From NCBI GenBank assembly GCA_965205865.1, contig CBDBHR010000028.1, forward strand, positions 277,600-341,599: 64,000 nucleotides of DNA, in the 5' to 3' direction. This stretch comes from a bacterium. GTDB lineage: Bacteria; SAR324; NAC60-12. A program made the position numbers and the translations under genes. This document shows positions 1-64,000 of this stretch, piece after piece. Under the pieces are notes generated by a model that worked only from the letters and a program-made list of their open reading frames with translations, was not told where the DNA came from and searched no databases. Positions within the stretch are counted from its first letter, which is position 1; every line of letters begins with the position of its first letter.

Positions 1-185
1 AGAGCAGCTGTTACCTCTGAAGTGGTCTCATAGTATACCAATTGATGTACTTGGTATTTGCTGGTAAATCCTTCTATGAGATTGTTTTTATGTTCATAAA
101 CTCTTCTAAGAAGATCATTGGTCACTCCAATATATAAAGTGCCATTTCTTTTACTTGATAAGATATAAACGTTGTAGGTTTTCAT
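1..185 (-). CDS. GIY-YIG nuclease family protein (3' end outside window)
   Basis: The reverse complement of 1..185 translates to MKTYNVYILSSKRNGTLYIGVTNDLLRRVYEHKNNLIEGFTSKYQVHQLVYYETTSEVTAAL, the typical N-terminus of the small GIY-YIG (UPF0213) family. ATG is the reverse complement of 183-185. It is absent from the ORF track because it runs off the window edge. Confidence 0.6.
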   Translation of the reverse strand, partial: MKTYNVYILSSKRNGTLYIGVTNDLLRRVYEHKNNLIEGFTSKYQVHQLVYYETTSEVTAA

Positions 186-198
186 GATGGCGACTCCT

Positions 199-226
199 GG
201 ATTCCTGGTCTTCGCCAGGAATGACA
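199..226. repeat. Hairpin repeat GGATTCCTGG-N-CCAGGAATGAC (member of the GTCATTCC...GGAATCC family)
   Basis: Perfect 10-bp inverted repeat. Related hairpins are at 34326-34356, 34440-34470, 44363-44388, 37854-37893 and 41485-41500. Confidence 0.5.
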
Positions 227-500
227 CACTTGTGGTGAAGCGTATTCATGGAAACCGCTGAATGCAAAAAATATACACGTAACCTTCATGTAAATTATTT
301 TCACCCCGGAGGATGAAGAAAAATAACAAACCATATAGTTTCAGTAGGTTAGATAGTTTTTTACACGTTAACATGAGTAAATAAAGAACTGGCCTTCGAT
401 TGCTTCCAATCGAAAAATGCTATTTTGAAAAAACAGGCAAGAGGACTTTGAAAGTTTCCCCGGTTTTTTGGCGTGGACGTATTTGCATCGATCACGGGTA

Positions 501-1082
501 TCAGAGGTTCAAAGGGCAAAGTATCATCTCATCCACGGTCGTTTGTTGCAAAACCTGAAAGTAGATTTTGACGCAGGTCAACGAGGCAGCGGGGGAGGGT
601 TGCCAGGCTTCGAATCTCATATAGGCAAGTCCCTCTATAAACCGCTGGTAAGCGCCTTTCCCTGATTTTCTCAATAAAATTCCGCGTTTGGCATCATAGC
701 GATAAGAAATGCTTTCACGGGAATCCTGGAAATCCCCATCTTGATTGAAATCCGCTTTCAAAGCCAACATCTGCTCCTGGATGTCAATCCCTCTCTCATT
801 TTCCGAAGGGGGAATTCCGAATCCCGCCTGAATCAGTTCAGCCTTCAGTATCAGTTGAAATCGTTGCATATTCATGGCCAAGTCTGCAGCGACTTGCTGA
901 GTAAAGGCAAGTTTATGAAATTGGGTGACTGGTGTTTGAAACGTCCATGCTAAAATGGCGCACACTGCCAACACGATCAGAACTTCAAGCAGAGTGAATC
1001 CTGCAGCAGGGCTTTCAATAAAATGGATTTCTTTACTGATTACAGATTTTTTATTGCCGCAGCAGAGCGGATTTCCATTCAT
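501..1082 (-). CDS. Type II secretion / type IV pilus minor pseudopilin (GspJ-like)
   Basis: Prepilin N-terminal methylation motif AAG|FTLLEVLIVLAVCAIL followed by a hydrophobic helix. Length is 193 aa. It is the last of three consecutive pseudopilin genes. Confidence 0.55.
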   Translation of the reverse strand: MNGNPLCCGNKKSVISKEIHFIESPAAGFTLLEVLIVLAVCAILAWTFQTPVTQFHKLAFTQQVAADLAMNMQRFQLILKAELIQAGFGIPPSENERGIDIQEQMLALKADFNQDGDFQDSRESISYRYDAKRGILLRKSGKGAYQRFIEGLAYMRFEAWQPSPAASLTCVKIYFQVLQQTTVDEMILCPLNL

Positions 1083-1440
1083 AAAGGACCGTGTTGTCAG
1101 GAGGATGCTGAAGTTGAAAAACGATGCCTTTCCATACGGGATTCAATTCCTGAACTTGCCATTGCAAGGTATAGACGAGTCCCCGTGGCGTGACAATTTC
1201 TTTTTGATGCCACCCCGGACTCAATGTTGCAGACAAAAAATCACTCTGCTGCACCTCCGCTGTCCAAGCATCCAATTGATTGGCGATGCTGACGAACTCT
1301 TGTCGTTTTTGCATTTCCCGGGAGCCTTGATCAATGACTCGACTGCCAAGCAAAATGAATACGATCAAGATCGTACCTGCAATCATCACCTCCAACAGCG
1401 TGAATCCTTCATGGCTTGCTTTGAATTTCCGTATAGCGAA
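1051..1440 (-). CDS. Minor pseudopilin (GspI-like); start codon uncertain
   Basis: In-frame ...RKFKASHEG|FTLLEVMIAGTILIVFILL prepilin motif. The ORF track starts at TTG 1395, inside the mature region. The leader extends upstream to about 1440, but no ATG/GTG/TTG is available before an in-frame stop at 1447-1449. Confidence 0.45.
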   Translation of the reverse strand, partial: FAIRKFKASHEGFTLLEVMIAGTILIVFILLGSRVIDQGSREMQKRQEFVSIANQLDAWTAEVQQSDFLSATLSPGWHQKEIVTPRGLVYTLQWQVQELNPVWKGIVFQLQHPPDNTVLYEWKSALLRQ

Positions 1441-1939
1441 TACCTCCTATGGGGCCTACTTTAACTTGCAGGAAATAATGTTCGGATTCCACAACGATAG
1501 TTCCTCCCCTGGCAAATCCATAAGGGCTGAAAGATGGCCAACGGTTTGCCGTCAGTGTCAAATCCGCAGGCAGAGATTCCCATGACTCCTCCGAAAGTTG
1601 CAGCTTGTCGGGGCGGATAATCCACAACTCGCTTCCCGCGCCCTCTATGCCATGAGAGTGTCTCAGGGTCAATGCTAAAAACTGGGCGTGTTTTAAAGTC
1701 TGCATTACTTGGTTGGCACCCATCCTGAGATACCAGCGTTCCAATAACCCTTCCACCGATACAAAAACGGCAACGTACACAATCCCCAAGATGGCTATGC
1801 CAATCAACAACTCCAGCAGGGAAAAACCTTGTTTTGCTTCTTGACGTTGCTGATTTTTTGCGGCAGCAAGGTTGGCGACGGTTTCTTTTTTTCCATTTAA
1901 GAAACAACTCCGGCAGGATTGTTGAATTTTTAATTCCAT
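1409..1939 (-). CDS. Minor pseudopilin (GspH-like)
   Basis: KQG|FSLLELLIGIAILGIVYVAV prepilin motif. Length is 176 aa from the annotated ATG, which gives an unusually long leader. Its 3' end overlaps the next pseudopilin by about 30 nt. Confidence 0.5.
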   Translation of the reverse strand: MELKIQQSCRSCFLNGKKETVANLAAAKNQQRQEAKQGFSLLELLIGIAILGIVYVAVFVSVEGLLERWYLRMGANQVMQTLKHAQFLALTLRHSHGIEGAGSELWIIRPDKLQLSEESWESLPADLTLTANRWPSFSPYGFARGGTIVVESEHYFLQVKVGPIGGIRYTEIQSKP

Positions 1940-2109
1940 CCCATTGTCTTAAAAAGCTTGTGTGAATCGGCTTAATTTTGTATAAAATTGAAGTTTATCC
2001 AACTTTTTTCAATGGAATGAATTTTTAAAGAGATCTTGATTTTGGTTTTAAATATATTTTTTATGGGTATTTAACCAAAGTTTTCGTTCTCTTTCTTAAA
2101 GAGTGCAGC

Positions 2110-4020
2110 ATGATACAACAATTACGAGAACAGTCCCAAAGTATTTTCTTCAAAATCCTGCTTGGATTCATTGCAATCACCTTCGTGATTTCTTTTGGAG
2201 TCGGTTCATTTTTTGGCAGTCGTAAAGAAGTAATCGCCCTGGTCAATTCAAGAGAGTTGTTAATGCAGGAATACCAACGTTTTTATACCCAGCAATTTGA
2301 TAACCTCAGAGCCCGCTATGGAACGAATGCAGACCAACTGGCAGAACAATTAAATTTGAGACAGCAAGTCCTGCAGCAGCTGATCAATCGCTATTTACTG
2401 GCAGGAGAGGCCGAAAAACAAGGCATGTGGCTCACCGATTTTGAATTGCGGGATTTCATCAAAAGTCAACCATATTTTCAGATCGATGGTCATTTTGATT
2501 ACAATACATACGAGCAGATTTTGCGGCAAAACCGGATGTTGGTGGAAGAGTATGAAGAGGAATTGCGAGTGGATCTGCTTGCTGGGAAATACCAGAATAC
2601 GCTTTCATCAGGCATCGTAGTCAGCGATGCCGAAGTGGATCGCATTTATCATCATGAAAATGAAGAATTTACGGTTGAATTCCTCTATTTCAATCCCCAT
2701 CTTTTTACCGAACAAGTCGAAATTGAAGACGAAGAATTGCAGAAATACTTTCAGGAAAATCCCAGCGAATTTGAGCAACCCAAGCGCTTCAAAATTGAAT
2801 ATTTCCTCCTCACCCTTGATCAATTCAAAGAAACCGCCGTTGTCAAAGAACGGGAAATTGTCCGTTATTATGAAAGAAACAAAGAAGAATACACGACGCC
2901 TGTTGAAGTCAAAGCAAGGCACATCTTGATCAATGCCAACATGGAAACGTCAGCCGAAGAGAAAGCCGAAAAACGAAAACAAGCCGGAGAAATCTTGCAA
3001 CAACTTCAGCAAGGCGCTGATTTTGAGGAGCTGGCACTGCAGTATTCGGAGGACTTTTCCAAGGAGCAGGGCGGGGATTTGGGCTGGTTTCGGCCGGGAG
3101 AGATGGTAGCGGGTTTTGAGGAGGCCGCCTTTGATTTGGCACCGGGAGAGTTGAGCGCCGTCGTGGAAACGCCATTTGGCTTTCACATCATCCGTGTTGA
3201 CGAAAAGAAAGAGGAACAAATTCAGCCGCTGGAGGAAGTACGCGCCGAAATCGAAGATCTCTTGAAAGAATCGCGAGCTGAGAAAAAGCTGAATTTGGAA
3301 TTCAACAAACTGGAAAACAGAATGGCAGAAGAAAAGGACTTGGCCGCTATTGCTGAAAGTTTGGGAACTTCCTCTGCCCAAACCGATTTTTTTGACCGGG
3401 AAGACAGTCTTGAAAAACTGGGTTCGGTTGAAGCCTTGGCGGAGCAGTTGCAGTCTTTGCAGGCAGGAGATTTTGGACGCTGGCAACGCAATCCAATCCA
3501 GGGATACGTGTTTTATAAGTTGCTCGACGCGCAAGAACCTTCGACCAAACCGTTTGAGGAAGTCGAAGCGGAACTAACCCGGCTGGTCAAAGAGCAAAAA
3601 GCGGTTGACCTGGCGTCTGAAATTGCTCAAAACGAATCCGCAACCTTGACAGAAGGCAAATCCCTGGAAACCATTGCAGCGTCCTATGGTCTCTCCGTCG
3701 AAGAAACAACGTTGACTGCAGTGAGCGATATGATTGCAGGGGTGGGCTATGATCCGGAATTCAAAAAAAACGTGCTGGCGTTGAATGAGTCCGGGAAAGT
3801 GGGAGGCAGCCGGTTTCAGGAAAAGTTTTATCTCTTTGCCCTCAAAGATCGCCAATTACCGGAGGATGAAAACATCGATGTTGAAAAACAGGTGATTCGC
3901 CAAAGACTGATCGGACAAATGAGACAAGTTTTTGTCGACAAGGACATGCAGCGATTGCGGGATGCTGCCAGCATTGAAATTCTCAATCCTTTCTTCCGGT
4001 CCGATTTACCCGAGAGCTAG
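2110..4020 (+). CDS. ppiD: Periplasmic chaperone / peptidyl-prolyl isomerase PpiD
   Basis: N-terminal TM helix (FFKILLGFIAITFVISFGV), then a long SurA-like chaperone region. A PpiC/parvulin domain follows (VKARHILI...GDLGWFRPGEMVAGFEEAAFDLAPGELSAVVETPFGFHIIRV). 636 aa is typical of PpiD. Confidence 0.8.
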   Translation: MIQQLREQSQSIFFKILLGFIAITFVISFGVGSFFGSRKEVIALVNSRELLMQEYQRFYTQQFDNLRARYGTNADQLAEQLNLRQQVLQQLINRYLLAGEAEKQGMWLTDFELRDFIKSQPYFQIDGHFDYNTYEQILRQNRMLVEEYEEELRVDLLAGKYQNTLSSGIVVSDAEVDRIYHHENEEFTVEFLYFNPHLFTEQVEIEDEELQKYFQENPSEFEQPKRFKIEYFLLTLDQFKETAVVKEREIVRYYERNKEEYTTPVEVKARHILINANMETSAEEKAEKRKQAGEILQQLQQGADFEELALQYSEDFSKEQGGDLGWFRPGEMVAGFEEAAFDLAPGELSAVVETPFGFHIIRVDEKKEEQIQPLEEVRAEIEDLLKESRAEKKLNLEFNKLENRMAEEKDLAAIAESLGTSSAQTDFFDREDSLEKLGSVEALAEQLQSLQAGDFGRWQRNPIQGYVFYKLLDAQEPSTKPFEEVEAELTRLVKEQKAVDLASEIAQNESATLTEGKSLETIAASYGLSVEETTLTAVSDMIAGVGYDPEFKKNVLALNESGKVGGSRFQEKFYLFALKDRQLPEDENIDVEKQVIRQRLIGQMRQVFVDKDMQRLRDAASIEILNPFFRSDLPES

Positions 4021-4098
4021 CGTCGAACAATGTTGTATGACGATTGTCGCATTGCAAAAAAATGCCTTTTGAAAATCCACCCTGGCTCCCTTTTGCCA

Positions 4099-4614
4099 AT
4101 GAGGGGCATCCTCCTGCTCCTCATCCTGACAGGGATAGGGCTTATGAATTCATTCTCTGCCGGATTTGCCCAGCAAGCATGGAAAAAACCATATCCGGGG
4201 ACGTCGCCCCTCAAAATTTATGCTGAATTCGACAATTATCACGTCTCTCCGGGAACTGCCGTGACTTTGATCATTCGAGGTTTTTTGGAACCGGCATGGC
4301 ACATTTATTCGATTCACCGGAATTCTGAAGAGGGACCGCAACCAACCACCGTCACCTATCCCCGTTTGCAACATGAAATCATCGGTCCTTTGCAAGAAAC
4401 CCCCCCTGAAATCCTGGATGATCAAGTATTGAATTTACAGTTGCCGGTTCACAAGGAGGAGTTTGTCTTTCAACAGCAATTCAAGATCTCAGCTCAGGCC
4501 GAAGCAGGATCCTTTGTTTTTGAGGGAGTTCTCCATTTTCAGATGTGTGACAACTATATTTGCGCACCCCGCCAACATCGATTGTTCTCGACTCCGTTGA
4601 CTATTGAGAAATAA
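4099..4614 (+). CDS. Secreted DsbD-N-terminal-like (DsbC/ScsB-type) domain protein
   Basis: Signal peptide MRGILLLLILTGIGLMNSFSA. C-terminal FQMCDNYICAP resembles the Q-G-C-x-D-x-x-C-x-P-P disulfide motif of the DsbD alpha domain. The internal start was chosen for the signal peptide. Confidence 0.4.
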   Translation: MRGILLLLILTGIGLMNSFSAGFAQQAWKKPYPGTSPLKIYAEFDNYHVSPGTAVTLIIRGFLEPAWHIYSIHRNSEEGPQPTTVTYPRLQHEIIGPLQETPPEILDDQVLNLQLPVHKEEFVFQQQFKISAQAEAGSFVFEGVLHFQMCDNYICAPRQHRLFSTPLTIEK

Positions 4615-4660
4615 TTGCCGCATGTGGGGACTCCTTTGAAGTTTTACAGGATATAAAGCA

Positions 4661-4873
4661 ATGGAAAGAACAGAAAAATCCCGCAAGCCAACACCTCACG
4701 ACGCGATTCTACTCAGTCAGGCCATTGTGGAAAAACGGCCCATAAGCATTACTTTCCTGGACGGTGACGTGATGATCGAACAGGTCCGCTGGCATACTGT
4801 GGAATGTATAGGATTGAGGGATGGCAAAATTGTTAACAAGCAGGCCATCAAATTTTGGGAATTGATGGCATAA
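4661..4873 (+). CDS. Small hypothetical protein (70 aa), possibly Sm/Hfq-like fold
   Basis: Intact ORF directly upstream of the ABC operon. The spacing weakly resembles an Hfq-like beta pattern. No confident family assignment. Confidence 0.25.
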   Translation: MERTEKSRKPTPHDAILLSQAIVEKRPISITFLDGDVMIEQVRWHTVECIGLRDGKIVNKQAIKFWELMA

Positions 4874-4891
4874 TTTGGAAAGAGCAGTGCC

Positions 4892-5914
4892 GTGACCAGT
4901 TATTTTATCCGCCGGCTCCTTTTGGTGGGACCTACTTTCATCGGAATCACCCTGGTTGTTTTTACAATCACCCGCTTTGTTCCGGGAGGACCTATTGAAA
5001 GGATCATTGCCCAAGCCCAGCAAATGAATGCGGGAGAAAGATCCACATCACAATCGCTGGAGAATGACGCGCCCCTCTCTCCCGAACAGATTGAAATGCT
5101 CAAAAAGTTTTACGGGTTTGATAAACCGGTTTTTATCAGTTATATCGAATGGTTGGGCAAGGTCGTCACCTTCGATTTGGGCAACTCCACGCGCTACTAC
5201 GATCCCGTCTGGGAAATCATCAAAGAGAAGTTGCCGATTTCTATTTATTACGGAGTTGTCACTACGGTCTTGACCTACCTGGTATGTATCCCGCTTGGCG
5301 TACTGAAAGCCATCAAACATAAAACTTTGATAGACAGCACTTCATCTATTTTCATTCTGACCGGATATGCTCTGCCCGGCTTCATAGTGGCCATTGTCCT
5401 TTTTGTCTGGCCGGCAGCTCAATGGGATTGGTTCCCCTTAGGCGATTTCGTCAGTGAGGATTTCGACGACTTATCCCTTCCTGGAAAAGCGTGGGATGTG
5501 GTTTTTCATTCCGTTTTGCCTTTGATTGCCTATATGTTGGGAGGCTTTGCCACCATGACGTTTTTAATGAAAAACACTTTGATGGATCACCTTGCTTCCG
5601 ATTACGTCAGAACGGCCATTGCCAAGGGACTCTCTTTCAGAGGCGCGGTGTTCAAACATGCATTGCGTAATAGTCTCATCCCTTTGGCGACTCATTTTGG
5701 TAACAACATCACTTTATTCCTGGCCGGTTCTTTCCTGATTGAAAAAGTGTTCAATATCGATGGTCTGGGGCTGCTTGGATTTGAATCGTTGGTGGAACGG
5801 GATTATCCCATCGTGCTGGGAGTCCTGGTTATTTCATCCGTTTTGGGGCTGCTGGGTAATATTTTGTCCGATGTATGCGTGGCCTTGGTCGACCCCCGTG
5901 TCACATTTGATTGA
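4892..5914 (+). CDS. ABC transporter permease (OppB/DppB/YejB type)
   Basis: GTG start. Six-TM BPD_transp_1 architecture with an N-terminal TM helix and a large periplasmic loop. The conserved EAA-like region is ...ASDYVRTAIAKGLSFRGAVFKHALRNSLIPL. Confidence 0.8.
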   Translation: MTSYFIRRLLLVGPTFIGITLVVFTITRFVPGGPIERIIAQAQQMNAGERSTSQSLENDAPLSPEQIEMLKKFYGFDKPVFISYIEWLGKVVTFDLGNSTRYYDPVWEIIKEKLPISIYYGVVTTVLTYLVCIPLGVLKAIKHKTLIDSTSSIFILTGYALPGFIVAIVLFVWPAAQWDWFPLGDFVSEDFDDLSLPGKAWDVVFHSVLPLIAYMLGGFATMTFLMKNTLMDHLASDYVRTAIAKGLSFRGAVFKHALRNSLIPLATHFGNNITLFLAGSFLIEKVFNIDGLGLLGFESLVERDYPIVLGVLVISSVLGLLGNILSDVCVALVDPRVTFD

Positions 5915-5915
5915 T

Positions 5916-5955
5916 CCCCCTCACCCTGACCCTCTCCCTCCAGGGGAGAGGGAAC
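5916..5955. repeat. Intercistronic palindromic element CCCCTCACCCTGACCCTCTCCCTCCAGGGGAGAGGGAACA (copy 1)
   Basis: Perfect hairpin CCTCTCCC-tcca-GGGAGAGG. It ends 2 nt before the next start codon, and its 3' arm supplies a GAGGG Shine-Dalgarno sequence. A near-identical copy is at 9966-10006. Confidence 0.7.
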
Positions 5956-5956
5956 A

Positions 5957-7012
5957 ATGAAAGAAATGATGCGTATCAATCCGCTTACATTGAAAAAAAT
6001 AAAACGATTTCGTTCGATCAAGCGAGGTTTTTTCTCATTGATTCTATTCGGATTCATGTTGCTGCTGGCAATCTTTGCCGAATTGTGGATCAACAACAGG
6101 GCCTTGCTGGTATATTATGAAGAATCATTTTATTTCCCAATATACGGTTCGATTATTCCTGGAAAAGTCTTTGGATTGGAGTATGCCTACGAAACCAATT
6201 ACAAACAATTGCAGAAAAAATTTCAGCAAGAAGGAGGAGCGAATTTCGTGATCATGCCGCTCGTGCCTTACAATGCCTATGAAATCGATTTGCCGGAGAC
6301 TGAATTTCCTCCTTTTCCTCCTTCCCTGAAATCCGGACATTATCTGGGGACGGACGCCATCGGTCGGGACATGGTTGCGCGATTGGTCTATGGATTTCGC
6401 GTCTGTATCGCTTATGCTCTCTCTCTGCTTTTCATGACTTTTGTCATTGGAATCGCCTTGGGATGTTTGATGGGCTACTGGGGAGGCAAGTTCGATTTGT
6501 TCTTTCAACGCTTGATCGAAGTCTGGTCCGCCATTCCTTTTCTTTACATCATCATGATAATCGCTTCCATTGTGGAGCCCAACCTGTTAATGTTGGTGGT
6601 CATTTCCGTTATCTTTGGTTGGATGGGATTGACCTGGTACATGCGCACCGCAACATATAAAGAAAAAGCCAGGGACTATGTGATGGCCGCCAGAGCGCTG
6701 GGGGCTTCCAATGCAAGAATAATCTTTCATCATATACTTCCCAACGCGATTTCCTTGATCGTGACTTTTGTTCCCTTTTCGGTGGCAGCCGGCATTTCAG
6801 GTCTGACGGCGCTGGACTATCTGGGATTCGGCCTGCAACCACCGACTCCGAGTTGGGGGGAATTGCTCCAGCAGGGGACGACGAATCTGCAGGCGCTTTG
6901 GATCATCAGTTCCATTGTGACCGCCCTGGTGATGGTATTGGTGAGTATCACCTTCATCGGCGAAGCGGTACGGGAAGGATTTGACCCGAAAATGCACACA
7001 ACCTTTGAATAA
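5957..7012 (+). CDS. ABC transporter permease (OppC/DppC/YejE type) with N-terminal extension
   Basis: Region ...GTDAIGRDMVARLVYGFRVCIAYALSLLF... plus C-terminal TM helices typical of the second peptide permease subunit. Confidence 0.8.
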   Translation: MKEMMRINPLTLKKIKRFRSIKRGFFSLILFGFMLLLAIFAELWINNRALLVYYEESFYFPIYGSIIPGKVFGLEYAYETNYKQLQKKFQQEGGANFVIMPLVPYNAYEIDLPETEFPPFPPSLKSGHYLGTDAIGRDMVARLVYGFRVCIAYALSLLFMTFVIGIALGCLMGYWGGKFDLFFQRLIEVWSAIPFLYIIMIIASIVEPNLLMLVVISVIFGWMGLTWYMRTATYKEKARDYVMAARALGASNARIIFHHILPNAISLIVTFVPFSVAAGISGLTALDYLGFGLQPPTPSWGELLQQGTTNLQALWIISSIVTALVMVLVSITFIGEAVREGFDPKMHTTFE

Positions 7013-7037
7013 CAAAACCTTGATAATGGAGAAAATC

Positions 7038-8939
7038 ATGACCTTAAAATTATTTGTAAAATTTCTGGTGGGAAGCCTGTTGCTGCTCACTTTGTCAGGG
7101 AACTCGACGGCTGAAACGTCGTCGGACAATCTCACAGACACTCGTCTGGCTGACGCACTGGCTCAGTGTGAAATCCAGGCGATTGAAACACCTTCAGAAG
7201 ATCTCGAGTCTGAGAACCTCGAACTGCCGGACAATCTCGAATGGCTGACCAATGACACGACCGCCGTCTTTGCCGATCCCAATGCAAAAAAAGGGGGAAC
7301 CTACCGCAGGTTCATGCTGGCTTTTCCCTTGACACTACGTCAGGTGGGACCCGATTCCAACAGCAGTTTTCGTAGTAATCTCGATGGCAACACAATGTCT
7401 CTGATAAATCTGCATCCCAACACGGAGGAACTGCTTCCTGAATTGGCAACGCATTGGGCCTATGGCGAGGACAAGAAAACCATGTACTTCAAACTGGATC
7501 CCAATGCTCGTTGGTCAGACGGGCATCCCGTCACGGCCGATGATTATCTCTTTATCCTCGAATTCATGCGTTCCGAACACATAATCGCCCCTTGGTATAA
7601 CAATTATTTTACCGAGAAAATAGACAAGGTGGTCAAATACGATGATCATACGATTTCTATCTCGGCCAATAAAGTTGATCCCGATTTGTTTCTGATACTC
7701 AATCTTGCCCCTGTTCCGAAACATTTCTATGAAACACTGACGCCGGACTTCGTGCAAAAATACAATTGGGAGGTCGTTCCCAACGCCGGTCCTTACCAGA
7801 TCGATGATGTCAAGAAAGGGAAAAGCGTGACCTTCAAACGTAAAAAGGACTGGTGGGCCAAGGATTACAAATACTTCAAGGGACGTTTCAACGTCAATAA
7901 GGTCGTGATTTCTGTGATACGGGACTACAACACGGTTTTCGAATATTTCAAGAAACAGCGGCTCGATGATTTTGCTCTCACCTTGCCCACCTACTGGCAC
8001 GAGAAGGCCAAAGATATGGACATTTATGACAAGGGATATATCGAAAAGCGCTGGTTCTATACGGACAGTCGTATTTCACCAGGGGGATTCTGGTTGAATG
8101 AGGACAAGGAAATTTTCAAAGATCCCAACGTCCGCCATTCCTTTGCCCATGCCATGAACATGGACAAACTGCTCAATGGTTTGCTGCGAGGAGATTATAG
8201 CCGGCTGCAAAGATTCAATACCGGTTTTGGAGAATATACTAATCTAAGTATCCGAGCCCGTACCTTCGATATCGCAAAGGTCGAGGAGTTGATGACCGCA
8301 TCCGGTTGGCAACGGGGTGAGGACGGGATCTGGACCAAAGGGGAGATGCGCTATTCCGTTAAAGTAACCTATCACTTCGATCCCCATACCCCACGCCTGG
8401 TGCTCTTGAAGGAAGAAGCGAAAAAAGCAGGAATCGAAATGAACCTGCAAAAATTGGATAGTAGCGCTGCCTTCAAATTGATTCTGGAAAAAAAGCATGA
8501 AGTGGCCTGGATGGGTTGGAGCACGCCTTTTCGTCCCCGCTATTGGCAGGGCTTCCATTCCGATAACGCGCATAAAGCGCAAACCAACAACATCACCAAC
8601 ACCGATGATACTGAATTGGACGAGTTGATCATGAATTATCGTGACTGCATCGTACCGGATGGGCGCGTCAAACTGGCCCACATCATTCAAGAAAAGATCT
8701 ACCAAATAGGCTCCTTTGTACCCAGTTACAAAGTAGGGTATTTCAGAACGGGTCATTGGCGCTGGTGGCGATTCCCCGAGGTGGTAGCCACCAAGAATTC
8801 GGATGCTTTATTTGAGCCATTTGGAACCGGGTTATTTTGGCTGGATGCCGATGTCAAGGAAGAAACCGAGCAAGCCATGAAGAGTGAAAAGACTTTTGAA
8901 CCCCAAACCCTCATCGATACGACCTTCAAGGTGGATTGA
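7038..8939 (+). CDS. ABC transporter substrate-binding protein, family 5 (OppA/YejA-like)
   Basis: Signal peptide MTLKLFVKFLVGSLLLLTLSGNSTA with GGAG 9 nt upstream. Contains the SBP_bac_5 signature region (...HPNTEELLPELATHWAYGEDKKTMYFKLDPNARWSDGHPVTADDY...). The ORF track begins at 6981, but the signal peptide favours 7026 or 7038. Confidence 0.8.
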   Translation: MTLKLFVKFLVGSLLLLTLSGNSTAETSSDNLTDTRLADALAQCEIQAIETPSEDLESENLELPDNLEWLTNDTTAVFADPNAKKGGTYRRFMLAFPLTLRQVGPDSNSSFRSNLDGNTMSLINLHPNTEELLPELATHWAYGEDKKTMYFKLDPNARWSDGHPVTADDYLFILEFMRSEHIIAPWYNNYFTEKIDKVVKYDDHTISISANKVDPDLFLILNLAPVPKHFYETLTPDFVQKYNWEVVPNAGPYQIDDVKKGKSVTFKRKKDWWAKDYKYFKGRFNVNKVVISVIRDYNTVFEYFKKQRLDDFALTLPTYWHEKAKDMDIYDKGYIEKRWFYTDSRISPGGFWLNEDKEIFKDPNVRHSFAHAMNMDKLLNGLLRGDYSRLQRFNTGFGEYTNLSIRARTFDIAKVEELMTASGWQRGEDGIWTKGEMRYSVKVTYHFDPHTPRLVLLKEEAKKAGIEMNLQKLDSSAAFKLILEKKHEVAWMGWSTPFRPRYWQGFHSDNAHKAQTNNITNTDDTELDELIMNYRDCIVPDGRVKLAHIIQEKIYQIGSFVPSYKVGYFRTGHWRWWRFPEVVATKNSDALFEPFGTGLFWLDADVKEETEQAMKSEKTFEPQTLIDTTFKVD

Positions 8940-8954
8940 AAACGAGGGACGATT

Positions 8955-9965
8955 TTGAGTAGTGACGTGCTTTTGGAAGTCAAAAACCTGGTGACTGCTT
9001 TTGAAACCGAAGCCGGAGCGATCCATGCAGTGGAAAACGTCAGTTTTCAACTCGAAAGAAGCCAGACCTTGGGGATTGTCGGGGAATCCGGGTGTGGAAA
9101 AAGCGTGACTTCGCTCTCAATAATGCGTTTGCTGCCCAAACCTTTTGGCTACGTGGTTTCCGGCGAGGTTCTTCTGGAGGGACGGGATCTGCTCAAACTC
9201 ACTGCGGAAGAAATGCGTCATGTCCGCGGAAACCGCATTTCGATGATATTTCAAGAACCAATGACGGCGCTCAATCCACTGCATCGCGTTGGCAATCAAA
9301 TTGGCGAAGCATTGAAGCTCCATCAACCCGACATGGAGAAAAAGGATGTATTTTCTGAATCCGTTGAACTTCTGAAGAAAGTCGGAATCCCCGCTCCCGA
9401 ACAACGAATCCGGGAATACCCCCATCAACTTTCCGGAGGCATGCGCCAGCGGGTGATGATTGCCATCGCGCTTGCCTGCAGACCTGATATTCTCATTGCC
9501 GATGAGCCGACTACCGCTTTGGATGTCACCATTCAAGCACAGATTCTGGAGCTGATGTTGACGTTGCAACAAGAAACGGGAATGGCGATTATCCTCATCA
9601 CTCATGACTTGGGGGTGATTGCAGAGACTTGTGATGAGGTCGTCGTCATGTATGCAGGCAAAGTTGCCGAAAAAGCTTCTGTCTACGATCTCTTCCAGTT
9701 TCCCAAACATCCTTATACTCGAGGTTTGCTGGCTTCCATTCCCAGTTTGTCTTCCGTACCCAAAAAAGAACTGCAGACGATTGAAGGGACGGTTCCCGAA
9801 TTGACCGCATTTCCGGCAGGCTGTCGCTTCCAAAACCGCTGTTTTTACCAAAGAATACGATGTTCAGCGGTTGTTCCCCCTTTAGAGGCGGTCAATGCAA
9901 AACACTGGGTCAGTTGTTTCCGTTGGCAGGAGGTCGAGAAGGAGATCTCTGCAGATTCTCATTAA
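8955..9965 (+). CDS. ABC transporter ATP-binding protein (OppD/DppD-like)
   Basis: Walker [12 protein letters not shown] signature LSGGMRQR, Walker [14 protein letters not shown]-terminal oligopeptide-transporter extension present. Confidence 0.85.
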
Positions 9966-10006
9966 TCCCCCTCACCCTGACCCTCTCCCTCCGGGGGAGA
10001 GGGAAC
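9966..10006. repeat. Intercistronic palindromic element (copy 2)
   Basis: AATCCCCCTCACCCTGACCCTCTCCCTCCGGGGGAGAGGGAACA is near-identical to 5916-5955. It sits between the two ATPase genes. Confidence 0.7.
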
Positions 10007-10011
10007 AACGA

Positions 10012-11010
10012 ATGTGGCGTATGTCGGAGTATTTCCTGGAAGTCAAAAACCTTAAAAAATATTTTCCAATCTACGGTGGCGTTTTTTTTCGTCAGATTGC
10101 CAACGTTTATGCCTTGGACGGAGTGTCTTTTGGTATCAGGCAGGGGGAAACCGTTGGTTTGGTGGGAGAATCCGGATGCGGCAAGACGACACTGGGACGC
10201 ACTGTATTGCGCTTGTATGATCCGACTGAGGGACAAATTTTTTTCAAAGGAACCAACATCACCACCTTTCCTCAAAATGCAATGCGTCGAATCCGTAATA
10301 AGATGCAGATGATTTTTCAGGATCCTTTTGAATCTCTCAATGCCCGTCACACTGTGCAAACCATTTTAGAGGAACCGTTTATAATCCACCATGTTGGCGC
10401 GCGTGAGGAACGAGAGAAGAAAATCGATCAACTGCTGGAGACCGTGGAATTGCCTGCCAGTGCGAAAGATCGATATCCCCATGAATTTTCAGGGGGTCAA
10501 CGTCAACGAATCGGGATCGCCCGCGCGATCGCATTGGACCCTGAATTAATCGTTTGTGATGAACCGGTCTCTGCTCTCGATGTTTCCATCCAGTCACAAA
10601 TCCTCAATCTTTTGATCACCTTGCAAAAAAACCTGGGATTGACCTATCTTTTCATTGCTCACGATTTGTCGGTGGTGAAGCATATCTCGGATCGTATTAT
10701 CGTGATGTATTTAGGACAAATCGTGGAGGTGATTGAAGGCCATTCCATAGTCGAGAATCCGCTGCATCCTTACACCCAGGCTTTGGTTTCAGCAATTCCG
10801 ATTGCTGATCCTACTCTGCGTAAAAAGAAAATAATCCTGCAAGGCGATGTCCCCTCTCCAATCCATCCTCCGAAGGGGTGCCGATTTCATACTCGTTGTC
10901 CACACGTCCGGGATATTTGCAAAACCGAGATACCCGAATTGAAGAATTATGCGGAAAAATCACCCCATTGGGCCGCTTGCCATTTTGCCGGAGAGGTAGG
11001 GAGCATGTGA
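10012..11010 (+). CDS. ABC transporter ATP-binding protein (OppF/DppF-like)
   Basis: Walker A GESGCGKTT, signature FSGGQRQR, Walker B LIVCDEPVSALD. The start is set at the ATG after the palindromic element. The ORF-track start at 9895 reads through the repeat. Confidence 0.8.
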   Translation: MWRMSEYFLEVKNLKKYFPIYGGVFFRQIANVYALDGVSFGIRQGETVGLVGESGCGKTTLGRTVLRLYDPTEGQIFFKGTNITTFPQNAMRRIRNKMQMIFQDPFESLNARHTVQTILEEPFIIHHVGAREEREKKIDQLLETVELPASAKDRYPHEFSGGQRQRIGIARAIALDPELIVCDEPVSALDVSIQSQILNLLITLQKNLGLTYLFIAHDLSVVKHISDRIIVMYLGQIVEVIEGHSIVENPLHPYTQALVSAIPIADPTLRKKKIILQGDVPSPIHPPKGCRFHTRCPHVRDICKTEIPELKNYAEKSPHWAACHFAGEVGSM

Positions 11011-11142
11011 ATGCTTGCATGACGGATGCGTCATTTTTGAATCTCCTGTTCAATCAAAACTCCAAGCATTAAAAAATCGGAAAGCGCGGCCCGGGTTTTG
11101 TGTGTGAGATGCTCACTCTACTTTCAAGATGGTAAGATGCAA

Positions 11143-12801
11143 TCATTCTCGTTGTGGACCGGGCATGGGCCCAGGTTTGTAATGTCGCAATAAATAATGC
11201 AGCGTGTTACCAAGCATTTTACGACTGAACCCGGGGAAAACGAGTTTAGAAACCGATCCCAGCCGTAATGCTTCTTCCGGATTGAGCAGTTCTCTTTCGT
11301 AGCGTCTTGTCAACTCGGCCATAGCCTCGTCCTGCGGGACAGTAGCCTCTGCTTCGTCTTTTCCCTCTGCAAGGGCCTGCTGAAAGCGTTTTTGAATTTC
11401 ACGAATTTCATTTTTGTAAATGAATTGCCTGCCGGCAGGACCCATCACTGCAATACGCGCAGTGGGCAAGGCAAAAACAAAATCCGCGCCGACGTGGTAA
11501 CTGTTCCAGGACACATAGGCACCGCCAAAAGCATTGCGGACGATCAAAGTCAGGCGCGGGACTCTCAAATCCACGATGGCGTCCATCAGTTCCCGACCGG
11601 CCTGAATAATTCCCATCCGCTCTTGCTCGGAACCGGGAGCATAGCCCACTACGTCTTCTAAAAAAATAATGGGGATGTTGTAAATGTTGCAGAACCTTAT
11701 GAACCGGGAAGCTTTCTGCGCTGCGTGCGCATCGATATTTCCCGATTGGTAGGCGCTGTTATTGGCTACAATCCCTACCACGTGCCCGCCTATGCGGCCA
11801 TAGGCTGTGATCATTTGCAGGGCCCTTGTAGCTTGGATCTCAAAATAATCGCCATAATCCACCAGTTGCTGTAAAAAAAGGCGCATGTCAAAGGGAGTAT
11901 TGAACCCGGTGACAGGGTGCGTGAAATATTTCTCCAGAAGCACGGCTTCTTCTTCAACATAGCCATTCATGGAAGCCGATGAGGATTTATAGGGTGCCAA
12001 TGACTGGTTGTTGTCAGGAAGATAGCTCAGCAAATGCAAAGCCGTTCGTAGGGCATCGACCTCATCTGCCACTCTGAGATCCGCCACCCCGCTTTGCGTA
12101 TGAACACCCGGACCACCCAAATCATCCGGAGTGATCTCTTCCCCCATTGCTTCTTTGACAACGCCCGGGCCGGTCAATCCCATGAAAGTGTCCTCAGGCT
12201 GGATCACATAGGAGCCTTGCCGGGGCAGGTAAGATCCTCCTCCCGCATTGTAACCGAACATCAACATGATAGAAGGGACAATCCCGCTTATTTTTCTGAT
12301 GGCGGCAAAGGCTTCTCCATAACCATCCAAACCTCCCACGCCGTCGGGGACAAAAGCGCCTGCAGAGTCGTTTATACCGATCAGAGGAATGCCATGTTCT
12401 CCTGCCATCAATATCTGCCGGGCGAGTTTAGCCCCATTGCTGGCGTTCATCGAGCCGGCCCGCAGAGTAAAGTCATGCCCGTAAACTGCCACGTCCCGAC
12501 CCTCGATGTTGAGAATTCCCGTCACAATCGAAGCCCCGTCGAGTTCCCGGCCCCAGTTCTCATAAGTGATGTGGGGGGCTTCCTCTGTCAGCACGCGGAT
12601 CCTTTCCCAGACTGTCATCCTGTTTTTTTGATGCTGAGTCCTTACTCGCGCCAGTCCTCCACCCTGACGGGGTTTCTCCCTCAGTTCTTTTCCTCTCTCG
12701 AGCATCTCATGGTAGATTTTGGCACGGGGATTGAAATCACTTGAAGAGGGGAGGTGAGTTTGTAAAGCAAAAGGATTTTTCAGTTGCACTGTTTTTTTCA
12801 T
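11143..12801 (-). CDS. Acyl-CoA carboxylase carboxyltransferase subunit (propionyl-CoA carboxylase beta / methylmalonyl-CoA decarboxylase alpha family)
   Basis: 552 aa with both carboxyltransferase halves. Motifs include ...[24 protein letters not shown]... and ...[32 protein letters not shown]... Confidence 0.75.
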
Positions 12802-13084
12802 CAGTGGCTTTCAAGGAATGGCGGTGTTTCCATACGATTGACGAGTTATTGCGGCCTCGGTTCTCATAGATAACATGATTCGAGCAGGCAAGAAAGAGTA
12901 TTGTGAAAGTGCGCATTCTGCTGAATTCGGAGAAAGGGGAAGATGGGTTAAACGAATAAGCAACTTGCGCCCCATGGCAGATTTTGCTAAGTTATTGAAA
13001 GGCTCTACTGGAAATACCAAGAGGGTGAAGTCGAATTGTATTTCACTATTCTTTTTGCGGGAAATCTTTTTGCGGGAATGTTCT

Positions 13085-14368
13085 ATGAGTGAAAAAGCGC
13101 GAATAGAAATAAGAGGTCAAGCGATTGAAGTTCCTTTGATCATTGGCAGTGAAAATGAGGTGGGAATGGACATTAGCAATCTGCGTAAAGCTACGAATGC
13201 CATTACATTGGACCGGGGATTTGCCAATACGGGATCTTGTGAGAGCGGAATCACATTTCTCGATGGAGAAAACGGCATATTGAGATACCGGGGTTATCCC
13301 ATCGAGCAGCTTGCCGAACGCTCCAGTTTCCTGGAAGTGAGTTATTTGTTGATATACGGTGAGCTCCCCACTTCTGCCCAGTTGATGGAATTTGAAGATT
13401 CAATCACTCACCATACGATGCTGCATGAGGATTTGAAACATATCTACGATGCCTTTCCCCGTGATGCGCATCCAATGGCGGTTCTTTCTTGCATGGTATG
13501 CGCGCTTTCTACTCTTTATCCGGATGTGGGACTCGAAGATCAGGATAAACTCAATTTAGCCTTTGCCCGCTTACTTGGAAAATTGCCGACTATTGCTGCA
13601 TGGGCTTACAAAAAAAGCGTGGGACAACCATTGATTTATCCCGATAATCGATATGAATATTGCGAAAACTTCCTGCATATGATGTTTTCTCTTCCCCCCG
13701 CAGATTCAGACATCCCTGAAGATTATGTGAAGGCGATGAACGTCTTGTTTATACTTCATGCAGACCATGAGCAAAATTGTTCGACTTCCACCGTCCGTCT
13801 GGTGGGCAGCAGTATGGCGAACCTGTTTGCTTCTGTTTCTGCAGGAATTGCGGCCCTGTGGGGACCCTTGCATGGCGGCGCGAATCAAGCTGTTCTGGAA
13901 ATGTTGCAAGCAATCCATGCCGACAAAGGAGGCGTGCGGAATTTCATAGACAAAGCAAAAGACCGCAATTCCGGTTTCCGTTTAATGGGATTCGGCCATC
14001 GAGTTTATAAAAATTTCGACCCTCGCGCCAACATCATCAAAACATATTGCGACCGGATTTTGCAAATAACAGGGAAATCGGATCCGTTATTGGAAATTGC
14101 CAAAGAACTGGAAGAAACGGCGCTCCGTGATGAATTTTTTTTGGCGAGAAAACTATATCCCAACGTGGATTTTTATAGCGGAATTATTTATAAGGCTCTT
14201 GGATTTCCCACGCCCATGTTCACAGCGCTCTTTGCCATCGGACGCTTGCCCGGATGGATTGCCCATTGGGTCGAAATGAATAGCGCCCCTTTGAAAATTG
14301 GAAGACCACGTCAAATTTATAGAGGATCTCCTGAGCGCGCGTTTGTCCCTATCAATCAACGTCGCTGA
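13085..14368 (+). CDS. gltA: Citrate synthase
   Basis: GFGHRVYKNFDPRA signature with catalytic His/Asp context; 428 aa from the internal ATG at 13085. The ORF track starts further upstream at 12875. Confidence 0.85.
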   Translation: MSEKARIEIRGQAIEVPLIIGSENEVGMDISNLRKATNAITLDRGFANTGSCESGITFLDGENGILRYRGYPIEQLAERSSFLEVSYLLIYGELPTSAQLMEFEDSITHHTMLHEDLKHIYDAFPRDAHPMAVLSCMVCALSTLYPDVGLEDQDKLNLAFARLLGKLPTIAAWAYKKSVGQPLIYPDNRYEYCENFLHMMFSLPPADSDIPEDYVKAMNVLFILHADHEQNCSTSTVRLVGSSMANLFASVSAGIAALWGPLHGGANQAVLEMLQAIHADKGGVRNFIDKAKDRNSGFRLMGFGHRVYKNFDPRANIIKTYCDRILQITGKSDPLLEIAKELEETALRDEFFLARKLYPNVDFYSGIIYKALGFPTPMFTALFAIGRLPGWIAHWVEMNSAPLKIGRPRQIYRGSPERAFVPINQRR

Positions 14369-14407
14369 AAGGCTGAGACGATACTGTCCGCACCCCTGAA
14401 AAAGCTT

Positions 14408-15841
14408 ATGGTTCGTTTACGATTCGCCCCTAGTCCCACTGGTAATCTGCATCTCGGAGGATTACGCACCGCCTTGTTCAGTTATTTGTTCGCCAGGCAA
14501 AAAAAAGGAACATTCATCTTTCGTTTGGAAGATACTGACCAACGGCGTTTTGTGGAGGGGGCGGAATCGAACTTGTTGAATATGCTCTCATGGGGAGGAC
14601 TTCAAATTGATGAAGGAGGCGAATCAGGAGGGGCATATGGACCTTACCGGCAATCGGAAAGGCTTTCTCTCTATCATCGTCATGGCCAAAAGTTGTTGGA
14701 GTGCGGACATGCATACTATTGTTTCTGCACTCCTGAAACTTTAAAAGCCATCAAAGATGAGCAAAGTGCTGAGGGATTACCGACGCGTTATGACGGTCGT
14801 TGCCGGCATTTGTCGTATCATGTAGTGGAGCGACGCTTAGCGGAAGAAATTCCCCATGTGCTGCGCATGAAAGTTCCGCAAAATGAAACAATCGTAATGC
14901 CGGATCTGGTGCGAGGCACGGTAAGCATTGATAGCAGTCAACTCGACGACCAAGTGCTCATCAAAGCAAATGGCTTTCCAACCTACCACCTTGCCGTTGT
15001 GGTAGATGATCATCTCATGCGGATCAGCCATGTGATACGAGGAGAAGAATGGCTTCCTTCTTTTCCAAAACATCTTTTACTTTTTCGTTATTTCAACTGG
15101 AAGCCTCCTCGATTTGCCCACCTGCCCTTGATATTGAGTCAAGACCGCAGCAAATTGAGCAAACGTCAAGGAGACGTCGCCGTGGAGGATTATCAAAAAA
15201 AAGGATACCTTCCGGAAGCCCTTGTCAATTTCGTTGCCTTATTGGGTTGGAGCAGCGGAGACGATCAGGAATTCTTCACAAAGGAGGAATTGATTGAAAA
15301 ATTCAATTTTGAAGCAATAGGAAAATCAGCTGCCGTTTTTGATCGCGCAAAGCTGGATTGGATGAATCAGCAATATATCAAAAAATTACCTTTGCATGAA
15401 TTGTTTGTCCGTTTGATACCGTATATCCGGGAAACTCCCCATGCGGATCTGGAAGAAGGACAATTGAAGAAAATCTGCGCGATTCTTCAACCCCGACTGG
15501 TGGTTTTGGCTGATATAAAAAAAAGCCTTCCTCTTTTTTTTGAAGAAAAACCAATATTGACGAACACTCATCTGATTGAAGCCTTGCGGAGGGACCAATC
15601 CCGTATTGTGATGTCAGCCTTTCAAAAACAACTTGAAGCAATCGACGAAATTACGGAGGAAGGATTTTCCAAGATGATGAAGATCATACAAAAGACTACG
15701 GGTCTAAAAGGAAAAGATCTTTGGATGCCGATACGGTACGCGATTACATTGGAAGAACAGGGACCCGAACTTCCTGCAGTTGCCGCAATTTTTGGCAAGA
15801 ATAAGTGCCTCGGCATGATTGAACGGGCACTCCATCTCTAG
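14408..15841 (+). CDS. gltX: Glutamate--tRNA ligase
   Basis: Class I HIGH motif (PSPTGNLHLGG) and KMSKS motif (KLSKRQG). Length is 477 aa. Confidence 0.9.
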   Translation: MVRLRFAPSPTGNLHLGGLRTALFSYLFARQKKGTFIFRLEDTDQRRFVEGAESNLLNMLSWGGLQIDEGGESGGAYGPYRQSERLSLYHRHGQKLLECGHAYYCFCTPETLKAIKDEQSAEGLPTRYDGRCRHLSYHVVERRLAEEIPHVLRMKVPQNETIVMPDLVRGTVSIDSSQLDDQVLIKANGFPTYHLAVVVDDHLMRISHVIRGEEWLPSFPKHLLLFRYFNWKPPRFAHLPLILSQDRSKLSKRQGDVAVEDYQKKGYLPEALVNFVALLGWSSGDDQEFFTKEELIEKFNFEAIGKSAAVFDRAKLDWMNQQYIKKLPLHELFVRLIPYIRETPHADLEEGQLKKICAILQPRLVVLADIKKSLPLFFEEKPILTNTHLIEALRRDQSRIVMSAFQKQLEAIDEITEEGFSKMMKIIQKTTGLKGKDLWMPIRYAITLEEQGPELPAVAAIFGKNKCLGMIERALHL

Positions 15842-15862
15842 AAGAAAAAAGCAAGGTTTTCA

Positions 15863-18619
15863 ATGACTCATAATTGGGCGCCACCAGTCAAACCATTGAA
15901 ATCGAATCTCGCGGCATTTGGTTTTTGTCTCCTCTGCATCGGGTCGATTTCTCTTACTTTCGCTCCTGTTCATGGGCAAAACATGAATGATCTGAAAGAG
16001 ACCGTCAACAAACTTGGAGAGACGATGATTGAAGAATCTCTCACGGAGCAGCGAAGGGAGCCGCTGCTTGTCGTCACGGGAATTGTCAACGAAAGTACCG
16101 GAAAAAGGGATCTTTTGAGTGAATTGGTAGAAATCCTCTTAGTTGAAGTTTTAGCCCGGGGGGAAAATTATCCCGTTGTTGATTATAGTCAAATCCAGTC
16201 GGTACGAGAAGAAGTGTTAGAAGCTTTTCCCGACTCTTCTGCGGAGCAGATCAGTCAGGACTTAGCCGGTCTTCTAGGAGCAGATTGGTCTGTGACAGGA
16301 TCTTATTTGATACATGAGGGTAAAATCGAATTGCAGTTGCAACTCTATGAATCAGAAATCGACCAGTTGATTTGGGAAGGACAAACTGATTCTTTTTTGG
16401 AATTTGAGGAGGCTGAATCCGGAATCGCGGAAACCACCGTCTCCGAAAGCGAGGAATCGTCTGAATTGATCCCCGAATCCACCCCGCTCGAAACTGCTGT
16501 TGTTGAATCCGGGAGAACTTCTGAATTGATTCTCGAGAATGAGACCATCGAAGCCGAAGCGGGATCGGCCGTAGAGTCGGAACTTGAAGATACAACCATT
16601 GAAACGGCAGCTTCCGAAAGCGAGGAATCGTCTGAATTGATCCCCGAATCCACCCCGCTCGAAACTGCTGTTGTTGAATCCGGGAGAACTTCTGAATTGA
16701 TTCTCGAGAATGAGAGCATCGAAGCCGAAGCGGCATCGGCCGTAGAGTCGGAACTTGAAGATACAACCATTGAAACGGCAGTTTCCGAAAGCGAGGAATC
16801 GTCTGAATTGATCCCCGAAGCCACCCCGCTCGAAACTTCTGTTGTTGAATCCGGGAGAACTTCTGAATTGATTCTCGAGAATGAGACCATCGAAGCCGAA
16901 GCGGGATCGGCCGTAGAGTTGGAACTTGAAGATACAACCATTGAAACGGCAGTTTCCGAAAGCGAGGAATCGTCTGAATTGATCCCCGAAGCCACCCCGC
17001 TCGAAACTGCTGTTGTTGAATCCGGGAGAACTTCTGAATTGATTCTCGAGAAAGAGAGCATCGAAGCCGAAGCGGGATCGGCCGTAGAGTTGGAACTTGA
17101 AGATACAACCATTGAAACGGCAGCTTCCGAAAGCGAGGAATCGTCTGAATTGATCCCCGAAGCCACCCCGCTCGAAACTGCTGTTGTTGAATCCGGGAGA
17201 ACTTCTGAATTGATTCTCGAGAAAGAGAGCATCGAAGCCGAAGCGGCATCGGCCGTAGAGTTGGAACTTGAAGATACAACCATTGAAACGGCAGTTTCCG
17301 AAAGCGAGGAATCGTCTGAATTGATCCCCGAAGCCACCCCGCTCGAAACTGCTGTTGTTGAATCCGGGAGAACTTCTGAATTGATTCTTGAGAAAGAGAG
17401 CATCGAAGCCGAAGCGGGATCGGCCGTAGAGTTGGAACTTGAAGATACAACCATTGAAACGGCAGTTTCCGAAAGCGAGGAATCGTCTGAATTGATCCCC
17501 GAAGCCACCCCGCTCGAAACTGCTATTGTTGAAACCGAAAAGACTTCCGCCTCTATTCCGGTATACGACATAGGTTCAACTTTAGAATTAGAAGAAGCCG
17601 GGAGTTCGGATCCAACTACGGAATTTTTCGATGCATTCGCATATATTGCTATCGACGCAATGAGGCCTCCCCGTGAAGAGGAAGAGATTATTGATGAAAC
17701 GGTTTTGAAGTCGGAATCGGAACAGATCGACATTTCTCAAAAGAAGGACATGGTTTTAGTCTCAGAGGGAAGATTCTCGATGGGCAGTATCAATGGAGAG
17801 GCAAATGAACTGCCAGTGCATTCGGTTTATCTTCATCGTTATCTGATCGACGCGCATGAAGTCACCAATAGCGAATTTGCGCGTTGCGATATTTGTGAGA
17901 AGGGCAGCGGTGGATTTGACACAACGGAGCCCGACCAGCCTGTCGTTTACGTCGATTGGGAAAATGCTGATACTTATTGCCGTTTTGTCGGAAAAAGGCT
18001 GCCTACCGAGGCCGAATGGGAAAACAGCGCCCGGGCGGGAAGTAAAACGGAATATTCATTTGGAAACGTGCGACGACTCGACGCCTATGCATGGTATGAA
18101 GACAACGCGGAGCAGAAGGGGGAACGGTATGCTCACAAGGTGGCAACAAAACAACCCAATGCCTGGAACATTTATGACATGCACGGCAATGTAATGGAAT
18201 GGACCAACGACCTCTTTGTTGAGAATTATTATCAAAAATTAGAGGGCAACAAACCCTGGCATATTTTCGATTACTTCTATAACTCCGAGATCGACCACCC
18301 CTTCAAACCAAATATTTCCTCTGCAGTTGAAACTCCTTTGCGTGTCGTCAGGGGGGGGGCATGGGGAGGATTGTTTGGCACGGGAGACGCTCCCCAGTTG
18401 CGATCTGCAAAGCGTTTTCCGGTCAAGCCTTGGGTACAATCGTTTTTAATTGGATTTCGCTGTGCCGCAGATTGGAATCCACCCATGAATAAAAAGGAAG
18501 AACGGGAAAATGCAACTACTGAGAATACGACTGAATTCAAGGAATTTGATTCTCGGCAGGAAAGGGTGGGTGCGCAGAATGCTGCCGGGCCGAATAGAAA
18601 TCAAAATCAAAATTTTTGA
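15863..18619 (+). CDS. Secreted FGE-sulfatase (SUMF1/DUF323) domain protein with about 6.5 acidic 57-aa tandem repeats
   Basis: Signal peptide at the N-terminus. An LpoB/CsgG/TolB_N-like region follows (PLLVVTGIVNESTGKRDLLSEL...). Then come 6.5 units of a 57-aa repeat (ESEESSELIPEATPLETAVVESGRTSELILEKESIEAEAGSAVELELEDTTIETAVS). The C-terminal FGE-sulfatase domain shows ...RLPTEAEWENSARAG...YAWYEDNAE...WNIYDMHGNVMEWTNDLF...RVVRGGAWG...GFRCAA. The catalytic Cys pair of true FGE is not evident. Confidence 0.7.
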   Translation: MTHNWAPPVKPLKSNLAAFGFCLLCIGSISLTFAPVHGQNMNDLKETVNKLGETMIEESLTEQRREPLLVVTGIVNESTGKRDLLSELVEILLVEVLARGENYPVVDYSQIQSVREEVLEAFPDSSAEQISQDLAGLLGADWSVTGSYLIHEGKIELQLQLYESEIDQLIWEGQTDSFLEFEEAESGIAETTVSESEESSELIPESTPLETAVVESGRTSELILENETIEAEAGSAVESELEDTTIETAASESEESSELIPESTPLETAVVESGRTSELILENESIEAEAASAVESELEDTTIETAVSESEESSELIPEATPLETSVVESGRTSELILENETIEAEAGSAVELELEDTTIETAVSESEESSELIPEATPLETAVVESGRTSELILEKESIEAEAGSAVELELEDTTIETAASESEESSELIPEATPLETAVVESGRTSELILEKESIEAEAASAVELELEDTTIETAVSESEESSELIPEATPLETAVVESGRTSELILEKESIEAEAGSAVELELEDTTIETAVSESEESSELIPEATPLETAIVETEKTSASIPVYDIGSTLELEEAGSSDPTTEFFDAFAYIAIDAMRPPREEEEIIDETVLKSESEQIDISQKKDMVLVSEGRFSMGSINGEANELPVHSVYLHRYLIDAHEVTNSEFARCDICEKGSGGFDTTEPDQPVVYVDWENADTYCRFVGKRLPTEAEWENSARAGSKTEYSFGNVRRLDAYAWYEDNAEQKGERYAHKVATKQPNAWNIYDMHGNVMEWTNDLFVENYYQKLEGNKPWHIFDYFYNSEIDHPFKPNISSAVETPLRVVRGGAWGGLFGTGDAPQLRSAKRFPVKPWVQSFLIGFRCAADWNPPMNKKEERENATTENTTEFKEFDSRQERVGAQNAAGPNRNQNQNF
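16442..17530. repeat. 171-bp tandem repeat array (about 6.5 copies, near-identical) inside a CDS
   Basis: Unit starts at 16442, 16613, 16784, 16955, 17126, 17297 and 17468, giving an exact 171-nt period. Differences between units are only single nucleotides. Confidence 0.9.
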
Positions 18620-18732
18620 ATGCGTCTCGATGGCTGTATATGTGAATTTTTGCTCTCCTTCCTTCAACGAGCATTTTCCTGCCATTGTGATTCCTCGTTG
18701 GATATCTTGAAGAAAGTCGGGAAAAAGAAATT

Positions 18733-20073
18733 TCATTGCGCTTTCGCTTGGATGAGTTGGAAGCATTTTGCTGTCGCACCGCCTTGGGACTCAATAGTAT
18801 GCGCAGCTTCTTTTCCCAGTTCATCACAGTATTCACGGTGCTGCAGTAAATGGAACAAGATTTCATGGAATTCTTCCTTGTGCTTTATTGAGAATGCCAG
18901 ATTTTTCTTTAAAAGATCAACTGCTTCCGGAGAGTTGTCATAAAGGGGGCCAAAGATGACTGGCAAACCCATCACGCACGGTTCCATCACGTTGTGCACT
19001 CCGGTGGTGAACGCGCCCCCTACATAAGCCAGATTCCCGATACGATACAGAGATGACAGCACGCCAAGCCTGTCTACCAGGATGATACGCGGCACTTCTC
19101 GTGGATTGTCATCCAGCCGACTGAACCGTTCTATTTTGAAATGCCGGAAAAATGTTTCCGTATGACCCAGATGTTCTTCGGTGGGTTCGTGAGGAACAAT
19201 GATCAGCAGTAAATCCGCAAATTTCCGCAACGCTTCCGCAAGCGCGGGGAAGATGCGCTTTTCCCCTGCAGGCCAACTACTTCCAGCAATAAAGACAAAT
19301 TTGTCTTCAACATAACAAGGCAATTGAGTGAGCGGAAGCCGGTGTTTTCGTGCCAGTACGCTGTCAAAGCGGGTATCGCCCATTGTTTGAATATTGGGAT
19401 GATGCGGATCACAATTACGGAATCGTCGCGCATCTTCTTCCGAGACTGTAAAAATACCATCCAGACAAGTATAAACCATACCGTAAAACAATCGACCTAT
19501 GGCAGACGTCACACGCAAAGAACGGGGCTGCAGGGTTGCCGAGATAAGGAATTGAGGCACTCCGGCAGCATGCGCGTGCCAGATTAAGTTTGGCCAAAGA
19601 TCGTACTTGACATAGACCAGCGCGGAAGGCTGCAAAATGGCCAACAAACGTCTCACGTTTCTTGGAAAGTCAAAAGGGAGATACTCCACGACAACCGGCT
19701 GGCATTGGACTGCGGAATCGGATCCGCTCGATTGAGCGCGTTTGGCCCATTGGTATCCTGAAACAGAACTGAATGTAACGGCACAATCAAAGCCTTCCCG
19801 CAGACATTGTTCCATCACCGGTTCCCCCTGCAAATATTCCCCTACGCTGACGACATGGAACCAGATTAGTGGTTTCCGCAGATTGCGATGCGCGATTTGT
19901 TCATCCAATCGCTTCCAGATTCCTTTTTTACCGGCAAGACTTTCTTTGATTTTTTGATCCTTGAAGGCGACAAAGCGCATGGCTGCCAAAAGTAGAGGGA
20001 GAATGAACCAGGTATAGCAGAAATTCCAAATTTGTCGTTCCATGGACGGGACGCTTTCAGGAATTTTCATCAA
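18733..20073 (-). CDS. waaA: 3-deoxy-D-manno-octulosonic acid (Kdo) transferase
   Basis: N-terminal membrane anchor, then PLIWFHVVSVGE at the N-terminus. C-terminal glycosyltransferase region ...RLPLTQLPCYVEDKFVFIAGSSWPAGEKRI....GLPVIFGP... Confidence 0.8.
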   Translation of the reverse strand: MMKIPESVPSMERQIWNFCYTWFILPLLLAAMRFVAFKDQKIKESLAGKKGIWKRLDEQIAHRNLRKPLIWFHVVSVGEYLQGEPVMEQCLREGFDCAVTFSSVSGYQWAKRAQSSGSDSAVQCQPVVVEYLPFDFPRNVRRLLAILQPSALVYVKYDLWPNLIWHAHAAGVPQFLISATLQPRSLRVTSAIGRLFYGMVYTCLDGIFTVSEEDARRFRNCDPHHPNIQTMGDTRFDSVLARKHRLPLTQLPCYVEDKFVFIAGSSWPAGEKRIFPALAEALRKFADLLLIIVPHEPTEEHLGHTETFFRHFKIERFSRLDDNPREVPRIILVDRLGVLSSLYRIGNLAYVGGAFTTGVHNVMEPCVMGLPVIFGPLYDNSPEAVDLLKKNLAFSIKHKEEFHEILFHLLQHREYCDELGKEAAHTIESQGGATAKCFQLIQAKAQ

Positions 20074-20356
20074 ATGCGCTGGGAAGGATATTGAAGGGAA
20101 GGACTTTGATTAAAACCGCCAGTACTATCGCCCCTGCAGGAAAGGCAAAGATAGCCAGTGCGGGAATCGTTTTGGCGACGTCCAATAATTGCGCTTTCAC
20201 TTTTCTTTTTTCTTCCTCCGTCAAAGGTTGGCAAGTCGAGTTGGCTAAAAGAGCGGAAAGTTCCCCGGTTTCCCGAATCCATTGATTGCCATTTTGACAC
20301 CATCTTTTGCGATTTGCAATGCGGCATCGATGTATTATTTTGTGGAAAATCTCCAA
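20057..20356 (-). CDS. Hypothetical protein with C-terminal hydrophobic helix
   Basis: 99-aa ORF ending ...TIPALAIFAFPAGAIVLAVLIKVLPF. No family recognised. Confidence 0.25.
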   Translation of the reverse strand: MEIFHKIIHRCRIANRKRWCQNGNQWIRETGELSALLANSTCQPLTEEEKRKVKAQLLDVAKTIPALAIFAFPAGAIVLAVLIKVLPFNILPSAFDENS

Positions 20357-20404
20357 ATTTCAGCAGCTTTCCCGTGATTTTAGACATTGTTTTTTTTCTC
20401 GAAG

Positions 20405-20839
20405 TTACGAAAAATCATTACCGGAGCTTTCATGAAGCGCCAACAGTTTTTCCGGAGAAGGTAACTCCGGTGGTTTTTCAGTCCGTAGACCCCCTTGAAA
20501 AACACCACCCCGGGCAACGAACAAACAACCTGGGGGAGTAAAGATTTTCCCCTCGATCTCTCCTTCAGAAAGCACCGCAATGCGTCCATTTGTGATCAAA
20601 TCACCTTCCACCCGTCCATTGACGATGAGATTTTGCGCTCGCACCGTCCCGAAGACCCGGGCAGAATTGCCAATCGTGATGCTGTCTTTGCTGTCTATCA
20701 CACCCCGGCACGTTCCATCGATACGAATGGATCCCTCACAATCTATTTTGCCTTCGAATTCGACGTCGGGTGCAATATAATTCAAAGGTTCTTTCATGGT
20801 TTTTTTCTCGAAAAATCTTCTATTCTTCTGCATCTTCAC
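20405..20839 (-). CDS. Bactofilin family cytoskeletal protein
   Basis: Repetitive beta-helical DUF583 pattern (EGKIDCEGSIRIDGTCRGVIDSKDSITIGNSARVFGTVRAQNLIVNGRVEGDLITNGRIAVLSEGEIEGKI). A Pro-rich tail is present. Confidence 0.7.
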   Translation of the reverse strand: MKMQKNRRFFEKKTMKEPLNYIAPDVEFEGKIDCEGSIRIDGTCRGVIDSKDSITIGNSARVFGTVRAQNLIVNGRVEGDLITNGRIAVLSEGEIEGKIFTPPGCLFVARGGVFQGGLRTEKPPELPSPEKLLALHESSGNDFS

Positions 20840-20959
20840 ATCTTCTCCCTTTTCGAGTAGAATTTTGATCCTGGAGCAGAGGCGCCCATGTTTTCATCAC
20901 AGGCCAGACATAACTCCTACATTTTATGGAATGAACCGGCAAGACAAAGGAGAAGGGGA

Positions 20960-21487
20960 ATGCAAGAAAAAGTGGAGATCGTTCAAGGCGATATCACCAA
21001 GTTGAATGTGAACGCCATTGTTAATGCCGCGAATAATTCTCTCATCGGAGGGGGTGGAGTCGATGGCGCTATTCATCGGGCTGCCGGACCGGAATTGCTG
21101 AAGGAATGTCGCCAATTGCACGGTTGTCCCACGGGAGAAGCAAAAATAACCAAAGGCTATGATTTGCCGGCTCGCTATGTCATCCACACCGTCGGACCTA
21201 TTTGGCGAGGAGGGATGGAGGGAGAGCCTTGCAAGCTGGCTTCTTGTTACCGCAATTGTTTTGCCCTGGTTCAACCGTACCATATCAAAACAATTGCCTT
21301 CCCTTCAATCAGTACAGGCGTGTATGGCTATCCGGTAGAACAATCATCGTGCCTTGCTCTGAAAGAGACGCAGCAGTTCTTAAAACAGGAATCACCCCTG
21401 CAAAAAGTGATTTTTGTTTGTTTTCTTCAAGATGTCTATGATTCGTACCTCAAAGCGATGAAATTATTCATCCGGGAAGCATCATAA
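20960..21487 (+). CDS. Macro domain protein (O-acetyl-ADP-ribose deacetylase, YmdB-like)
   Basis: VEIVQGDITKLNVNAIVNAANNSLIGGGGVDGAIHRAAGPELL...HTVGPIW are classic macro-domain ADP-ribose-binding motifs. Internal ATG at 20960. Confidence 0.75.
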   Translation: MQEKVEIVQGDITKLNVNAIVNAANNSLIGGGGVDGAIHRAAGPELLKECRQLHGCPTGEAKITKGYDLPARYVIHTVGPIWRGGMEGEPCKLASCYRNCFALVQPYHIKTIAFPSISTGVYGYPVEQSSCLALKETQQFLKQESPLQKVIFVCFLQDVYDSYLKAMKLFIREAS

Positions 21488-21531
21488 ATTCTTTTTCCAA
21501 AGAGGCTTGGCTGGAAAAATCGATGAGATTT

Positions 21532-21996
21532 CTAATTCCACAAAGAATTGGCAGACAGCGCTTCCTCCATTTGCAAGAGCTTCGCTTCGAATTCATCCAG
21601 AACCCCTTCTATTTGTTCAGAATATTTTCGTAAATCCTGCAATTGGTTTAATAGGTTATCAACGGTTGTTTCAGAAGACGCATGTGAAGAATACTTTAAA
21701 GAAACCCGATTGAACAAATTCTCGCATTCCACGGTGATATCCGCGAGTTCATCTTTAATGGCAAGCAGAGAAAAGGTATTCAAATGGAGGTGTTCCGGAA
21801 ACCCCTCAGCAGGCAACGGACCATCTTTTTCAAAAGCATGGAGAGGTTTTTGGTGGTCCTGAAGGTAAGTTGAAATTTGCTTCAAGAGTGATTCAAACTT
21901 TGTGACCAACGCATTGTAAGCATTTTTATATGTTTTGATTTCCTCATAGCGAGAGGAAAAGAGGGTTTTGAACATTTTTTGCAAGGGATTGAACAT
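21532..21996 (-). CDS. Hypothetical coiled-coil protein
   Basis: The ORF-track version (to 22086) overlaps tRNA-Thr, so it is trimmed to the internal Met MFNPLQKMFK. No family recognised. Confidence 0.3.
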   Translation of the reverse strand: MFNPLQKMFKTLFSSRYEEIKTYKNAYNALVTKFESLLKQISTYLQDHQKPLHAFEKDGPLPAEGFPEHLHLNTFSLLAIKDELADITVECENLFNRVSLKYSSHASSETTVDNLLNQLQDLRKYSEQIEGVLDEFEAKLLQMEEALSANSLWN

Positions 21997-22047
21997 AGGC
22001 TCGCGTCTAAAATAAGGTGACGTATCAAAGTAATATTTGAAAGCGAT

Positions 22048-22123
22048 TGGAGCCCACGACGGGACTTGAACCTGCGACCTGCTCATTACGAATGAGCTGC
22101 TCTACCAGCTGAGCTACGTGGGC
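22048..22123 (-). tRNA. tRNA-Thr (anticodon CGT)
   Basis: Reverse complement reads GCCCACG-TA-GCTC-AGCTGGTA-GAGC-A-GCTCA-TTCGTAA-TGAGC-AGGTC-GCAGG-TTCAAGT-CCCGT-CGTGGGC-T-CCA. The acceptor stem is perfect. The anticodon loop TTCGTAA gives CGT. There is one A-C mismatch in the T-stem, and CCA is encoded. Confidence 0.7.
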
Positions 22124-22213
22124 GTCCGCAGAAACTCTACGTGCTTTAAAAAAATTAGTCAATTGACACAATGGCAGAATTGTTGATTCATCCTTAAAGG
22201 AAAAGAAATTCAT

Positions 22214-23089
22214 ATGGCAGTATCTATGACAGGGTTTGGGACAGGCAAAGTGAACCGGGAAAACTGGCAGTGCACGACAGAAATTCGAAGTGTCAACAAT
22301 CGTTTCTTGGATGTCACCATTCGTCTGCCCAATGGGTTTCAACATTTTTCTTCTCCGCTCAAACTACTCATCCAAAATGTATGTCAACGCGGAAAAGTGG
22401 ATTGCAGCGTTACAATATCAGCCGCAGAGCAAGGTAGTGATTCCCTCTACTTGAATGCGGAACTCGCTGATAATTACGGAACCCTTTTGGAGGAATTCCG
22501 CGCCTTGACCCAGTTACCAGTCTCAGTCAGCTTGTCGGATCTTCTCAAGGTCCAAGACTTGATCCAATGTCTGCAACCGGACCCGGAATCTGATTTTTTT
22601 TCAGCACTGATCCATCAGTCGCTGGAAATTGCCCTGGCCCAATTGAAAAACATGCGGGTCAAAGAGGGCCTTGCGTTGTTGACGGATATTCAGAAACGAT
22701 TGTCGACAAGCACGTCGCTATTGAATGAAGTGGACGCCATTGCGCAAGAATTGCCTTCCCAGCATTACCTGCGATTGTGCGAAAAATTGGCCTCCTTGGA
22801 TGGTCATTTGGAAATAAATGAAGATCGAGTCCATCAAGAAATCGCCCTTTTTGTCGAACGTGGAGACATAACTGAAGAAATTATCCGACTTCGTACCCAT
22901 CTGGAGCATATGGAAAGTGTGCTTCTGGAAGAAGAGGTGGGTCGACGAGCCGATTTTTTGCTACAGGAATGCAATCGAGAAATCAATACGATTGCCTCAA
23001 AAAGCAACAATGCTCCCATCAGTCAGCTGGTTGTCGAGATCAAAGGACAATTTGAAAAAATACGCGAACAAGTTCAGAATATTGAGTGA
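22214..23089 (+). CDS. YicC family stress-induced protein
   Basis: N-terminal MxxSMTGFG...RSVNNRFLD (YicC_N) and C-terminal DUF1732 region (...DITEEIIRLRTHLEHM...RRADFLLQECNREINTIASKSN). Confidence 0.8.
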   Translation: MAVSMTGFGTGKVNRENWQCTTEIRSVNNRFLDVTIRLPNGFQHFSSPLKLLIQNVCQRGKVDCSVTISAAEQGSDSLYLNAELADNYGTLLEEFRALTQLPVSVSLSDLLKVQDLIQCLQPDPESDFFSALIHQSLEIALAQLKNMRVKEGLALLTDIQKRLSTSTSLLNEVDAIAQELPSQHYLRLCEKLASLDGHLEINEDRVHQEIALFVERGDITEEIIRLRTHLEHMESVLLEEEVGRRADFLLQECNREINTIASKSNNAPISQLVVEIKGQFEKIREQVQNIE

Positions 23090-23136
23090 TCTTCCTCGGG
23101 CGGTCCCGTATTGTCGTCGTATCATTAGGAAAGACC

Positions 23137-23694
23137 ATGAAAATCACACTGGCAGGAGTTCCGGGATCCGGGAAATCCACTCTTCGACGTCAACTAGCCA
23201 AACGCTTTGATCTCACCATCAAAGGGACTGGTGATTTCATGAGAAGCATTGCACTCGAATATGGATATGACGACATTACAAAATTTTTAGTGGAGTATGT
23301 CTCCCGGCATCCGGAAATGGATCATGAAATCGATGAAGCGCAAAGACGATTTGGCGCAGAGCATCAGAACTTCGTTTTAGATGCTCATTTGGGATTTTTA
23401 TTTGTCCCGGATTCTATAAAAATTTTTCTGAAATGCGATCCACAAATCGCTGCCCAACGTATTTTAAGAGCCAAACGAAAAACAGAAGCTGCTCGAGATA
23501 CGCAGTCGGTCAGGAATGCCAATCAGCAACGAATGCAAACGATGAAAACCAATTTCAAGAAACTGTATGGCGTGGAAATCCATCATCAGGCCAATTTTGA
23601 TTTTGTTCTCGATACCACCAGACTGAGCCCTGCAGAGGTGATGAAACAAGTTGTAGATTATATCGAATCTCGCATGGAGATTCCCGAACGGTAG
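23137..23694 (+). CDS. Cytidylate-kinase-like P-loop NMP kinase family protein
   Basis: P-loop GVPGSGKST at the N-terminus. Length is about 185 aa. Internal ATG at 23137. Confidence 0.5.
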   Translation: MKITLAGVPGSGKSTLRRQLAKRFDLTIKGTGDFMRSIALEYGYDDITKFLVEYVSRHPEMDHEIDEAQRRFGAEHQNFVLDAHLGFLFVPDSIKIFLKCDPQIAAQRILRAKRKTEAARDTQSVRNANQQRMQTMKTNFKKLYGVEIHHQANFDFVLDTTRLSPAEVMKQVVDYIESRMEIPER

Positions 23695-24054
23695 CCATGC
23701 TTGCGCTCCTGCTTCCCACTTTGATAAATCGCGCATTTCAACGACATGAATTTAATGCGAGCTTGCGATCACAAAACCCTTCCTGAAAGGCGCCAGGGGC
23801 GAGTCTTAATGAGTGTTCGAGTAAATAAATTCATATTCCGGGACTTGACTTTGGACTCACGTCTGCATTAATTCGTTCCTACATTTTATGTGGCAACGCG
23901 AAAATGGACGTTTTGCGTCCTTTGTGACCGTAAAGCAGACATAGCCGGAAGTTCTCGATTCGTAAGCCCATTTTAGCAAATTTTTGTTTTGATCTCGAAC
24001 CGACGTTTAATTAACTTGTATTTTAAAACACAAATGGTAGCATTTCACTCCAGT

Positions 24055-24132
24055 CGGGGTATAGCGCAGCCTGGCTAGCGCACCTGCTTTGGGAGCAGGG
24101 GGTCGCAGGTTCGAGTCCTGCTACCCCGACCA
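24055..24132 (+). tRNA. tRNA-Pro (anticodon TGG)
   Basis: CGGGGTA-TA-GCGC-AGCCTGGCTA-GCGC-A-CCTGC-TTTGGGA-GCAGG-GGGTC-GCAGG-TTCGAGT-CCTGC-TACCCCG-A-CCA. All stems are perfect. The anticodon loop TTTGGGA gives TGG. Confidence 0.8.
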
Positions 24133-24453
24133 ATAAAATCAATGTCTTTGCCCGATCGGGTAAAATTTCCAAGAGCCTTTAGTGTCAGTTGAGCAAGCGA
24201 TTGACTTCAATGCCAATCACCTAAGAAAGCGATACCTGACCTGATTTCATCGCCAATACAGATGCCTCGACAGGTGAATAGTGAACATAATTGACAACTT
24301 CACTATTGCCTAGGTGAGCTCCTGCCTCATTTTATGCTAAGAAAAATGCGTGCTTAAATCGAAGAAATCTCTAAAGAAACCTGAATAGTCACGTTTCAGG
24401 ACAACATGTTGACTGGTTTGCCAGGGACTGCGATACCGAATTGCCGCCCGCTG

Positions 24454-25707
24454 TCAGTTGATATAATATCGCAGGATTTTTTCACTTTCCTCCCGTTTGA
24501 CCATCAAGGCAATCTCCCGTTCCGATTGCAATTTTTGCAGAAGCCCCATGGCTTTGGTCACATTGTCAATCATCGTTTCATTGATGGAGAGAATTATATC
24601 ATTCTTCTTCAGCCCCAAGACTTCGTACATGCTGCCTTTTTTAATGAATTTGAATTGAAAGAATGTTTGTTGATCGATGGTGACGGGCACCACTCGGGCA
24701 TCCTGCAGGATTTTAGCAAAATCAGACAGTTGCTCATCCACCCATTCGCGTTGCAAATGAAATGTTTCCTGATCTGCAGATATGGGAGCGCCACTGATTT
24801 GGTTCGACTCGGCAAGAATCACTACTTTTTTGACATCAGATTCCGGCTTCGATTTGGGTTTGGGTTTCAGTTGGGGTTTGGGTTTCGTTTTTAACGGGCT
24901 CGCTCGAGATTCCGTTTTTGCCTGTAACACGGGTTCCGGGATTTGTTTTTTCTCTTCCGCGCGCGTCAACTCAGTAGTCGTGGCTCCCGGCTCCTCCATT
25001 ATCAACCATTCTTCCATACCGTCTTTGAGAAGGGCTACTTTTCGGTTCATCACTTTTATAAGCTTTAAACTATCTGGGGGACAGTCCCGATTCTTTTTCA
25101 AATCCATCAGTGAAAAACAATCACCTGTTGCCAATATCTTTTCATTTTTTTCATTTTTTTTAGCAATGAAGGAATAGGATGATTGCGGATATTTGGCAAC
25201 TATAGTCCCTCGTAACTCGAGGTCCAGTTGGTTAATTGAACCTTCTGAGATTGGTTCAGGAAAAGGCGCTGGCATGGGAGGTGGGGCCTTCACTATCTCC
25301 TGGGGGGGTGTTTTCTCTTCCTCTTTCTCTTTTGCAGCAATCTTTTCCACCTGGATCACTTTTGCTGATTGAGATTCGCCTTCCCGGATCACTCGCTCTT
25401 CCGGAGGCGGCAAAGGACGGGTTTCAGCGGGTAATTCCCTACGCTTAGCATCAAAAACATTCTGTTCGAGCACCAAAACAAATGCCTCTTTTTCGATTTC
25501 CGGATCCTCGGGGAGTGGTAACTTGGGCAGTACGACAGGTCTCCGTGATTGCGCAGGGTGATTAAGAATCTCCCTGCGAATCAATTGCCCTGCCAGCATA
25601 CCCAAAGCAAACATGGCTCCCAATGCGAGTAGCCAAGTTAAGCATAGGACAAGCAAGGATCCCGAAAATAGACGTTTGGAAATGATGCCGGGGATTGAAT
25701 GTTTCAT
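24454..25707 (-). CDS. PDZ domain-containing membrane protein (possibly T2SS GspC-like)
   Basis: N-terminal TM helix (LLVLCLTWLLALGAMFALGML) followed by a Pro/Lys/Glu-rich low-complexity linker. C-terminal PDZ-like region (...FKFIKKGSMYEVLGLKKNDIILSINETMIDNVTKAMGLLQKL...). Confidence 0.45.
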   Translation of the reverse strand: MKHSIPGIISKRLFSGSLLVLCLTWLLALGAMFALGMLAGQLIRREILNHPAQSRRPVVLPKLPLPEDPEIEKEAFVLVLEQNVFDAKRRELPAETRPLPPPEERVIREGESQSAKVIQVEKIAAKEKEEEKTPPQEIVKAPPPMPAPFPEPISEGSINQLDLELRGTIVAKYPQSSYSFIAKKNEKNEKILATGDCFSLMDLKKNRDCPPDSLKLIKVMNRKVALLKDGMEEWLIMEEPGATTTELTRAEEKKQIPEPVLQAKTESRASPLKTKPKPQLKPKPKSKPESDVKKVVILAESNQISGAPISADQETFHLQREWVDEQLSDFAKILQDARVVPVTIDQQTFFQFKFIKKGSMYEVLGLKKNDIILSINETMIDNVTKAMGLLQKLQSEREIALMVKREESEKILRYYIN

Positions 25708-26447
25708 TAAGGAACAAACCTTAAATAACCTGTAATTATTCCAATGGTGTGAGCAAAATTGGGGGACATGTACACCGCTGCGCATCCCAACTCTACTGTT
25801 TTATGCCTGCTGTTACGTGTCCCCTAATTTTGCGTATCCATACTTCTAACTTATTTAAATTTCATTCCTAAAGGACTGGTTTTCCAATGGGGAGTGACCC
25901 GTTGGCAATCAAGGGACGGATTCCGTTTTACAGGATACGTTCATAGGATTTTTTGGCGGAATCCGGACTTCTCTCGAATTCGTCAGCCGGGTTTTGTTCC
26001 GGACTAAAGTTCCGTTCCCAGGGCAATTCATGGGTGTAAAGATAAACTATGGCTAATAGCAAAAGAGCAAAAAAGATGAGAATCGCCTTTTTTTCCTTAG
26101 GATCAAAATTATCCAGCATAAACTCCCTATATTTTCCTGCACCTTCAAAATCTAATGAATAATGCGTCTCTGAAAGACGATCTTCAGTTTAGCAGAGGAC
26201 TTACCACATGTCAGTATTTAACCTCCCGCAATCGCATACTCCGCAGTCTTGCCGCTTGTTTTCGGACAGATGTGGATTGGGCTGCCGTTCAATCTCACTT
26301 GTCCGGGGTAATGTAAACTTCGTATTTCTCTGATATACTGTGAAAAACCGGAACTTGGAAACCCGGGCCAAGTATCAAACTTGCGACGCCATGTCAATGT
26401 CGGCAGTTTGAATGCATCCTTCAATCGGATTGATAAGGAGATCTTAT

Positions 26448-27773
26448 ATGGAGCCGATTTTTGTTGTAGATAACGAACCAGCCATTTGCGAAACCGTGAA
26501 AGGGGTTTTGCAGGACGAGGGCTATTCGGCGATTTCTTGCCCGGACGCTGATACTTTGTTCAAAAAAATAGATTCCCAACACCCTTCCCTGGTCTTGCTC
26601 GATATTTGGTTGCCTGGCACGGACGGGATGGAAATTCTACGCCAATTCAAAACCACTTTTCCTCACATTCCCGTGATCATGATGAGTGGGCATGCCGGGA
26701 TTGACGCAGCAGTCAATGCCATCAAGAGAGGGGCTTTTGATTTCCTGGAAAAACCACTCACCCTGGAAGTGTTGTTGGAGAAAGTCGCAGCGGCACTCAC
26801 TATCCAACCTCAGAAAGAAACCGGCAAACTACCATCCGAGTCACAAACTGCAAGGATGACCGGCCAAGCAATCTATGCAGACGCACTTTCCCTTGTAGAA
26901 TCCAAGCAACCACAGCGTACTTTGAAAAAAAACGTAGTGCTCAATGGTCATGGATTGTTGACTGGTCGCAATACAGGTATCATTGTCAGTCCGCTTGGCG
27001 TCAATGAGGGGATCGTTTTCCAAACCTTGGATGGCTACGCAATCCCGGCCCACATCACGTCCCTGGAAAATTTCTCCCAGATTGATACAACCTCCCGGAC
27101 CTTTACCGTTAATTCCACGGTCTTGGCTCGTAACGGACATCGAGTACGAACGGTAGAACATTTGATGGGCGCCTTGTCAATGTTTGGTCTGACTAATGTT
27201 CAAATTAAGACAGATGAGGAAATTCCCAATATAGATAGTTCTGCAGAAGGATTTTGCCAGTTGATCCAAGAAGCTGGAGTTGTTGATCAATCGGCCCATG
27301 CAAAATGCATTGTAGTGCATGAAAAATTGGGGGTCGGCATTGAAAACCTAAAAGAAAAGCACTTGTTTGTGGAACCCTTTGATGGCTTTGAAATCCAAAT
27401 GCGCGTCAACTACCCTCCTCCCATTCGTGTGCAATCCTTTACTTTCAATGGCAAGCAGCATTCTTTTGAGGAGGAAATCGCACCCGCCCGCACATTCAAC
27501 ACCTTTGAAAACATTGACATGGCTCAAAAAATAGGAAAGATCGGAAGCGGATATTTGAATTCCCACATCATTATGCATGATGGCAAAGTGATCAACACGA
27601 AACTGCGATATCCCGATGAGTTTGTGCGGCATAAAATTTTGGATTTGATTGGAGACCTCTACCTCATCGGCTTTCCTATCCAAGGTCGTTTTATTGCCAA
27701 CATGACCTCCCACAGTTACAACCATTCATTGATAAAAAAAATACACGTGGCTCTTATGGGTAACTCTTCATGA
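26448..27773 (+). CDS. lpxC: Response-regulator receiver domain fused to UDP-3-O-acyl-N-acetylglucosamine deacetylase (REC-LpxC)
   Basis: AAGGAG RBS lies 8 nt upstream of the ATG at 26448. REC domain aa 1-120 has phosphoacceptor Asp in LVLLDIWLPGTDG, Ser in MMSGHAG and Lys in LEKPL; the acidic pair is D-N-E. A 50-aa linker follows. The C-terminal 280 aa are full-length LpxC (PQRTLKK..., TVEHLMGAL, ARTFNTFENI, FVRHKILDLIGDLYLIG, TSHSYNHSL) with all Zn ligands and catalytic residues present. Confidence 0.8.
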   Translation: MEPIFVVDNEPAICETVKGVLQDEGYSAISCPDADTLFKKIDSQHPSLVLLDIWLPGTDGMEILRQFKTTFPHIPVIMMSGHAGIDAAVNAIKRGAFDFLEKPLTLEVLLEKVAAALTIQPQKETGKLPSESQTARMTGQAIYADALSLVESKQPQRTLKKNVVLNGHGLLTGRNTGIIVSPLGVNEGIVFQTLDGYAIPAHITSLENFSQIDTTSRTFTVNSTVLARNGHRVRTVEHLMGALSMFGLTNVQIKTDEEIPNIDSSAEGFCQLIQEAGVVDQSAHAKCIVVHEKLGVGIENLKEKHLFVEPFDGFEIQMRVNYPPPIRVQSFTFNGKQHSFEEEIAPARTFNTFENIDMAQKIGKIGSGYLNSHIIMHDGKVINTKLRYPDEFVRHKILDLIGDLYLIGFPIQGRFIANMTSHSYNHSLIKKIHVALMGNSS

Positions 27774-28219
27774 ACTATTCTCGTCATAAATGCCGTGAAC
27801 ACGCCTTGCAGTGCCTTTATCAGATTGAAATCCTCGAATCGGCTTCCCCCAAGGGAATTGATTATTTTCTGGAACAGCTCAACGTCATGGAAGAAGCCAG
27901 GCAATTCACGCGCAGCTTGATTGCGGGAACCCTGGAGCATGCGCCACAAATTGATGCGCTCTTAATTGCGATCATGGAAGAATGGCGCCTGGAACGGCTC
28001 TCTATCGTGGTGCGCAATTTATTGCGTCTTTCTGTTTATGAAATGAAATTCTCCCAAGAGACCCCTTATGAAGTTATTATCGACGAAGCAGTAATCATGG
28101 CAAAGGAATTTGTTGATGACGTGGCCCGTAGTTTTGTCAATAAAGTCTTACAAAATATTCACGATGCTTCCTCCTCGTCCCCGGACCTCTTCCCTTTCCC
28201 TGCAATTCCTGAAAGCTAA
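27770..28219 (+). CDS. nusB: Transcription antitermination factor NusB
   Basis: ...REHALQCLYQIEI...; length and helical pattern fit NusB. Its ATG overlaps the lpxC stop codon (ATGA). Confidence 0.7.
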   Translation: MNYSRHKCREHALQCLYQIEILESASPKGIDYFLEQLNVMEEARQFTRSLIAGTLEHAPQIDALLIAIMEEWRLERLSIVVRNLLRLSVYEMKFSQETPYEVIIDEAVIMAKEFVDDVARSFVNKVLQNIHDASSSSPDLFPFPAIPES

Positions 28220-28385
28220 CCCCATGCAGGCTCTCCCAACCATTATCGAGGGCCAATTTGCCGCTCTTGACGCAACTCACATTTATCCTGCAAAGTGGTG
28301 TCATTAAATTATGATTGATATTGAACTTTATTTGCCTGGAATGGTATATTCATAAGACTTTCAATCATCTTCGAGGTGGTGTTCC

Positions 28386-31300
28386 ATGGAAAATCGGTCT
28401 TTGTTTTTACAAGCAGAAGCCATGTCTAAAGACCTCTCTTTGCTTCCTGAAGAGAGGCTCCCTTTTTTTGATGAGTCCTCGCTACTTGGACTTGTTTCCC
28501 AAGAAGACATTAAAAAAAACATTGACCGCTTGCGGCGACTGGACGTCGACGAATACATTCGGCAGACGGTTCTTCCTACGGAGAATCCTAAACGCCGTAG
28601 TGCGCCGGAAGTGATTAAAAATCTGCGCGGCAAGTTGATCAAAGAGGAATTAGATGGCCCACTTTACGTGGCGGAGATTGAATTTTTTACTAACAATCGA
28701 CTGCGACGTTTTGGCGTAATTGCGCAAAATCGCAAAAATCAGGCAGGTGTTTGGTACCCCCAGCATCATCTGAAAGCAGCAGAGTACGCTCGATTTTTTG
28801 CATCTCACGGCATGCCGCTCATTACATTCATGGACACCCCCGGTGCAGCAGCGGATACGGAAGCCAACCTGCGCAATCAGTCCCATAGCATCTCCTTTTT
28901 CATTGCCGAAATGGCCAACCTCGAAATTCCGACACTGGGGATCGTATATGGACAAGGCTATAGCGGTGGCGCCATTCCTCTGGCCACTACCAATATCCTC
29001 TTGTCAGTGAGAGATGGGGTCTTCAACACCATTTATCCGAAAGGATTGAGCAACATTGCCCGCAAGTACAACTTATCCTGGGAGGAATGTGCCAAGTATA
29101 TTGGGGTTTCCGCCTTTGAATTGAATGCGGCAGGTTATTTTGACGGGATCATCGATTACACTCCGGAAGAGCCTCATCTGCTCGATAATTTGCAAAATGC
29201 GATTTTGAGTGCCGTTGAGTGTATTGAAGACAACTCTAAAAAGCTCTTGAAAAGTCACAACCTGTTTTTTTGGGAACATTACCAGGAAAGTTTGAATCAT
29301 TACCTGAATCCTTCAGAGATGTTGATTGAGGATAATATTCTGACGGACAAGACCCCCACTGGGATTCTCAACATATTTGGCGATGTCAATCGTTTTTTGC
29401 GTTACTTGAAGCTCCGCCAAAAAATCACAAGTCAATCCGTACTTCATTATGCCAGGCTCAGTACGATGCCGCAAGGCCAACTCCAGGAACGATTAGCAAG
29501 AGAACAGCGCGAAAAATTTCAAAACTGGCTCAAATCCCCTGTGGAACTGCGTTACCATGACAATTTGTTCAGGAAATATAAACGTTTCAGAGAAGCCTGT
29601 CAAAATCGGGAAAATCAACGGAGGAGGTTGGTGACTTTTTTCATTGGGGATCCTAAAGAAAGGTTTGAAACAGCAACTAAAGAATTGACCTCCGAGGTGC
29701 TTTTGTTCCTTTATAATTACTGGAAGGAAAACGCCATTGAGAATCTCACCCAGTTGTATGAATACCTCAAGTATTTCAAATCGACCGTTACCTTGCCAGA
29801 TCAGAATGTGACGTTGTTGGAAGCATTGCAAAATGAGCATCTTTGCCACAGTTTTCAAAGAAATTTTCAAAACATCATTTTGTTTGATCATTTATATGAT
29901 GGCGTGATGAATAACCTGACGATGATTGCAGGAGAATTGAATGGCACCAACCAGATTTCCCGGAAATCAGTGGAAAAATTATTTGAAAGTTCCTTCGATT
30001 CAGCTATTCAGGAATTTGAAAACCACTCTCCGGATCTTCAAACAACCGATGCCAAAGAACGTTTTTTCAAATGGCTGCAGCTTTTCATCACTCAAAAAAA
30101 CTGCGACGAAATCATGCATAATATCAGTGATTGGAAACAGCGTGCTTTTCCCCGTCTCAGTCAGCCCTTGTTCGGTTTGGTCCGCTATTATTTTGCTACC
30201 TTACTTCCGGCCTTGAATACCGCGGAGTCGGATAGCGATTCACGGAAGCAAAAAAAATTCAGCGGCAAGATCACTCCCCGCAATATCGGCATCAAGGACT
30301 TTTGGAACCGCCTGGACCGAGCATACAAAGATCTCCTCATTCAAGACCTGCTCCGGGAGTACAAAAAAAAGCCAATTACCCCAAAGCGCATCATTGATTA
30401 TTTTTTTGAAGACTTCGAAGAATTGTACCACGACCGCATTACCGTCGATCCGGTAAAATTTCCCGGGTTTCGCCAGTCGGTAGAGCAAGCTTTGCAGAAA
30501 GGAGTGACCCCATGTGGTATCATCACCGGTTTGGCAACGTTCGCGGATGAAAATCAGCGCAACCGGGTCGGGCTGGCCATAAGCAATACCAAATTTCAAG
30601 CAGGAGCCTTCGACATGGCAAGCAGTGAGAAAATTTGTCAACTGCTGGCCGAATGCACAAAGCATAAACTGCCACTCATTATGTTTATCTCCGCAGGAGG
30701 GATGCAAACTAAAGAAGGGGCGGGGGCGCTTTTTTCCATGCCGGTGTTGAATGACCGCATGACTCGCTTCATCAAAGACAATGAATTGCCTGTGATTTGT
30801 TTCGGATTCCGGGATTGTATGGGAGGCGCCCAAGCCAGCTTCGTCACCCATCGCCTGGTCAAAACCTATTACTTTTCAGGGACCATCATGTCATTTGCCG
30901 GGCAATTGGTCGTGGAGAGTCACTTGCCCATGAATGCGATTTTGTCCAACTACCTTTCCAACACGCCGGGAAGTATGGAAGGTCTCGTTCACAATCCTTT
31001 TGATGAAGCCATCGATGCTAAACTGAAAGAAGCGGATCCTCAAATCCCTCTGGCCCAATTGACGGTGAGGGATGTGATTTCCAAAATTATGGCCGGCGAG
31101 TATCGTCCGTATTTCAAACCCGAAGAAAACGCCATTGCTCAAATTTTCGAAGAAAAACTTCACTTGGGCCCCATTCAACGAATATTGATTCATGCGCGTG
31201 GCTGCACTGCAACACGCTTGATTTATGCAGCTCATGAGGCGGGTCTGGAAGTGGTACTTGTACAATCCGACCCGGATATGGATAGCTATCCGGCCAATTT

Positions 31301-32930
31301 ATTAAAAAAGAAAGATCGCCTTGTTTGCCTTGGAGGCAACACTGCGCAGGAGAGTTATCTCAATGCGGGAAGCATTATCCTGATTGCTGAACAGGAAGGA
31401 GCGGACGCGCTCCATCCCGGCATTGGTTTTCTTTCAGAATCATCCCAGTATGCCAGGATTTGCCGGGAACATGGACTCAATTTTATTGGCCCCAGCGCTC
31501 ATAGTATGGATTTGATGGGTAATAAATCCAATGCGTTGGCGACGGCAAAACGTCTGAAGATCCCAGTCGTTCCCGGAAGTGCAGGGGCCCTTGCAGATCC
31601 CGTTCAGGCAGAAACGGTTGCCCGGGAAATCGGATTTCCTGTCTTGATCAAAGCCACCCACGGTGGCGGAGGTAAAGGAATTCGCGTAGTTGAAGAATCG
31701 GAGTCTCTGGTCGATGTCTTTTCCCAAATGTCCCAGGAAGCCCTGAACGCTTTTGGCAATGGGGATTTGTATCTGGAAAAATATATTATTTCAATGCGAC
31801 ATATCGAAGTCCAAATCTTGAGAGACAGCCATGGCAACACCAAAATACTGGGCATGAGGGATTGCACGGTACAGCGCAACTATCAAAAATTGATTGAAGA
31901 GTCGATTGGAGAGCATTTTCCAAAGTTAATCGTCAAGCAACTCTACCGTTATACTGAATCAATCATCAATGAAATCGATTACCTTGGGGCAGGCACAGTC
32001 GAATTCATTTATGATCGCCTCCATCAGAAAATCTATTTTATGGAAATGAACACCCGCTTGCAGGTGGAACATCCTGTTACCGAAATGGTATCTGGCCTGG
32101 ATCTCGTTCAAAAGCAATTGGAAATCGCCGAAGGCGGCAATATCGAGGACTTGTCCGTTGAACTCAACGGACATGCTATGGAATTACGGGTCAATGCGGA
32201 AAAAATTGAAATCAACCCGGATGGCACGCTTGTTTTTCTTCCCGACCCGGGAACTATCACAAAAGTAGAATTACCGGCATTCCAAAATATCCGCTTCGTT
32301 TCCGCCGTAAAAAGCGAAAGCGCGGTTCCTCCCTATTACGACGGCCTGATTGCCCAAATCATTGCTCATGGGCCAACCCGTGGAGAAGTGATTCAAACAC
32401 TGTTGGATTATCTGAAAGAAATCCGCATCACTGGCATCTCCACAAACCTGGCGTTGGCTGAGGCGATTTTGGAAAATGAACTTTTCCAGTCAGGAGATTA
32501 CGATACCGGATTTCTGAAAACCTTCCTACAACAAATCGATATCCACCAATTGATCCGTGCCACTCAAAATCATGCCGGGGACACGGGGGCGGCAATCGAC
32601 CAGAAGACCATTGCCATTCCGGACTCAAGGGAACTCAAGGTGCTTTCTCCCCAAACCGGCGCTTTCTATCGCTCTTCCTCTCCGAGTGACCCGGTATTTG
32701 TCGAAGAAGGACTACAAATTGGTAGCGGGCAAACCCTTTGTCTGCTGGAATCGATGAAAGTCTTCAACGAACTAAGGTTGAAAGCATACAAGGGAGGAGA
32801 TGGAGAACTGCTCTATCCGGAGGACACTTTTTACCGGATCAAAAAAATTATTCCCGAGGACAAGCAAACCGTCAGTCGAGGGGATCTATTATTTGTCATT
32901 GAACCGGAAGAAACCCTCCAATCTGCCTAG
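28386..32930 (+). CDS. Single-chain multidomain carboxylase: carboxyltransferase alpha - unknown 370-aa region - carboxyltransferase beta - biotin carboxylase - BCCP (AccADC-like)
   Basis: - aa 60-320: AccA-like (...PLITFMDTPGAAAD...GIVYGQGYSGGAIPLA...).
- aa 330-690: no recognisable domain.
- aa 700-880: AccD-like (...FISAGGMQTKEGAGALFSM...).
- aa 900-1350: ATP-grasp biotin carboxylase (...VLIKATHGGGGKGIRVV..., ...EMNTRLQVEHPVTEMVSGLDLVQ...).
- C-terminal biotinyl domain with LLESMKVFNEL. Confidence 0.8.
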   Translation: MENRSLFLQAEAMSKDLSLLPEERLPFFDESSLLGLVSQEDIKKNIDRLRRLDVDEYIRQTVLPTENPKRRSAPEVIKNLRGKLIKEELDGPLYVAEIEFFTNNRLRRFGVIAQNRKNQAGVWYPQHHLKAAEYARFFASHGMPLITFMDTPGAAADTEANLRNQSHSISFFIAEMANLEIPTLGIVYGQGYSGGAIPLATTNILLSVRDGVFNTIYPKGLSNIARKYNLSWEECAKYIGVSAFELNAAGYFDGIIDYTPEEPHLLDNLQNAILSAVECIEDNSKKLLKSHNLFFWEHYQESLNHYLNPSEMLIEDNILTDKTPTGILNIFGDVNRFLRYLKLRQKITSQSVLHYARLSTMPQGQLQERLAREQREKFQNWLKSPVELRYHDNLFRKYKRFREACQNRENQRRRLVTFFIGDPKERFETATKELTSEVLLFLYNYWKENAIENLTQLYEYLKYFKSTVTLPDQNVTLLEALQNEHLCHSFQRNFQNIILFDHLYDGVMNNLTMIAGELNGTNQISRKSVEKLFESSFDSAIQEFENHSPDLQTTDAKERFFKWLQLFITQKNCDEIMHNISDWKQRAFPRLSQPLFGLVRYYFATLLPALNTAESDSDSRKQKKFSGKITPRNIGIKDFWNRLDRAYKDLLIQDLLREYKKKPITPKRIIDYFFEDFEELYHDRITVDPVKFPGFRQSVEQALQKGVTPCGIITGLATFADENQRNRVGLAISNTKFQAGAFDMASSEKICQLLAECTKHKLPLIMFISAGGMQTKEGAGALFSMPVLNDRMTRFIKDNELPVICFGFRDCMGGAQASFVTHRLVKTYYFSGTIMSFAGQLVVESHLPMNAILSNYLSNTPGSMEGLVHNPFDEAIDAKLKEADPQIPLAQLTVRDVISKIMAGEYRPYFKPEENAIAQIFEEKLHLGPIQRILIHARGCTATRLIYAAHEAGLEVVLVQSDPDMDSYPANLLKKKDRLVCLGGNTAQESYLNAGSIILIAEQEGADALHPGIGFLSESSQYARICREHGLNFIGPSAHSMDLMGNKSNALATAKRLKIPVVPGSAGALADPVQAETVAREIGFPVLIKATHGGGGKGIRVVEESESLVDVFSQMSQEALNAFGNGDLYLEKYIISMRHIEVQILRDSHGNTKILGMRDCTVQRNYQKLIEESIGEHFPKLIVKQLYRYTESIINEIDYLGAGTVEFIYDRLHQKIYFMEMNTRLQVEHPVTEMVSGLDLVQKQLEIAEGGNIEDLSVELNGHAMELRVNAEKIEINPDGTLVFLPDPGTITKVELPAFQNIRFVSAVKSESAVPPYYDGLIAQIIAHGPTRGEVIQTLLDYLKEIRITGISTNLALAEAILENELFQSGDYDTGFLKTFLQQIDIHQLIRATQNHAGDTGAAIDQKTIAIPDSRELKVLSPQTGAFYRSSSPSDPVFVEEGLQIGSGQTLCLLESMKVFNELRLKAYKGGDGELLYPEDTFYRIKKIIPEDKQTVSRGDLLFVIEPEETLQSA

Positions 32931-32956
32931 AAACAACTTTGTAGTGGATAACCACC

Positions 32957-34246
32957 ATGACGATTTCCTTTTTTCAAAAATGGGGGCGGCTCAGTATCGC
33001 AATCCTCATCTTTGCCGCTTTGGTCAGCGTTGTCGTTTTTTTTAATGATATTTTGTTCCCCTTCATTCTCGCCTGCTTTTTGGCCTATCTGCTTGCTCCC
33101 GTCATCAGACGCATGCACCAGTGGAAACTAAAGGGGTACCAATTGCCTCGTGGACTGGCGGTGATGCTGGTTTATGTCGTTATCCTGGGCACTCTGATCG
33201 GTGGTGGTTCATATCTGATTCCCAATCTTTACAATGAGATCACCCAGATGCTCAAAGAGATGCCACGCGCTATCAATCAAACGTCACAGACTTGGTTGCC
33301 ATTCATCAACGAGAAATTGAACCAATGGGCGGCCCTGATGCCTGATCCGGTGGACATGGAAATCCCTTCTCAAGGTCCCTTGCCGGAATCATCGACGAAC
33401 CGGAATATCAATTCAAACATCAACAGCCCTTATCTTGCAGCCCTGGAAGAATACACCTATGAAATCCGCACCCTGGATTCGGGTAAAATGGAAATCATTC
33501 CGCATCGTAAAATCTCCGGTCCTCCGGAAAAGCCAAAACCTCTGGACTTACGAGATCATTTTTCGTCGGCAATCCAACTTACGGTGGAACGCATTCAGCA
33601 AAACACGGTCAATTTTCTCAATTTCGGACGTCAAATTTTGACCAGAGTTGCCGGGTCGATCTTCACGCTTTTTCTGACCCTGATGATTTCGGCCTTCATT
33701 CTGATTGATATAGAGCGAGTTCTCCGATTTGGACGCTCGCTGTTCCTCCCCAAATACCACTCGGAGTATGAAAAATTTCTGCAACGTTTGGATCAGGGAC
33801 TGAGTGGCGTCGTTCGTGGACAAGTCTTGATTTGCCTGATCAACGGCGCTCTCACAGGAATCGGATTACTCATCTTTGGAGTGCCTTTTGTTTTTACTTT
33901 GTCCCTGGTGGCGACAATTTGTTCCCTGATCCCTATTTTCGGTACCTTGCTTTCTTCTTTTCCAATTGTGATCATGGCTTTGACAGTTTCCTTCCCGACC
34001 ACTCTATTTATTGTTGGCTGGATCCTATTGATTCACTTCATTGAAGGCAACATCCTCAACCCCAGGATCATGGGTACCGCAGCCCGCATCCATCCGGCAT
34101 TGATTGTCTTCGCCTTGGTTGCCGGAGAATTTGTTGCCGGGATTCCGGGTGCTCTCTTGGCCGTGCCAATTTTTTCGCTCCTTCAGAACACCTTTCTATT
34201 CCTCAAATCAATCATTGAAGAACTCGAACCCGCAGGACCGATTTAA
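32957..34246 (+). CDS. AI-2E family transporter (PerM/TqsA-like)
   Basis: Eight predicted TM helices and the characteristic ...LIHFIEGNILNPRIMG... motif. Confidence 0.8.
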   Translation: MTISFFQKWGRLSIAILIFAALVSVVVFFNDILFPFILACFLAYLLAPVIRRMHQWKLKGYQLPRGLAVMLVYVVILGTLIGGGSYLIPNLYNEITQMLKEMPRAINQTSQTWLPFINEKLNQWAALMPDPVDMEIPSQGPLPESSTNRNINSNINSPYLAALEEYTYEIRTLDSGKMEIIPHRKISGPPEKPKPLDLRDHFSSAIQLTVERIQQNTVNFLNFGRQILTRVAGSIFTLFLTLMISAFILIDIERVLRFGRSLFLPKYHSEYEKFLQRLDQGLSGVVRGQVLICLINGALTGIGLLIFGVPFVFTLSLVATICSLIPIFGTLLSSFPIVIMALTVSFPTTLFIVGWILLIHFIEGNILNPRIMGTAARIHPALIVFALVAGEFVAGIPGALLAVPIFSLLQNTFLFLKSIIEELEPAGPI

Positions 34247-34297
34247 AAGAAACTCTTATGCGACAATACTACTAACAGTTTTGAAATAGCTATGAAG

Positions 34298-34526
34298 TAT
34301 TCTTTAGTTATGTACACAGAATCAATGTCATTCCTGGCTTGCCCAGGAATCCAGGGGTCCTGCCAAAGAACACCTGGATGCCTGATCAAGTCATGCATGA
34401 GACAGTCATCGTATTCTTTGTTATGTACACAGAATCAATGTCATTCCTGGCTTGCCCAGGAATCCAGGGGTCCTGCCAAAGAACACCTGGATGCCTGATC
34501 AAGTCATGCATGAGACAGTCATCGGG
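34298..34526. repeat. Two tandem copies of a 114-bp element, each containing hairpin GTCATTCCTGG-cttgc-CCAGGAATCC
   Basis: 34298-34411 and 34412-34525 are identical except for a 1-nt indel. The hairpin family also occurs at 199-226 and 44363-44388. Confidence 0.85.
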
Positions 34527-35048
34527 ATTGCTTGAATTATTTCAAACTGAGAAACTGACTCAGAATTGTAAATAATTCAGATACTTTTTCTAAGTATTTG
34601 AAATGATTTATTTTCAATTTATTAAGAATTAAAAAAAATGTCAGAACCATTGATGTGAATGACAATTTCAAATACGACGTTGAAAAAAACCAGGCACAAG
34701 AATAATTGGAGAGATGGAACAATTCATTGTCCCCTGTAATTTTTAGATTGATACCAGCAGAAAAATCGCACCCTTCAATTAGAAAATGGCGCATCAATGT
34801 ACAAGACTGACAGACTCAAAAGTTGCAACGATGACAGCCGGAATCTACAACATCTGGTACAGCATGGCGCCCCTCCTGATGCTTTGCAACAAGAGTTGAT
34901 TGAGGAAACGAAGCAAGTCAGCGATCTTGCTATCATGCAGATTGCTAATGATTGCATTTCTTGGACACAAAAATTGTCTTAAAAATCTGATTCTTTTCCA
35001 GAATCGCTCAATTCAGGTTAAATAAACGCAAAAACAAATGAGGAAAAA

Positions 35049-35702
35049 ATGGATGCAAAAACCTTTGTGCAGCAGTTGGAACAGCAAAACAACGTACTAT
35101 TGGACAAATTGAAAAAACAGCCGCCGTTGGGAGAGGGAGATGACTTAAACATCAATCAATTATTGAAAATGGCTTTGAAAAACGAAATCGAAGCCACCGA
35201 ACTGGCAGCTTACTGGGTCCACTCGACTCCCGAGGTAGAAGTCAAACTGGGATTTTCACGACAAGTGGGAGATGAAGCGCGACATTATCGAATCATTGCC
35301 GAGCGTCTGCAGGAGCTTGGGGAAGATTTGAGGGATTTCGACCCACTTGCGGCAGGTTACAGTCCCTTGTTTGAATATCTCAAGACCCTGGAAAATACGG
35401 TGGAGCGCGTAGCAGCAGGGCAATTTACCCGAGAAGCCATTGCCTTGATCAAAAACGAGCAATTCATCGAATGCTGCCACGAGGCAGGAGATTCGGAAAC
35501 CGCCCGATGTTATGAGGAAATCATACAACCTGACGAAACCTTTCACCATCAATTGGGTAAAAAGATTTTGGAACAATACGCCAATACCGATGCCTTACAG
35601 TTTCAAGCCAGACAAGCTGCCCAAAAGACCTTGGAGCTTGCTGAAGAACTTCAGGGGATCGTATTCAATAAAATGGGAATCCACCATGCGCCAGGATGTT
35701 GA
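35049..35702 (+). CDS. Ferritin-like di-iron four-helix-bundle protein (family uncertain)
   Basis: Paired E...ExxH-type motifs (EIEATELAAYW, GDEARHY, DETFHHQ), typical of ferritin-like/rubrerythrin-like oxidoreductases. Confidence 0.4.
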   Translation: MDAKTFVQQLEQQNNVLLDKLKKQPPLGEGDDLNINQLLKMALKNEIEATELAAYWVHSTPEVEVKLGFSRQVGDEARHYRIIAERLQELGEDLRDFDPLAAGYSPLFEYLKTLENTVERVAAGQFTREAIALIKNEQFIECCHEAGDSETARCYEEIIQPDETFHHQLGKKILEQYANTDALQFQARQAAQKTLELAEELQGIVFNKMGIHHAPGC

Positions 35703-36012
35703 ATCAGAAATTTTTGATTCCGATTCAATACACTGTTAGAAAATTTTGTTTCAGAAGAAGAGTCTTCTTGCCTACCTGACAGGTGCGGTGACAGCCGCTC
35801 AAAAAAAAAATACTTGATTCTTTGTTTGGCATGCGCTATTCTGCTCTTTGATTTTGCATTAAATTTGAATTTTTACACATCAATTACCCGAACGAGAGTA
35901 TTTCAATGCATCTGAATTTGCTGGCTTTATTATCTTTATTACTCTTGAGATCCATCGGATAACCGATTGCCAGCAATTGTTATATTTTATTAATTGTGGG
36001 CGTTGGGCCCAC

Positions 36013-36050
36013 AAAAAAGCCGTGGGCTTCCAAGTTCACGGCTTTTTTTT
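36013..36050 (+). terminator. Rho-independent terminator
   Basis: AGCCGTG-ggcttccaagtt-CACGGCT followed by T8. It is preceded by an A-run, so it could work in both directions. Confidence 0.7.
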
Positions 36051-36113
36051 CGCCCTTTTTAATTCTTGTTGTAATCTTTGGCGTTTAAGAAATTCTCAAA
36101 AAAAGGAGATCCC

Positions 36114-37805
36114 ATGAAAACGATGCCTATTGAAAATTATCGTCCTTATCCCCTAGTGGATTTGCCCAATCGCCGATGGCCTTCGAAGGTGATTGATAAA
36201 GCACCCATCTGGTGCAGTGTGGACCTGCGTGATGGCAATCAGGCCCTGGTCAACCCCATGACCATCAAGAAGAAATTAGAGATGTTTCAACTGCTGGTTG
36301 AGATGGGATTCAAGGAAATCGAGGTTGGTTTTCCCTCAGCAGCAGAAGTTGAATTTCAATTTGTGAGAAAGTTGATTGAAGAGCAACTTGTTCCGGACGA
36401 TGTCGCCATTCAGGTGCTCACCCAAACCCGGGATCACTTGATTGAAAAAACCTGTCAAGCGATCGCTGGGGCGAAGCGTGCCATCGTGCATATCTACAAT
36501 TCCACCTCCGAAGCGCAACGCCGTGTTGTTTTCCAGTCCGACCGGGCCGGTATCGTGGATATTGCCGTACGAGGGGCTGAACAGGCCCAAGAGTATGCAA
36601 AGGCTCTGAATGATACGGAAGTCGTGTTTCAATATTCCCCGGAAAGCTTCACCGGCACTGAACTGGATTTTGCTTTGGAAATTTCTGAAGCCGTCATCGA
36701 TGTCTGGCAGCCGACTACTGAGCAAAAAACGATCATCAACCTCCCCTCGACGGTTGAGTTGTCCACACCGAATGTCTTTGCAGACCGCATTGAGTGGTTT
36801 GCGCAAAACCTGCGTAACCGTGAGTCGGTCACTCTCAGCGTGCATACTCATAATGACCGGGGCACGGGAGTGGCAACCGGAGAATTCGCCGTAATGGCGG
36901 GTGCGGACCGGGTAGAAGGGACATTGTTCGGCAATGGAGAACGTACCGGAAACATGGATATCGTCACCATGGCCCTCAATCTCTTTTCCCAGGGAGTTGA
37001 TCCCGAATTGGACTGCAGCGATATTCAAAAAATGATTGATATCTATGAAAAATGCACTGGTATGCCGGTTCCCGCCAGACATCCTTATGCCGGAGAACTG
37101 GTGTACACGGCTTTTTCAGGTTCCCACCAGGATGCCATTCGCAAAGGGATGCTGGCACTCAACGATGCAGCGACTCCTTATTGGGATGTCCCCTACTTGC
37201 CAATCAATCCGGAACATGTCGGACGCAGCTACGAAGCCATCATTCGCATCAATAGTCAATCCGGCAAGGGAGGGGTGGCCTATGTGATGGAACAGGAATT
37301 TGGTTATCAACTCCCCAAGGAGATGCATCAGGAATTTGCCCGCATCATCCAAAAAGTGTCTGAAGAATCTGGAGAAGAAGTACCACCCAGCCGGATTTAT
37401 CAGTGTTTTCAGGAAGAGTACTTGTGGCCCAGAGAGCCCTTTGAGTTGCAAAAATGCCACATTGAAACCGAGGCTTCCGAAGACGAGAATTCCATCCAAA
37501 CGAGAATCCACGCCAAAGTGGCGATATTTGGGGAAGAACAAATGATCGCAGGAGAAGGCAACGGTCCCATTGACGCGTTTTGTGGCGCACTACGCAGCAA
37601 CAAAAATATTCAGTTTGAGTTTGCCTCTTACCATGAACATGCCCTCGGGGAAGGCTCCAATGCTCAGGCAGTGGCATATGTACAACTCAAGGTGCGGAAA
37701 CATTCCTTTTTCGGAGTGGGATTGGATTCCAATATCAGCCTGGCATCTATCAAAGCTTTGTGTAGCGCGCTGAACCGCGCTTTTAAAGAAAAAAGCGCTA
37801 CTTAA
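36114..37805 (+). CDS. leuA: 2-isopropylmalate synthase (long-form LeuA)
   Basis: AAAGGAG RBS. ...IWCSVDLRDGNQALVNPM... HMGL-like TIM barrel. HTHNDRGTGVATGEFAVMAGADRVEGTLFGNGERTGN. C-terminal LeuA dimerisation/regulatory domain. 563 aa. Confidence 0.85.
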   Translation: MKTMPIENYRPYPLVDLPNRRWPSKVIDKAPIWCSVDLRDGNQALVNPMTIKKKLEMFQLLVEMGFKEIEVGFPSAAEVEFQFVRKLIEEQLVPDDVAIQVLTQTRDHLIEKTCQAIAGAKRAIVHIYNSTSEAQRRVVFQSDRAGIVDIAVRGAEQAQEYAKALNDTEVVFQYSPESFTGTELDFALEISEAVIDVWQPTTEQKTIINLPSTVELSTPNVFADRIEWFAQNLRNRESVTLSVHTHNDRGTGVATGEFAVMAGADRVEGTLFGNGERTGNMDIVTMALNLFSQGVDPELDCSDIQKMIDIYEKCTGMPVPARHPYAGELVYTAFSGSHQDAIRKGMLALNDAATPYWDVPYLPINPEHVGRSYEAIIRINSQSGKGGVAYVMEQEFGYQLPKEMHQEFARIIQKVSEESGEEVPPSRIYQCFQEEYLWPREPFELQKCHIETEASEDENSIQTRIHAKVAIFGEEQMIAGEGNGPIDAFCGALRSNKNIQFEFASYHEHALGEGSNAQAVAYVQLKVRKHSFFGVGLDSNISLASIKALCSALNRAFKEKSAT

Positions 37806-37825
37806 CCTGAGTTCGACATAAATCT

Positions 37826-38203
37826 TCAATAATTTGAGTATCCTCGTGTATATGTCATCCTCGCGAAGCTTGTCCCCGCGAAAGCGGGGAGCGGGGATCC
37901 GGATTTCAGTCTGGCTGCATATCTCCGGATTCCTGCTCCCTGCTTTCGCAGGTTCTCTTGTTCCGGGTAGACCGACATGGTTTCCTCCAGCACCCATAGC
38001 AGTTCCAGAAATTCGGTGGTAAAGGCGCTGGTCCAGCGCAACGGATGGATGTCGTCCAAAGGCGACGATTTGCGCCCGGCTCCCTTCTTCATGCGGTACT
38101 TGAGCCACGATTGCACGACCTTGAGGCCGGAAACCTCGAACTCGTAGATTTCAGGCGCAACGGGCGCAAACGCACCGTCGCCGACGTGGAGCGTGCGGGT
38201 CAC
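37826..38203 (-). pseudogene. C-terminal remnant of a restriction-modification (type IIG/ISP-like) enzyme
   Basis: 125-aa ORF (...APEIYEFEVSGLKVVQSWLKYRMKKGAGRKSSPLDDIHPLRWTSAFTTEFLELLWVLEETM...) that resembles the conserved C-terminus of large RM methyltransferase/helicase fusions. It starts immediately after the stop of the preceding gene, so the N-terminal >90% is missing. Local GC is much higher than the surroundings. Confidence 0.35.
37854..37893. repeat. Hairpin repeat GTCATCCTCGCGAAGCTTGTCCCCGCGAAAGCGGGGAGCGGGGATCC
   Basis: CCCCGCGAAAGCGGGG stem-loop. A related CCCGCGAAAGCGGG hairpin is at 41485-41500. The pair brackets the foreign GC-rich patch. Confidence 0.5.
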
Positions 38204-39420
38204 GGTGGTGCGAATCGGTAGACAATGGATAACTGCGCAGGATCAGTGACGCTTGAATCCGTATGGTGATAGATGTTGGTGCGCCCGGTGGCACAGTCGC
38301 CCATATTGTCACAAGAAAGCATACCAAGAATACCCTGAAAACCAGACGTCGCTGCAAGTTCCTGGCGCAGTGCGGCGCGATCTACATACAACTTTTCACC
38401 CTCTACCACCGCGACAGACTCAATTGCTTTGAGCAACAGCGTGGTTGCATCATAAGCATGCGCCCAATATGGAGACAAGGGTCCTCGACCATAAGAGGTT
38501 GCGAATGCGGAAAGGACGGCATCTGCATTCTTCCCGGTTGCAACATTGACGTTTGAACCGAAATCCGATTCTGGCCCCACAAAATAGATGTCTTCCGACA
38601 GAGACGTACCAAGAAAATCAGAAACCAATAGTGCTGCGCCAGTAATCAAGGTAACATCTGCGAGACTATCAAATTCTCGTGTTTGTTCGACAAAGGGGAT
38701 ACCTTCAGCTTTAAAGATTGGGAAAAAGATACCATCCGGATTAGCAGCATCAAATTTTTTCAGGACGTCCCTCATATCCATGTCGGCCTTTTCAATACGG
38801 GCATATGCTACAATTAAACCACCAAAATCGCGAAATGCATTACTGAACGCACTAACAAGTAACGTTGTGTAAGGATCACCATCGTCAAGAGTCACCATTT
38901 TACGCAATCCTAATTCACCATAAGCGAAGTCGGCAACAGCTTGCGATTGGTAGAGACCATTGATTGAAACCCTGAAATAGCCGGGATAATAATAAGAACT
39001 TGCATTTCCAGCAAGATCAGATGTGAGCAATGGGGAGGTATTAGATGGGGAGATCATCACCAAACCGGCTTCACTGATCACAGGCGAGGCCGCCACCGCA
39101 GCAGCTGAGCAAGACGTGCCGATGACGCCCAATACTTGTTGGTTAGCAATAATTTGCTCCGCAGCTTTATGACCTCCTTCAGGAGAGCACATGCTATCTA
39201 CAGATTCAGAAAGCATAATATCACGACCATGAATCTTGCCGAAGTCTTTTACTGCCAACTCGACGGCATAACGTTGTGTGTCACCTACTGACGGAGCACC
39301 TGTGTGTGAAAACAAGGAACGAATATGTATTGCTTCACCCACATCAAATTCAACTAATTGTTTGGCATAAACACCCAGAGGCAAGATGCAGGTAATCAAG
39401 AAAAACAAAGTGATTTTCAT
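38200..39420 (-). CDS. Branched-chain amino acid ABC transporter substrate-binding protein (LivK/LivJ family), orphan
   Basis: Signal peptide MKITLFFLITCILPLGVYA. Periplasmic-binding-protein type I fold signature (...GVIGTSCSAAAVAASPVISEAGLVMISPSNTSP...). No adjacent permease or ATPase. Confidence 0.7.
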   Translation of the reverse strand: MKITLFFLITCILPLGVYAKQLVEFDVGEAIHIRSLFSHTGAPSVGDTQRYAVELAVKDFGKIHGRDIMLSESVDSMCSPEGGHKAAEQIIANQQVLGVIGTSCSAAAVAASPVISEAGLVMISPSNTSPLLTSDLAGNASSYYYPGYFRVSINGLYQSQAVADFAYGELGLRKMVTLDDGDPYTTLLVSAFSNAFRDFGGLIVAYARIEKADMDMRDVLKKFDAANPDGIFFPIFKAEGIPFVEQTREFDSLADVTLITGAALLVSDFLGTSLSEDIYFVGPESDFGSNVNVATGKNADAVLSAFATSYGRGPLSPYWAHAYDATTLLLKAIESVAVVEGEKLYVDRAALRQELAATSGFQGILGMLSCDNMGDCATGRTNIYHHTDSSVTDPAQLSIVYRFAPP

Positions 39421-39617
39421 GGTATTTTTAGATTTTTCTTTATTCATCGTATCCTCCATTGATTTTTTAATTTTACTGATGAAAAGGTTGGGAAATGTTA
39501 CTTCCTCAGCCTTCAGACATAAATGACCAAAAAAACGTCATAATTATTTTTATTAAAGATTCATGCGTTGATTAGATTAATATGTTTTTAAGAAAGTGCA
39601 AACTTTTTTGCGTTAAT

Positions 39618-39840
39618 TTATAAGCCAGTGATTTTCTTGAAGAAAGGAAAATTCTTTTGCACTTTCGCGACAGGTGTTGATCGCCAGTGTATTTCCATTT
39701 TGAGGCTAATAAAAGCCAGGAGTCGATAGCAAGAGTTTTCCACGGCGACAATTTCCATTGGCCGAGTTCTTCTTTTGAACTTTTTATTCAATCGTTCAAT
39801 GACATTGGTTGTTCTCAGAGAAATCCATTCCTCTTTTTGA
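39618..39840 (-). pseudogene. IS256-family transposase C-terminal fragment
   Basis: ...ISLRTTNVIERLNKKFKRRTRPMEIVAVENSCYRLLAFISLKMEIHWRS... matches the conserved C-terminal motif of IS256 (Mutator-like) transposases. The upstream part of the ORF is unrelated junk. Confidence 0.55.
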
Positions 39841-40120
39841 AACTGATGATTTAATTTGAATGATGACGACAATCTTCGTATAAATCCCTGCATTAAACAG
39901 CAAAATCGAACAGAAACATATTTCATTACCAAGATCGCGCGTGGAATGCGCAAATCAAAAAAAGCAGGAGATCGCCATGAATGATAGAAATCCCATAGAA
40001 GAGTACAATGAAATTTCAAGATGCAAAAACATTTTTACTGCAGCCCTCTTGAAGCTGCCGCAAATATTCAAGTGGCACCAGTACATTGTTAAATTAGTTT
40101 TGTAATGGTTTATCAGATTA

Positions 40121-40513
40121 TTGCATGAATTTTGCATTTTGTTTTTGCGAAAGGAGTCGCCTGCGCAAATTCATGGAAATGCCAGACTAACCATAAAGCA
40201 AAGAGAAGCAGTTCGTCGCTTACATCATGAGGATCGTCGTACGATAGCATCTCTTTCAAGAGACTTTGGAGTCTCGCCTGATACGATCCTGAAATGGGTT
40301 CACCGAGAATCCTCTTTTGATCGCAAGATGCCTTCTTCAAAACGTAAAAGAATCGTTGAGGAAGACTACCGTCAGGCTATTATTGAGTATCGTAAGCAGC
40401 ACCCCAATCATGGTAAACTTCGTATTGCCCGGGAACTTCGGGAAGCCTTTCCTCATGCAAGACCCAGTACTATTTTGAGGGTTCTTCAACAAGCCGGTTT
40501 AATCGTTGCTATA
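40121..40513 (+). pseudogene. IS481-family transposase N-terminal (HTH) fragment
   Basis: ...NARLTIKQREAVRRLHHEDRRTIASLSRDFGVSPDTILKWVHR... is the typical IS481 N-terminal HTH region. The DDE catalytic core is absent. The reading frame runs on into the next gene. Confidence 0.5.
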
Positions 40514-40564
40514 TCCTATTCAAATCATTTAGTTCGTTATCTCGAACTCAGCTTAATAAAAGCA

Positions 40565-41278
40565 ATGATCTTCATTTCTTTACCACAATTTGGGCATAAC
40601 AGGGGATCCGCCTCGAAGATTTTATGGATCAGCCGTGCCCGGCTCGCGCTTGCCTTAGTCCTTCCTTTGATCTTTTTTACCGGGTCCGGGGTAGCGGAGG
40701 CCGAGAGGGTCGAGGTGCTGCGCGAGGGCGACATCGCCGGCTGGGAAGAGAAGACGTTCAGCGGCAAGACTTTGTACGAGACCTTTCGTCTGGAGGACAG
40801 GTCGGTGGTGCGCGCGACGAGCCGTGGCACCGCCTCGGGGCTCTACTTCAGGCTTCGAATCGACCTCGACAAGACCCCGTTCCTGCGCTGGAGCTGGCGG
40901 GTCGATGGGACGCTCGGCGATATCGACGAGCGAACGAAGGCCGGCGACGACTACAGCGCGAGGGTTTACGTGATTCGCTCGCACCCGGTATTTCTCTGGC
41001 GGACGCGCGCCGTGAACTACGTCTGGGCAAGCGCGCGGACCGCGGGCGAGACGTGGCCGAATGCGTACACGGATCGTGCGCAGCACGTTGCGGTCCGCTC
41101 CGGCGACACGCAGGCCGGCCAGTGGGTGGCCGAACGCCGTGACGTGCGGGCCGATTTCCGGGAGCTGTTCGGGGAGTCCGTCCGATACGTCGACGCGGTC
41201 GCGATCATGACCGATACCGACGACACCGGCGGTACCGCGGTGGCGTACTACGGAGACATCACGTTCTCGAGCGAGTGA
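40565..41278 (+). CDS. DUF3047 family secreted protein (GC-rich, likely horizontally acquired)
   Basis: Signal-peptide-like RARLALALVLPLIFFTGSGVA. The body (...WEEKTFSGKTLYETFRLEDRSVVRATSRGTASGLYFRLRIDLDKTPFLRWSWRVDGTL...DDYSARVYV...) fits DUF3047. GC is about 65% against about 47% for the core. Long ORFs in other frames here (40624-41142, 40655-41086) are GC artefacts. Confidence 0.55.
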   Translation: MIFISLPQFGHNRGSASKILWISRARLALALVLPLIFFTGSGVAEAERVEVLREGDIAGWEEKTFSGKTLYETFRLEDRSVVRATSRGTASGLYFRLRIDLDKTPFLRWSWRVDGTLGDIDERTKAGDDYSARVYVIRSHPVFLWRTRAVNYVWASARTAGETWPNAYTDRAQHVAVRSGDTQAGQWVAERRDVRADFRELFGESVRYVDAVAIMTDTDDTGGTAVAYYGDITFSSE

Positions 41279-41814
41279 GCACCGGCGTCCATTTGCTCAG
41301 GTCGTGCCCTGTGCCCGGTGCTCGTCAACAAAAACTGAGAGTTACGGAAAGAACACTTTACAATGCTCAATGGGATGCATGGGTCGCTGTTGGAGAGACC
41401 TGGATCCTTTGTTTCACTCCAGTGCAAACGTTTTGCTGAGATGTCGATCCCCAAATCCAGGGAGAAGTACGTCTTGAATCTTGTGCCCGCGAAAGCGGGT
41501 ATCAGATCATCACAAAATATGACGATCTAATGGAGGGCGGAAAAACCTTTATGAGCAAGGACTGATGTAATTTCAACTCTCAAATCCTTTTTTTTAAAAA
41601 AACCTGTCAAAGAGTGGGGGGAAACTCAATCAAAATATTCAATTGCAGGATTTAGGTTTTATTATTTCTTTTTAGAAATGCTTGACTTACCATTTTAATC
41701 CCTTTATTCTGTCTCTGAAAGAGGTCAGATTTTGTTACATTTGAGCAAGATTTTCACTGCGTTTCGTTAAAATATCGTTAGAGATTGGCAAGAAATTTTT
41801 TAACTTTATGCCCT

Positions 41815-42170
41815 GCAGATAGGACGAAAGAGCAATAAGGCGATCTTTCGATTTCACGTCGGCGGACCGTCAGCAAGAAGGTCTAAAATTAACCTGTTTC
41901 AAGTATAAAAGAATCTTGACAGTAAGGTAGCTATGGAGATAGGACGGAAAAGCAATAAGTATTTCCGAGTTCCCAGTTCCCAGTTCGGCAGTTCCCAGTT
42001 CCCAGTTCCCATAAGAAGTGTCTAAAATTAACCTGTTTCAAGAAAATCATGGACAGTAAGGTCCGCTATGAGAGTAAACTCGGAAGCGAAAACCAGTCCT
42101 CCCAGTTCCCAGTTCCCATTCCCTGTTCCCATATTCTTATCAGGTCTATCCTTGTTTCCAGTCTCATCAG
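41815..42170. repeat. Structured duplicated leader region with CCAGTTC heptamer tracts upstream of orphan SBP gene
   Basis: Two units share three conserved blocks: ATAGGACGRAARAGCAATAAG, GTCTAAAATTAACCTGTTTCAAG and GACAGTAAGGTNGCTATGRAG. Variable spacers separate the blocks. Unit 2 and the downstream flank carry (C)CCAGTTC heptamers repeated about 9 times. Confidence 0.6.
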
Positions 42171-42470
42171 GAGAAGCCTATGGTGAAATCACGTAAGCAG
42201 AAAATGAATTTTTATTCCTTCAACCTAAATAACAAGAAAGGAAAAATTTTGGAGATGACCAAAAATAAGAGAAGCCATGGTAGGGGGACGAAATCCCTGT
42301 TTAATTCAATCGTATTTGGAAAGGAAATTATCATGAAAAAGATAAAAATGAAAAAAAGGTTCGGGCTGAACCGCCAAAAAAGTAGAAGCATCGTCGAGAA
42401 CATGCTTTCGGGAATCAAAGCAGGTTTTAAAGCAATCCTTAATTTTGAACATGCAATCGAAAGGAAAAAG

Positions 42471-44243
42471 ATGAATAATCTAAAATGTAAATCAACCTTC
42501 AGTGCAACCCTGCTGGCCCTCTTCCTGATGGTGGCCGCATTTTGGGTCAGTTCAGCCGTCGCGGCTGAGAAAAAGATGGTCAAAGATCCCACCACTGGTA
42601 AAATGGTGAGTGCACCTGAGTATGGCGGGACACTGACCCATAGGACGGCTTTCAATTATACTGGGAGTCTTGACACTATAAATTATCATGTAGTGGGATT
42701 TATTCTCAGTGGCGTTTTAGAGAAGCTGACCATCGCGGACTGGGCAATCGATAGAGACGAATATCCTTTTGTGGGCGGCTACCAGTTGCCTCTATACGCC
42801 ATGACGGGGGCGCTGGCTGAAAGCTGGGAAACGCCCGACCCACTGACTTACATCTTCCACATCCGCAAGGGCGTTCACTGGCATAACAAGGCACCTATGT
42901 TCGGTCGGGAGCTGACTGCCAAGGATATCGAATATAACTATCACCGCGTATTGGGTCTGGGCAGCGGCTTCACCGAACCGAGTATAGCCCCAGGTCAGTT
43001 CCAAACCCTGCCATTCGAGTCGATAACAGCCACCGACAATTGGACAGTGGTTTTTAAGATGAAAAAGCCATACCTTTCTGCCCCGATCCATATCCAGGAC
43101 TCGAATATTTCGTATATATACCCCCCAGAGGTAATCGAGCAATACGGCGGTATGAATGATTGGAGGAACGTGGTCGGTACAGGCCCCTTTGAGCTGACTG
43201 ACCGTGTCGAGGGTAGCTCCTGGACCTGGACCAAGAATCCTGATTACTGGGGCCACGACGAAAAATACCCGGAGAACCGTCTGCCTTATATCGACGAGCT
43301 TAGGATGCTGATCATACCCGAGGAAGCAGCAGCTGTGGCGGCAATACGCTCCGGTAAGATTGACTTCATGGGCTGGCAGGGCTTCTCCCCAGTAAGAAAT
43401 ATCGATTTGAAAGAGAGACTCAAGCAGACAAATCCCGAGCTTGTGATATACCCATGGGCGGAACGGTCGGAAAATAGTTTTGCTCTCAACACGAGTAGGC
43501 CGCCCTTTGACGACGTCAGGGTGCGAAAGGCCATGCAGATGGCACTGGACCTCGAGACAGTGAACGAGACCTTCCTTAAGGGTTTAGGAGACCCAATACC
43601 CAAGGGGACGGTAGGATTGCCAGGGTATTTCATCCCGTATGACGAGTGGCCTCAGCAAGTCAAGGATGGTTTTGCTTATAACCCTGAAGGTGCCAAAGCG
43701 TTGCTTGATGCGGCTGGATTAACTCGCGGCGCGGACGGAATTAGATTCACGGTCACGCTTCACTACAGCGGGGATGTGAGCTATAAAGAATTGGCCCAAG
43801 CATACTGGAGTGATATTGGCGTCGATGTGAAGTTGAAGATGACTACAGGTACCGAACACCATGCTCTTGTTAGAGAAAGAAGTCATGACATGATTTCTAC
43901 GGTATTGGGTATTAAGGCTGATCCATTTTATACTGTAAGTTTCGCTCACTCGGAAGACGTCGATAACAAACCTGCAGTCAATGACCCGGTGTATGACGCC
44001 ATGTACGAGGCAGCCGAGAACGCCACCTCCTTTGAGCAGCTGAAGGAGATGATAAAAGAGATGGATATGTACTCGATAGAGAGGTTCTGGCGAATATGGG
44101 GTCCTGAGGCCCCACTGTTTACTGTGACCCAGCCATGGGTCACAGGGTATGGCGGCGAAGGTGGTATGGGAGGACTGCAAGTGCAAACTATTTTCGCCCG
44201 CCTCTGGATTGATAGTGAGATGAAGAAAGAAATGGGTCATTAG
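42471..44243 (+). CDS. ABC transporter substrate-binding protein, family 5 (peptide/nickel/opine type), orphan
   Basis: RBS AAGGAAAAAG. Signal peptide MNNLKCKSTFSATLLALFLMVAAFWVSSAVAA. SBP_bac_5 core. The ORF-track start at 42180 is upstream of the signal peptide. Confidence 0.7.
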   Translation: MNNLKCKSTFSATLLALFLMVAAFWVSSAVAAEKKMVKDPTTGKMVSAPEYGGTLTHRTAFNYTGSLDTINYHVVGFILSGVLEKLTIADWAIDRDEYPFVGGYQLPLYAMTGALAESWETPDPLTYIFHIRKGVHWHNKAPMFGRELTAKDIEYNYHRVLGLGSGFTEPSIAPGQFQTLPFESITATDNWTVVFKMKKPYLSAPIHIQDSNISYIYPPEVIEQYGGMNDWRNVVGTGPFELTDRVEGSSWTWTKNPDYWGHDEKYPENRLPYIDELRMLIIPEEAAAVAAIRSGKIDFMGWQGFSPVRNIDLKERLKQTNPELVIYPWAERSENSFALNTSRPPFDDVRVRKAMQMALDLETVNETFLKGLGDPIPKGTVGLPGYFIPYDEWPQQVKDGFAYNPEGAKALLDAAGLTRGADGIRFTVTLHYSGDVSYKELAQAYWSDIGVDVKLKMTTGTEHHALVRERSHDMISTVLGIKADPFYTVSFAHSEDVDNKPAVNDPVYDAMYEAAENATSFEQLKEMIKEMDMYSIERFWRIWGPEAPLFTVTQPWVTGYGGEGGMGGLQVQTIFARLWIDSEMKKEMGH

Positions 44244-44672
44244 GCGTTTCACCCCTTCTGGCTTAGCTCAGGGAAAAAGGGGGTCGGGGGGTCCTTGGCG
44301 CGGGAGCTCAAGCTTCCCAGCTCCCATACTCCTCAACTAATGAGAGGAGCGCTTTCTCACTGTCATTCCGGGCGGAGACCCGGAATCCAGGAAACGCAAC
44401 CATTTGAAATTTCGCTGGATTCCGCCTTTCGGCGGAATGAGTGCGCCTGGGAAGGCGCTTAACCAGCACGGTGGAAATCCGTGCCATGGTAAACCACAGC
44501 CATGTAGACGAAGGTAACTGCGTCGCCATGAGGCGGGGTGGAGAGCAACCGGAGGCGAAATGGTGGTCCGTAGGATAACGAACCCGATTCGGCGGCATGT
44601 TTGCGACGAGCTTGCTCATTCGTGGCGAAGTCTGAAACTCACTGATCCCGTTGCGGTGGTGGATAAAACGAG

Positions 44673-45441
44673 GGTCAGGCCGTGCGCCAGGAAAGCTGGC
44701 AAGAAATAGAGAGTGAAAGTCTCTTACTCGGTAAGGCAGTAACGACCCGCCGAGTCCCCGAGTCATGAGTGGTTATTCGCAAGGATAGGCGCTAAGCGTT
44801 GACAGGGGAGAACATAGGCTCGGTATTGAGCTCCGAAATCATAGTTTCAGGTGCTGACCTTGTAGTCTGGTGGGGAAGGCAACATCAACCGAAGGCGTTA
44901 GCGTGAGTCCCGGTCGAGCCTGGCGGAGTCAAAGACCCGGTGCATGTGTGGAAGTTTCTTGATCGGAACCTGGGAGATCCTGAAGACGACTGTCAACATT
45001 CTATTGGTAGTCGGATCGGGAAAATTAATAAATAACCCCGATATCTACGTCTTCAGGAAGTCGGACAAGTTCGTAGTAGCGATGAAGCGGCGAACAATGA
45101 GATCATTTGTAGAGAGTAATAATGCAAAGGAAATCAACGGAGCCTGTGGAGCAAAGGGACTTGGCTGAGAGGAATTCTGCTTGCCCTCCTGTGTTCGGAA
45201 CTCAGAGGCCGGTAAAATCAGAGAGCGGTTTAAGCAGGGTGCGCCAAACGGCAACGTCTGAGCGTCTGACTCGAAGCAGGAGCCGGATGCGTTAGCAGCG
45301 CATGTCCGGATCTGTACCGGAGGAATGACGAAAGGTGGCTGGAAACCACTATAAGTCAGTTCTTTACGGTGACTTTGATTAAATGAAAAGGGAGCAAAAA
45401 AACTAGACTCGTTCCTAATCAAACAATCAAAGGCCTGACCC
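44673..45441 (+). mobile_element. ~770-bp non-coding group-II-intron-like repeat, copy A
   Basis: Starts GGTCAGGCC|GUGCGCCAGGAAAGCUGGC (GUGCG, then a GAAA-tetraloop hairpin). Near the 3' end is GAGCCGGAUGCG-uuagca-GCGCAUGUCCGGAUCU, which is domain-V-like (AGC triad, 2-nt bulge). Ends ...AAAGGCCUGACC. The 9-nt termini are inverted repeats. Copies A, D and E are about 95% identical. Confidence 0.5.
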
Positions 45442-45738
45442 TGTTTCAAATCCCATCCATTGCCCTCTGCGCGTATTGGATTGCCGATCTTTCCTCACGT
45501 CCTCGGCCATACAAAGAATACGGTTTGCACTTCCCTTGAGGACGTCTTCATAATCTCGTAACATGTATGAAGACGGAATAGGACCAGAATATGAAACCTC
45601 CTTGATAACCCGAACAATATCACTACGAAATTCCTCAGGCAAAGAGTCGACGACTTTTTGTTGTGTCAAACTCAGTTTTTTTTCAGGAAAGTTATTACTC
45701 TGTGGTGTTTTCTCGTGTTTTTTTGAATTGCTCATCAT
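45427..45738 (-). pseudogene. DUF2335-like protein, C-terminally truncated by repeat copy A
   Basis: ...EVSYSGPIPSSYMLRDYEDVLKGSANRILCMAEDVRKDRQ... resembles the DUF2335 N-terminal region. The ORF runs straight into the 3' end of the 770-bp element and stops there. The expected C-terminal TM helices are missing. Confidence 0.4.
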
Positions 45739-46137
45739 ATTTATGGATTGCTGTAAACATGTCTTTTCCTACTTGACCCCAAACATCAGATATATCTTCT
45801 TCCTTGGAAGCCGGGAAATAATTATTTATCTCAATAGCATTAAATCCCTCTACAGCCATTTAAGAATCCGGCCCAGAATGCATCCGGTGTATAACTAGAT
45901 AATTTTGCGCGATCCCATTTTATTTTTTCCATAACATCATCTCCAAGATTATTAATCTCCCTATTATATTATGAATAATTCAAGATCATGATTATACAAT
46001 ATTTGTCAACAACGCAAAAGTTATGCCATCACATATTAGTGTAATGAATGCGAGAATAAATGTATTAATATTTAAATCCATTTTCATTAAAAAGCTTGAG
46101 GATATTTACACTCCACACCCTCAAGCCTATTCATTAA

Positions 46138-46554
46138 TCAATCACACCAGGATTCTCGTTTACCACCATCATATTTTCTAGTATAGTCATTTTCCAATAA
46201 AATATCGGAGAGGTTCTCACCATCAAGAAAAACATCACAGACCAAGCGAAAATATTTACCACGTTCGCAGTCTTTCAAATCGATCTTTGTTGCTTGAGAA
46301 TGTAATTCTTCGACAAAGTCCCTGACTTGTTTCGCACGTGATTTTTCAATATCACACTTTCCTCGTATTTCAGGAGTATCAATTCCCCTGATGCGGACAC
46401 TGATTTTATCTCCAAAAATTGCAAGAATATTTGCAATACTATATGTACAAGTATCTCCATCATAACATCGGTGCCATCGAACGTCGTAAAAATCCGCGGC
46501 ATCAACCATTAATGGAAATGGAAGTGCTAGTAAAAATAAAAGGAACATTCTCAT
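46138..46554 (-). CDS. Secreted thermonuclease (SNase/micrococcal nuclease-like) family protein
   Basis: Signal peptide MRMFLLFLLALPFPLMVDA. The ...CYDGDTCTY...VRIRGIDTPEIRGKC... Ca-binding and catalytic core is typical of SNase-like nucleases. Confidence 0.7.
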   Translation of the reverse strand: MRMFLLFLLALPFPLMVDAADFYDVRWHRCYDGDTCTYSIANILAIFGDKISVRIRGIDTPEIRGKCDIEKSRAKQVRDFVEELHSQATKIDLKDCERGKYFRLVCDVFLDGENLSDILLENDYTRKYDGGKRESWCD

Positions 46555-46723
46555 AACACATCTTTGATTGGGGTTGCAATTTCGACGCGCTTCTTCCGAA
46601 GGGCGTCGGGTTATTGCAACATGACCTAATCATAGGCGAAATGTCCCGATTATTTGTCCGAACCAAAGTGGCCAAACTTCAGTTCGAAATTGGACTTTTC
46701 TATTCATCAGGTAACCCGACAAA

Positions 46724-47664
46724 CTGACTAAGAACTTATCCTTTAATAACTTGAAAATTGGTATTTCCTGCATTATTTTTGTCATCATGTTCAACCATAA
46801 ACGCATGGAGGCTATATGGCAAAAGTACAGTCGTGGGAAGTATCTGATTCATTTTGGGCCAGAGTGGAGCCACTGATACCAAAACCCAAACGTGACCCGA
46901 ACAAGACCTACAAGCGCAAACCCGGTGGTGGTAGAAAGCCAATGCCTGCGCGCCAAATTTTCGAGGGAATTGTATATGTTTTGCGCACCGGTTGTCAATG
47001 GAGAGCCCTTCCCAAGGAAAAATATGGGAGTCCTAGTGCCATCCATGCTCATTTCATGCGTTGGAATGAAGCGGGTTTCTTTTTGTCGCTTTGGCAAGCC
47101 GGACTTGCCGAATATGATGAGATGGAAGGGATCTCCTGGAAATGGCAAAGCATAGACGGCACGACTGTCAAAGCCCCACTGGCTCAGGAAACCGTTGGTC
47201 GAAACCCGACTGACAGGGGAAAAAAAAGGGAGCAAGCGTCATTTGCTGGTTGACGGCCGTGGTGTCCCGCTGTCCCTCGTCGTAACCGGGGCGAACCGGC
47301 ATGATGTGACACAGTTGGAATTGGTCTTGGAGGAAATCGTCATTGCGCGGCCTGAGGGCATTGAACAACACCTGTGCGCAGACAAAGGCTACCACGGTGA
47401 GCCAGCATCACAGATCATTCGATCCAATGATTATGTGCCACATGTGAAAAAACGGGGTGAAGAGATTCAAGAAAAAAAAGCAAATCCCCAATACAGACCC
47501 AGAAGATGGGTCGTCGAGGTGAGCCATTCATGGTTCAACAGATTTCGCAAGATAATGGTCCGATTCGAAAAATATAATCAAACTTATCTCGCACTGCTTC
47601 AATTGGCTGCAGCTATCATAACTTACAGGAAAGTTAATGTTATTTAAGGATAAGTTCTAAGTCA
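46724..47664 (+). mobile_element. IS5-family (IS427/IS1031 group) insertion sequence, apparently intact, with programmed frameshift
   Basis: 26-bp imperfect TIRs: TGACTAAGAACTTATCCTTTAATAAC on the left, and the reverse complement TGACTTAGAACTTATCCTTAAATAAC on the right. orfA is 46816-47253 and orfB is 47195-47647; they overlap at the slippery run GGGGAAAAAAAAGGG (47217-47231). OrfB holds the DDE region (...HLLVDGRGVPLSLVVTGANRHD...CADKGYHG...). Confidence 0.8.
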
Positions 47665-47859
47665 TATTGCAATTTTAAACCTATGTTACGGACAGAGAGT
47701 GTCAAGGGATTATCTTCAGCAGGATACTAGAAGATATTCTGTAGGGATTCAGGTCTCTCCTACTGCGACCCATGCATTCCATTGAGCATTGTAAAGAGAC
47801 TTGGGAATCACAAAAAAATCAGCTTGGCATCTTGCCCATCGACTCCGGAAGACGTGGCA

Positions 47860-48040
47860 GGAAGATCAAGCGTTGTTCAAAGGGCCAGTTGAAGTGGATG
47901 AATCCTAAATTTGCGGCAAAGAAAAGAATAAGCATGCTTCCAAGAAATTGAAGAAAGGACGCGGCCCTGTTGGTAAAAGTGCCGTCGCGGGCATCAAAGA
48001 CCGGAGTACCAACAAAGTGACAGCCTAAAAAACAGAAAGT
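47860..48040 (+). pseudogene. IS1595-family (ISXO2-like) transposase internal fragment
   Basis: The in-frame translation ...PVEVDESYFGGKRKNKHASKKLKKGRGPVGKSAVAGIKDRSTNKV... matches the conserved EVDEtY.GG...GRG..GK..V.G..eR core of IS1595 transposases. It is flanked by stops. Confidence 0.4.
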
Positions 48041-48081
48041 TTATTGTTTGAAATTATTTATTTTTTGAAGGAGGATTTGAA

Positions 48082-48483
48082 ATGGATTTAAGGAAAATAT
48101 GTCAAAAATTGTATCTCATAATTTTTTTTTCGCTCATATTTATTTATCCGGTTTATTCTAATGAGGGGTTTATCGATTATAAAAATGAAATAACTGAATT
48201 TTCTGTTGTTGTCACTGAAGAATCAGAATTTATTGAATTTCATGTTGAAAATGACAGTTATTTTATCAAACTGCCAATCTCTGAATTGAGAAAGACAGAA
48301 CTCACATTGAGTGAAAATGGAATATCTGATGAGAACTTATCGAAAGTTGTGGAATATATCCTGATACAAACCTTCGACTCGGTTCGTGAGGAGTCATGGG
48401 TGGGAGTCAATGATACCGAACGCTTTCAGTTTCATGTTGGTTATTTCATAGAATATGAAATACAAGGTAGGAAAGGAAATTAG
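48082..48483 (+). CDS. Hypothetical secreted/membrane-anchored protein (AT-rich orphan)
   Basis: Intact 133-aa ORF with an N-terminal hydrophobic segment. GC is about 30%. No family recognised. Confidence 0.3.
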   Translation: MDLRKICQKLYLIIFFSLIFIYPVYSNEGFIDYKNEITEFSVVVTEESEFIEFHVENDSYFIKLPISELRKTELTLSENGISDENLSKVVEYILIQTFDSVREESWVGVNDTERFQFHVGYFIEYEIQGRKGN

Positions 48484-48611
48484 AGGATTCAATTCATTGA
48501 AGCTTACACGAATGCGATTCTGATTGAGGATCATTCAATTGATAATTACGGAAATTTTGTTACGACTCCAGAAAAAAAGAGTCGTTATGATGCAAAATTA
48601 AAGAAAGGGAG

Positions 48612-50292
48612 TCAGGCCGTGCGCCAGGAAAGCTGGCAAGAAATAGAGAGTGAAAGTCTCTTACTCGGTAAGGCAGTAACGACCCGCCGAGTCCCCGAGT
48701 CATGAGTGGTTATTCGCAAGGATAGGCGCTAAGCGTTGACAGGGGAGAACATAGGCTCGGTATTGAGCTCCGAAATCATAGTTTCAGGCGCTGACCTTGT
48801 GGTCTGGTGGGGAAGGCAATATCAACCGAAGGCGTTAGCGTGAGTCCCGGCTGAGCCTGGCGGAGTCAAAGACCCGGTGCATGTGTGGAAGTTTCTTGAT
48901 CGGAACCTGGGAGATCCTGAAGACGACTGTCAACATTCTATTGGTAGTCGGATCGGGAAAATTAATAAATAACCCCGATATCTACGTCTTCAGGAAGTCG
49001 GACGAGTTCGTAGTGCGCACTGGGCAGCGCATGATTCAGGTGGGTTCAAGTTCCACTCAGCCTGAGATCCCAGGCTGATATCCAAAAGCGGGGGTAATGC
49101 CTCGCTGGCCGGAATGTTTACCAGGGCGCCATCCTGGGCGCTTTAAGCACAATGGGAGGTCGAAAGGGCCAAATGCACCGAAGTGAACTTCCGGAGGACA
49201 GGGTGTCCACCGTGAGGTGGAATCTGAAGGGTTTGCGGAGAATCACCGGGTCGTAGTCAAGGAGGCTACTCCAGAGACGAACCGGTCGGCCAACAGCAGG
49301 GAATGGTTGAGCTTGCACTATGATGGCGAAAGCAGTTGGATTCCCCCCTGCAATACCAAGGTGTGTGCGGACGACACGGTGAGGAAGAATCATGAGTGAC
49401 CCCAGGAGGACTCAGGGCGTTCTTAGGTGGCACTAGGATAAGGGACCCTATAAGCGAAAGCGAAGTGGAAACCGAAGCGTGTTGAGTAGTCGGACCATCG
49501 AATAGTACCTGAAGCGTAGTGAGAGCTACGTGACCGAGGGATCGGCAGCAGAGTGAGCTGGGGAAGGCGATGGGCAGAGAAGGTTGGAATGAGAAAGGAA
49601 GTCAGATGAGTAAGGACAGTGAGGTGGAAAGTTCGGTAAGTGAAAGACCCAGAACTCATGGCCCGAGGAGACTGGCTGACTGGATCAATCTAACGGGAGC
49701 AAAGAAGGTTCACTCCTTAGTGGACAAGATTTACAAGAAGCTCTCCCCGAAACAAGATTATATGGGGAGTATCGGTTAGTAAATCTGATCTCACTAATTC
49801 CTTCGATTGGTCCCTTCGGCAAACGGACTTCTCTGTGAAAGCCGGATGCGGGAAAACTGCACGTCCGGTTTGGGCGGCGGACGGTGGCTAGCGGAAACGC
49901 GCCTCCTCCGACCCGACAGCGATGAAGCGGCGAACAATGAGATCATTTGTAGAGAGTAACAACGCAAAGGAAATCAACGGAGCCTGTGGAGCAAAGGGAC
50001 TTGGCTGAGAGGAATTCTGCTTGCCTTCCTGTGTTCGGAACTCAGAGGCCGGTAAAATCAGAGAGCGGTTTAAGCAGGGTGCGCCAAACGGCGAATCCGA
50101 ATCAACGTTTGAGCGTCTGACTCGAAGCAGGAGCCGGATGCGTTAGCAGCGCACGTCCGGATCTGTACCGGAGGAATGACGAAAGGTGGCTGGAAACCAC
50201 TATAAGTCAGTTCTTTACGGTGACTTTGATTAAATGAAAAGGGAGCAAAAAAACTAGACTCGTTCTTAATCAAATAATCAAAGGCCTGACCC
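48612..50292 (+). mobile_element. 770-bp repeat copy B/C interrupted by a nested ~905-bp group II intron
   Basis: 48612-49012 matches the 5' 400 bp of copy A. 49921-50292 matches the 3' 370 bp. The intervening 49013-49917 is unique to this copy. Confidence 0.6.
49013..49917 (+). ncRNA. Group II intron (ORF-degenerate) inserted into repeat copy B
   Basis: Starts GUGCGCAC. Near the 3' end is AAGCCGGAUGCGG-gaaaa-CUGCAC-GUCCGGUUU. This gives a domain V with AGC triad, AC bulge and G-U wobble at the triad G, close to the consensus GAGCCGUAUGCGAUGAAAGUCGCACGUACGGUUC. A domain-VI-like helix with a bulged A follows. An internal 69-aa ORF (49570-49779, ...RRLADWINLTGAKKVHSLVDKIYKK...) resembles the N-terminus of intron-encoded reverse transcriptases. 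Boundaries are uncertain to about 5 nt. Confidence 0.6.
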
Positions 50293-50413
50293 CCTTCCTC
50301 ATAATTCCTCCTTGGAAATAATTTTACCCAAAGGGTTGACAAAGGAGGAAACTTATGAGATAATAGAAATTAGTTAATTATTTACCCGCTCGTCTTTCCC
50401 TTGAGCGTTAAAA

Positions 50414-50456
50414 GTAAACGCTATGAAATCTCCAAATTTCATAGCGTTTTTTATTT
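50414..50456 (+). terminator. Rho-independent terminator
   Basis: AAACGCTATGAAAT-ctccaa-ATTTCATAGCGTTT is a 14-bp stem, followed by TTTTATTT. Confidence 0.7.
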
Positions 50457-50590
50457 GTCCGGTCACTCTACAATAAAATACTGAACAATACGAGTCATTT
50501 CTTTATCCTGTTATTCAGCATCTTGTCCTTGTTCAATCGAAGTTGATGCAATCTTAGAGATAGTCAGGCAATGATTACGACCTCTAGCTA

Positions 50591-52460
50591 GACCCTAGCC
50601 GAAAAGGGTTTCGAGAAATAGTAAATGTAACCAATTTGATTCTATTTGATTCTCTATTTGATTCAATATGACGAGAATAACGATTTATTTTGTTTTTTAT
50701 TCGCCCACATGAAACAGTTTTTATAGGGAAAAAATCTTTTTTTGGACATACTTTCCTCGCCCCTGCTCATATTTCACACTTCCCCCATTGAATATTCAGG
50801 CCGCTTGTTTGAGTTGTCTTTTTTTCAACTCAATCATTTTGCAAAAATTATAGGTTAAGAGCTTTTTCCAGCAACTCTGCCCGAACGTTTTCAATCCCTC
50901 TGCGCATAACTTGTCCGAAATGGAAACGATGCTTAAGATGAAACATCAACGACTCTGCAGCAGATCTTCCATTTCGTGATTCCAAATAGATTTCACTTTC
51001 CCATTCTTCAATCGGGGTCATCTTTTTTCCCAAACGCCCCACTAATACTAAAAACCTTAACGCCTTTGCCCATCCACTTTTCTCTGATCGCCTGATTGGC
51101 ATATCCATCATCAAGGCTCACTTCAGAGGGAATGGTGATGGTGCATCGCAAATGTTCAACAAGGGCAGGGTCGAGTTGCCCTGAATCAGCAGCATGGCCC
51201 TCCGGAGTAATTAACACGGAAATAAAACCATTTCCGCTCCTTCCTAATTGAGGCTTATATCCGATAAGCGCTTCTCGATCTCTTTTGAATATAAGCCGAG
51301 CTCTGATCGGAAAGACTCAATACTTTCTCAGTCGAAGGAACCTTCTTTTCTTCAAAAACTCTTTGATGACAGTAGATGATTCCGTTGCAAATTAGAAATA
51401 TCTTCATTCATCATTTCAATGAGGCGAATAACGCGTTTTCCGAGAAGGGGGGAGAAGAGCTTTTTGAGGCACGGTAATAAGGACAGTTTGCGATTTCTTT
51501 TAAAAATTTCCCAAAGCGCTATTGAGCTTTCTCAATAGCGGTCATTTGAAATGTTTTTAAAAGCTTCGTTTTACTGTCCTTTTTACCGTGTCTCAAAAGC
51601 CATCATCCCCCCTTAGAAAAGCTTATTCATCTCCTTGATGAGGAAATCAAAATTTCTTTCACTGATCTCAGCGATTCCAAATGTATCAAGGGAACGCCCT
51701 CGATGGTAGCTTCGCTCCGATCGAGACGAGTCATATTCGAGGGAATCGAGTAGGCCAAGCTGATATTTCCTTTTACAGAGGTGCTATCCAGTTTTTAATA
51801 TCAAAATCGTCCAACTCTTCATCGAGAACCATTCTGAATTCAGAGCAATCGAAAATAAACTGTTGAACTCTCGTTGATGACAGCATTGACCATTATCTGA
51901 AGGAGCCTTGTACTCGATCCCGGCATTGCCAATCCACGGTTGAGCAAAAGCAGATGCAAAGTGTGATTGACTCTGAAAGAATTATTTGGGCCGTTTGGGA
52001 TTTGATACTTCCTAAATGATCCCCGAATCATGATAAAAAGGTAAACTAAAAAAGCCGAATCCGAGGACAGATCTATTTCCAGTCCTGAGTTCTTCGGCTT
52101 CAATTCCTCATCTTCCATTACGGGAAGATGAGGAAGCCATGGATTCCGGGCTTCCTGCCAGTTTATCCTCTAAACGCTCTTTCTTTTTATTTCTTGCGTA
52201 TTTCTCCAAATCCTGTTCAATTTTGTCCAATATCTCCGGCTCTCGCTCAGACAATTGATCAAGTTCTGATAAGAAATTTTCAAATTCTGTATCAGGAGCG
52301 CTTAAAATAAGATGTTTTTCTGCTCGAATGAATGGTTTCATTTTGGGTGCCATAATTCTTAATATTGAAGTTATTCACAGTCATTTCAATGAATTATGGC
52401 ACTTTCAATAACCTCAAGTTTAAAGATATAATTCTAAAAAATACCTTTTCGGCTAGGATC
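50591..52460 (-). mobile_element. IS copy 1 (same family as 59323-61154), transposase pseudogenised
   Basis: Same TIRs (GACCCTAGCCGAAAAGG ... CCTTTTCGGCTAGGATC). TAGCTA is present on both flanks, consistent with a 6-bp TSD. The transposase frame is broken into at least 4 pieces (ORFs 50848-51114, 51008-51217, 51840-52118, 52108-52353) by indels. Confidence 0.7.
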
Positions 52461-52835
52461 TAGCTAAGTAATCCCGTAGAACTTTATCACAATATCACGC
52501 AATTTTCTGTGAATTGTTCCCAAGTATTAAGAAAAATGTAGGATCCCAGTCATTTCTTTACGATCTGGCACATATATTGCCTTGTTGACAACTCCTGTAT
52601 AATATTCTGCATTTGTAAACCCTCAAAAGGATAAAATATAAGGATCACAAAAAACTATAAGGGGTGACATGACAGAAAAAAAAATTACAAAAATTAAAAT
52701 TCATAATATGCCATTCGGAGGATTTTGGATTGATCCCAAAGACATCATCTTAAGTGATGAAGGTCAAAAAATAATCAAGCAAATAGCAAAAATATCTATT
52801 AAAAAAACTAAAGATAAATCTGAAGATTAAAACAA

Positions 52836-53534
52836 ATGGGATTCGGATTATTTTTTCTCTCTTTGCTGGGAGGATACATATTCAATAGATGGTGCAAACT
52901 AACCTCTTACTTCATTTATCGAGATACCGGTTACAATCTACTTTTCAAATCAGCATCAACTGGTGCTATATTAGCAATTATTTCTTACTTCATAATTCAA
53001 GGCTTCAATTTATCTCAATATAATATTTATGAATTAGAAAGAAACTTAGACATACCCAAATATACAATACTCTCTCTTCTATCATTTTTATTAGGACCAA
53101 TTTTATCAACACTCATCAATTCATTGAGTAAAATTAAAGAGATTGAAAAAAAAGCAATCTACAAATCCGAAAATTGGTTAGAAATATTATTCAGAGAATC
53201 TTCTGAAAATGGATTATTAATTGAGGTAACTCTAGAAAACGAGAAAGTATATGTGGGATGGATAATAAAAACTACCGATCCACGATTTAACAGACAATAT
53301 TTTCAAATGCAGCTCATCTTAAGTGGATACCGAAACGATGAACTCAAAATAGAATTCACCACCAATTATGCGAGTGTCTACAACAAATTAAATAAGTTGA
53401 TAGAAGAACAAAAAATACAAATCAATGAACAAATTCCAGACTTTAAAATAATTATCTCTATCTCATCCTTAAGAAGCGCCAGACCGTTCAACTACGAAAT
53501 ATACGAATTATTTGAAAATTTACATAATGAATAA
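52836..53534 (+). CDS. Hypothetical membrane protein (AT-rich island)
   Basis: 232 aa with 3-4 N-terminal TM helices and a soluble C-terminal domain. GC is about 30%. It is preceded by an unlisted 53-aa ORF at 52669-52830 (MTEKKITKIKIHNMPFGGFWIDPKDIILSDEGQKIIKQIAKISIKKTKDKSED). Confidence 0.35.
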   Translation: MGFGLFFLSLLGGYIFNRWCKLTSYFIYRDTGYNLLFKSASTGAILAIISYFIIQGFNLSQYNIYELERNLDIPKYTILSLLSFLLGPILSTLINSLSKIKEIEKKAIYKSENWLEILFRESSENGLLIEVTLENEKVYVGWIIKTTDPRFNRQYFQMQLILSGYRNDELKIEFTTNYASVYNKLNKLIEEQKIQINEQIPDFKIIISISSLRSARPFNYEIYELFENLHNE

Positions 53535-53639
53535 ATCCCTAAATCTCCAACCGGCCGAAGCCATATAAGCCGTGAATTTCAAACTAACTCGACGCCTTCA
53601 AAAAGGCGCCATTGCAACCATAAATGTGAGCAATGTGCT

Positions 53640-54050
53640 ATGAAAAAGATTATTTTTTGTTTAACTATATTTGTGTGTTTTAATTTATTCTTTTCACCAG
53701 TTGTTTTATCGAACCCTAAAAAATTATGCTCAGATGTACTAGAGAGTCTTGGTTATAAACTGTTGTCCTATTCTTTTAAAAAAAAAGGTCTCGTCGCAAG
53801 AGAAAGACATACATTTAATGGCGATTTGTTTTGTTACATAGATAGTGGGGGGAATATTCACTCCATAAAAGACAATAAAATTTTAATTGCCGAGGATGGA
53901 TTCTATGGACAATCTGCTCTAGAAGAACGAGATATATTAGATGCCGCACGAGAAGTTGCCATTAAACTGGCAAAGGGAAAGATCAACCAGGAATATAAGA
54001 CAAAATTACAAGTTGTGAGAAAGAAGTCCAGACCTGAAAAATGGGATTAA
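53640..54050 (+). CDS. Hypothetical secreted protein
   Basis: Signal peptide MKKIIFCLTIFVCFNLFFSPVVLS. 136 aa. No family recognised. Confidence 0.35.
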   Translation: MKKIIFCLTIFVCFNLFFSPVVLSNPKKLCSDVLESLGYKLLSYSFKKKGLVARERHTFNGDLFCYIDSGGNIHSIKDNKILIAEDGFYGQSALEERDILDAAREVAIKLAKGKINQEYKTKLQVVRKKSRPEKWD

Positions 54051-54178
54051 TATTATGGGAGCATCACAAAAAATATCCACCGCATATCGTAGGTGCTATG
54101 CGGTTCAGATAAGCCCCTAAATACATCATTCCGTTAAATTTTAACCTTTTTCAATTTGCGAGATATATTAGATGCAAG

Positions 54179-54391
54179 ATGTCTCGGAAAACGCGTTTGT
54201 ACGACCCTGGTACGCTTTGTCATGTGCTTCGAGGCAATGGGGACCAACGTATTTTTTTCGATGACAGCGACTCTCGTAGCCTTTATCAGTCTTCGATTGG
54301 AAATCTGCAACAATTCGGGAAGTGGCAAATGCTCTCAATCGAGATGATGCTACTTTCAGTCGTGGAGTGCATAAGTTGTGAGAAAGATTGA
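54179..54391 (+). pseudogene. REP-associated tyrosine transposase (RAYT / IS200-like Y1) N-terminal fragment
   Basis: MSRKTRLYDPGTLCHVLRGNGDQRIFFDDSDSRSLYQ matches the RAYT N-terminus (R.PR...PG.lyHV..RGN.rq.IF.DD.D). The ORF ends after 70 aa, before the catalytic Tyr region. A REP-like hairpin ACCGCATA-tcgtaggtgc-TATGCGGT is at 54078-54104, directly upstream. Confidence 0.5.
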
Positions 54392-54728
54392 AGGAATCCA
54401 CAAATCTCCAAAAGCGGTTAAAAAAACTTAACCTAAAAATGTTTTCTTAAATTCGCAAACTTGCAAGCCTGACCCCCTCACAAAAATGCAGTTTTCAAAC
54501 CATTCTCAACCATTTCCCAATCATACTCGATTCCATCTATTTGATTAAGAGAGTTTCCCTGACTTTTAATCTTGTCATGAGAATCGACGGAATTAAATGG
54601 ATTGATGCAAACAATTGAGCCTACACCAGCAAGTATATGTTGAATAATAGCATTCATATTTGTCTCCAAAGTTACTGAGTCTTATCTAACGATTTTTGAA
54701 GATAGTCAATTTAACCTATTAATATTTA

Positions 54729-55292
54729 GTGATGGAAGCCATGCTCATTGATCATCAACGTGAAAAATTGATTAATCTAATCATATACTTTGCTACCCAT
54801 ACTAAACGATTTCATAAAGTAAAGTTATTCAAACTTCTATATTTTTTAGATTTTGAACATTATTCTTTAACAGGCCGAAATGTCACTGGATTAGATTACT
54901 ATGCTTGGGATAATGGGCCATGTCCAAAAGATCTACATGAAGAAATTGATGATCCTCGATCAGATATGAAAGAGAGTATCACATTTAGTTCAATTTCATA
55001 CAAGAATGGAGATAGGTTAGATATCAAGCCACTTAAAAAATTTGACCCAAAACATTTCTCAAAGAGAGAGCTTCGCATTTTAGAAGGACTTGCAGAAGAA
55101 TATAAAAATACCTTAGCAAAAGATATGATTGAAGAGACTCACTTAGAGAATCTTCCTTGGCATCAAATTTATAATGTGCAGAAAAATAAATATGCGCATA
55201 TCCCATATGAACTTACACTCAAAAGGCAAGAACAAGAGGAGATGAAACAATATATCGAGGGAACCCGTGATTTTTGGCAGGGATATGAATGA
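54729..55292 (+). CDS. Panacea-domain (DUF4065, SocA-like) putative antitoxin
   Basis: ...KVKLFKLLYFLDFEHYSLTGRNVTGLDYYAWDNGPCPKDLHEEI... matches the K.LYF.D...........G......Y.AW..GPV core of the Panacea domain. Confidence 0.6.
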   Translation: MMEAMLIDHQREKLINLIIYFATHTKRFHKVKLFKLLYFLDFEHYSLTGRNVTGLDYYAWDNGPCPKDLHEEIDDPRSDMKESITFSSISYKNGDRLDIKPLKKFDPKHFSKRELRILEGLAEEYKNTLAKDMIEETHLENLPWHQIYNVQKNKYAHIPYELTLKRQEQEEMKQYIEGTRDFWQGYE

Positions 55293-55705
55293 CACCGGGT
55301 TCAATTCTACTCGATAGAAAATATGCTTTCCAGTCAGGAGATTCTGGCCAGAAATTTGTTATTGTACTGAATGATGGAAGTGATTATCCTTACATTATAG
55401 TAAGAACTACCTCTCAACAAAAAAATAGAGGAACAATCTTTGGATGTCAGTCAAACGATAGATTCCCCAATTTTTTCCTTCCTCAAGGCAGTTGTTATTT
55501 TTCTAAACATACTTGGATACAATTAGAGGATTTTCGTGAGTTTCACATTGGTGACTTGCTTGATAAATTAAAGGCAGGTGAAATATTCAGAGCAGCAGAG
55601 CTTCCAAAAGACCTCACTATTAAGCTCTTAAGATGTGCTATATCATGTGATGATATTAGCCATGCACAAGCAGGAATTCTTCAAAAAATTCTAGCTATAC
55701 TGTGA
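55289..55705 (+). CDS. Putative toxin partner of the Panacea-domain protein (unassigned; weak PemK/MazF-like beta pattern)
   Basis: Its start codon overlaps the upstream stop (ATGA), implying translational coupling. 138 aa. No confident family match. Confidence 0.35.
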   Translation: MTPGSILLDRKYAFQSGDSGQKFVIVLNDGSDYPYIIVRTTSQQKNRGTIFGCQSNDRFPNFFLPQGSCYFSKHTWIQLEDFREFHIGDLLDKLKAGEIFRAAELPKDLTIKLLRCAISCDDISHAQAGILQKILAIL

Positions 55706-55918
55706 ACGGATGTTTTCTTCATTTTTTGTCATCCTGTGGGAACCGAATGATCTTCTTGATTCCCATGAGTTTCTTGCTTAGGTAGCCCCCTTAGCTCAGA
55801 ATGACAGGTTTTTTGAAAAGTGAAATTTAAACCCGTTCAGAGTATAATCTTGAACAGTAATTTGAAATGTAATCAGAACAAAACGCTTCATCTGACTTAC
55901 ACCAAGAATATAGAAAGG

Positions 55919-56698
55919 GGTCAGGCTGTGCGCCAGGAAAGCTGGCAAGAAATAGAGAGTGAAAGTCTCTTACTCGGTAAGGCAGTAACGACCCGCCGAG
56001 TCCCCGAGTCATGAGTGGTTATTCGCAAGGATAGGCGCTAAGCGTTGACAGGGGAGAACATAGGCTCGGTATTGAGCTCCGAAATCATAGTTTCAAGTGC
56101 TGACCTTGTAGTCTGGTGGGGAAGGCAACATCAACCGAAGGCGTTAGCGTGAGTCCCGGTCGAGCCTGGCGGAGTCAAAGACCCGGCGCATGTGTGGAAG
56201 TTTCTTGATCGGAACCTGGGAGATCCTGAAGACGACTGTCAACATTCTATTGGTAGTCGGATCGGGAAAATTAATAAATAACCCCGATATCTACGTCTTC
56301 AGGAAGTCGGACAAGTTCGTAGTAGCGATGAAGCGGCGAACAATGAGATCATTTGTAGAGAGTAACAATGCAAAGGAAATCAACGGAGCCTGTGGAGCAA
56401 AGGGACTTGGCTGAGAGGAATTCTGCTTGCCCTCCTGTGTTCGGAACTCAGAGGCCGGTAAAATCAGAGAGCGGTTCAAGCAGGGTGCGCCAAACGGCAA
56501 TCCGAATCAACGTTTGAGCGTCTGACTCGAAGCAGGAGCCGGATGCGTTAGCAGCGCACGTCCGGATCTGTACCGGAGGAATGACGAAAGGTGGCTGGAA
56601 ACCACTATAAATCAGTTCTTTACGGTGACTTTGATTAAATGAAAAGGGAGCAAAAAACTGGACTCGTTCCTAATCAAATAATTAAAGGCCTGACCCCT
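55919..56698 (+). mobile_element. ~770-bp group-II-intron-like repeat, copy D
   Basis: Full-length copy, same orientation. It ends 28 bp upstream of the start codon of the 56727 lipoprotein gene. The 12-bp CTGACCCCTTTT is tandemly duplicated at the 3' junction. Confidence 0.5.
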
Positions 56699-56726
56699 TT
56701 TCTGACCCCTTTTTAGGAGAGCAGTT

Positions 56727-57917
56727 ATGCGTAAGCCTAATTTGAATAAAGTACGGAATTATTCAAATCGATGTTTGTTTGCTCTTATTTTTCTATCAGT
56801 TTTGAGCAGTTGCGACAGACTTAAAAACTTGGCCGGGCAACCGGAATCCGTATATGTTCAGCAAATTGAAGCCCTCTCCGCTCGGTTGAACGCGCTCGAA
56901 AGCGTGATTCAGCAACAGATACCTGTCTTGCAACAGATACGTGAAAACGTTACCCCGGCCGAGATATCCCCGCAGTGGGAGAATCAGCTCGAGCAACTGG
57001 AAAGCCAGCTTGCAAGCAGCGATAAATGGCCAAAGGATGCTGGTGAAGCAGGACAATTTTTCGAACAAACATCCAAACTCGTCACCGGTCTGCCGGTTTG
57101 GGCCGAGGCGAAGTACCTCCCGCGGCTTTCCGTGGTCCGTTGGGCTGCGATGTCTTTCAACAGTCTCAATCACCCGCGAGATGATAGCCAGTCTCTGGAT
57201 CAACTCGAACAACTCATCGACGGCATGCGCGATCTGGCTGATGTCAGTCCCGAGGGAGGTTCAGTGGATCTGGTTAGGCGATTGCGCGAAAATGCCGTAG
57301 AAATTGAGGACAAGACTACCAGACGGAGGGTCAAAGAAGTTGTTGAACAGGCGATTCAATACGTGGGAGATATCCCGGCTGACACTACAGATATTGCCGG
57401 CCTTTACGAGTTTCTGGAGTTGTATGAGAAGGACAATGATCATGCTGACGTCATCGATGTCGATGTCTCAGCCCTGCGGAAAAAGTTGTATGAAAAAATT
57501 GTAACACGTCAAGCCAATGACCGGGCAGCCAGTCTGCGCTCTCAATGGAAGAACGTAAAAGAATTGGCAAATGATCAACCTCAACCAGCGGTTTATGAAG
57601 TTGCCACCAGGACGCTGCTTCAACAGGTGATGTCAGCCCAGGCGGCCCTTGTTCTGGAAAGTATCGAGACACCAGTCTACAACGAGTTGCAGAAAGAACT
57701 ACGCGCTGCTGTGGAGACAATTGAATCCCAAGCTGAAGAGCGTCAAGCACTGGCCATGCGCGACTATCAACGCTGGGCCCTTGAGAAAATCAAGGTCTTT
57801 GAGGACCTCGAATATCAGGCGATCTCGGAAAAAGCGGACGATGAAGCCGATCGATGGCGCTGCGACGTGATGATGGCGGATGGATTGACTACTATCTGGA
57901 AGTTCAAGAAGCCATGA
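56727..57917 (+). CDS. Coiled-coil lipoprotein
   Basis: Lipobox LSSC after a signal peptide. Long Gln/Glu-rich helical protein of 396 aa. A short in-frame-shifted continuation (57917-58093) suggests possible frameshift or readthrough. Confidence 0.45.
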   Translation: MRKPNLNKVRNYSNRCLFALIFLSVLSSCDRLKNLAGQPESVYVQQIEALSARLNALESVIQQQIPVLQQIRENVTPAEISPQWENQLEQLESQLASSDKWPKDAGEAGQFFEQTSKLVTGLPVWAEAKYLPRLSVVRWAAMSFNSLNHPRDDSQSLDQLEQLIDGMRDLADVSPEGGSVDLVRRLRENAVEIEDKTTRRRVKEVVEQAIQYVGDIPADTTDIAGLYEFLELYEKDNDHADVIDVDVSALRKKLYEKIVTRQANDRAASLRSQWKNVKELANDQPQPAVYEVATRTLLQQVMSAQAALVLESIETPVYNELQKELRAAVETIESQAEERQALAMRDYQRWALEKIKVFEDLEYQAISEKADDEADRWRCDVMMADGLTTIWKFKKP

Positions 57918-58095
57918 TCAAGCATCTCCTGCCAATCAACGTTGTTTTATTGGATCTGCCCGTTCAAGAACGCTACCATCAAGCATTTCAAACAGGGTGG
58001 AAGAAATTGGATGGACGTGAAAATCAGACAACCGTGGCGGTATCTTCTGCTACCACCAAGAAGAAATCGCTCCGGGACATTCTGGAGGAATAATC

Positions 58096-59330
58096 ATGAG
58101 AATCCGTCAGATTACGAGCATCACGATCTTGTTGCTGTTGGCTGCAACGGCTTCTAATCTCGTTTGGGCTCTCACCCCCACTTCATCAATGGAGTTGCCC
58201 CTGACGCAGGGGGAGCAGGCCGCAAGACTCTGGCGGATTGCCAGTGCGGAGGTCGCTCGCAAGCTCTATCCGACTTTCGGTAGAGACGATCGAACCAAAG
58301 TTTTATTACCAGCGCAACTATCGCCTCCTGTGGATTGAAGCAACCCTCAATCAACGGATACTGTTGGCAGAAAAGATTGGTGTTACAAGGTGCCGCCAGG
58401 TTCGCTGCGGAACGAGGTTGGATTAAGATACTCGGTTTTCGGTATCGTGGCATCCAACAAGGGCCAGACTCCGTGTATTGGGATCAACGATCAGGTCGTC
58501 TCCGCGTACTGGAAGCGAAAGGAGGAACTGCCAAACCAATAAAGGCTTTCAATAGCTTGCAGGGTACGAATAAAAACGCGATCAGGTCTGCTAGATTTGT
58601 TCTTCGGTCATTAAAAGCAACCCTTATGGAAAAACATGCGGCTGCACTTGTAATTGTGGCTGCTCAGCAGGGTCGACTCGTTACAGGTGTAATAAATACT
58701 CTTCACAAGTTGGGAACTCCGGACACCCCCAAGCTGGCAGGCAATTGGGATTACGATTATGTAGGAAGGGAAGCAAGCACGATCGAGCAGAAATTAATCC
58801 GTAATAAACCCGAGGTTCGATCAGTCTTTCGGCATGCGCATAAGGAGCAATCATTTGCCATGCTGAAATACTGGGAAACCCGAAGACCGGCGAACATTGG
58901 ATTTGCTAGGAATGCGTACCAGCAGTCACTGATTGCCTGGTCCAAGTTCAACAATCCTCCCCTGAAAGGAAACGTTTTACCCTACATAAGGACTGGCTCG
59001 TCGATTCACAGAATAACACAGTCAACTACTCAACCAGGTATTTTGAGACTTTCCAAGGAGGGAGTTAGTAAGTTTGCCGGCAGATTGATTCTACCGGTCA
59101 TCCTTGGTGTGGAGGGATTACAATTTGCCATAGCATATCACCAATACGGCTTGGGTCGTATCAGTCAGCGTGATTTCTACCGTCGCACTACCGGACCCGC
59201 GATCGTCGCGGTTTTCACAGTCGGCGGAGCTATAGTTGGTGGGATTATTGGAATGCAAGGCGGAGGGATCACGGCAATCCCAGTTGCCTACACTGGTGCC
59301 AAAATAGGCGCGATCCTAGCTAGACCCTAG
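58096..59330 (+). pseudogene. Secreted protein with C-terminal glycine-zipper membrane segment, likely disrupted (frame changes near 58240-58340) and 3'-truncated by IS
   Basis: The signal peptide ORF (58096-58338), a third-frame ORF (58238-58426) and the main ORF (58335-59330) each continue plausible protein sequence across overlaps. The last two codons and the stop (AGA CCC TAG) lie inside the IS left end. The C-terminus GAIVGGIIGMQGGGITAIPVAYTGAKIGAIL is a Gly-zipper. Confidence 0.35.
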
Positions 59331-61154
59331 CCGAAAAGGGTTTCGAAAATAGTAAATGTAACCAATTTGATTCTATTTGATTCTCTATTTGATTCAATAT
59401 GACGAGAAAACGATTTTTTTGTTTTTTATTCGCCCACAGCACAGTTTTTATAGGGAAAAAATCTTTTTTGGACATACTTTCCTCGCCCCTGCTCATATTT
59501 CACACTCCCCCATTGAATATTCAGGCCGCTTGTTTGAGTTGTCTTTTTTTCAACTCAATCATTTTGCAAAAATTATAGGTTAATGCTTTTTCCAGCAACT
59601 CTGCCCGAACGTTTTCAATCCCTCTGCGCATAACTTGTCCGAAATGGAAACGATGCTTAAGATGAAACATCAACGACTCTGCAGCAGATCTTCCATTTCG
59701 TGATTCCAAATAGATTTCACTTTCCCATTCTTCAATCGGGGTCATCTTTTTTCCCTTTGCCCCACTAATACTAAAAACCTTAACGCCTTTGCCCATCCAC
59801 TTTTCTCTGATCGCCTGATTGGCATATCCATCATCAAGGCTCACTTCAGAGGGAATGGTGATGGTGCATCGCAAATGTTCAACAAGGGCAGGGTCGAGTT
59901 GCCCTGAATCAGCAGCATTGCCCTCCGGAGTAATTAACACGGAAATAAAACCATTTCCGCTCCTTCCTAATTGAGGCTTATATCCGATAAGCGCTTCTCG
60001 ATCTCCCTTTTGAATATAAGCCGAGCTCTGATCGGAAAGACTCAATACTTTCTCAGTAGAAGGAACCTTCTTTTCTTCAAAAACTCTTTGATGACAGTAG
60101 ATGATTACCCGTTGCAAATTAGAAATATCTTCATTCATCATTTCAATGAGGCGAATCAAACGCGTTTTCCGAGAAGGGGGGAGAAGAGCTTTTTGGGCAC
60201 GGATATCCACCTTTGCCATTTCTTTTAAAAATTTCCCATGAGCGCTTTGAGCTTTCTTCAATAGGGTTTTGTAATGTTTTTTTCGCTTCGTTTTACTGTC
60301 CTTTTTACCTGTCTCAAAAGCCATCATCTTAGAGAGCTTATTCATCTCCTTGATGAGGAAATCAAAATTTCTTTCACTGATCTCAGCGATTCCAAATGTA
60401 TCAAGGGAACGCCCTCGATGGTAGCTTCGCTCCACGAGACGAGTCAATATCGACGAATCAGTAGGCCAAGCTGTATTTCCTTTTACAGAGGTGCTATCCA
60501 GTTTTAAAATATCAAAATCGTCCAACTCTTCATCGAGAACCATTCGAATTTGAGCATCGAAAATAAACTGTCTGCTCTCGTTGCTGACAGCATTGACATT
60601 ATCAAGGATTGTACTCGCTCCCGGCATTTTCAATCCACGGTTGAGCAGAAGCAGATGCAGTGTGATTGACTCTGAAAGAAATATTTGGGCCGTTTGGGAT
60701 TTGATACTTCCTAAATATCCCCGAATCATCATAAAAAGGTAGACTAAAAAAGCCGACATCCGAGGACACCCTATTTCCAGCCTCAGTTCTTCCGGCTTCA
60801 ATTCCTCATCTTCTACGGGAAGATGAGGAAGCCATGGATTCCGGGCTTCCTGCCATCGTTTATCCTCTAAACGCTCTTTCTTTTTATTTCTTGCGTATTT
60901 CTCCAAATCCTGTTCAATTTTGTCCAATATCTCCGGCTCTCGCTCAGACAATTGATCAAGTTCTGATAAGAAATTTTCAAATTCTGTATCAGGAGCGCTT
61001 AAAATAAGATGTTTTTCTGCTCGAATGAATGGTTTCATTTTGGGTGCCATAATTCTTAATATTGAAGTTATTCACAGTTATTTCAATGAATTATGGCACT
61101 TTTTAACCTCAAGTTTAAAGATATAATTCTAAAAAATACCTTTTCGGCTAGGAT
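59323..61154 (-). mobile_element. IS copy 2 (1.83 kb), intact; DDE transposase of IS4 superfamily (IS1634-like?)
   Basis: TIRs GACCCTAGCCGAAAAGG / GATCCTAGCCGAAAAGG(rc). The transposase CDS 59521-61050 (509 aa) carries candidate DDE-K residues (LKLDSTSV; SLDDGYANQ; RSAAESLMFHLK). TAGCTA sits on both sides. Confidence 0.75.
59521..61050 (-). CDS. DDE transposase (509 aa)
   Basis: Intact ORF, 100% identical to 61360-62889 apart from one substitution (I15F). Motifs as listed for IS copy 2 (59323-61154). Confidence 0.8.
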   Translation of the reverse strand: MAPKMKPFIRAEKHLILSAPDTEFENFLSELDQLSEREPEILDKIEQDLEKYARNKKKERLEDKRWQEARNPWLPHLPVEDEELKPEELRLEIGCPRMSAFLVYLFMMIRGYLGSIKSQTAQIFLSESITLHLLLLNRGLKMPGASTILDNVNAVSNESRQFIFDAQIRMVLDEELDDFDILKLDSTSVKGNTAWPTDSSILTRLVERSYHRGRSLDTFGIAEISERNFDFLIKEMNKLSKMMAFETGKKDSKTKRKKHYKTLLKKAQSAHGKFLKEMAKVDIRAQKALLPPSRKTRLIRLIEMMNEDISNLQRVIIYCHQRVFEEKKVPSTEKVLSLSDQSSAYIQKGDREALIGYKPQLGRSGNGFISVLITPEGNAADSGQLDPALVEHLRCTITIPSEVSLDDGYANQAIREKWMGKGVKVFSISGAKGKKMTPIEEWESEIYLESRNGRSAAESLMFHLKHRFHFGQVMRRGIENVRAELLEKALTYNFCKMIELKKRQLKQAA

Positions 61155-61160
61155 CTAGCT

Positions 61161-62994
61161 AGACCCTAGCCGAAAAGGGTTTCGAAAATAGTAAATGTAA
61201 CCAATTTGATTCTATTTGATTCTCTATTTGATTCAATATGACGAGAAAACGATTTTTTTGTTTTTTATTCGCCCACAGCACAGTTTTTATAGGGAAAAAA
61301 TCTTTTTTGGACATACTTTCCTCGCTCCTGCTCATATTTCACACTCCCCCATTGAATATTCAGGCCGCTTGTTTGAGTTGTCTTTTTTTCAACTCAATCA
61401 TTTTGCAAAAATTATAGGTTAATGCTTTTTCCAGCAACTCTGCCCGAACGTTTTCAATCCCTCTGCGCATAACTTGTCCGAAATGGAAACGATGCTTAAG
61501 ATGAAACATCAACGACTCTGCAGCAGATCTTCCATTTCGTGATTCCAAATAGATTTCACTTTCCCATTCTTCAATCGGGGTCATCTTTTTTCCCTTTGCC
61601 CCACTAATACTAAAAACCTTAACGCCTTTGCCCATCCACTTTTCTCTGATCGCCTGATTGGCATATCCATCATCAAGGCTCACTTCAGAGGGAATGGTGA
61701 TGGTGCATCGCAAATGTTCAACAAGGGCAGGGTCGAGTTGCCCTGAATCAGCAGCATTGCCCTCCGGAGTAATTAACACGGAAATAAAACCATTTCCGCT
61801 CCTTCCTAATTGAGGCTTATATCCGATAAGCGCTTCTCGATCTCCCTTTTGAATATAAGCCGAGCTCTGATCGGAAAGACTCAATACTTTCTCAGTAGAA
61901 GGAACCTTCTTTTCTTCAAAAACTCTTTGATGACAGTAGATGATTACCCGTTGCAAATTAGAAATATCTTCATTCATCATTTCAATGAGGCGAATCAAAC
62001 GCGTTTTCCGAGAAGGGGGGAGAAGAGCTTTTTGGGCACGGATATCCACCTTTGCCATTTCTTTTAAAAATTTCCCATGAGCGCTTTGAGCTTTCTTCAA
62101 TAGGGTTTTGTAATGTTTTTTTCGCTTCGTTTTACTGTCCTTTTTACCTGTCTCAAAAGCCATCATCTTAGAGAGCTTATTCATCTCCTTGATGAGGAAA
62201 TCAAAATTTCTTTCACTGATCTCAGCGATTCCAAATGTATCAAGGGAACGCCCTCGATGGTAGCTTCGCTCCACGAGACGAGTCAATATCGACGAATCAG
62301 TAGGCCAAGCTGTATTTCCTTTTACAGAGGTGCTATCCAGTTTTAAAATATCAAAATCGTCCAACTCTTCATCGAGAACCATTCGAATTTGAGCATCGAA
62401 AATAAACTGTCTGCTCTCGTTGCTGACAGCATTGACATTATCAAGGATTGTACTCGCTCCCGGCATTTTCAATCCACGGTTGAGCAGAAGCAGATGCAGT
62501 GTGATTGACTCTGAAAGAAATATTTGGGCCGTTTGGGATTTGATACTTCCTAAATATCCCCGAATCATCATAAAAAGGTAGACTAAAAAAGCCGACATCC
62601 GAGGACACCCTATTTCCAGCCTCAGTTCTTCCGGCTTCAATTCCTCATCTTCCACGGGAAGATGAGGAAGCCATGGATTCCGGGCTTCCTGCCATCGTTT
62701 ATCCTCTAAACGCTCTTTCTTTTTATTTCTTGCGTATTTCTCCAAATCCTGTTCAATTTTGTCCAATATCTCCGGCTCTCGCTCAGACAATTGATCAAGT
62801 TCTGATAAGAAATTTTCAAATTCTGTATCAGGAGCGCTTAAAAAAAGATGTTTTTCTGCTCGAATGAATGGTTTCATTTTGGGTGCCATAATTCTTAATA
62901 TTGAAGTTATTCACAGTGATTTCAATGAATTATGGCACTTTTTAACCTCAAGTTTAAAGATATAATTCTAAAAAATACCTTTTCGGCTAGGATC
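61161..62994 (-). mobile_element. IS copy 3, intact, in direct tandem with copy 2 (6-bp TAGCTA spacer)
   Basis: Identical TIRs. The right flank is GAGCTA. It truncates an upstream-facing gene whose 3' remnant (...HFAADYMLDWHYREFDEHQRLVVNAAVEKHYGLNPGS*) lies at 62998-63111. Confidence 0.75.
61360..62889 (-). CDS. DDE transposase (509 aa), second identical copy
   Basis: Same as 59521-61050. Confidence 0.8.
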   Translation of the reverse strand: MAPKMKPFIRAEKHLFLSAPDTEFENFLSELDQLSEREPEILDKIEQDLEKYARNKKKERLEDKRWQEARNPWLPHLPVEDEELKPEELRLEIGCPRMSAFLVYLFMMIRGYLGSIKSQTAQIFLSESITLHLLLLNRGLKMPGASTILDNVNAVSNESRQFIFDAQIRMVLDEELDDFDILKLDSTSVKGNTAWPTDSSILTRLVERSYHRGRSLDTFGIAEISERNFDFLIKEMNKLSKMMAFETGKKDSKTKRKKHYKTLLKKAQSAHGKFLKEMAKVDIRAQKALLPPSRKTRLIRLIEMMNEDISNLQRVIIYCHQRVFEEKKVPSTEKVLSLSDQSSAYIQKGDREALIGYKPQLGRSGNGFISVLITPEGNAADSGQLDPALVEHLRCTITIPSEVSLDDGYANQAIREKWMGKGVKVFSISGAKGKKMTPIEEWESEIYLESRNGRSAAESLMFHLKHRFHFGQVMRRGIENVRAELLEKALTYNFCKMIELKKRQLKQAA

Positions 62995-63164
62995 GAGCTA
63001 TTCCTGTTCATTTTGCAGCCGATTATATGTTGGATTGGCATTACCGGGAATTCGATGAACATCAACGTCTGGTCGTTAATGCGGCAGTTGAAAAACACTA
63101 TGGCTTGAACCCCGGATCATAGTTCAACACTGACTCGTGATCATACCTTTACCCTGAAACGGGG

Positions 63165-63931
63165 ACAGGCCGTGCGCCAGGAAAGCTGGCAAGAAATAGA
63201 GAGTGAAAGTCTCTTACTCGGTAAGGCAGTAACGACCCGCCGAGTCCCCGAGTCATGAGTGGTTATTCGCAAGGATAGGCGCTAAGCGTTGACAGGGGAG
63301 AACATAGGCTCGGTATTGAGCTCCGAAATCATAGTTTCAGGCGCTGACCTTGTGGTCTGGTGGGGAAGGCAATATCAACCGAAGGCGTTAGCGTGAGTCT
63401 CGGCTGAGCCTGGCGCAGTCAAAGACCCGGTGCATGTGTGGAAGTTTCTTGATCGGAACCTGGGAGATCCTGAAGACGACTGTCAACATTCTATTGGTAG
63501 TCGGATCGGGAAAATTAATAAATAACCCCGATATCTACGTCTTCAGGAAGTCGGACAAGTTCGTAGTAGCGATGAAGCGGCGAACAATGAGATCATTTGC
63601 AGAGAGTAACAATGCAAAGGAAATCAACGGAGCCTGTGGAGCAAAAGGACTTGGCTGAGAGGAATTCTGCTTGCCCTCCTGTGTTCGGAACTCAGAGGCC
63701 GGTAAAATCAGAGAGCGGTTTAAGCAGGGTGCGCCAAACGGCAACGTTTGAGCGTCTGACTCGAAGCAGGAGCCGGATGCGTTAGCAGCGCACGTCCGGA
63801 TCTGTACCGGAGGAATGACGAAAGGTGGCTGGAAACCACTATAAGTCAGTTTTTTACGGTGACTTTGATTAAATGAAAAGGGAGCAAAAAAATTGGACTC
63901 GTTCCTAATCAAATAATCAATGGCCTGACCC
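63165..63931 (+). mobile_element. ~770-bp group-II-intron-like repeat, copy E
   Basis: Full-length copy with the same orientation and termini (..ACAGGCC|GUGCGCC ... AAUGGCCUGACC). Confidence 0.5.
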
Positions 63932-64000
63932 CCTTCCAAGTTCGTGAAAGTTTGGGTCAAATATTTTCTCATCTTTTCGATCAGAAGGAAAAGATGAAGA

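Follow-up and report, generated by a model that had tools for sequence, protein, structure and literature searches.

A strain-variable acidic tandem repeat links LpoB-like and FGE-like domains in an exported SAR324 protein

SAR324 is an abundant, uncultured ocean lineage, and its envelope biology is, to our knowledge, essentially unknown. The stretch of SAR324 DNA analysed here (64 kb, hereafter the window) has as its strongest tandem repeat an array of near-identical acidic units inside the gene of an exported protein. That exported proteins of bacteria can carry in-frame repeats of variable number is well established. The locus raises the question of what separates the two ends of this protein, whether the number of units truly differs among strains, and what such a segment may do.

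The array lies within an ORF of 918 amino acids on the forward strand (positions 15863–18619). An RBS-like motif, AAGG, was read 6 nt 5' of the ATG (15853–15856, forward strand). The stop codon of gltX (TAG, 15839–15841) is followed 21 nt further on by the ORF start, and a terminator scan found no terminator-like site between the two. The gene is conserved across the marine SAR324 phylum and always lies just downstream of gltX, which directly precedes it at all orthologous loci. In three distant loci (L005–L007), the order is a SEDS gene (FtsW/RodA family), gltX and this gene, and the LPS gene waaA lies downstream in the clade of the window. The annotated genes on either side included none for a T9SS or for pyoverdine. 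Four group II intron copies (97–99% identical) and a tandem 1.84-kb duplication (98–100% identity) are also resolved in the window.

Residues 1–38 (15863–15976, forward strand) were read by hand from the translation as a Sec-type signal peptide with a basic n-region (K10 and K13), a hydrophobic core (LAAFGFCLLCIGSISLTFA) and a V-H-G↓Q cleavage motif. The cleavage motifs of orthologues are equivalent (VQA↓Q, VVA↓Q, VHA↓Q and VYG↓Q), with small residues conserved at −3/−1. Reading of the window protein and its orthologues revealed no canonical lipobox; in place of the pattern [LVI][ASTVI][GAS]C, Phe precedes Cys22 and Leu precedes Cys25. The protein presumably resides in the cell envelope, and because it has no lipobox, it is probably a soluble periplasmic protein.

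The mature protein begins with a globular α-β domain of the LpoB/TolB_N/PelC/CsgG-type fold (residues 39–175; 15977–16387, forward strand), identified by Pfam, AlphaFold2 and Foldseek. The Pfam LpoB model matched residues 45–175 with 21.3 bits in the whole protein and with 26.8 bits when the domain was scanned alone (cut-off, 22.3 bits). The N-domains of orthologues also matched CsgG, TolB_N, FlgO and DUF3280 in Pfam. The AlphaFold2 model of the domain has a pLDDT of 88.6, and its best Foldseek matches in the PDB were the LpoB C-domain structures 4q6l and 4q6z (E 1e-7, TM 0.63–0.69). Taken together with 2mii, the LpoB matches covered E values of 1e-7 to 9e-6 and TM scores of 0.58–0.69, and GNA1162, TolB, PelC and CsgG ranked after them. 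LpoB, TolB_N, PelC and CsgG are all modules found in the periplasm as parts of the envelope.

The array follows at positions 16430–17537, in frame, with a unit of 171 bp (57 aa) present in six full copies and 0.45 of a further one. The six complete units, the first of which begins at residue 190, occupy 16430–17455 (forward strand) and are 95–100% identical pairwise. The partial seventh unit (17456–17537, forward strand) follows the consensus for about 26 residues and then passes into unique sequence. Tandem Repeats Finder reported one array (16442–17537; period 171, 6.4 copies, 98% matches, 0% indels, score 2073), and a separate repeat search placed six copies at exact 171-nt spacing. The repeats are as nearly perfect as the first-pass annotation had described; they contain no indels and keep the frame. 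A non-repetitive acidic end of the linker, recognized by translation and composition (approximately residues 559–626; 17538–17740, forward strand), is conserved among conspecific strains. Each unit has 17 Asp and Glu residues and one or two Lys and Arg residues; the strong acidity noted earlier is therefore correct, while the charge of about −14 assigned to each unit was measured here as −15 or −16. The linker (residues 176–620) contains 27% Glu and has a net charge of −119.

The unit has an internal structure of its own. Each one is built from approximately three sub-units of about 19–20 aa (about 60 bp). Between the first and the second 60-nt third of a unit, 35 of 60 positions are identical, a value matched by 0 of 10000 shuffles, and Tandem Repeats Finder detected a period-60 sub-array in L001. 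The window units form an ordered gradient, with S17/S50 in units 1–2 and K37 in units 4–6.

The C-terminal domain (residues 627–868; 17741–18466, forward strand) has the FGE-sulfatase, C-type-lectin-like fold of Pfam PF03781 (E 2.5e-42; 145.8 bits against a cut-off of 23.3; model positions 2–254 of 255). When the family profile was compared with solved FGE structures, these gave the top sequence match (E 4e-39), and the profile also matched PorK (E 3e-29), TvpA (3e-29) and PvdO (4e-23). Alignment of the profile with Streptomyces coelicolor and human FGE places the segment F838-G-T-G-D-A843 (18374–18391, forward strand) at the catalytic Cys pair (human Cys336 and Cys341). Phe838 and Ala843 occupy the two positions, bearing out the suspected loss of this pair. 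The only Cys residues of the protein are 22, 25, 675, 678, 706 and 867, with none between 707 and 866, and the Cu(I)-binding catalytic pair is missing in all aligned family members. The loop that replaces it, GGAWGG.FG.G....LRSA.RF, is well conserved in the family. Cys706 and Cys867 are conserved and presumably form the structural disulfide equivalent to human Cys218-Cys365, and a conserved D-x-x-G-N-V-M-E-W motif is, as we take it, calcium-site-like. The domain thus shares with FGE (SUMF1) its fold, the Cys residues of one structural disulfide and this motif, but differs from it in the catalytic positions and in a 14-aa loop, CDICEKGSGGFDT, that stands in place of the approximately 60-aa insert of FGE. 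This loop also replaces the NPSxF loop of generic bacterial FGE-like domains. Within it, family alignments show an invariant C-x-x-C (Cys675 and Cys678; 17885–17896, forward strand), which is missing from those outgroup FGE-like domains that could be parsed. The complete architecture proposed by the first-pass annotation, namely a signal peptide, an LpoB/TolB_N-like module, acidic repeats and an FGE fold, is confirmed by sequence and fold.

Relatives of the protein are labelled by NCBI as 'formylglycine-generating enzyme family protein' or 'SUMF1/EgtB/PvdO family nonheme iron enzyme'. The FGE label is misleading if read as FGE function, because the catalytic Cys residues are gone. A six-frame regex scan of ORFs of at least 300 aa in the 64-kb window found no CxPxR signature, and FGE genes need not adjoin sulfatase genes. 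Several more specific assignments were rejected. The models for EgtB/OvoA/SenA scored far too low (TIGR03440, 67.2 bits against 360; NF041186, 57.2 against 420), and the domain at the N-terminus is of the LpoB fold instead of DinB. PorK/GldK was set aside on the score of TIGR03525 (65.7 bits against 350) and the missing lipobox, and PvdO on that of NF051459 (53.2 bits against 500). For a TvpA-like variable protein of a DGR, no second copy of the 3' part of the gene occurs in the window, and strains and orthologues hardly differ in the C-terminal part of the domain. PorK/GldK, GldJ, PvdO and TvpA nevertheless resemble the SAR324 protein in being periplasmic or surface proteins with an FGE/C-type-lectin-like fold that lacks the FGE Cys pair. 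They differ from it in that the SAR324 protein is not a lipoprotein and has a family-specific CxxC loop; the curated-model scores for PorK/GldK and PvdO are far below their cut-offs, and, unlike TvpA, the SAR324 locus has no DGR template repeat in the window. A non-catalytic binding domain, as the first-pass annotation proposed, is a plausible reading of the sequence.

The remainder of the gene is a low-complexity C-terminal tail with the stop codon (residues 869–918; 18467–18619, forward strand), delimited by conspecific alignment. It is restricted to the species group and is missing in P0005 and remoter orthologues. Two long ORFs lie antisense to the array (16251–17450 and 16345–17733; together 16251–17733, reverse strand). 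Both translations are periodic, and these ORFs are by-products of the Glu-codon-rich periodic sense frame and not genes, as had been supposed. In all orthologues, a single sense frame runs through both conserved domains, and a comparable antisense ORF lies over the unrelated repeat of L002.

The repeat number is variable between strains, as had been anticipated. Conspecific contigs contain 5, 6, 7 or 8 full units (5.4, 6.4, 7.4 or 8.4 copies) at exact 171-nt spacing, and all of these variants are in frame. Two copy-variant contigs are 1.1 Mb (22x) and 1.7 Mb (13x), and one sample contains a 6-copy and an 8-copy allele together. Since the unit is 3 × 57 nt, changes in copy number affect the length and charge of the protein and never its frame, as expected for a length-variable spacer and not for an on/off switch. 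The idea of a contingency locus, in the sense of phase variation, is therefore not upheld: the unit is divisible by 3, is internal to the ORF and never leaves phase. The flanks of conspecific arrays are 97–99% identical, while the arrays themselves are 94.5–96.7% identical between strains.

Some substitutions within the arrays are specific to strains and spread through all units. Unit position 29 is Arg in all units of the window and P0002, and Lys in nearly all units of P0001, P0003, P0004 and P0036; position 48 shows the same strain pattern with Val versus Leu. The Lys37/Ser39 variant is confined to units 4–6 of the window, and unit 1 clusters by position across strains. For four arrays out of five, the mean distance between units is 3–5 of 171 nt, compared with 6.6–10.7 for most pairs of strains. 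This pattern is not uniform: in L083 (6x coverage), the distance within the array reaches 9.1 and so exceeds the 6.6–6.9 that separate it from two other strains, possibly owing to errors at low coverage. Strain-specific substitutions in all units, together with within-array distances smaller than those between strains, support the concerted evolution that had been one of the options considered for the array.

Comparison across SAR324 shows that the linker is the changeable part of the protein. Its length ranges from 43 to 568 aa in the family, with about 450 aa in the species of the window, and it is net negative in every member. Family linkers are rich in S, T, P and E, and the charge-hydropathy boundary places most of them among disordered sequences. 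An abundant clade with 611-aa proteins has an acidic, non-repetitive linker of about 230 aa. L002 and L003 have in-frame duplications of their own (225 bp × 2.2 and 201 bp × 2.0, respectively), which arose independently of the array in the window species. Such tenfold variation in the length of the linker speaks against a strict ruler.

Judging from its sequence, we consider it somewhat more probable than the alternatives combined (roughly 55%) that the array acts as a flexible, polyanionic spacer and connects two binding modules in an exported protein that is probably periplasmic. Older sub-units of about 60 bp make up the 171-bp unit, and in-frame tandem duplication of this unit produced the linker of about 450 aa. 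Unequal recombination or replication slippage between units that are 95–100% identical keeps altering the copy number and also homogenises the units, resulting in concerted evolution. The strongly self-repelling polyanionic tether would determine how far the docking module at the N-terminus can reach from the ligand-binding module at the C-terminus, with selection acting on composition, charge and approximate length rather than on exact sequence.

Spacers of this general kind have precedents in the bacterial envelope. LpoB, whose fold the N-terminal domain shares, also combines a globular domain with a long low-complexity linker; according to what is reported of the work of Egan et al. in 2014, that linker is disordered and reaches across the periplasm. 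In contrast to LpoB, an outer-membrane lipoprotein of Enterobacteria, the window protein has no lipobox and so no lipid anchor, its linker is C-terminal and not N-terminal to the domain, it carries an FGE-like second domain, and it comes from another phylum with a sequence identity of only about 19%. LpoB binds PBP1B and activates it via the UB2H domain; the corresponding hint in SAR324 may be the SEDS gene two genes upstream at L005–L007. In the Pro-rich region of TonB, domain II of TolA, Pal and the linkers of LpoA/LpoB, a biased low-complexity segment likewise joins two functional ends. These spacers differ from the SAR324 array in having no near-identical long tandem repeats, and we know of no copy-number polymorphism between strains in them; the ends of the SAR324 protein, as far as can be read from its sequence, have no membrane anchor. 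What counts in these periplasm-spanning spacers is length and not the precise sequence, as is reported for the disordered N-terminus of Pal (PMC12826056).

The nearest analogue is Arp (TP0433) of Treponema pallidum, which has 60-bp (20-aa) units in 2–22 copies between strains and a C-terminal SPOR domain (PMC9531955). Both proteins are exported and probably periplasmic, with a near-perfect, in-frame acidic repeat that precedes a binding domain at the C-terminus. Strain-variable copy number, amino-acid-changing differences between repeat types and the difficulty of resolving the repeats with short reads are common to both. There is, however, no homology, and the units differ in size (171 bp, 57 aa, in SAR324). 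Arp ends in a peptidoglycan-binding SPOR domain, whereas the SAR324 array lies between LpoB-fold and FGE-fold domains and a Pfam scan of the protein yields FGE-sulfatase and LpoB alone and no SPOR domain. The host of Arp is a pathogen, while SAR324 is environmental.

A tentative alternative, which we regard as possible but unlikely, gives the acidic array a function in itself, as a high-capacity, low-affinity binder of divalent cations (Ca2+, Mg2+ or metals) or as a cation-dependent β-rich structure whose capacity is tuned by the number of copies. The 17 acidic residues of the unit are almost never substituted in the units listed for ten conspecific proteins. The units share their acidic positions and an S-E-L-I-P-E-like motif, and these can be loosely recognized even in the different repeats of L002, which hints at a sequence-specific function and would count against a plain spacer. 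The repeat might also fold, perhaps with divalent cations, instead of forming a random-coil tether, because about 30% of its residues are hydrophobic, it has alternating hydrophobic/Glu stretches (e.g., VELELED and IEAEA), and its H value of 0.473 is close to the order/disorder boundary of 0.508. One turn of a β-solenoid is about 19–20 aa in size, which the nested sub-repeat matches. Furthermore, β-sheet models have been proposed for the Arp repeats of T. pallidum (PMC9531955). Against such a role, other members of the family keep both end domains with linkers of 43–145 aa, some of them proline-rich and weakly acidic (net −2 to −27); high acidity is thus unneeded for the core function of the family. 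No Pfam family matched the repeat in a scan of the protein, and no other protein with this repeat was found. The full-length AlphaFold2 model is uninformative, with a pLDDT of 26 throughout, the repeat and the known domains included.

It is doubtful that the C-terminal domain is an enzyme, for example, one acting in periplasmic redox chemistry through the invariant CxxC or at a metal site in the manner of PvdO, with the linker as a simple tether. The family-invariant CxxC loop could allow other chemistry and is missing from the parsed outgroup domains, the loop at the site of the FGE Cys pair is well conserved, and the nonheme iron label given by NCBI points in the same direction. PvdO, an FGE fold without the FGE Cys residues, is named 'dihydropyoverdine dehydrogenase' by NCBIfam. 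However, both FGE catalytic Cys residues are gone, the DinB-type iron domain of EgtB and SenA is missing, and every curated enzyme model scored far below its cut-off (53–67 bits against 360–500). In an exported protein, two Cys residues three positions apart may equally be a structural disulfide, and PorK, GldJ and TvpA, in which the FGE fold has non-catalytic roles, show that this fold is often non-catalytic.

Antigenic variation of a surface-exposed protein, in which changes of the repeat would evade phages, grazers or a host, seems very improbable. Such a contingency locus would fit the different copy numbers of co-occurring strains (the 6- and 8-copy alleles of one sample), the faster divergence of the array than of its flanks, and the finding that 10 of the 12 varying nucleotide sites among the six window units are amino-acid-changing. 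Yet a unit divisible by 3 makes frame switching impossible, and there is no homopolymer or short-unit tract. Profile scans and sequence reading found no outer-membrane translocation signal, β-barrel, T9SS C-terminal domain or lipobox, and both end-domain folds are typical of periplasmic proteins. The substitutions are conservative (A/S/T/V/G, K/R and L/V) and preserve charge.

That faulty assembly produced the array or its copy number is extremely improbable: although in-array frameshifts split the gene in low-coverage conspecific contigs (P0039 and P0042, P0041 and P0043, and P0040), the array recurs at the same place, in exact 171-nt phase and with unit-specific variants, in no fewer than eight independent contigs drawn from three or more samples, and the window units are non-identical, form their ordered gradient and lie in an assembly that resolves near-identical intron copies and the 1.84-kb duplication. 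Because these copies and the duplication are resolved, the window is presumably a long-read assembly, whose reads would span the 1.1 kb of the array. Several low-coverage contigs are frameshifted inside the array, which agrees with the warning that it is error-prone in assemblies; judging by their names and megabase sizes, these contigs, too, are presumably long-read assemblies.

Returning to the spacer between two binding modules, a more specific version would make the protein a hitherto unrecognised envelope factor found throughout SAR324. In this case, the LpoB-like module would dock on a cell-wall synthase or another envelope machine, the FGE/lectin-like module, with its CxxC but without the catalytic Cys pair, would bind a second component of the envelope, and the linker would set their distance or fold on the Ca2+/Mg2+ of seawater. 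This proposal is speculative, and we hold it to be quite unlikely. If it were true, the polymorphism of 5–8 copies would serve to tune the geometry of the envelope or the capacity for cations among strains that live together, and would not be neutral slippage.

The array does not overturn the current understanding; it neatly illustrates a type of repeat variation that is already known. The locus shows how an inter-domain linker grows, by nested duplication from about 60 bp to 171 bp and then to 5–8 copies, and homogenisation by concerted evolution and parallel duplications in other lineages complete this picture. For the population to which the window belongs, the array provides a ready marker for strain typing.

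The best-supported reading of the ORF at 15863-18619 (+) is that its 918-aa product is exported, probably as a soluble periplasmic protein, and consists of two modules joined by a polyanionic tether; as predicted from sequence, this tether would be flexible and strongly self-repelling. The tandem array described in the first-pass annotation is real and was recovered by Tandem Repeats Finder (TRF), by an ungapped repeat search, and by in-frame translation. TRF reported one array at 16442-17537 (period 171, 6.4 copies, 98% matches, no indels); no other tandem repeat in the window is as strong. The ungapped search found six copies at a spacing of exactly 171 nt. In the reading frame, six full 57-aa units extend from nt 16430 (aa 190) to 17455 (+), and a seventh unit keeps the consensus for approximately 26 aa and is divergent beyond. 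Each unit contains 17 acidic and one or two basic residues; its hyper-acidic character is thus as originally described, while the net charge, previously put at about -14, is -15 or -16. Glu makes up 27% of the linker (aa 176-620), whose net charge is -119, and the mature protein has a net charge of -147. Within the 171-bp unit there is a further level of repetition: the first and second 60-nt thirds agree at 35/60 nt, a value reached by 0 of 10000 shuffles, and TRF also detected a weak period-60 array in the conspecific contig L001. Both long antisense ORFs ascribed to the repeat (16251-17450 and 16345-17733) are present, and their translations are periodic. No other protein with this repeat appeared in the first homology search, which returned five close relatives, all of them the same gene.

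The strongest competing explanation is that the repeat is a folded or cation-binding element in its own right. The strict conservation of the acidic positions, the content of approximately 30% hydrophobic residues, and the location of the repeat near the order/disorder boundary all favor it. A full-length AlphaFold2 model from a 6-sequence alignment had a pLDDT of 26 throughout, known domains included, and is uninformative on the order or disorder of the repeat. We retain the flexible tether as the better-supported reading.

The C-terminal module matches Pfam FGE-sulfatase at aa 627-868 (E 2.5e-42). A family profile of eleven FGE-like domains was aligned to the formylglycine-generating enzymes (FGEs) of S. 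coelicolor and human, with E values of about 1e-39 to 1e-36. In this alignment, the family consensus RVVRGGAWGGLFGxGxAxxLRSAKRF lies over a 25-letter FGE segment, and Phe838 and Ala843 stand opposite the two catalytic cysteines of FGE. The complete list of cysteines in the protein is 22, 25, 675, 678, 706, and 867, so the loss of the catalytic pair, which had been suspected from the sequence, holds whatever the alignment. In place of an insert of approximately 60 residues that follows the first β-hairpin region of true FGE, the protein has a 14-residue loop, C-D-I-C-E-K-G-S-G-G-F-D-T-T, whose CxxC is invariant across the family. Among the outgroup FGE-like domains, the parsable ones lack this CxxC and carry an NPSxF loop in its place. 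The curated EgtB, GldK, SenA, and PvdO models scored 53-67 bits against cut-offs of 350-500. The absent cysteine pair, the CxxC loop, and the scores far under these cut-offs together indicate that the C-domain is a cysteine-less FGE-fold domain forming its own predicted subfamily. Such folds are common outside true FGE, as in PorK/GldK, PvdO, and TvpA. The domain is likely non-catalytic and may serve in binding; the main alternative to this is an enzymatic role based on the CxxC loop. A role as the target of a diversity-generating retroelement was rejected, as the window has no template repeat and the C-terminus is conserved.

At the N-terminus, a Sec signal peptide was read by eye (K10 and K13, a 19-residue hydrophobic core, and V-H-G|Q), with matching sites VQA|Q, VVA|Q, and VHA|Q in orthologues. 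No lipobox was seen on reading the sequences of the protein and its orthologues, and a lipoprotein was therefore rejected. The locus could alternatively serve surface antigenic variation, but no export-to-surface signal supports a surface role, and a periplasmic location is preferred. Pfam LpoB matched aa 45-175 just below the cut-off when the whole protein was scanned, and scored 26.8 bits against a cut-off of 22.3 when the N-domain was scanned alone; orthologous N-domains also match CsgG, TolB_N, FlgO, and DUF3280. The AlphaFold2 model of the N-domain (23-sequence alignment) is confident, with a pLDDT of 88.6. Its best matches among solved structures are the LpoB C-terminal domain entries 4q6l and 4q6z (E 1e-7, TM 0.63-0.69), followed by GNA1162, the TolB N-domain, PelC, and CsgG.

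The number of repeat units differs between strains, as had been anticipated. In conspecific contigs, in which the DNA of flanking genes is 97-99% identical and the array lies at the same place, we counted five full units (L001 and P0044), six (L083, L084, L085, and P0038, as in the window), seven (P0037), and eight (L086). TRF gave 5.4 copies for L001 and 8.4 for L086, with every copy at the exact 171-nt spacing; the contig bearing L001 is 1.1 Mb long (22x) and that bearing L086 is 1.7 Mb long (13x). Alleles of six and eight copies were both present in one sample. The names and sizes of the conspecific contigs suggest long-read assemblies. The window resolves four near-identical group II introns and a 1.84-kb tandem duplication, which likewise suggests a long-read assembly. 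The searched protein collection also includes the exact sequence of the window protein, from a contig of 627,655 bp. An assembly artefact is contradicted by the recurrence of the array in independent contigs. The array is real, yet it is also an error-prone spot for assemblies, as the first-pass annotation had warned, since some low-coverage conspecific contigs have frameshifts inside it. Such frameshifts split or truncate the gene in the contigs holding P0039 and P0042, P0041 and P0043, and P0040 (the P0040 contig is 1.46 Mb long), and could reflect low-coverage assembly errors or true pseudogenes in some strains.

The units evolve in concert, in agreement with the earlier proposal: most arrays have smaller distances within than between strains and carry array-wide strain-specific residues. 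Five arrays were compared. Units of one array differ on average at 3-5 of 171 nt in four of these and at 9 in L083 (a 6x contig); between strains, the distances are 6.6-10.7 for most pairs, with the exception of L084 and L085 (3.2), which come from one sample. Unit 1 clusters by position across strains, and the interior units are homogenised. Position 29 of the unit is Arg in all units of the window protein and P0002 and Lys in nearly all units of P0001, P0003, P0004, and P0036, and position 48 (Val or Leu) follows the same strain split. A Lys37/Ser39 variant is restricted to the adjacent window units 4-6, a sign of local duplication or conversion in the recent past. Between strains, the array is 94.5-96.7% identical and diverges faster than its flanks. 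Codon-position counts were too sparse for a test of selection: gltX, the gene directly upstream, itself has 9 of 20 differences at positions 1 and 2, and low-coverage contigs may carry errors.

The window also contains other repeated elements. Four group II intron copies (Rfam RF02005, 158-165 bits), 97-99% identical and within 20 kb, lie at 44716-44938, 48653-48875, 55962-56184, and 63206-63428 (all +), forming an unusually dense retroelement cluster. Repeat families D2-D4 span the same four elements, and a single Intron_gpII domain V/VI match lies at 49837-49917. A unit of approximately 1.84 kb (repeat families D5-D20) occurs three times, at 50603-52466, 59316-61161, and 61155-63000; the latter two, 98-100% identical, form a direct tandem pair. 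The unit is possibly a mobile element, or else a segmental duplication of recent date that is interleaved with the introns. A 113-bp unit, whose period is not divisible by 3, is present in 2.0 copies at 34297-34524 (99% identity). The arms of a 52-nt inverted repeat (41356-41407 and 47745-47796, 92% complementary, 6.3 kb apart) could be mobile-element ends. Genes for tRNA-Thr(CGU) and tRNA-Pro(UGG) lie at 22048-22123 (-) and 24055-24132 (+), respectively.

The gene starts 21 nt past the gltX stop codon, with an AAGG motif 6 nt before its ATG, and the terminator scan detected no terminator-like site between the two. gltX precedes the gene in every orthologous locus, with a short opposite-strand ORF between them in L004. 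Three distant loci have the order SEDS (FtsW/RodA family, PF01098), gltX, and the gene (L005 3397-7389, L006 3175-7323, and L007 1743-5890). Together with the LpoB-like fold, the SEDS neighbour faintly suggests a possible link to cell-wall synthesis. A convergent waaA gene and a bactofilin gene lie downstream in the clade of the window; these and SEDS are weak hints of an envelope role. A radical SAM/SPASM gene lies between the gene and waaA in L002 (10180-11103, -) and L004 (7844-8743, -) and is absent from the window and L001. At L001 18248-18580, a called 441-aa gene has an unusual fusion of a response-regulator receiver (PF00072) and LpxC (PF03331), the committed enzyme of lipid A synthesis.

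With one genome scanned per species, the MAGs in which a full-length orthologue was found (L003-L008) all carried the label SAR324 or 'Deltaproteobacteria bacterium'. An exhaustive HMMER search of 1.84 billion representatives with the N-domain gave only 26 clusters, and FGE-sulfatase was also present in 16 of 23 sequences scanned (the window N-domain and 22 matches). A short-linker orthologue used as seed retrieved hundreds of members, including an abundant marine 611-aa clade labelled 'SUMF1/EgtB/PvdO family nonheme iron enzyme [SAR324 cluster bacterium]' by NCBI. All members share a signal peptide, the N-domain, a low-complexity linker, and a CxxC-bearing FGE-like domain. The linkers range from 43 to 568 aa, are net negative in every member, S/T/P/E-rich, and usually on the disordered side of the charge-hydropathy line. 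Composition, not sequence or length, is the conserved property of the linker. Unrelated in-frame linker duplications in two other SAR324 lineages, L002 (8454-8961, 225 bp x 2.0-2.2, 93-98% identity) and L003 (7041-7448, 201 bp x 2.0, 95% identity) indicate a recurrent site of in-frame expansion.

The nearest functional analogue, though not a homologue, is Arp of T. pallidum, which has 2-22 copies of near-perfect acidic repeats of 60 bp, with differences that are all amino-acid-changing, and a C-terminal SPOR domain; it is predicted to be periplasmic, and the role of its repeats is not established (PMC9531955). LpoB resembles the window protein in its N-domain fold and in the idea of a long disordered reach, but it is a lipoprotein, and its linker flanks the domain on the opposite side. 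Our literature search found nothing on an FGE-sulfatase and LpoB combination or on acidic tandem repeats in SAR324. The combination of the two folds is previously undescribed and SAR324-specific; variable in-frame repeat linkers are already known as a kind.

The initial interpretation was largely correct, except for a contingency locus in the sense of phase variation, which we reject because the unit (3 x 57 nt) is divisible by 3 and copy changes keep the frame. The consequence is variation in length: the linker has been lengthened by tandem duplication in the species of the window, and its length keeps changing through unequal recombination or slippage.

Follow-up and report, generated by a model that had tools for sequence, protein, structure and literature searches.

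A gene on the forward strand of the window, the 64-kb stretch of DNA analyzed here, encodes a 441-aa protein in which an NtrX-type receiver (REC) domain precedes an LpxC deacetylase (hereafter, REC::LpxC). Sequence comparisons indicate that this protein is probably a trimmed NtrX::LpxC fusion. We slightly favor the reading that LpxC is under post-translational control by an NtrY-type kinase, encoded elsewhere in the genome, via the NtrX-derived receiver; we infer the phosphorylation of REC::LpxC, the direction of its effect, and the kinase acting in the host organism.

The REC::lpxC gene and its LpxC domain

The REC::lpxC gene (26448..27773, + strand) is an uninterrupted open reading frame of 441 codons plus stop. 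As the initial annotation had proposed, the receiver and LpxC are fused in frame, and a search of the product with the Pfam models Response_reg and LpxC detected both domains with strong matches. The start codon is likely the ATG at 26448, rather than a second in-frame ATG upstream at 26412, because a Shine-Dalgarno motif read from the sequence (AAGGAG, 26434..26439, + strand) lies 8 nt before the former and the homologues start at the same position. No Rfam elements were found upstream of the gene, and a scan for promoters and terminators at this locus gave no useful excess over shuffled controls.

The LpxC domain (aa 156-441; 26913..27770, + strand) matched PF03331 over aa 156-432 (240 bits, E 4e-71, cut-off 27 bits) and the NCBIfam equivalog model TIGR00325 for lpxC (201 bits, above the 187-bit cut-off). 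The zinc ligands and the catalytic Glu/His reported initially were all present when the protein was aligned to E. coli LpxC. E237-H238 (codons at 27156-27161, + strand) correspond to E78/H79 of the E. coli enzyme, H395, K396, D399, and D403 in the motif HKILDLIGD (27630-27656, + strand) to H238, K239, D242, and D246, H422 (27711-27713, + strand) to H265, and T349-F350 to T191/F192, with Ser or Thr found at the T349 position across the family. The zinc ligands H238, H395, and D399 were invariant in 120/120 family members listed, and the catalytic and zinc residues as a whole in 119-120 of the 120. The AF2 model matched solved LpxC structures in Foldseek (E 4e-28, TM 0.8-0.9), and the domain is predicted to have the standard two-domain LpxC fold. 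Compared with other LpxCs, the core family to which the window protein belongs has changes in several active-site-proximal loops plus a short insert (about 10 aa), and the position of E. coli H19 is Leu in 120/120 core-family members listed. The core family may have an altered substrate or altered kinetics. The dN/dS of the LpxC domain was 0.07-0.08.

The receiver and the linker

The receiver (aa 4-118; 26457..26801, + strand) matched Response_reg PF00072 over aa 4-113 (95 bits, E 3e-27, cut-off 30 bits). It had been described as a generic CheY-like receiver, and it was instead assigned to the NtrX type by three comparisons. The best receiver model in the NCBIfam search was NtrX (NF051870, 120 bits over residues 2-147, all others ≤88 bits), the best match among solved structures was Brucella NtrX (5m7n/4d6x), and the sequence identity was 41-49% to NtrX receivers paired with NtrY versus 27-28% to unrelated receivers. 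Response_reg and LpxC were the only domains detected in the window protein by Pfam; as the central AAA+ and C-terminal HTH_8 domains are missing, the protein is an NtrX derivative and not a member of the NtrX subfamily. The AF2 model of the receiver has the (beta-alpha)5 arrangement of five alternating strands and helices, with a pLDDT of about 90.

The acceptor Asp and the Ser/Thr and Lys switch residues noted initially were found as D52 in LLDIWLPG (codon 26601-26603, + strand), S80, and K102, the last followed by P103, along with F99. Among the 120 family members listed, D52, S80, F99, and K102 were invariant (120/120), and D8 was present in 119. The acidic pair was indeed D-N-E in the window protein (D8-N9-E10), and this turned out to be specific to the window lineage, as the second position is Asp in 117/120 of the members listed and Asn only in P0001-P0003. 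Asn9 (codon 26472-26474, + strand) occupies the position of the Mg2+ ligand Asp13 of CheY; in CheY, Asn at this position impairs phosphorylation. Because the Mg2+-binding Asp is Asn, phosphorylation of the window protein is less certain than that of the remaining family. The dN/dS of the receiver was 0.07-0.08, equal to that of the LpxC domain, and was 0.07 in the Asn lineage, values which indicate that the receiver is maintained by purifying selection as strong as that on the LpxC domain.

The linker between the two domains (aa 119-155; 26802..26912, + strand) is marked by disorder, relaxed dN/dS, and an alignment gap. It is about 35-40 aa long and not 50 aa as first estimated, and the AF2 pLDDT is <50 for residues 120-141. 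Its dN/dS of 0.32-0.46 is that of a segment under relaxed selection. In the alignment with longer forms of the fusion, the gap left by AAA+ and HTH_8 falls at the linker, with both domains deleted. The pTM of the whole protein (0.77), obtained with a disordered linker, suggests that the receiver is predicted to pack in a defined way against the enzyme.

Spread, origin, and association with NtrY

In the homologue search with REC::LpxC, 7741/8000 scored candidate proteins passed E ≤ 1e-5, and all 120 homologues listed are full length with both REC and LpxC domains. The architecture is thus carried by thousands of proteins from several phyla, an answer to the initial call for other genomes with the same arrangement. 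The carriers of REC-LpxC include SAR324, Nitrospirota, and Desulfobulbaceae, the last with the cultured Desulfofustis glycolicus DSM 9705, and receiver-fused LpxCs overall were found in SAR324, Nitrospirota, Nitrospinota, Desulfobacterota, and Entotheonellia. Core-family proteins keep ≥60% identity across phyla, a scan of genome contigs returned 18 fusion loci, and the databases annotate REC-LpxC proteins simply as LpxC. The initial annotation had raised the prospect of an architecture both widespread and already characterized; the first part applies and the second does not, as literature keyword searches found no description of a REC-LpxC fusion, although a response-regulator census may carry a bare listing of it. 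The initial view that the mechanism is not a described one therefore stands for the literature searched, and neither 'fusion' nor 'response regulator' occurs in a review from 2025 on how lipid A is regulated (PMC12444477).

An exhaustive search of representatives combined with Pfam revealed graded forms, namely REC-AAA+-HTH-LpxC (~735 aa), REC-HTH-LpxC (~500 aa), and REC-LpxC, with the long form as abundant as REC-LpxC. In the LpxC-domain tree all fused forms make up one clade (136/200 NJ bootstraps) with the short forms nested among the long ones, so the short forms look like NtrX::LpxC fusions minus the AAA+ and DNA-binding parts. The fusion may have originated from an lpxC gene in an operon with DUF4390-ntrY-ntrX, which would have joined the C-terminus of NtrX to give REC-AAA+-HTH-LpxC; the AAA+ and DNA-binding domains would then have been lost in several lineages, that of the window included, to give REC-linker-LpxC. 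The operon-linked stand-alone LpxCs were evaluated as the specific sister of the fused clade and rejected (0/200 bootstraps), and the tree shows no direct descent from them.

The fused clade is genomically associated with the NtrY kinase. A long fusion lies directly 3' of DUF4390-ntrY, in the order DUF4390-ntrY-ntrX::lpxC (locus L036). A short form (P0388) is found 36 nt downstream of ntrY, in the order mutS-ntrY-REC::lpxC-lolA-rseP; it represents a separate domain-loss event outside the window's core family, and with its position directly after a kinase gene, direct two-component control becomes more plausible. Both long and short forms share a conserved housekeeping/envelope block, mutS-...-lolA-rseP-rimP-nusA-infB. 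A metagenome scan for long forms matched generic NtrC-family patterns and returned mostly unfused regulators, and it revealed a common unfused operon, lpxC-(DUF4390)-ntrY-ntrX, which was present at 13 of the 30 metagenomic loci that could be tested. This operon also occurs in the complete Desulfonema limicola genome, and the LpxC encoded in such operons is an ordinary one. Independent publications also connect systems of this kind with lpxC. In R. sphaeroides, loss of NtrYX raised lpxC mRNA 8.8-fold and doubled LPS (PMC7240162). The response regulator DVU2934 of D. vulgaris has lpxC as its single mapped target, and in S. fumaroxidans lpxC is directly upstream of an operon orthologous to DVU2931-DVU2934 (Rajeev et al. 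2011, PMC3333781).

Within the window, the stop of REC::lpxC overlaps the start of nusB (27770..28219, + strand; Pfam NusB, TIGR01951) in an ATGA at 27770-27773, and the open reading frame of a 1514-aa carboxylase begins downstream at 28386, in agreement with the translational coupling and the neighboring carboxylase noted initially. The nusB arrangement is repeated at two other loci (L030 and L031) and is not found in the Nitrospirota or Desulfobulbaceae loci; the nusB/carboxylase neighborhood is lineage-specific and says nothing on the function of REC::LpxC. A gene for the Kdo transferase WaaA (18733..20073, - strand; PF04413 Glycos_transf_N, 143 bits) indicates that the organism makes LPS. 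The cognate histidine kinase that the initial annotation had recommended looking for was not encoded here, as tblastn with NtrY detected no NtrY-like kinase anywhere in the 64 kb of the window, nor in the 10 kb around each of 22 further short-form loci; we only infer the kinase partner of the short-form subfamily. At L031, a HATPase_c protein of 669 aa, encoded upstream of the fusion in this SAR324 locus, was rejected as a partner as it is not NtrY-like, and a PAS kinase after nusB was rejected as it is not conserved at other loci.

Proposed control of LpxC through the receiver

In the favored reading, a membrane histidine kinase of the NtrY type, with its gene outside the window, would phosphorylate Asp52, and the phosphorylated receiver would act on the protein itself to switch deacetylase output directly. 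As in CheB, the receiver could expose or occlude the active site or the acyl tunnel of LpxC; alternatively, phosphorylation could drive dimerization. The direct two-component control proposed initially gains from the architecture, the conserved residues, the selection on the receiver, and the ntrY genes beside relatives, and it loses from Asn9 and from a window that encodes no kinase.

Asn9 could also mean that the receiver works without phosphorylation, at least in the window lineage, as a structural, dimerization, or partner-binding remnant of NtrX that modulates LpxC constitutively or upon binding a protein or ligand, with no kinase input. We consider this unlikely. Its basis is the Asn in place of the Mg2+-binding Asp, restricted to P0001-P0003 among the 120 members listed, and the orphan state of the gene, with no kinase in the window or beside other core-family loci and none alongside it in Nitrospirota and Desulfobulbaceae. 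However, many response regulators are orphans, and the kinases that phosphorylate them are usually encoded far away. The conservation of D52, S80, F99, and K102 (120/120) and D8 (119/120) is typical of phosphorylatable receivers, the full acidic pair is present in 117/120 members listed, and the dN/dS of 0.07 shows that the constraint continues even in the Asn lineage.

A further reading, also rather improbable, takes the fusion as a second, conditional or substrate-shifted LpxC paralogue beside a stand-alone housekeeping lpxC elsewhere in the genome, in which case only particular signals would bring the fused copy into play, to tune lipid A output or to act on a variant substrate. In its favor, the tree separates the fused clade from the stand-alone LpxCs, loop changes and the insert of about 10 aa are peculiar to the core family, its ≥60% identity across phyla could stem from an accessory gene that spread horizontally, and an ordinary stand-alone lpxC is present in some Desulfobacterota. 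These observations are to be set against an LpxC domain that passes the TIGR00325 equivalog cut-off, the location of long and short forms in the conserved housekeeping/envelope block, and the ordinary LpxC of the unfused ntrYX-linked operons. No second lpxC was found in the window, nor in the roughly 450 kb of DNA flanking the fusion loci. When a canonical LpxC from Desulfobacterales was used as the query of a homology search, the names returned were all of Desulfobacterales, and no fusion-bearing taxon was among them.

Less probable still, phosphorylation might set the amount of LpxC and not its rate, with the receiver serving as a regulated degron or adaptor-binding module that replaces the control by FtsH/LapB or Lon known from proteobacteria. 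Among the ways in which LpxC is controlled, proteolysis is the best known (PMC12444477), and REC::LpxC, ending in ...HVALMGNSS, is without the enterobacterial C-terminal degron. The predicted packing of receiver and enzyme (pTM 0.77) is at least equally compatible with an allosteric or steric mode of control. That REC::lpxC is an artefact, with a sequencing or assembly frameshift joining two neighboring genes, was considered in the initial annotation and is ruled out for practical purposes by the continuous, stop-free frame, an identical 441-aa protein (P0001) on several independent public contigs of ≤1.7 Mb, and thousands of full-length homologues with one isolate genome among the carriers.

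The favored reading, control by an NtrY-type kinase via the receiver, has parallels in several known systems. With NtrY/NtrX of alphaproteobacteria (PlrSR/PlrP in Bordetella), REC::LpxC shares the NtrX-type receiver, and relatives of the fusion adjoin ntrY and a DUF4390 (PlrP-type) gene. Known NtrX proteins bind DNA and affect the transcription of many genes, with a reportedly indirect effect on lpxC, whereas REC::LpxC has neither an AAA+ nor an HTH domain, has no ntrY adjacent in the window, and has the enzyme itself as its output. Work on R. sphaeroides and Caulobacter has linked NtrYX to the expression of lpxC and the amount of LPS (PMC7240162; PMC12444477), and beta-proteobacterial NtrX proteins have likewise lost the AAA+ domain (PMC13001219). 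The D. vulgaris DVU2931-DVU2934 system is similar in target and synteny, being a two-component regulator acting on lpxC, with an S. fumaroxidans gene order that resembles lpxC-ntrY-ntrX, but it differs in that control is transcriptional and exerted by a separate DNA-binding protein. We accordingly rejected the D. vulgaris papers as a prior description of the fusion.

The layout of an N-terminal receiver, a flexible linker, and a C-terminal catalytic domain is that of CheB, the REC-GGDEF proteins PleD/WspR, and the REC-HD-GYP protein RpfG. These proteins are the obvious model for the mechanism, and by analogy the unphosphorylated receiver of REC::LpxC might block the catalytic domain or fail to assemble it. 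The outputs of these proteins are signaling or adaptation enzymes, whereas that of REC::LpxC is a metallo-amidase of lipid A biosynthesis, and its receiver descends from a transcription factor. Lipid A flux is likewise set at the LpxC protein by FtsH-LapB-YejM (E. coli), MurA (P. aeruginosa), Lon, and Ght, yet these all act in trans through proteolysis or partner binding, and none uses phosphorylation or an attached sensor (PMC12444477). The LpxC-FabZ proteins (NCBIfam NF009667), of which forms with a ~160-aa C-terminal extension appeared in the searches, are also natural LpxC fusions, but their partner is a C-terminal, pathway-adjacent enzyme and not an N-terminal signaling domain, and they are outside the fused-receiver clade.

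LpxC sets lipid A flux, with too little or too much being lethal, and is a major antibiotic target. The mechanisms of LpxC control reviewed to date all act in trans, by proteolysis, MurA or Ght binding, or transcription (PMC12444477). A receiver-LpxC fusion across several phyla would add another class of control, with the enzyme under the direct command of a membrane sensor kinase. The physiology of NtrYX is puzzling, with reports that implicate nitrogen, redox, and the envelope. The fusion and the conserved operon together provide a gene-fusion ('Rosetta stone') argument for cooperation between NtrYX and LpxC, which makes the connection of NtrYX to LPS a testable biochemical hypothesis, and Desulfofustis glycolicus DSM 9705 offers a cultured host for experiments. 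More tentatively, and with a little less confidence than in the mechanism itself, NtrY and REC::LpxC may constitute a dedicated two-component switch with direct action on the enzyme that commits the cell to lipid A, in which case it would be the first LpxC regulator that is covalently attached and works by phosphorylation. The conserved lpxC-DUF4390-ntrY-ntrX operons and the NtrX::LpxC fusions would in that case show LPS and outer-membrane homeostasis to be a core and ancient job of NtrYX. If true, this would explain the envelope phenotypes of alphaproteobacterial ntrYX mutants.

The fused gene and its surroundings

The receiver-LpxC gene (REC::lpxC, 26448-27773, +) is a single unbroken ORF of 441 codons, in which Pfam matched Response_reg at residues 4-113 (95 bits) and LpxC at residues 156-432 (240 bits), in agreement with the in-frame fusion proposed in the initial annotation. 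The protein scored 201 bits against the NCBIfam lpxC equivalog TIGR00325 (cut-off, 187 bits). The linker, first put at 50 aa, measures about 35-40 aa (residues 119-155) and is disordered at 120-141 in the AF2 model. Because a Shine-Dalgarno sequence (AAGGAG) lies 8 nt 5' of the ATG at 26448 and the aligned homologues begin at the same residue, the start originally chosen is right, and an in-frame ATG at 26412 is an unlikely alternative. The stop codon shares ATGA with the start of nusB (27770-28219, +), as the proposed translational coupling implies, and the giant carboxylase reported downstream is a 1514-aa single-chain biotin carboxylase encoded after nusB (28386-32930, +). Its domain order, carboxyltransferase (ACCA/AccD-like)-biotin carboxylase-BCCP, is unlike the eukaryotic BC-BCCP-CT layout, and the gene also follows nusB in an 85%-identical relative (L030). 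Among the core short-family loci (~440-aa proteins) compared across phyla, the lpxC-nusB pair was retained only in the SAR324-like lineage.

A 918-aa protein with an LpoB-like N-terminal region and an FGE-sulfatase domain (15863-18619, +) is encoded next to waaA (18733-20073, -) and a bactofilin gene, in a region that also takes in 20405-20839 (-); the neighbourhood upstream of REC::lpxC is therefore envelope-related. The repeat-rich end of the window includes a low-GC stretch (52-56 kb, GC 0.33-0.37). Four near-identical group II intron D1-D4 RNA matches (44716-44938, 48653-48875, 55962-56184 and 63206-63428, all +; 158-165 bits) sit in repeats each present four times, and domain V/VI (Intron_gpII) was matched only at the copy near 49837-49917. 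An IS element with a 509-aa DDE_Tnp_1 transposase forms tandem copies (59316-61102 and 61155-62941), and a third copy (50861-52405) is partial or interrupted.

Distribution, conserved residues and selection

Many other genomes encode the same architecture: 7741 of 8000 scored candidates from a word-indexed search passed E<=1e-5, and the 120 matches listed were all about 440 aa, had both domains and shared 59-100% full-length identity. The proteins came from SAR324, Nitrospirota, Desulfobulbaceae and 'Deltaproteobacteria TL4', and were annotated merely as LpxC by all sources. Scanning one genome per species gave 18 fusion loci.

Residues were checked in an alignment of 20 family members and then in all 120 listed, with E. 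coli LpxC numbering assigned by alignment to P. aeruginosa LpxC. In the receiver, the acceptor D52, S80, F99 and K102 were invariant among the 120 and D8 was present in 119. In LpxC, E237/H238 (E. coli E78/H79) and H395, K396, D399 and D403 (H238, K239, D242 and D246) were invariant, and H422 (H265) occurred in 119. The Zn ligands and catalytic Glu/His (E237/H238, H395, D399, H422) and the acceptor and Ser/Thr and Lys switch residues are thus as first read. The 'D-N-E' acidic pair is likewise present in the window protein, but is specific to its lineage: position 9, which corresponds to CheY Asp13, a Mg2+ ligand, is Asp in 117 of the 120; the only members with Asn are the window protein and the two relatives nearest to it. 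Loss of phosphorylation dependence in this Asn9 lineage is conceivable but unlikely. Even inside the lineage, receiver dN/dS was 0.07-0.08, the same as in the LpxC domain, compared with a relaxed 0.32-0.46 in the linker; selection therefore maintains the receiver.

The AF2 model (mean pLDDT 83, pTM 0.77) has a C-terminal domain that matched solved LpxC structures at TM 0.8-0.9. The core family shows several altered active-site-proximal loops and a disordered insert some 10 residues long, and all 120 listed members have Leu where E. coli has H19. The fusion could be an accessory copy, or one with a shifted substrate, in a genome that also has a housekeeping lpxC; we consider this improbable, and it would be compatible with control by the receiver. 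Core-family identity was kept at 60% or more across phyla. Family-specific LpxC stretches (26913-27770) comprise residues 171, 215-221, 260-266, 347-354 and 366-375; GLLSGR replaces the GLHSG of other LpxCs, and IPNIDGSA, ARS/TFNTFEN and GSGYLNSHII are the family's own sequence at loops conserved elsewhere.

NtrX origin of the receiver and association with NtrY

The receiver, initially called CheY-like, is of NtrX type: the NtrX model was the best NCBIfam match (120 bits over residues 2-147; other models <=88 bits), and Brucella NtrX was the best solved structure. Searched exhaustively with phmmer, a set of 1.84 billion representative proteins contained a single representative of the core family, together with divergent REC-LpxC proteins (32-43% identity), relatives of about 480-505 aa, and proteins of about 650-736 aa in which the C-terminal LpxC domain was 41-45% identical to the query, compared with only 33-42% for ordinary stand-alone LpxCs. 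The larger relatives, with Pfam architectures REC-Sigma54_activat-AAA_lid-HTH_8-LpxC and REC-HTH_8-LpxC, came from Deltaproteobacteria/Thermodesulfobacteriota, Nitrospinota and Entotheonellia/Tectomicrobia, and were often named NtrX by JGI. Receiver and LpxC domain aligned between short and long forms; the AAA+ and HTH domains were missing from the former, the gap falling at the window protein's linker. The long-form AAA+ has Walker A and lacks GAFTGA, as in NtrX.

A neighbour-joining tree built from just the LpxC domain grouped all the fused proteins in one clade (136/200 bootstraps), separate from stand-alone LpxC and LpxC with a C-terminal extension. The core family had 200/200 support, and short forms were nested several times among long forms; one 453-aa REC-LpxC protein (P0388) shares 75% identity with a long form across the parts they have in common. 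The simplest history suggested by these sequences would be a single event that joined NtrX to LpxC, after which the AAA+ and DNA-binding domains were lost repeatedly.

Core short-family neighbourhoods varied from phylum to phylum, with no kinase constantly beside the genes compared, and tblastn detected no NtrY homologue as a cognate histidine kinase in the 64-kb window or within 10 kb of other short-form loci. A 2.15-Mb contig (L036) carries mutS-DUF4390-ntrY-ntrX::lpxC, and lolA and rseP follow after a few genes. The P0388 gene belongs to this conserved block too, 36 nt downstream of an NtrY-type kinase gene in the order mutS-ntrY-REC::lpxC-lolA-rseP, which pairs a kinase with a receiver-LpxC protein lacking a DNA-binding domain. 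Long fusions (L036, 5131-10169; L034 and L037, 8001-10220) share the block (glnD/phoH)-ybeY-mutS-[DUF4390-ntrY]-fusion-lolA-rseP-rimP-nusA-infB; their AAA+ lacks GAFTGA, and that of Nitrospinota (P0131) is degenerate.

Among unfused NtrX-like loci from a metagenome scan, ntrY was directly upstream in 49 of 77; of the 30 with enough sequence farther upstream, 13 had a co-oriented stand-alone lpxC immediately upstream. Pfam confirmed lpxC-DUF4390-ntrY-ntrX in three, and the complete Desulfonema limicola genome (CP061799.1) also has an unfused operon of this lpxC-(DUF4390)-ntrY-ntrX kind. Gene neighbourhood and gene fusion therefore both tie LpxC to NtrYX. The window receiver was 41-49% identical to the NtrY-paired receivers of these operons, compared with 27-28% for unrelated receivers. 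Compact lpxC-(DUF4390)-ntrY-ntrX loci span 2202-7347 (L043), 2622-7359 (L068), 2231-7335 (L088) and 8001-13224 (L118, D. limicola), the last with its NtrY split between two called ORFs (NtrY_N, followed by HAMP-PAS-HisKA-HATPase). The literature consulted gave no account of this gene order apart from a remark on S. fumaroxidans (PMC3333781).

The rsmB and DUF4390 genes of beta- and gamma-proteobacteria have ntrYX on their 3' side (PMC13001219), compared with an NtrX-derived gene translationally coupled to nusB here; the resemblance may be coincidence. The window NusB also gave matches to several RsmB models over their N-terminal ~130 residues, with scores under the cut-offs.

Proposed control of LpxC

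On balance, we lean slightly towards a working LpxC that its own NtrX-derived receiver would switch post-translationally. We infer that an NtrY-type kinase encoded elsewhere in the SAR324 host would phosphorylate Asp52, and that the phosphorylated receiver could activate or inhibit LpxC through CheB-like occlusion, dimerisation or stability. The direct two-component control first proposed is partly supported: it is favoured by the NtrX-type receiver and the relatives beside ntrY; the window's lack of an NtrY match and its Asn9 count against it.

FtsH/LapB/YejM proteolysis, MurA activation, Lon and Ght are the LpxC controls named by a 2025 review of lipid A regulation, which also covers the influence of NtrYX and ChvGI on lpxC transcription in alphaproteobacteria; the words 'fusion' and 'response regulator' are absent from it (PMC12444477). 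That the receiver controls LpxC stability and not catalysis seems to us quite doubtful. Without NtrYX, R. sphaeroides shows an 8.8-fold rise in lpxC mRNA and a doubling of LPS, an effect that seems indirect (PMC7240162). In D. vulgaris, lpxC is the single target of the response regulator DVU2934, and the orthologous S. fumaroxidans operon has lpxC directly upstream (PMC3333781). DUF4390 (PlrP) is a genetically shown third component of some NtrYX systems, in an account that leaves lpxC unmentioned (PMC13001219).

A frameshift or assembly error joining two genes is excluded by the unbroken ORF and the recurrence of the identical protein on independent contigs, which reach 1.7 Mb. Keyword literature searches yielded no description of the fusion, in keeping with the initial annotation, which did not recognise the mechanism as a described one, although a bare listing in Galperin's response-regulator census is possible; the architecture is thus widespread, but no characterisation was found. 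Enzyme-output response regulators and post-translational LpxC control are known kinds, of which REC::LpxC is a variant of both. A cultured host exists in Desulfofustis glycolicus DSM 9705, whose locus is among the 18. REC::LpxC is a widespread, so far uncharacterised enzyme-output response regulator derived from NtrX.

Follow-up and report, generated by a model that had tools for sequence, protein, structure and literature searches.

The window, the whole 64,000-nt stretch of DNA that was analysed, carries on its plus strand, at 28386..32930, a gene that we assign to the accS type, predicted to encode an AccS-type single-chain acetyl-CoA carboxylase (ACC). An ATG start opens a frame of 1514 aa plus stop; the assignment draws on the ORF, its alignment with PDB 9kkm_A and its relatives. 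The order along the chain, from Pfam and NCBIfam domain scans, is an AccA-like carboxyltransferase half (CT-alpha), a helical module of ~375 aa, an AccD-like half (CT-beta), biotin carboxylase (BC) and BCCP. An earlier sequence-only reading had placed all four ACC functions in one 1514-aa frame in this order, and had called the order unlike that of eukaryotic ACC; the ORF and the scans, with CT first and BC-BCCP last, bear out both statements.

The gene follows nusB on the same strand after a 166-nt gap, and an AI-2E-family permease gene lies downstream. The neighbourhood is one of housekeeping and envelope-lipid genes, with REC-LpxC and NusB upstream and KdtA nearby, and it is kept in a relative of 88% identity, where synteny holds on a 4.26 Mb contig. 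The nusB-gene gap contains a weak, possible sigma-70-like promoter at 28321..28350 (+), reading TTGAAC-18-TATATT with an extended TG; the candidate is suggestive only, because promoter-pattern sites number 11 against 8.5 +/- 2.7 expected in shuffles, which is not above background. The divergent LysR regulator AccR of the Shewanella type is absent beside the gene, and L081 shows the same neighbours and the same absence. A separate gene for a PccB-like carboxyltransferase lies on the minus strand at 11143-12801, as the sequence-only reading had noted; it is real (Carboxyl_trans, 355 bits), and it scores 351 bits with the mmdA subfamily model, far under the 999-bit cutoff.

The protein begins with an N-terminal extension (aa 1-105; 28386..28700, +), modelled as helices followed by the first strands into the CT-alpha core; the match to 9kkm starts at residue 18, and mean identity within the family is 44%. 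The CT-alpha half itself (aa 106-290; 28701..29255, +) is an AccA-like crotonase-fold domain recognised by Pfam ACCA (aa 114-264, 85 bits), by NCBIfam AccA_sub NF041504 (aa 112-289, 96 bits) and by Staphylococcus aureus AccA, 2f9i_A, at 63 bits versus about 27 bits for PCC-beta. Its GYSGGA motif (aa 191-196, with G194-G195) is invariant among 30 sequences, and the glycines are taken to form the oxyanion hole. The CT-beta half (aa 666-870; 30381..30995, +) is AccD-like by TIGR00515, by 2f9i_B and by its motifs. The AccD match is weak (TIGR00515, aa 676-845, E 1.7e-9), and the alignment with S. aureus AccD 2f9i_B, at 59 bits, begins at AccD residue 76; the motifs GGMQTKEG and C-x-GGAQASF (G813-G814) are invariant. 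Since the AccD match starts only at residue 76, and since the protein sequence has no CxxC pairs in aa 560-710, the N-terminal Cys4 zinc ribbon of AccD is missing. The two CT halves are the best-conserved parts of the protein, at 64-66% mean identity. A carboxyltransferase of the PccB/MmdA type, in which one chain of about 510-550 aa carries a beta-like and then an alpha-like crotonase domain, was considered and rejected: the halves run alpha-then-beta, about 375 aa apart, and score 59-63 bits with AccA/AccD against about 27 with PCC-beta. PccB-type chains reach ~20-27 bits against either CT half, and the mmdA model gives 31 bits with the 1514-aa protein.

What fills the space between the halves? 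The sequence-only reading proposed a module at aa 330-700 without a recognisable motif. The module is real, though its bounds, which we set by the ends of the AccA/AccD alignments and by the secondary structure of the model, shift slightly, to ~aa 291-665 (29256..30380, +), where it connects the alpha half, at its C-terminus, with the N-terminus of the beta half. The region from about aa 290 to 676 matches no family in Pfam or NCBIfam, as had been supposed. Structure prediction, which that reading had suggested as a check, gives an AlphaFold model with helices throughout at a pLDDT of 79.7, whose sole Foldseek match in the PDB is 9kkm_A (E 8.9e-19, TM 0.60; the next match has E 0.2). An exhaustive HMMER search of 1.84 billion representatives returned 93 representative matches; in every full-length one the module sits within a long carboxylase, at ~aa 300-720, the remaining matches are shorter proteins, and among these representatives the module has no full-length protein context outside the AccS-type family. 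It is thus not a known stand-alone AccA or AccD extension, which also agrees with the AccA and AccD alignments ending at its edges. About 33 of its residues are invariant. The module stands where AccD has its zinc ribbon, and to judge from its position and conservation it most likely serves the dimeric holoenzyme as a structural scaffold. A literature search found no open paper describing 9kkm.

A poorly conserved linker (aa 871-928; 30996..31169, +), at 36% mean identity and with pLDDT <50 at aa 908-930, leads into the BC domain (aa 929-1383; 31170..32534, +), an ATP-grasp domain with Pfam Biotin_carb_N, CPSase_L_D2 and Biotin_carb_C. The biotin carboxylase is complete by accC TIGR00514 (466 bits, aa 930-1383), and BC chains in the PDB match it at about 330-380 bits. 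Its invariant residues are K1047, K1089, E1206, E1220, N1222, R1224, E1228 and R1268, of which E1228 aligns with the residue mutated in 9kkm (E1238A). A flexible BC-BCCP linker (aa 1384-1415; 32535..32630, +; 33% mean identity) joins BC to the BCCP domain (aa 1416-1514; 32631..32927, +), identified by Pfam Biotin_lipoyl and TIGR00531 (50 bits), with the domain-scan match covering aa 1395-1466. The predicted biotinyl-lysine is K1458 (nt 32757-32759) in E-S-M-K; E1455, M1457 and K1458 are invariant (E-x-M-K), and a family-specific stretch of about 15-20 aa follows the MK motif. The BC, CT and biotinylation sites named here were mapped to what we take to be their counterparts in E. coli numbering. 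The catalytic and biotinylation motifs show no variation in an alignment of 30 diverse relatives, and purifying selection is strong on all modules.

The closest structural counterparts, PDB entries 9kkm and 9w4a, represent the 'AccADCB' acetyl-CoA carboxylase of Shewanella oneidensis as a dimeric holoenzyme. Residues 18-1516 of 9kkm_A are collinear with aa 5-1509 here (1492 bits, E = 0), middle module included, and the AlphaFold model of aa 1-930, m645312c6a598 (pLDDT 82, pTM 0.79), superposes on 9kkm_A with a TM of 0.83 over 924 columns at 44% identity, a comparison of a predicted with an experimental structure. The S. oneidensis accS gene was described in 2024 by Xu et al. (PMC11602165). Its product is a biotinylated protein of ~170 kDa; reduced AccS expression causes a growth defect, which either accS or E. 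coli accA+accD+accBC rescues, and a streptavidin blot detects AccS and LiuD as the only biotinylated proteins (PMC11602165). The blot, with only AccS and LiuD, and the impaired growth at lowered AccS indicate that in S. oneidensis this fused protein serves as the housekeeping ACC; within the family, activity and in vivo biotinylation are known for this protein only (PMC11602165). The fused ACC type is therefore already known, studied genetically in Shewanella and solved with its middle module. The sequence-only reading was right to caution that fused AccADC proteins had been annotated before, and the questions that it called open, the insert and the substrate, are less open than it assumed, because accS has been studied genetically (PMC11602165) and a cryo-EM holoenzyme that includes the middle module has been deposited (9kkm/9w4a).

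The present protein resembles Shewanella AccS in length (1514 versus 1517 aa), in domain order, in end-to-end collinearity, in the predicted fold of aa 1-930 and in its catalytic and biotinylation residues. It differs in belonging to another clade, with ~48% identity (47.6-47.8% over 1488 columns against the AccS genes of Shewanella abyssi and S. algicola), and in its surroundings: Shewanella has a divergent LysR-type accR, whereas here nusB precedes the gene and the AI-2E permease gene follows. Such a divergent AccR accompanies the gene in Shewanella and some gammaproteobacteria and does not belong to the enzyme itself. On these comparisons we regard the gene as very probably the orthologue of S. 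oneidensis AccS, a single-chain housekeeping ACC. The BC and CT scores fall below the NCBIfam equivalog cutoffs, which is to be expected of a divergent fused protein, and the assignment of substrate therefore rests on orthology; acetyl-CoA as substrate, the homodimeric state and the housekeeping role are inferred. In the reaction so envisaged, the BC domain would use ATP and bicarbonate to carboxylate biotin on K1458 of the C-terminal BCCP, which would swing on its flexible linkers to a CT site built by the AccA-like and AccD-like halves, where the carboxyl group would pass to acetyl-CoA and yield malonyl-CoA for type II fatty-acid synthesis. Along the chain alpha precedes beta, opposite to the order in PccB-type and eukaryotic carboxyltransferases, with the helical module bridging the end of alpha and the start of beta.

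Could the long frame be an artefact, in which a misassembly or a read-through error fused separate accA, accD, accC and accB genes? In one assembly of the cluster at >=90% identity the gene is indeed split into 771 + 689 aa on the same contig. This cluster has 13 members on independent contigs of up to 1.7 Mb, however, and 11 of them, from independent assemblies, encode intact proteins of 1514 or 1521 aa, so that the split copy most likely reflects a frameshift in that assembly. Over 100 full-length relatives, drawn from several named lineages, align at 99-100% query coverage, which also disposes of chance resemblance; base composition is even along the gene, and the 1517-aa Shewanella protein of identical order has been purified and solved. 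An artefact is thus excluded, and the sequence-only reading's concern about a chimera is answered by the relatives, the synteny and the cluster of independent assemblies.

A different substrate for the same family and fold deserves more thought, yet is improbable. The enzyme might prefer propionyl-CoA or act on several short acyl-CoAs, and so feed anaplerosis or CO2 assimilation in a chemoautotroph of the SAR324 type instead of making fatty acids; the one characterised member shares only ~48% identity with it, all HMM scores lie under the equivalog cutoffs, and the clade is well separated from that of Shewanella and Oceanospirillales. Against this, the CT halves are of the AccA/AccD type by the bit scores given above, and their high conservation and active-site motifs, invariant across clades, argue for one conserved substrate. 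The PccB/MmdA-class carboxyltransferase in the window would be the more obvious enzyme for other acyl-CoAs, and the adjoining genes are those of lipid A and housekeeping. Somewhat less probable still is an accessory paralogue that supplies malonyl-CoA for some specialised need, for instance a secondary metabolite or certain growth conditions, beside canonical accA/accB/accC/accD. One might think of this because the fused gene also occurs in gammaproteobacteria, a class that typically has the canonical four-gene ACC. But the neighbours of the gene are core genes (NusB, LpxC) and synteny is kept, no biosynthetic cluster adjoins it, and neither the 64 kb window nor the syntenic locus of 24.5 kb contains another AccA, AccD, BC or BCCP homologue; the S. 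oneidensis blot and growth defect (PMC11602165) also speak against it. Orthology with AccS remains the reading that we prefer.

How does an AccS-type enzyme compare with other ACCs? Each of its catalytic units is homologous to one of the heteromeric enzyme of E. coli or S. aureus, with CT halves of the AccA/AccD type, and the chemistry is presumably identical, as E. coli genes substitute in Shewanella. It differs in being one chain, without the AccD zinc ribbon, with the helical module between the halves and with a BCCP that carries the family-specific stretch past the MK motif; a canonical ACC of the separate subunits AccA2-AccD2, AccC2 and AccB was rejected for this locus, given a single unbroken ORF that is the same in independent assemblies. 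Eukaryotic ACC (BC-BCCP-central domain-CT) is likewise one polypeptide with a large non-catalytic region embedded, but here CT comes first and BC-BCCP last, the halves run alpha-then-beta rather than N(beta)-then-C(alpha), and the non-catalytic module lies inside CT instead of between BCCP and CT. The eukaryotic central domain is not among the module's Foldseek matches. As order, module position and fold matches all differ, the fusion looks independent of eukaryotic ACC. The bacterial single-chain long-chain acyl-CoA carboxylase (BC-BT-BCCP-CT) also fuses all biotin-dependent carboxylase domains; it has BC first and CT last, and its CT is a PccB-type double-crotonase. PDB 5fif, a CT domain from a bacterial carboxylase of the single-chain kind, matches one half structurally at ~20% identity.

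The accS homologues were reported to be restricted to Shewanella and a few gammaproteobacterial genera (PMC11602165). Besides gammaproteobacterial sources, the relatives' source labels name SAR324, Lambdaproteobacteria, Planctomycetes, Verrucomicrobia and Lentisphaerae; the nearest named members of the present clade are SAR324, and the clade is well apart from that of Shewanella and Oceanospirillales. Given these labels and the deep split between clades, the family appears to be spread across bacterial phyla much more widely than that paper states. What history might account for this? One scenario, which we hold tentatively and at somewhat less than even chances, is that the AccS type is the sole housekeeping ACC of SAR324, Lambdaproteobacteria and the Planctomycetes-Verrucomicrobia-Lentisphaerae group, that it arose once, with a helical scaffold of its own instead of the AccD zinc ribbon, and that the gammaproteobacterial copies came by horizontal transfer from that pool.

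The AccS-type gene described here opens no new mechanism; its importance is modest, in that a characterised but little-known form of ACC is extended to a marine lineage that has SAR324 as its nearest named relatives. Relatives currently carry such labels as 'ATP-grasp domain-containing protein' and 'carbamoyl-phosphate synthase large subunit', and genes of this kind should be named single-chain ACC (AccS/AccADCB). For enzymology, the ~33 module positions invariant in a diverse alignment are targets for probing the module's role. When metabolism is reconstructed, a genome of this kind that lacks separate accA-D genes need not be taken for a fatty-acid auxotroph.

The open reading frame at 28386..32930 (+ strand) runs uninterrupted from an ATG start and encodes 1514 aa; base composition along it is unremarkable. 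The sequence-only reading had placed all four parts of a bacterial acetyl-CoA carboxylase (ACC) in this one chain, with a module of no recognisable motif between the carboxyltransferase (CT) halves, and Pfam and NCBIfam scans reproduce that layout. An AccA-like CT segment (Pfam ACCA, aa 114-264, 85 bits; NCBIfam AccA_sub NF041504, aa 112-289, 96 bits) is followed by a stretch at about aa 290-676 without a family match in either scan, a weak match to AccD (TIGR00515, aa 676-845, E 1.7e-9), a full biotin carboxylase (BC; aa 930-1383, accC 466 bits) and a biotin carboxyl carrier (BCCP) domain at aa 1395-1466 in which the E-S-M-K motif is present.

What kind of enzyme is this? The caution that fused proteins might already have been annotated was apt, as the window protein is a divergent single-chain ACC of the AccS/AccADCB type, a kind already characterised. 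Only one PDB sequence match spans the protein from end to end: 9kkm/9w4a, a 1517-aa chain entitled 'Acetyl-CoA carboxylase multifunctional enzyme AccADCB', with aa 5-1509 aligned to residues 18-1516 at 1492 bits, the middle module included throughout. The fold-library description gives 9kkm as a cryo-EM structure of the acetyl-CoA carboxylase holoenzyme dimer of Shewanella oneidensis, mutant E1238A, released 2025-11-19; a literature search found no published account of it, only a methods preprint reusing its map. The AlphaFold prediction for aa 1-930 (pLDDT 82, pTM 0.79) superimposes on 9kkm_A over 924 columns (TM 0.83, 44% identity), and its next structural matches are free-standing AccA and AccD chains, which match one half apiece. 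Over 1488 columns, identity to the window protein is 47.6-47.8% for genes of Shewanella abyssi and S. algicola taken from the genome-collection scan described below. The S. oneidensis gene is accS, which codes for an ACCase of several domains in an order unlike that of eukaryotic ACC; AccS is a biotinylated protein of about 170 kDa, one of two biotinylated bands detected, the other being LiuD, and cells with lowered accS expression have a growth defect that either accS or E. coli accA + accD + accBC corrects (Xu et al. 2024, PMC11602165). With these data and the deposited entries, the ACC function of the family is backed genetically and its structure is solved. For the window protein itself, we infer acetyl-CoA as the substrate, as we do the oligomeric state and the role of the insert.

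Is the insert a borrowed domain, or an extension of AccA or AccD? Its limits are put at about aa 291-665, where the predicted structure consists only of helices, about 17 of them (pLDDT 79.7), and the sole Foldseek match to this helical fold in the PDB is 9kkm_A (E 8.9e-19, TM 0.60, 33% identity). A known domain is not in evidence: Pfam and NCBIfam are empty here, and the remaining Foldseek matches, designed helical repeats and the like with E of at least 0.2, are noise. An exhaustive HMMER search with the module alone against 1.84 billion cluster representatives found 93 proteins. Every full-length match is a long carboxylase of 1400-1640 aa with the module at about aa 300-720, and no other architecture occurs among them, so that an independent protein or domain is rejected as well; the other matches are shorter proteins (58-1223 aa), taken to be fragments. 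Because of these Foldseek and HMMER results, the module is neither a known AccA/AccD extension, as the earlier reading had allowed it might be, nor a borrowed domain. It is private to the AccS-type family, where about 33 of its residues are invariant across lineages (R339, R344, W381, W446-K447, W583-K584, F639-W640 and F692-P693-G694 are examples), and is already visible in the deposited structure. Oceanospirillales forms (Thalassolituus, Bacterioplanes; relatives P0070, P0076, P0092, P0097 and others) are about 110-150 aa longer, at 1630-1660 aa. In BLASTP the best alignment to them takes in only about 70% of the query, and a search with the insert finds them as two stretches, which together suggest that they carry extra sequence within the helical module or close to it.

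An assembly chimera, the other possibility raised from sequence, is out. Searching 5.8 billion proteins yielded over 100 full-length relatives, 1500-1660 aa long, at 99-100% query coverage, the closest being 98%, 88% and 77% identical, on contigs of up to 4.26 Mb; that longest contig (ENA ERZ25069580, ctg105729_26x_l) carries the 88% relative. Thirteen proteins from independent assemblies, with contigs as long as 1.7 Mb, make up the cluster at 90% identity or above, and 11 of them have the intact length (1514 or 1521 aa). Synteny is conserved too: the 24.5 kb locus of the 88% relative (L081) shares with the window a receiver-LpxC fusion, NusB, the carboxylase and an AI-2E-family permease. In one assembly of the cluster the gene is split into P0218 (771 aa) and P0221 (689 aa) on a single 1,459,088-bp contig, probably by a frameshift error in that assembly.

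To which carboxyltransferase class do the halves belong? S. aureus AccA and AccD score 63 and 59 bits, versus about 27 bits for PCC-beta chains, and the halves are of the AccA/AccD type rather than the PccB type. The AccD zinc ribbon is missing, since the alignment starts at S. aureus AccD residue 76 and no CxxC pairs occur upstream of it in aa 560-710. A conservation alignment of 30 relatives (47-88% identity) shows little or no variation at these sites: GYSGGA of the alpha half (G194-G195), GGMQTKEG and C-x-GGAQASF (G813-G814) of the beta half, BC residues K1047, K1089, E1206, E1220, N1222, R1224, E1228 and R1268, and E-x-M-K1458 of BCCP. The eight BC residues we take to be, in order, E. coli BC K116, K159, E276, E288, N290, R292, E296 and R338; the E1238A site of 9kkm aligns exactly with E1228. 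Mean identity is 64% in CT-alpha, 66% in CT-beta, 60% in BC, 51% in BCCP, 45% in the insert and 33-36% in the linkers, as one would expect if the enzyme works and its tethers are flexible.

The distribution of the family is the only point that extends past the published accounts found. Named relatives come from SAR324 (the closest named, 76%), 'Deltaproteobacteria bacterium TL4', Lambdaproteobacteria, Planctomycetes, Verrucomicrobia and Lentisphaerae. A neighbour-joining tree puts the window protein in a clade with SAR324-labelled sequences, clearly apart from a gammaproteobacterial clade and from one with PVC-type labels. A genome-collection scan was keyed on the BC peptides HPGIGFLSE and YFMEMNT, and because these are generic, 74 of the 80 loci carry just an ordinary accC gene or acc operon; the fused-looking loci were two from Shewanella, two from Pseudomonadales, one from Desulfuromonadales and one truncated locus from Acidobacteria, with no SAR324 genome among the 80. 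A literature search on SAR324 and ACC found nothing relevant.

The separate PccB-like gene noticed earlier at 11143-12801 (- strand) is real (Carboxyl_trans, 355 bits). It encodes a stand-alone 552-aa carboxyltransferase of a generic PccB/MmdA class, its mmdA subfamily score of 351 bits being far under the 999-bit cutoff, and it adjoins citrate synthase and GltX, with no BC or BCCP partner gene beside it.

Across 50-63 kb the GC content is low (0.33-0.41), and this region is probably an island rich in mobile elements. Four copies of group II intron RNA RF02005 (+ strand, 158-165 bits) lie at 44674-45252, 48600-50100, 55903-56505 and 63156-63742. One, of about 1.5 kb, includes domain 5/6 (RF00029 at 49837-49917). 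Internal deletion has left the remaining three at about 580 nt (about 410 nt of the 5' end and 175 nt of the 3' end, 97-98.5% identical), and they look like miniature intron derivatives, lacking an ORF, that multiplied within this area. A 1.85 kb (approximate length) insertion sequence is present as two abutting copies (59316-61161 and 61155-63000; 99.7% identical, each with a 509-aa DDE_Tnp_1 transposase) and a third at 50584-52466 (94.5%). A SocA/Panacea antitoxin-like ORF lies at 54729-55292.

Around the carboxylase gene, nusB lies upstream across a 166-nt gap and the AI-2E-family permease 26 nt downstream; further upstream are the receiver-LpxC fusion, a PDZ protein, a kinase and YicC, with KdtA nearby. 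A few kb downstream are a DUF455 protein (35049-35702, +) and a DUF3047 protein (40121-41278, +) with a weak HTH_32 match, neither with an evident link to the carboxylase. Shewanella has a divergent LysR regulator, AccR, beside accS, whereas the window locus is without AccR, and promoter and terminator consensus scans gave nothing beyond background. The receiver-LpxC fusion (26412-27773, +, 453 aa) has a response-regulator receiver at aa 16-125 (95 bits) followed by a complete LpxC deacetylase at aa 168-444 (240 bits) and is kept in the 88% relative (L081 8075-9397, 440 aa); through it, a phosphorelay would control lipid A synthesis at the committed step. Searches by tblastn with each module of the carboxylase found no second homologue of AccA, AccD, BC or BCCP, either in the window or in L081, and the carboxylase is presumably this genome's only ACC. 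The core-gene, envelope-lipid neighbourhood fits a housekeeping role for it.

Follow-up and report, generated by a model that had tools for sequence, protein, structure and literature searches.

The question raised by the ~770-bp repeats on the + strand of the window, by which is meant the whole 64-kb stretch of DNA analysed here, is whether each of them is a single mobile unit or the product of one element inserting into another. A first-pass annotation had left this choice open, describing the repeats either as a degenerate or unusual ORF-less group II intron or as a MITE-like element that had captured intron sequence. The repeats are present at the coordinates that had been claimed, in four copies rather than the announced five (the accompanying listing itself gave four), and each holds a group II intron of 692-702 nt. 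The reported 5' boundary, GGTCAGGC(C/T) followed by GTGCGCCAGGAAAGCTGGC, and the reported repeat end, AAAGGCCTGACCC, which is the inverse complement of the 5' flank, are seen in every copy, and the copies indeed lack a full-length ORF; the intron copies are pairwise 98.0-99.0% identical, instead of the roughly 95% first given. The intron boundaries were set by comparison with intron copies at other sites: GTGCG and GGTGAC are the exact limits of similarity between copies at different sites, and the intron 3' end, ACGGTGAC, falls at 45373 in copy 1, which leaves ~68 nt of the repeat beyond it. The introns, with the parts of copy 1 given in detail, are located as follows.

44682..45373, + strand: intron copy 1, ORF-less group II, 692 nt; RF02005 164.2 bits at 44716-44938
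44864-44869, + strand: copy 1 EBS1, AGUCUG
45278-45373, + strand: copy 1 domain V/VI match, RF00029 30.1 bits
45280-45312, + strand: copy 1 domain V with AGC triad
45316-45373, + strand: copy 1 D6, with putative branch A at 45366
48619..50224, + strand: intron copy 2, outer member of a twintron, 702 nt excluding the insert; RF02005 164.6 bits at 48653-48875
50129-50224, + strand: copy 2 domain V/VI match, RF00029 31 bits
55928..56629, + strand: intron copy 3, 702 nt; RF02005 158.4 bits, RF00029 31.9 bits
63172..63863, + strand: intron copy 4, 692 nt; RF02005 163.1 bits, RF00029 32 bits

The Rfam covariance-model search that had been proposed as a check gave, besides the domain V/VI match, strong RF02005 matches of 158-165 bits in all four copies (threshold 49), covering the full model (positions 1-225 of 225) with E-values of about 1e-47, which is far outside chance expectation. 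All copies have GUGCG at the 5' end and the domain I architecture of a group II intron, and the 5' ~300 nt of the intron matches annotated ltrA introns of proteobacterial plasmids. The domain-V-like helix with AGC triad described earlier is present in each copy; this domain, GAGCCGGAUGCG...GCGCACGUCCGGAUC, has a helix with the triad and a 2-nt bulge and aligns with domain V of ORF-containing relatives, to whose domains V and VI those of the window introns are homologous. With RF00029, whose family threshold is 40, domain V/VI reaches only 30-32 bits owing to an enlarged D6, against 39-40 bits in the relatives. The D6 3' end, CUUU-A-CGGUGAC, is homologous to the CCCU-A-CCGCGAU end of a Cupriavidus intron; both the GAY terminus and the bulged A have homologous counterparts in ORF-containing relatives. 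In the AGC triad the G does face an A, as had been predicted, and because the ORF-containing relatives share this G.A pair it is a trait of the lineage and not a sign of decay. Copy 1 has a C-to-U change in the domain V bulge, and the catalytic elements of copies 2-4 are intact. In contigs L006 and L010 the D6 hairpin carries a compensatory change from GUGG/CCAC to GUGA/UCAC, which suggests constraint on the intron at the RNA level. Judged from its sequence, then, each repeat contains a bona fide group II intron minus the reverse-transcriptase gene, with splicing as a putative activity.

The remainder of each repeat belongs to a different element. When the intron is removed, the 5' flank and the 3' tail join to form a palindromic, MITE-like hairpin of ~90 nt, in which the tip is followed by TTTGATTA.

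44666..44681, + strand: left arm of the palindromic repeat of copy 1, the 5' exon and homing motif; the others are 48603-48618, 55912-55927 and 63156-63171
45374..45447, + strand: loop and right arm of the palindromic repeat of copy 1, the 3' exon; the others are 50225-50299, 56630-56701 and 63864-63938

The joined arms of the copy 1 hairpin fold at -21.6 kcal/mol (z = -8.3), and the termini first described as 9-nt inverted repeats are indeed inverted, the repeat being in fact a longer stem of 18-22 bp that lies outside the intron. The long 3' tail is likewise real and is part of the host hairpin, beyond the intron end. It is common to the four window copies, and this conservation downstream of D6 is what could suggest a 3' extension of the intron like that of Bacillus cereus B.c.I4, with the splice site after GGCCTGACCC; introns with 3' extensions of 53-56 nt are known (PMC1865049, PMC2691827). 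The tail does not travel with the intron, however, since unrelated sequence follows directly after GGTGAC where the same intron occupies non-hairpin sites (L004, L006, L008, L009), and in intron-less hairpins, found in three other contigs (L011 and the JGI contigs L013 and L014), the tail is joined directly to the 5' motif. An extension of the B.c.I4 type is thereby refuted and retains practically no probability. Because the four window introns occupy the left arm of their hairpins, the composite has the look of a 770-bp element whose termini are inverted and whose 3' tail is 68 nt long.

The origin of the short intron is indicated by contig L009, which comes from the same metagenome sample (ERZ25072670) as L011 and L012, two contigs whose flanks are orthologous to window loci; an ORF-containing close relative is therefore found in the sample of the window-orthologous contigs, outside the 64-kb window. 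This relative (4601->2645) is an intron of 1957 nt, ~96% identical to the window copies, with an intact RT/maturase ORF of 470 aa at intron positions 441-1853, the protein of which scores 350 bits against TIGR04416 (cut-off 300) and shows RT and maturase regions only, without an endonuclease domain. A tblastn comparison of this intron-encoded protein (IEP) with the window matched residues 1-44 in each copy at 91-95% identity and gave no match elsewhere in the 64 kb, which hence holds no RT-coding copy; the window introns themselves lack the domain IV RT/maturase ORF that marks an autonomous mobile intron.

45122..45253, + strand: IEP ORF remnant of copy 1, the start codon plus first 44 codons; the others begin at 49962, 56368 and 63612

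A single deletion of ~1.26 kb in domain IV created the short form. Of the RT ORF it spared only the first ~44 codons and a few nucleotides at the very end, and it left domains I-III, V and VI unharmed. The deletion junction, at intron position ~571, is common to the window copies and to L004, L006, L008, L009b, L010 and L012 (copy 2 keeps 10 nt at this junction that are missing from copies 1 and 4), and the 3' exons of the contigs that share it are unrelated, which is the pattern of a form mobilised in trans. Eighteen antisense-ORF variants correspond to about 14 distinct insertion sites; at least two of the variants are full-length with the ORF (P0015, and P0016, which is the L009 parent), and most of the remainder carry the ORF-less junction. 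Sequence comparison thus identifies the window introns as an ORF-deleted, non-autonomous derivative of a mobile bacterial group II intron of the RF02005-matched lineage. The description of them as an ORF-less group II intron stands, while “degenerate or unusual” gives way to a clean ORF deletion from a normal RT/maturase intron.

The sites at which the intron is found are also informative. Directly 5' of every copy, in the window and in other genomes, lies the motif (GAAAn)GGGGTCAGGCY, the last 6 nt of which pair with the EBS1 loop of the intron. This loop, GU(G/A)GUCUGG, pairs with CAGGCC, CAGGCT, CGGACC and CAGGTC, and the two partners covary: copy 3 has the A-variant of EBS1 opposite an IBS1 ending in T, and at site 4 the window has G with a final C whereas the orthologous L011 site has the compensating pair, A with T. 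Copy 1 has one A.C mismatch, at the position adjoining the splice site. The expected ligated-exon sequence is GGGGTCAGGCC joined to TTTGATTA, and the window introns are predicted to be competent for splicing at present. The same junction at ~14 sites, all after GGGGTCAGGCY, makes it most likely that the ORF-less form was mobilised in trans, the same-sample contig pointing to a source from which the protein could be supplied.

The motif is not confined to the hairpins. A second MITE-like family of 310-370 bp has the same target tip, here followed by TGCAAGTTTGCAAA, and one member is in the window.

54134..54483, - strand: one-ended remnant of the second family, target unoccupied; 82-95% identical to a 314-bp element at L010 1473-1786

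The repeat of this remnant reads GGGGTCAGGCT, then TGCAAGTTTGCGAA, on the minus strand at 54476; tips of the family are empty there, in L010 and in L012, and intron-occupied in L006. The target motif is the outer tip of the inverted repeats in both small families, whose own mobility at the DNA level seems probable.

That tip sequence also lends some credit to a rival account in which hairpin and intron form a composite mobile as DNA, with the intron as a passenger and a transposase that would recognise the GGGGTCAGGC tips; a tip common to two families suggests a common transposase. All four window hairpins are occupied, none being empty, and in five independent occupied hairpins the arm that holds the intron is always the same with respect to the asymmetric loop; the window pattern is also what would be expected if a hairpin already carrying the intron had been duplicated. 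Against a composite, empty hairpins exist in other contigs, and at sites without a hairpin this ORF-less intron is also present, its boundaries sharp and exactly those of the intron. The hairpin flanks are ~4-fold more variable than the intron (9 of 78 sites segregating against 20 of 692; p = 0.0013), and the grouping of copies by informative sites changes from segment to segment, so that intron and flank variants are incongruent. No target-site duplications were found around the four copies in the window, around empty hairpins or around members of the second family, and no transposase gene with GGGGTCAGGC ends occurs in about 169 kb of related sequence. The 770-bp unit thus has the inverted repeats of a MITE and no duplications, and it exists as intron-only and hairpin-only forms; transposition as a composite is judged unlikely. 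The earlier suggestion of a MITE-like element that captured an intron named both components correctly and reversed the direction: the intron invades the repeat, because the arm tip is the homing site of the intron.

Copy 2 shows that the introns are themselves invaded. The interruption noted in it is a different, nested group II intron with boundaries inside the outer one, and copy 2 is therefore a twintron whose inner element has its own GTGCG start and domain V/VI end.

49017..49917, + strand: nested ORF-less group II intron in domain IV of copy 2, boundaries +/-2 nt, starting GTGCGCAC
44441..44681, + strand: possible 5' fragment of a third group II intron, directly upstream of copy 1, beginning GTGCGCCTGGG; weak

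Compared with the remaining copies, copy 2 has its insertion at 49015-49917. The inner intron has an RF00029 match of 44.2 bits (threshold 40) at 49837-49917, ending exactly at the junction, and a weak RF02001 match of 27.5 bits at 49206-49395; no similarity was found between it and the outer intron. The fragment upstream of copy 1 reaches only 21.7-23.9 bits with RF02001, below the threshold of 32. The region contains IS copies, truncated genes and intron fragments. As had been noted, copy 1 adjoins a truncated DUF2335 ORF (45427-45738, minus strand, Pfam profile positions 1-37 of 50) and an ORF whose N-terminus is lipobox-like (...LSVLSSC) begins about 25 bp after the end of copy 3.

Surroundings of this kind would suit a second rival, in which the introns are inert relics that have lost splicing and movement and are copied only by segmental duplication or homologous recombination. 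The two flanks of copy 1, an intron fragment on one side and a truncated gene on the other, do not make up one continuous sequence; some copies, at the least, therefore owe their present setting to recombination and not to fresh insertion. L012 is a recombinant of the copy 2 5' flank and the copy 4 3' flank, and internal-deletion derivatives occur in L010 (about 310 nt) and L012, one of them with the AGC triad mutated to GGC. The copies are not segmental duplications, however, since their surroundings are unrelated beyond the ~90-nt hairpin, and the high identity, the intact catalytic elements of copies 2-4, the compensatory change in D6 and the EBS1/IBS1 covariation also count against relics. 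That one junction recurs at ~14 sites implies that the ORF-less form was mobile in the past. Inert relics are judged slightly less likely even than the composite.

Occupied targets in the window are confined to one strand: four of four on the + strand and none of five on the - strand (p = 0.008). The + strand has positive GC skew and the majority of long ORFs, and insertion into the lagging-strand template, the mode known from RmInt1 (PMC8914252), would be expected to give this bias. The uniform orientation probably arises because an endonuclease-less intron would need the replication fork for priming.

The best explanation overall, and one that is considered very probable, is that the window introns are a trans-mobilised ORF-less form homing to repeat tips. 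The short form would spread by retrohoming with RT/maturase from full-length copies: the excised RNA would recognise DNA ending in (GAAAn)GGGGTCAGGCY, chiefly by the 6-bp EBS1-IBS1 pairing, reverse-splice into it and then be copied into DNA.

The window elements belong to a known kind of selfish element, and only their host site is slightly out of the ordinary. In group IIC and IIC-attC introns, insertion is immediately 3' of a terminator or attC hairpin, EBS1 is short and EBS2 is absent. Like them, the window introns are intergenic and tied to a palindromic DNA structure; they do not belong to this class, as they insert within the 5' arm, have a 6-bp EBS1-IBS1 pairing and also use non-hairpin sites. 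IStrons similarly combine a self-splicing ribozyme (splicing here being predicted) with a DNA-transposon-like element, in a fixed chimera of a group I intron and an IS200/605-type transposon with a transposase gene (PMC4227781), whereas here the two parts also occur separately, there is no transposase and the ribozyme is group II. In bacterial and archaeal twintrons, such as the nested group II introns of Methanosarcina acetivorans, introns also home into introns outside host genes, with ORF-less members and copies deleted or reshuffled by homologous recombination (reviewed in PMC4424553); the window has a single nesting level, with an inner intron unrelated to the outer one and an inner junction 2 nt off relative to the uninterrupted copies. 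RmInt1 of Sinorhizobium meliloti shares a protein without endonuclease (PMC1802570, PMC8914252), a natural homing site within a repeated mobile element (ISRm2011-2) and a uniform orientation, its insertion being biased to the lagging-strand template. This likeness is one of features; RmInt1 copies retain the ORF, and their target lies inside an IS, whereas the window introns sit in the tips of MITE-like hairpin repeats. The direct precedent for the whole scenario is provided by the TeI3 introns of Thermosynechococcus elongatus (Mohr, Ghanem and Lambowitz 2010; PMC2882425). These are of another lineage, in which the TeI proteins have D and En domains while the parent here has only the RT and maturase regions, and the homing site in the present case is the inverted-repeat tip of small palindromic elements. 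In both systems, a single ORF deletion in domain IV has identical break-points in all copies (PMC2882425), N- and C-terminal ORF remnants are kept, ORF-less copies outnumber their ORF-containing parents, EBS/IBS pairing at the insertion sites is good and twintrons form in domain IV; in TeI3 the protein of a related intron mobilises the ORF-less copies in trans, as it presumably does for the window introns.

A direct-repeat search of the window gives four + strand copies of the repeat, at about 44672, 48609, 55918 and 63162, rather than the five counted in the first-pass annotation, while the Infernal check which that annotation had proposed bears out its assignment to the group II introns. In an Rfam scan of the whole window, RF02005 (group-II-D1D4-6; threshold 49 bits) produces four full-length matches of 158-165 bits (E about 1e-47), and RF00029 (domain V/VI) exceeds its threshold at 49837-49917, within the copy described as interrupted; when the threshold is relaxed, every copy also has a domain V/VI match, at 30-32 bits and some 70 nt short of the repeat's end. 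In the RF00029 alignment the 3' end of the intron falls at ...CUUUACGGUGAC, the bulged A lies 7 nt before that end, and domain VI is enlarged. From the exact GUGCG onwards, the first 300 nt are about 68-71% identical to ltrA-annotated introns on proteobacterial plasmids, and the related introns of Cupriavidus (L002) and Roseibium (L003) score 195-201 bits with RF02005 and 39-40 bits with RF00029. Direct inspection aligns the Cupriavidus intron with those of the window in domain V, the linker UGU, domain VI, the bulged A and the GAY end, and the pairing of the triad G with A, which had been taken for an abnormality, is present in both relatives when their domains V and VI are included in the alignment. 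The window repeat is a group II intron, and the 3' end from RF00029, the GUGCG start and the match to Cupriavidus in domains V and VI together give the following coordinates:

44682-45373, + strand, intron copy 1
48619-50224, + strand, intron copy 2
55928-56629, + strand, intron copy 3
63172-63863, + strand, intron copy 4

In the domain VI hairpin GUGG/CCAC is replaced by GUGA/UCAC, a compensatory change that is further evidence for constraint at the RNA level. Folding the entire intron by minimum free energy (z = -3.5) does not reproduce the known domains, and a 3' extension of the B.c.I4 type was tested and rejected.

Relatives were sought using as a protein probe a spurious antisense ORF (45045-45449, minus strand) which runs from domain IV into the 3' flank; it detected 18 variants in long-read metagenome assemblies at NCBI and ENA, and nine loci were retrieved (the ENA assemblies with related contigs are ERZ25072670, ERZ26167216, ERZ25766727 and ERZ25068966). 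One of these loci, L009, contains an intron of 1957 nt that shares 96% identity with the window copies and in which the equivalents of window intron positions 1-571 and 571-692 are split apart by 1264 nt. Its ORF, at intron positions 441-1853, encodes a protein of 470 aa with a YADD motif that scores 350 bits against NCBIfam TIGR04416 (group II intron RT/maturase; cut-off 300) and has as its best solved relative a group II intron RT/maturase (PDB 7UIM); in Pfam only RVT_1 is recorded for it, and no endonuclease domain was seen. This protein replaced the Cupriavidus ltrA product as the query for protein remnants; the blastx match to the latter was spurious, and the ltrA annotation extends upstream into the ribozyme. 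With tblastn, the window copies are found to keep the start codon and 44 codons of the L009 ORF, and no other RT sequence is detected with the L009 protein anywhere in the window. At the deletion junction, copies 2 and 3 retain 10 nt (AATCCGAATC) which in copies 1 and 4 have been lost between short CAA repeats. On this sequence comparison the window introns are ORF-deletion derivatives of the kind of intron seen in L009, and not the degenerate or unusual introns of the first-pass annotation, whose observation was otherwise largely right.

The repeat exceeds the intron by 10-16 nt on the 5' side and about 68-75 nt on the 3' side, and the two flanks, when joined, form a near-perfect hairpin (18-bp stem, -21.6 kcal/mol, z = -8.3). 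What had been read as the inverted termini of the element are the arms of this separate hairpin, which is found without an intron in L011, where GAAAGGGGTCAGGCT is directly joined to TTTGATTAAATG...AAAGGCCTGACCC, and, using a tolerant split pattern, on two contigs from two samples in the JGI metagenomes which carry no intron sequence; L010 contains an orphan half-hairpin. A 22-mer of the 3' flank matched representative genomes only by chance, at a position upstream of a Bacillus gene, and matched nothing in a first JGI metagenome scan. Among the four window copies there are 9 segregating sites in the 78-nt hairpin core versus 20 in the 692-nt intron (p = 0.0013), and the mean pairwise difference is 6.0% versus 1.6%. 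The copies are grouped as 1+3 and 2+4 by sites in domain I, as 2+3 and 1+4 by the junction indel, and as 1+2 and 3+4 by a flank site. These differences in variability and conflicts in grouping indicate that the intron and its host repeat differ in history and that the copies have recombined. The right end of the hairpin also shows a 12-13-nt tandem duplication, which is CTGACCCCTTTT x2 in copy 3 (window 56689-56712) and CTGACCCCTTTCC x2 in the empty JGI hairpin (L013/L014).

The same deletion junction recurs in L004/L005, L006/L007, L008, a second L009 copy, L010 and L012. In L004, L006, L008 and L009 the sequence 3' of GGTGAC is unlike the hairpin and different at every site, while the sequence 5' of GTGCG is again (G)GGGTCAGGCY, with two variants (TTTATCAGGCT in L006 and GGGTTCGGACC for the L009 parent); the shared 5' motif and unrelated 3' sequence fix both ends of the intron and mark the 5' motif as its recognition sequence. 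A variable 9-nt loop in domain I, GU(G/A)GUCUGG, can form a 6-bp pairing with all of the 5' exon ends observed (CAGGCC, CAGGCU, CGGACC and CAGGUC), and at site 4 a loop G goes with an exon ending in ...C in the window, and a loop A with one ending in ...U in the L011 ortholog. Each antisense ORF begins with translated 3' exon, and by these N-terminal sequences about 14 distinct sites can be told apart; full-length, ORF-containing copies occupy at least two (P0015, and P0016, which is the L009 parent), and most of the remainder have the ORF-less junction. The intron thus distributed has most likely moved in its deleted form, and after splicing the ligated exons are predicted to read GGGGTCAGGCC/TTTGATTA. 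Stem-loop targeting of the IIC/attC type was tested as a candidate and rejected.

The 44-64 kb segment of the window is rich in mobile DNA, with IS copies, an IS5-like ORF and truncated genes, and it includes the remnant of a second small element that serves elsewhere as host to the intron:

59316-62941, two perfect tandem copies of a 1839-bp IS encoding a 509-aa DDE_Tnp_1 transposase (minus strand)
50861-52405, partial third copy of the 1839-bp IS
54134-54483, one-ended remnant of the 310-370-bp element

A motif search of 169 kb of sequence detected GGGGTCAGGCT/TGCAAGTTTGCAAA as pairs in inverted orientation, with a spacing of about 300 nt; these are the 25-bp inverted repeats of this 310-370-bp element. 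The element is empty in L010 and L012, and in L006/L007 its left repeat contains the intron, placed just as it is in the hairpins; peptides reading ...QTC/SHRKEL in the antisense-ORF variants P0001 and P0003 show more intron copies in this type of repeat. The two families have only their outer ~11 nt in common, and these are the target of the intron and what a common transposase would recognise; the small-element ends begin GGGGTCAGGC(C/T)T.... Target-site duplications, which the first-pass annotation had named as a mark of DNA transposons, were searched for and are absent around all copies and both small-element families, so that "MITE-like" is a description of form only.

All four of the + strand targets in the window are occupied and none of the five on the - strand (the four right arms and 54476), a bias with p = 0.008 for target sites that are not fully independent of each other. 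The + strand has positive GC skew and carries most of the long ORFs, and the bias would fit insertion into the lagging-strand template of the kind reported for RmInt1, which also lacks an endonuclease (PMC8914252).

Other introns and their debris are associated with these copies. Copy 2 is a twintron, its outer intron being interrupted after position 394-396 by an unrelated ORF-less group II intron of 901 nt (RF00029 44.2 bits, a weak RF02001 match and a 2-nt junction irregularity), and another element, of 908 nt, lies 4-6 nt downstream of this insertion point in L008 and L011:

L008 10324-13047, minus strand, three exact-length tandem copies of the 908-nt unit, after position 400 of the same ORF-less intron
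L011 4897-5804, one copy of the 908-nt unit
L008 13540-14041, + strand, ORF-less mini-intron of about 500 nt, RF02005 type (79 bits; domains V/VI 41.8 bits)
L010 4607-4910, minus strand, mini-derivative of about 310 nt, intron positions 1-104 and 488-692, in a hairpin

The 908-nt unit starts TGAGCAGCC... and has the motif GAGAGUGAAAGUCUCUC in common with its host intron; it has no Rfam match at the gathering threshold and could be a group II-like element of atypical or permuted form. The L008 mini-intron is on the opposite strand, directly upstream of an intron copy. Internally deleted mini-derivatives occur in L010 and L012, and that of L010 is probably dead, because its catalytic triad AGC has become GGC. 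In L012, a single-read contig, the 5' flank of copy 2 leads through one internally deleted intron into the 3' flank of copy 4 (2460-3080), which indicates that intron copies serve as recombination substrates and that about 14.5 kb has been lost between two of them in part of the population. What may be the 5' portion of a third group II intron lies at 44441-44681 (GTGCGCCTGGG...; RF02001 21.7-23.9 bits, below threshold), and the 3' part of this stretch provides the GGGTCAGGCC motif used by copy 1. One insertion had been said to truncate a DUF2335 gene; when copy 1 was examined as a split of that gene, the sequence on its other side was found to resemble an intron fragment and not to continue the gene.

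With KdtA, LpxC, delta-type GspC, citrate synthase and LeuA among its products, the window as a whole is a piece of a Gram-negative chromosome. An ORF at 26412-27773 joins an N-terminal response-regulator receiver domain (residues 14-159) to LpxC (residues 168-445), a fusion that is unusual for a lipid A enzyme, and a single-chain acyl-CoA carboxylase is encoded at 28386-32930, where one 1514-aa ORF fuses carboxyltransferase alpha- and beta-like regions with biotin carboxylase and a biotin carrier domain. A 918-aa ORF (15863-18619) contains at least six tandem 171-bp repeats (16430-17584; 87-97% identical to the reference copy), which encode a 57-aa repeat protein, and two adjacent 108-nt direct repeats (99% identical, start-to-start spacing 113 nt) lie at 34304-34524.

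Two wider readings of the locus can be framed, to which, taken together, we attach little probability. The first is a two-way chimera of the hairpin or larger MITE-like element with the ORF-less intron, in which a putative transposase recognising the GGGGTCAGGC tips would still move the small palindromic element with the intron aboard, the intron, spliced by a protein in trans, would restore the hairpin in RNA, and the intron would spread independently to each new copy of the repeat tip. The second is structure-assisted targeting outside class IIC, in which a hairpin extruded on single-stranded fork DNA would belong to target recognition. On the preferred reading, that of an ORF-less group II intron homing to a repeated sequence, no new mechanism is revealed by the locus. 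Homing into a repeated mobile element with strand bias is already known from RmInt1 (PMC1802570, PMC8914252), as are nested introns and recombinational loss from Methanosarcina (PMC4424553). What is particular to the window introns is that their homing site lies at the tips of the inverted repeats of small palindromic elements, giving a retroelement the look of a TIR-flanked repeat; a "TIR-flanked non-coding repeat" can therefore be a retroelement in a MITE-like host. Among the best 20 of 98 papers listed, none brings REPs or MITEs together with group II introns, which does not prove absence. The close precedent is provided by the introns of Thermosynechococcus elongatus (PMC2882425), which show a single ORF deletion with identical break-points and retained terminal ORF remnants, a short form multiplied in trans by a related protein, and twintrons. 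Lineages in which the deleted, non-autonomous form outnumbers its parent are models for intron multiplication in early eukaryotes (PMC2882425), and the present locus is a second, unrelated lineage that behaves likewise, in an uncultured Gram-negative bacterium.
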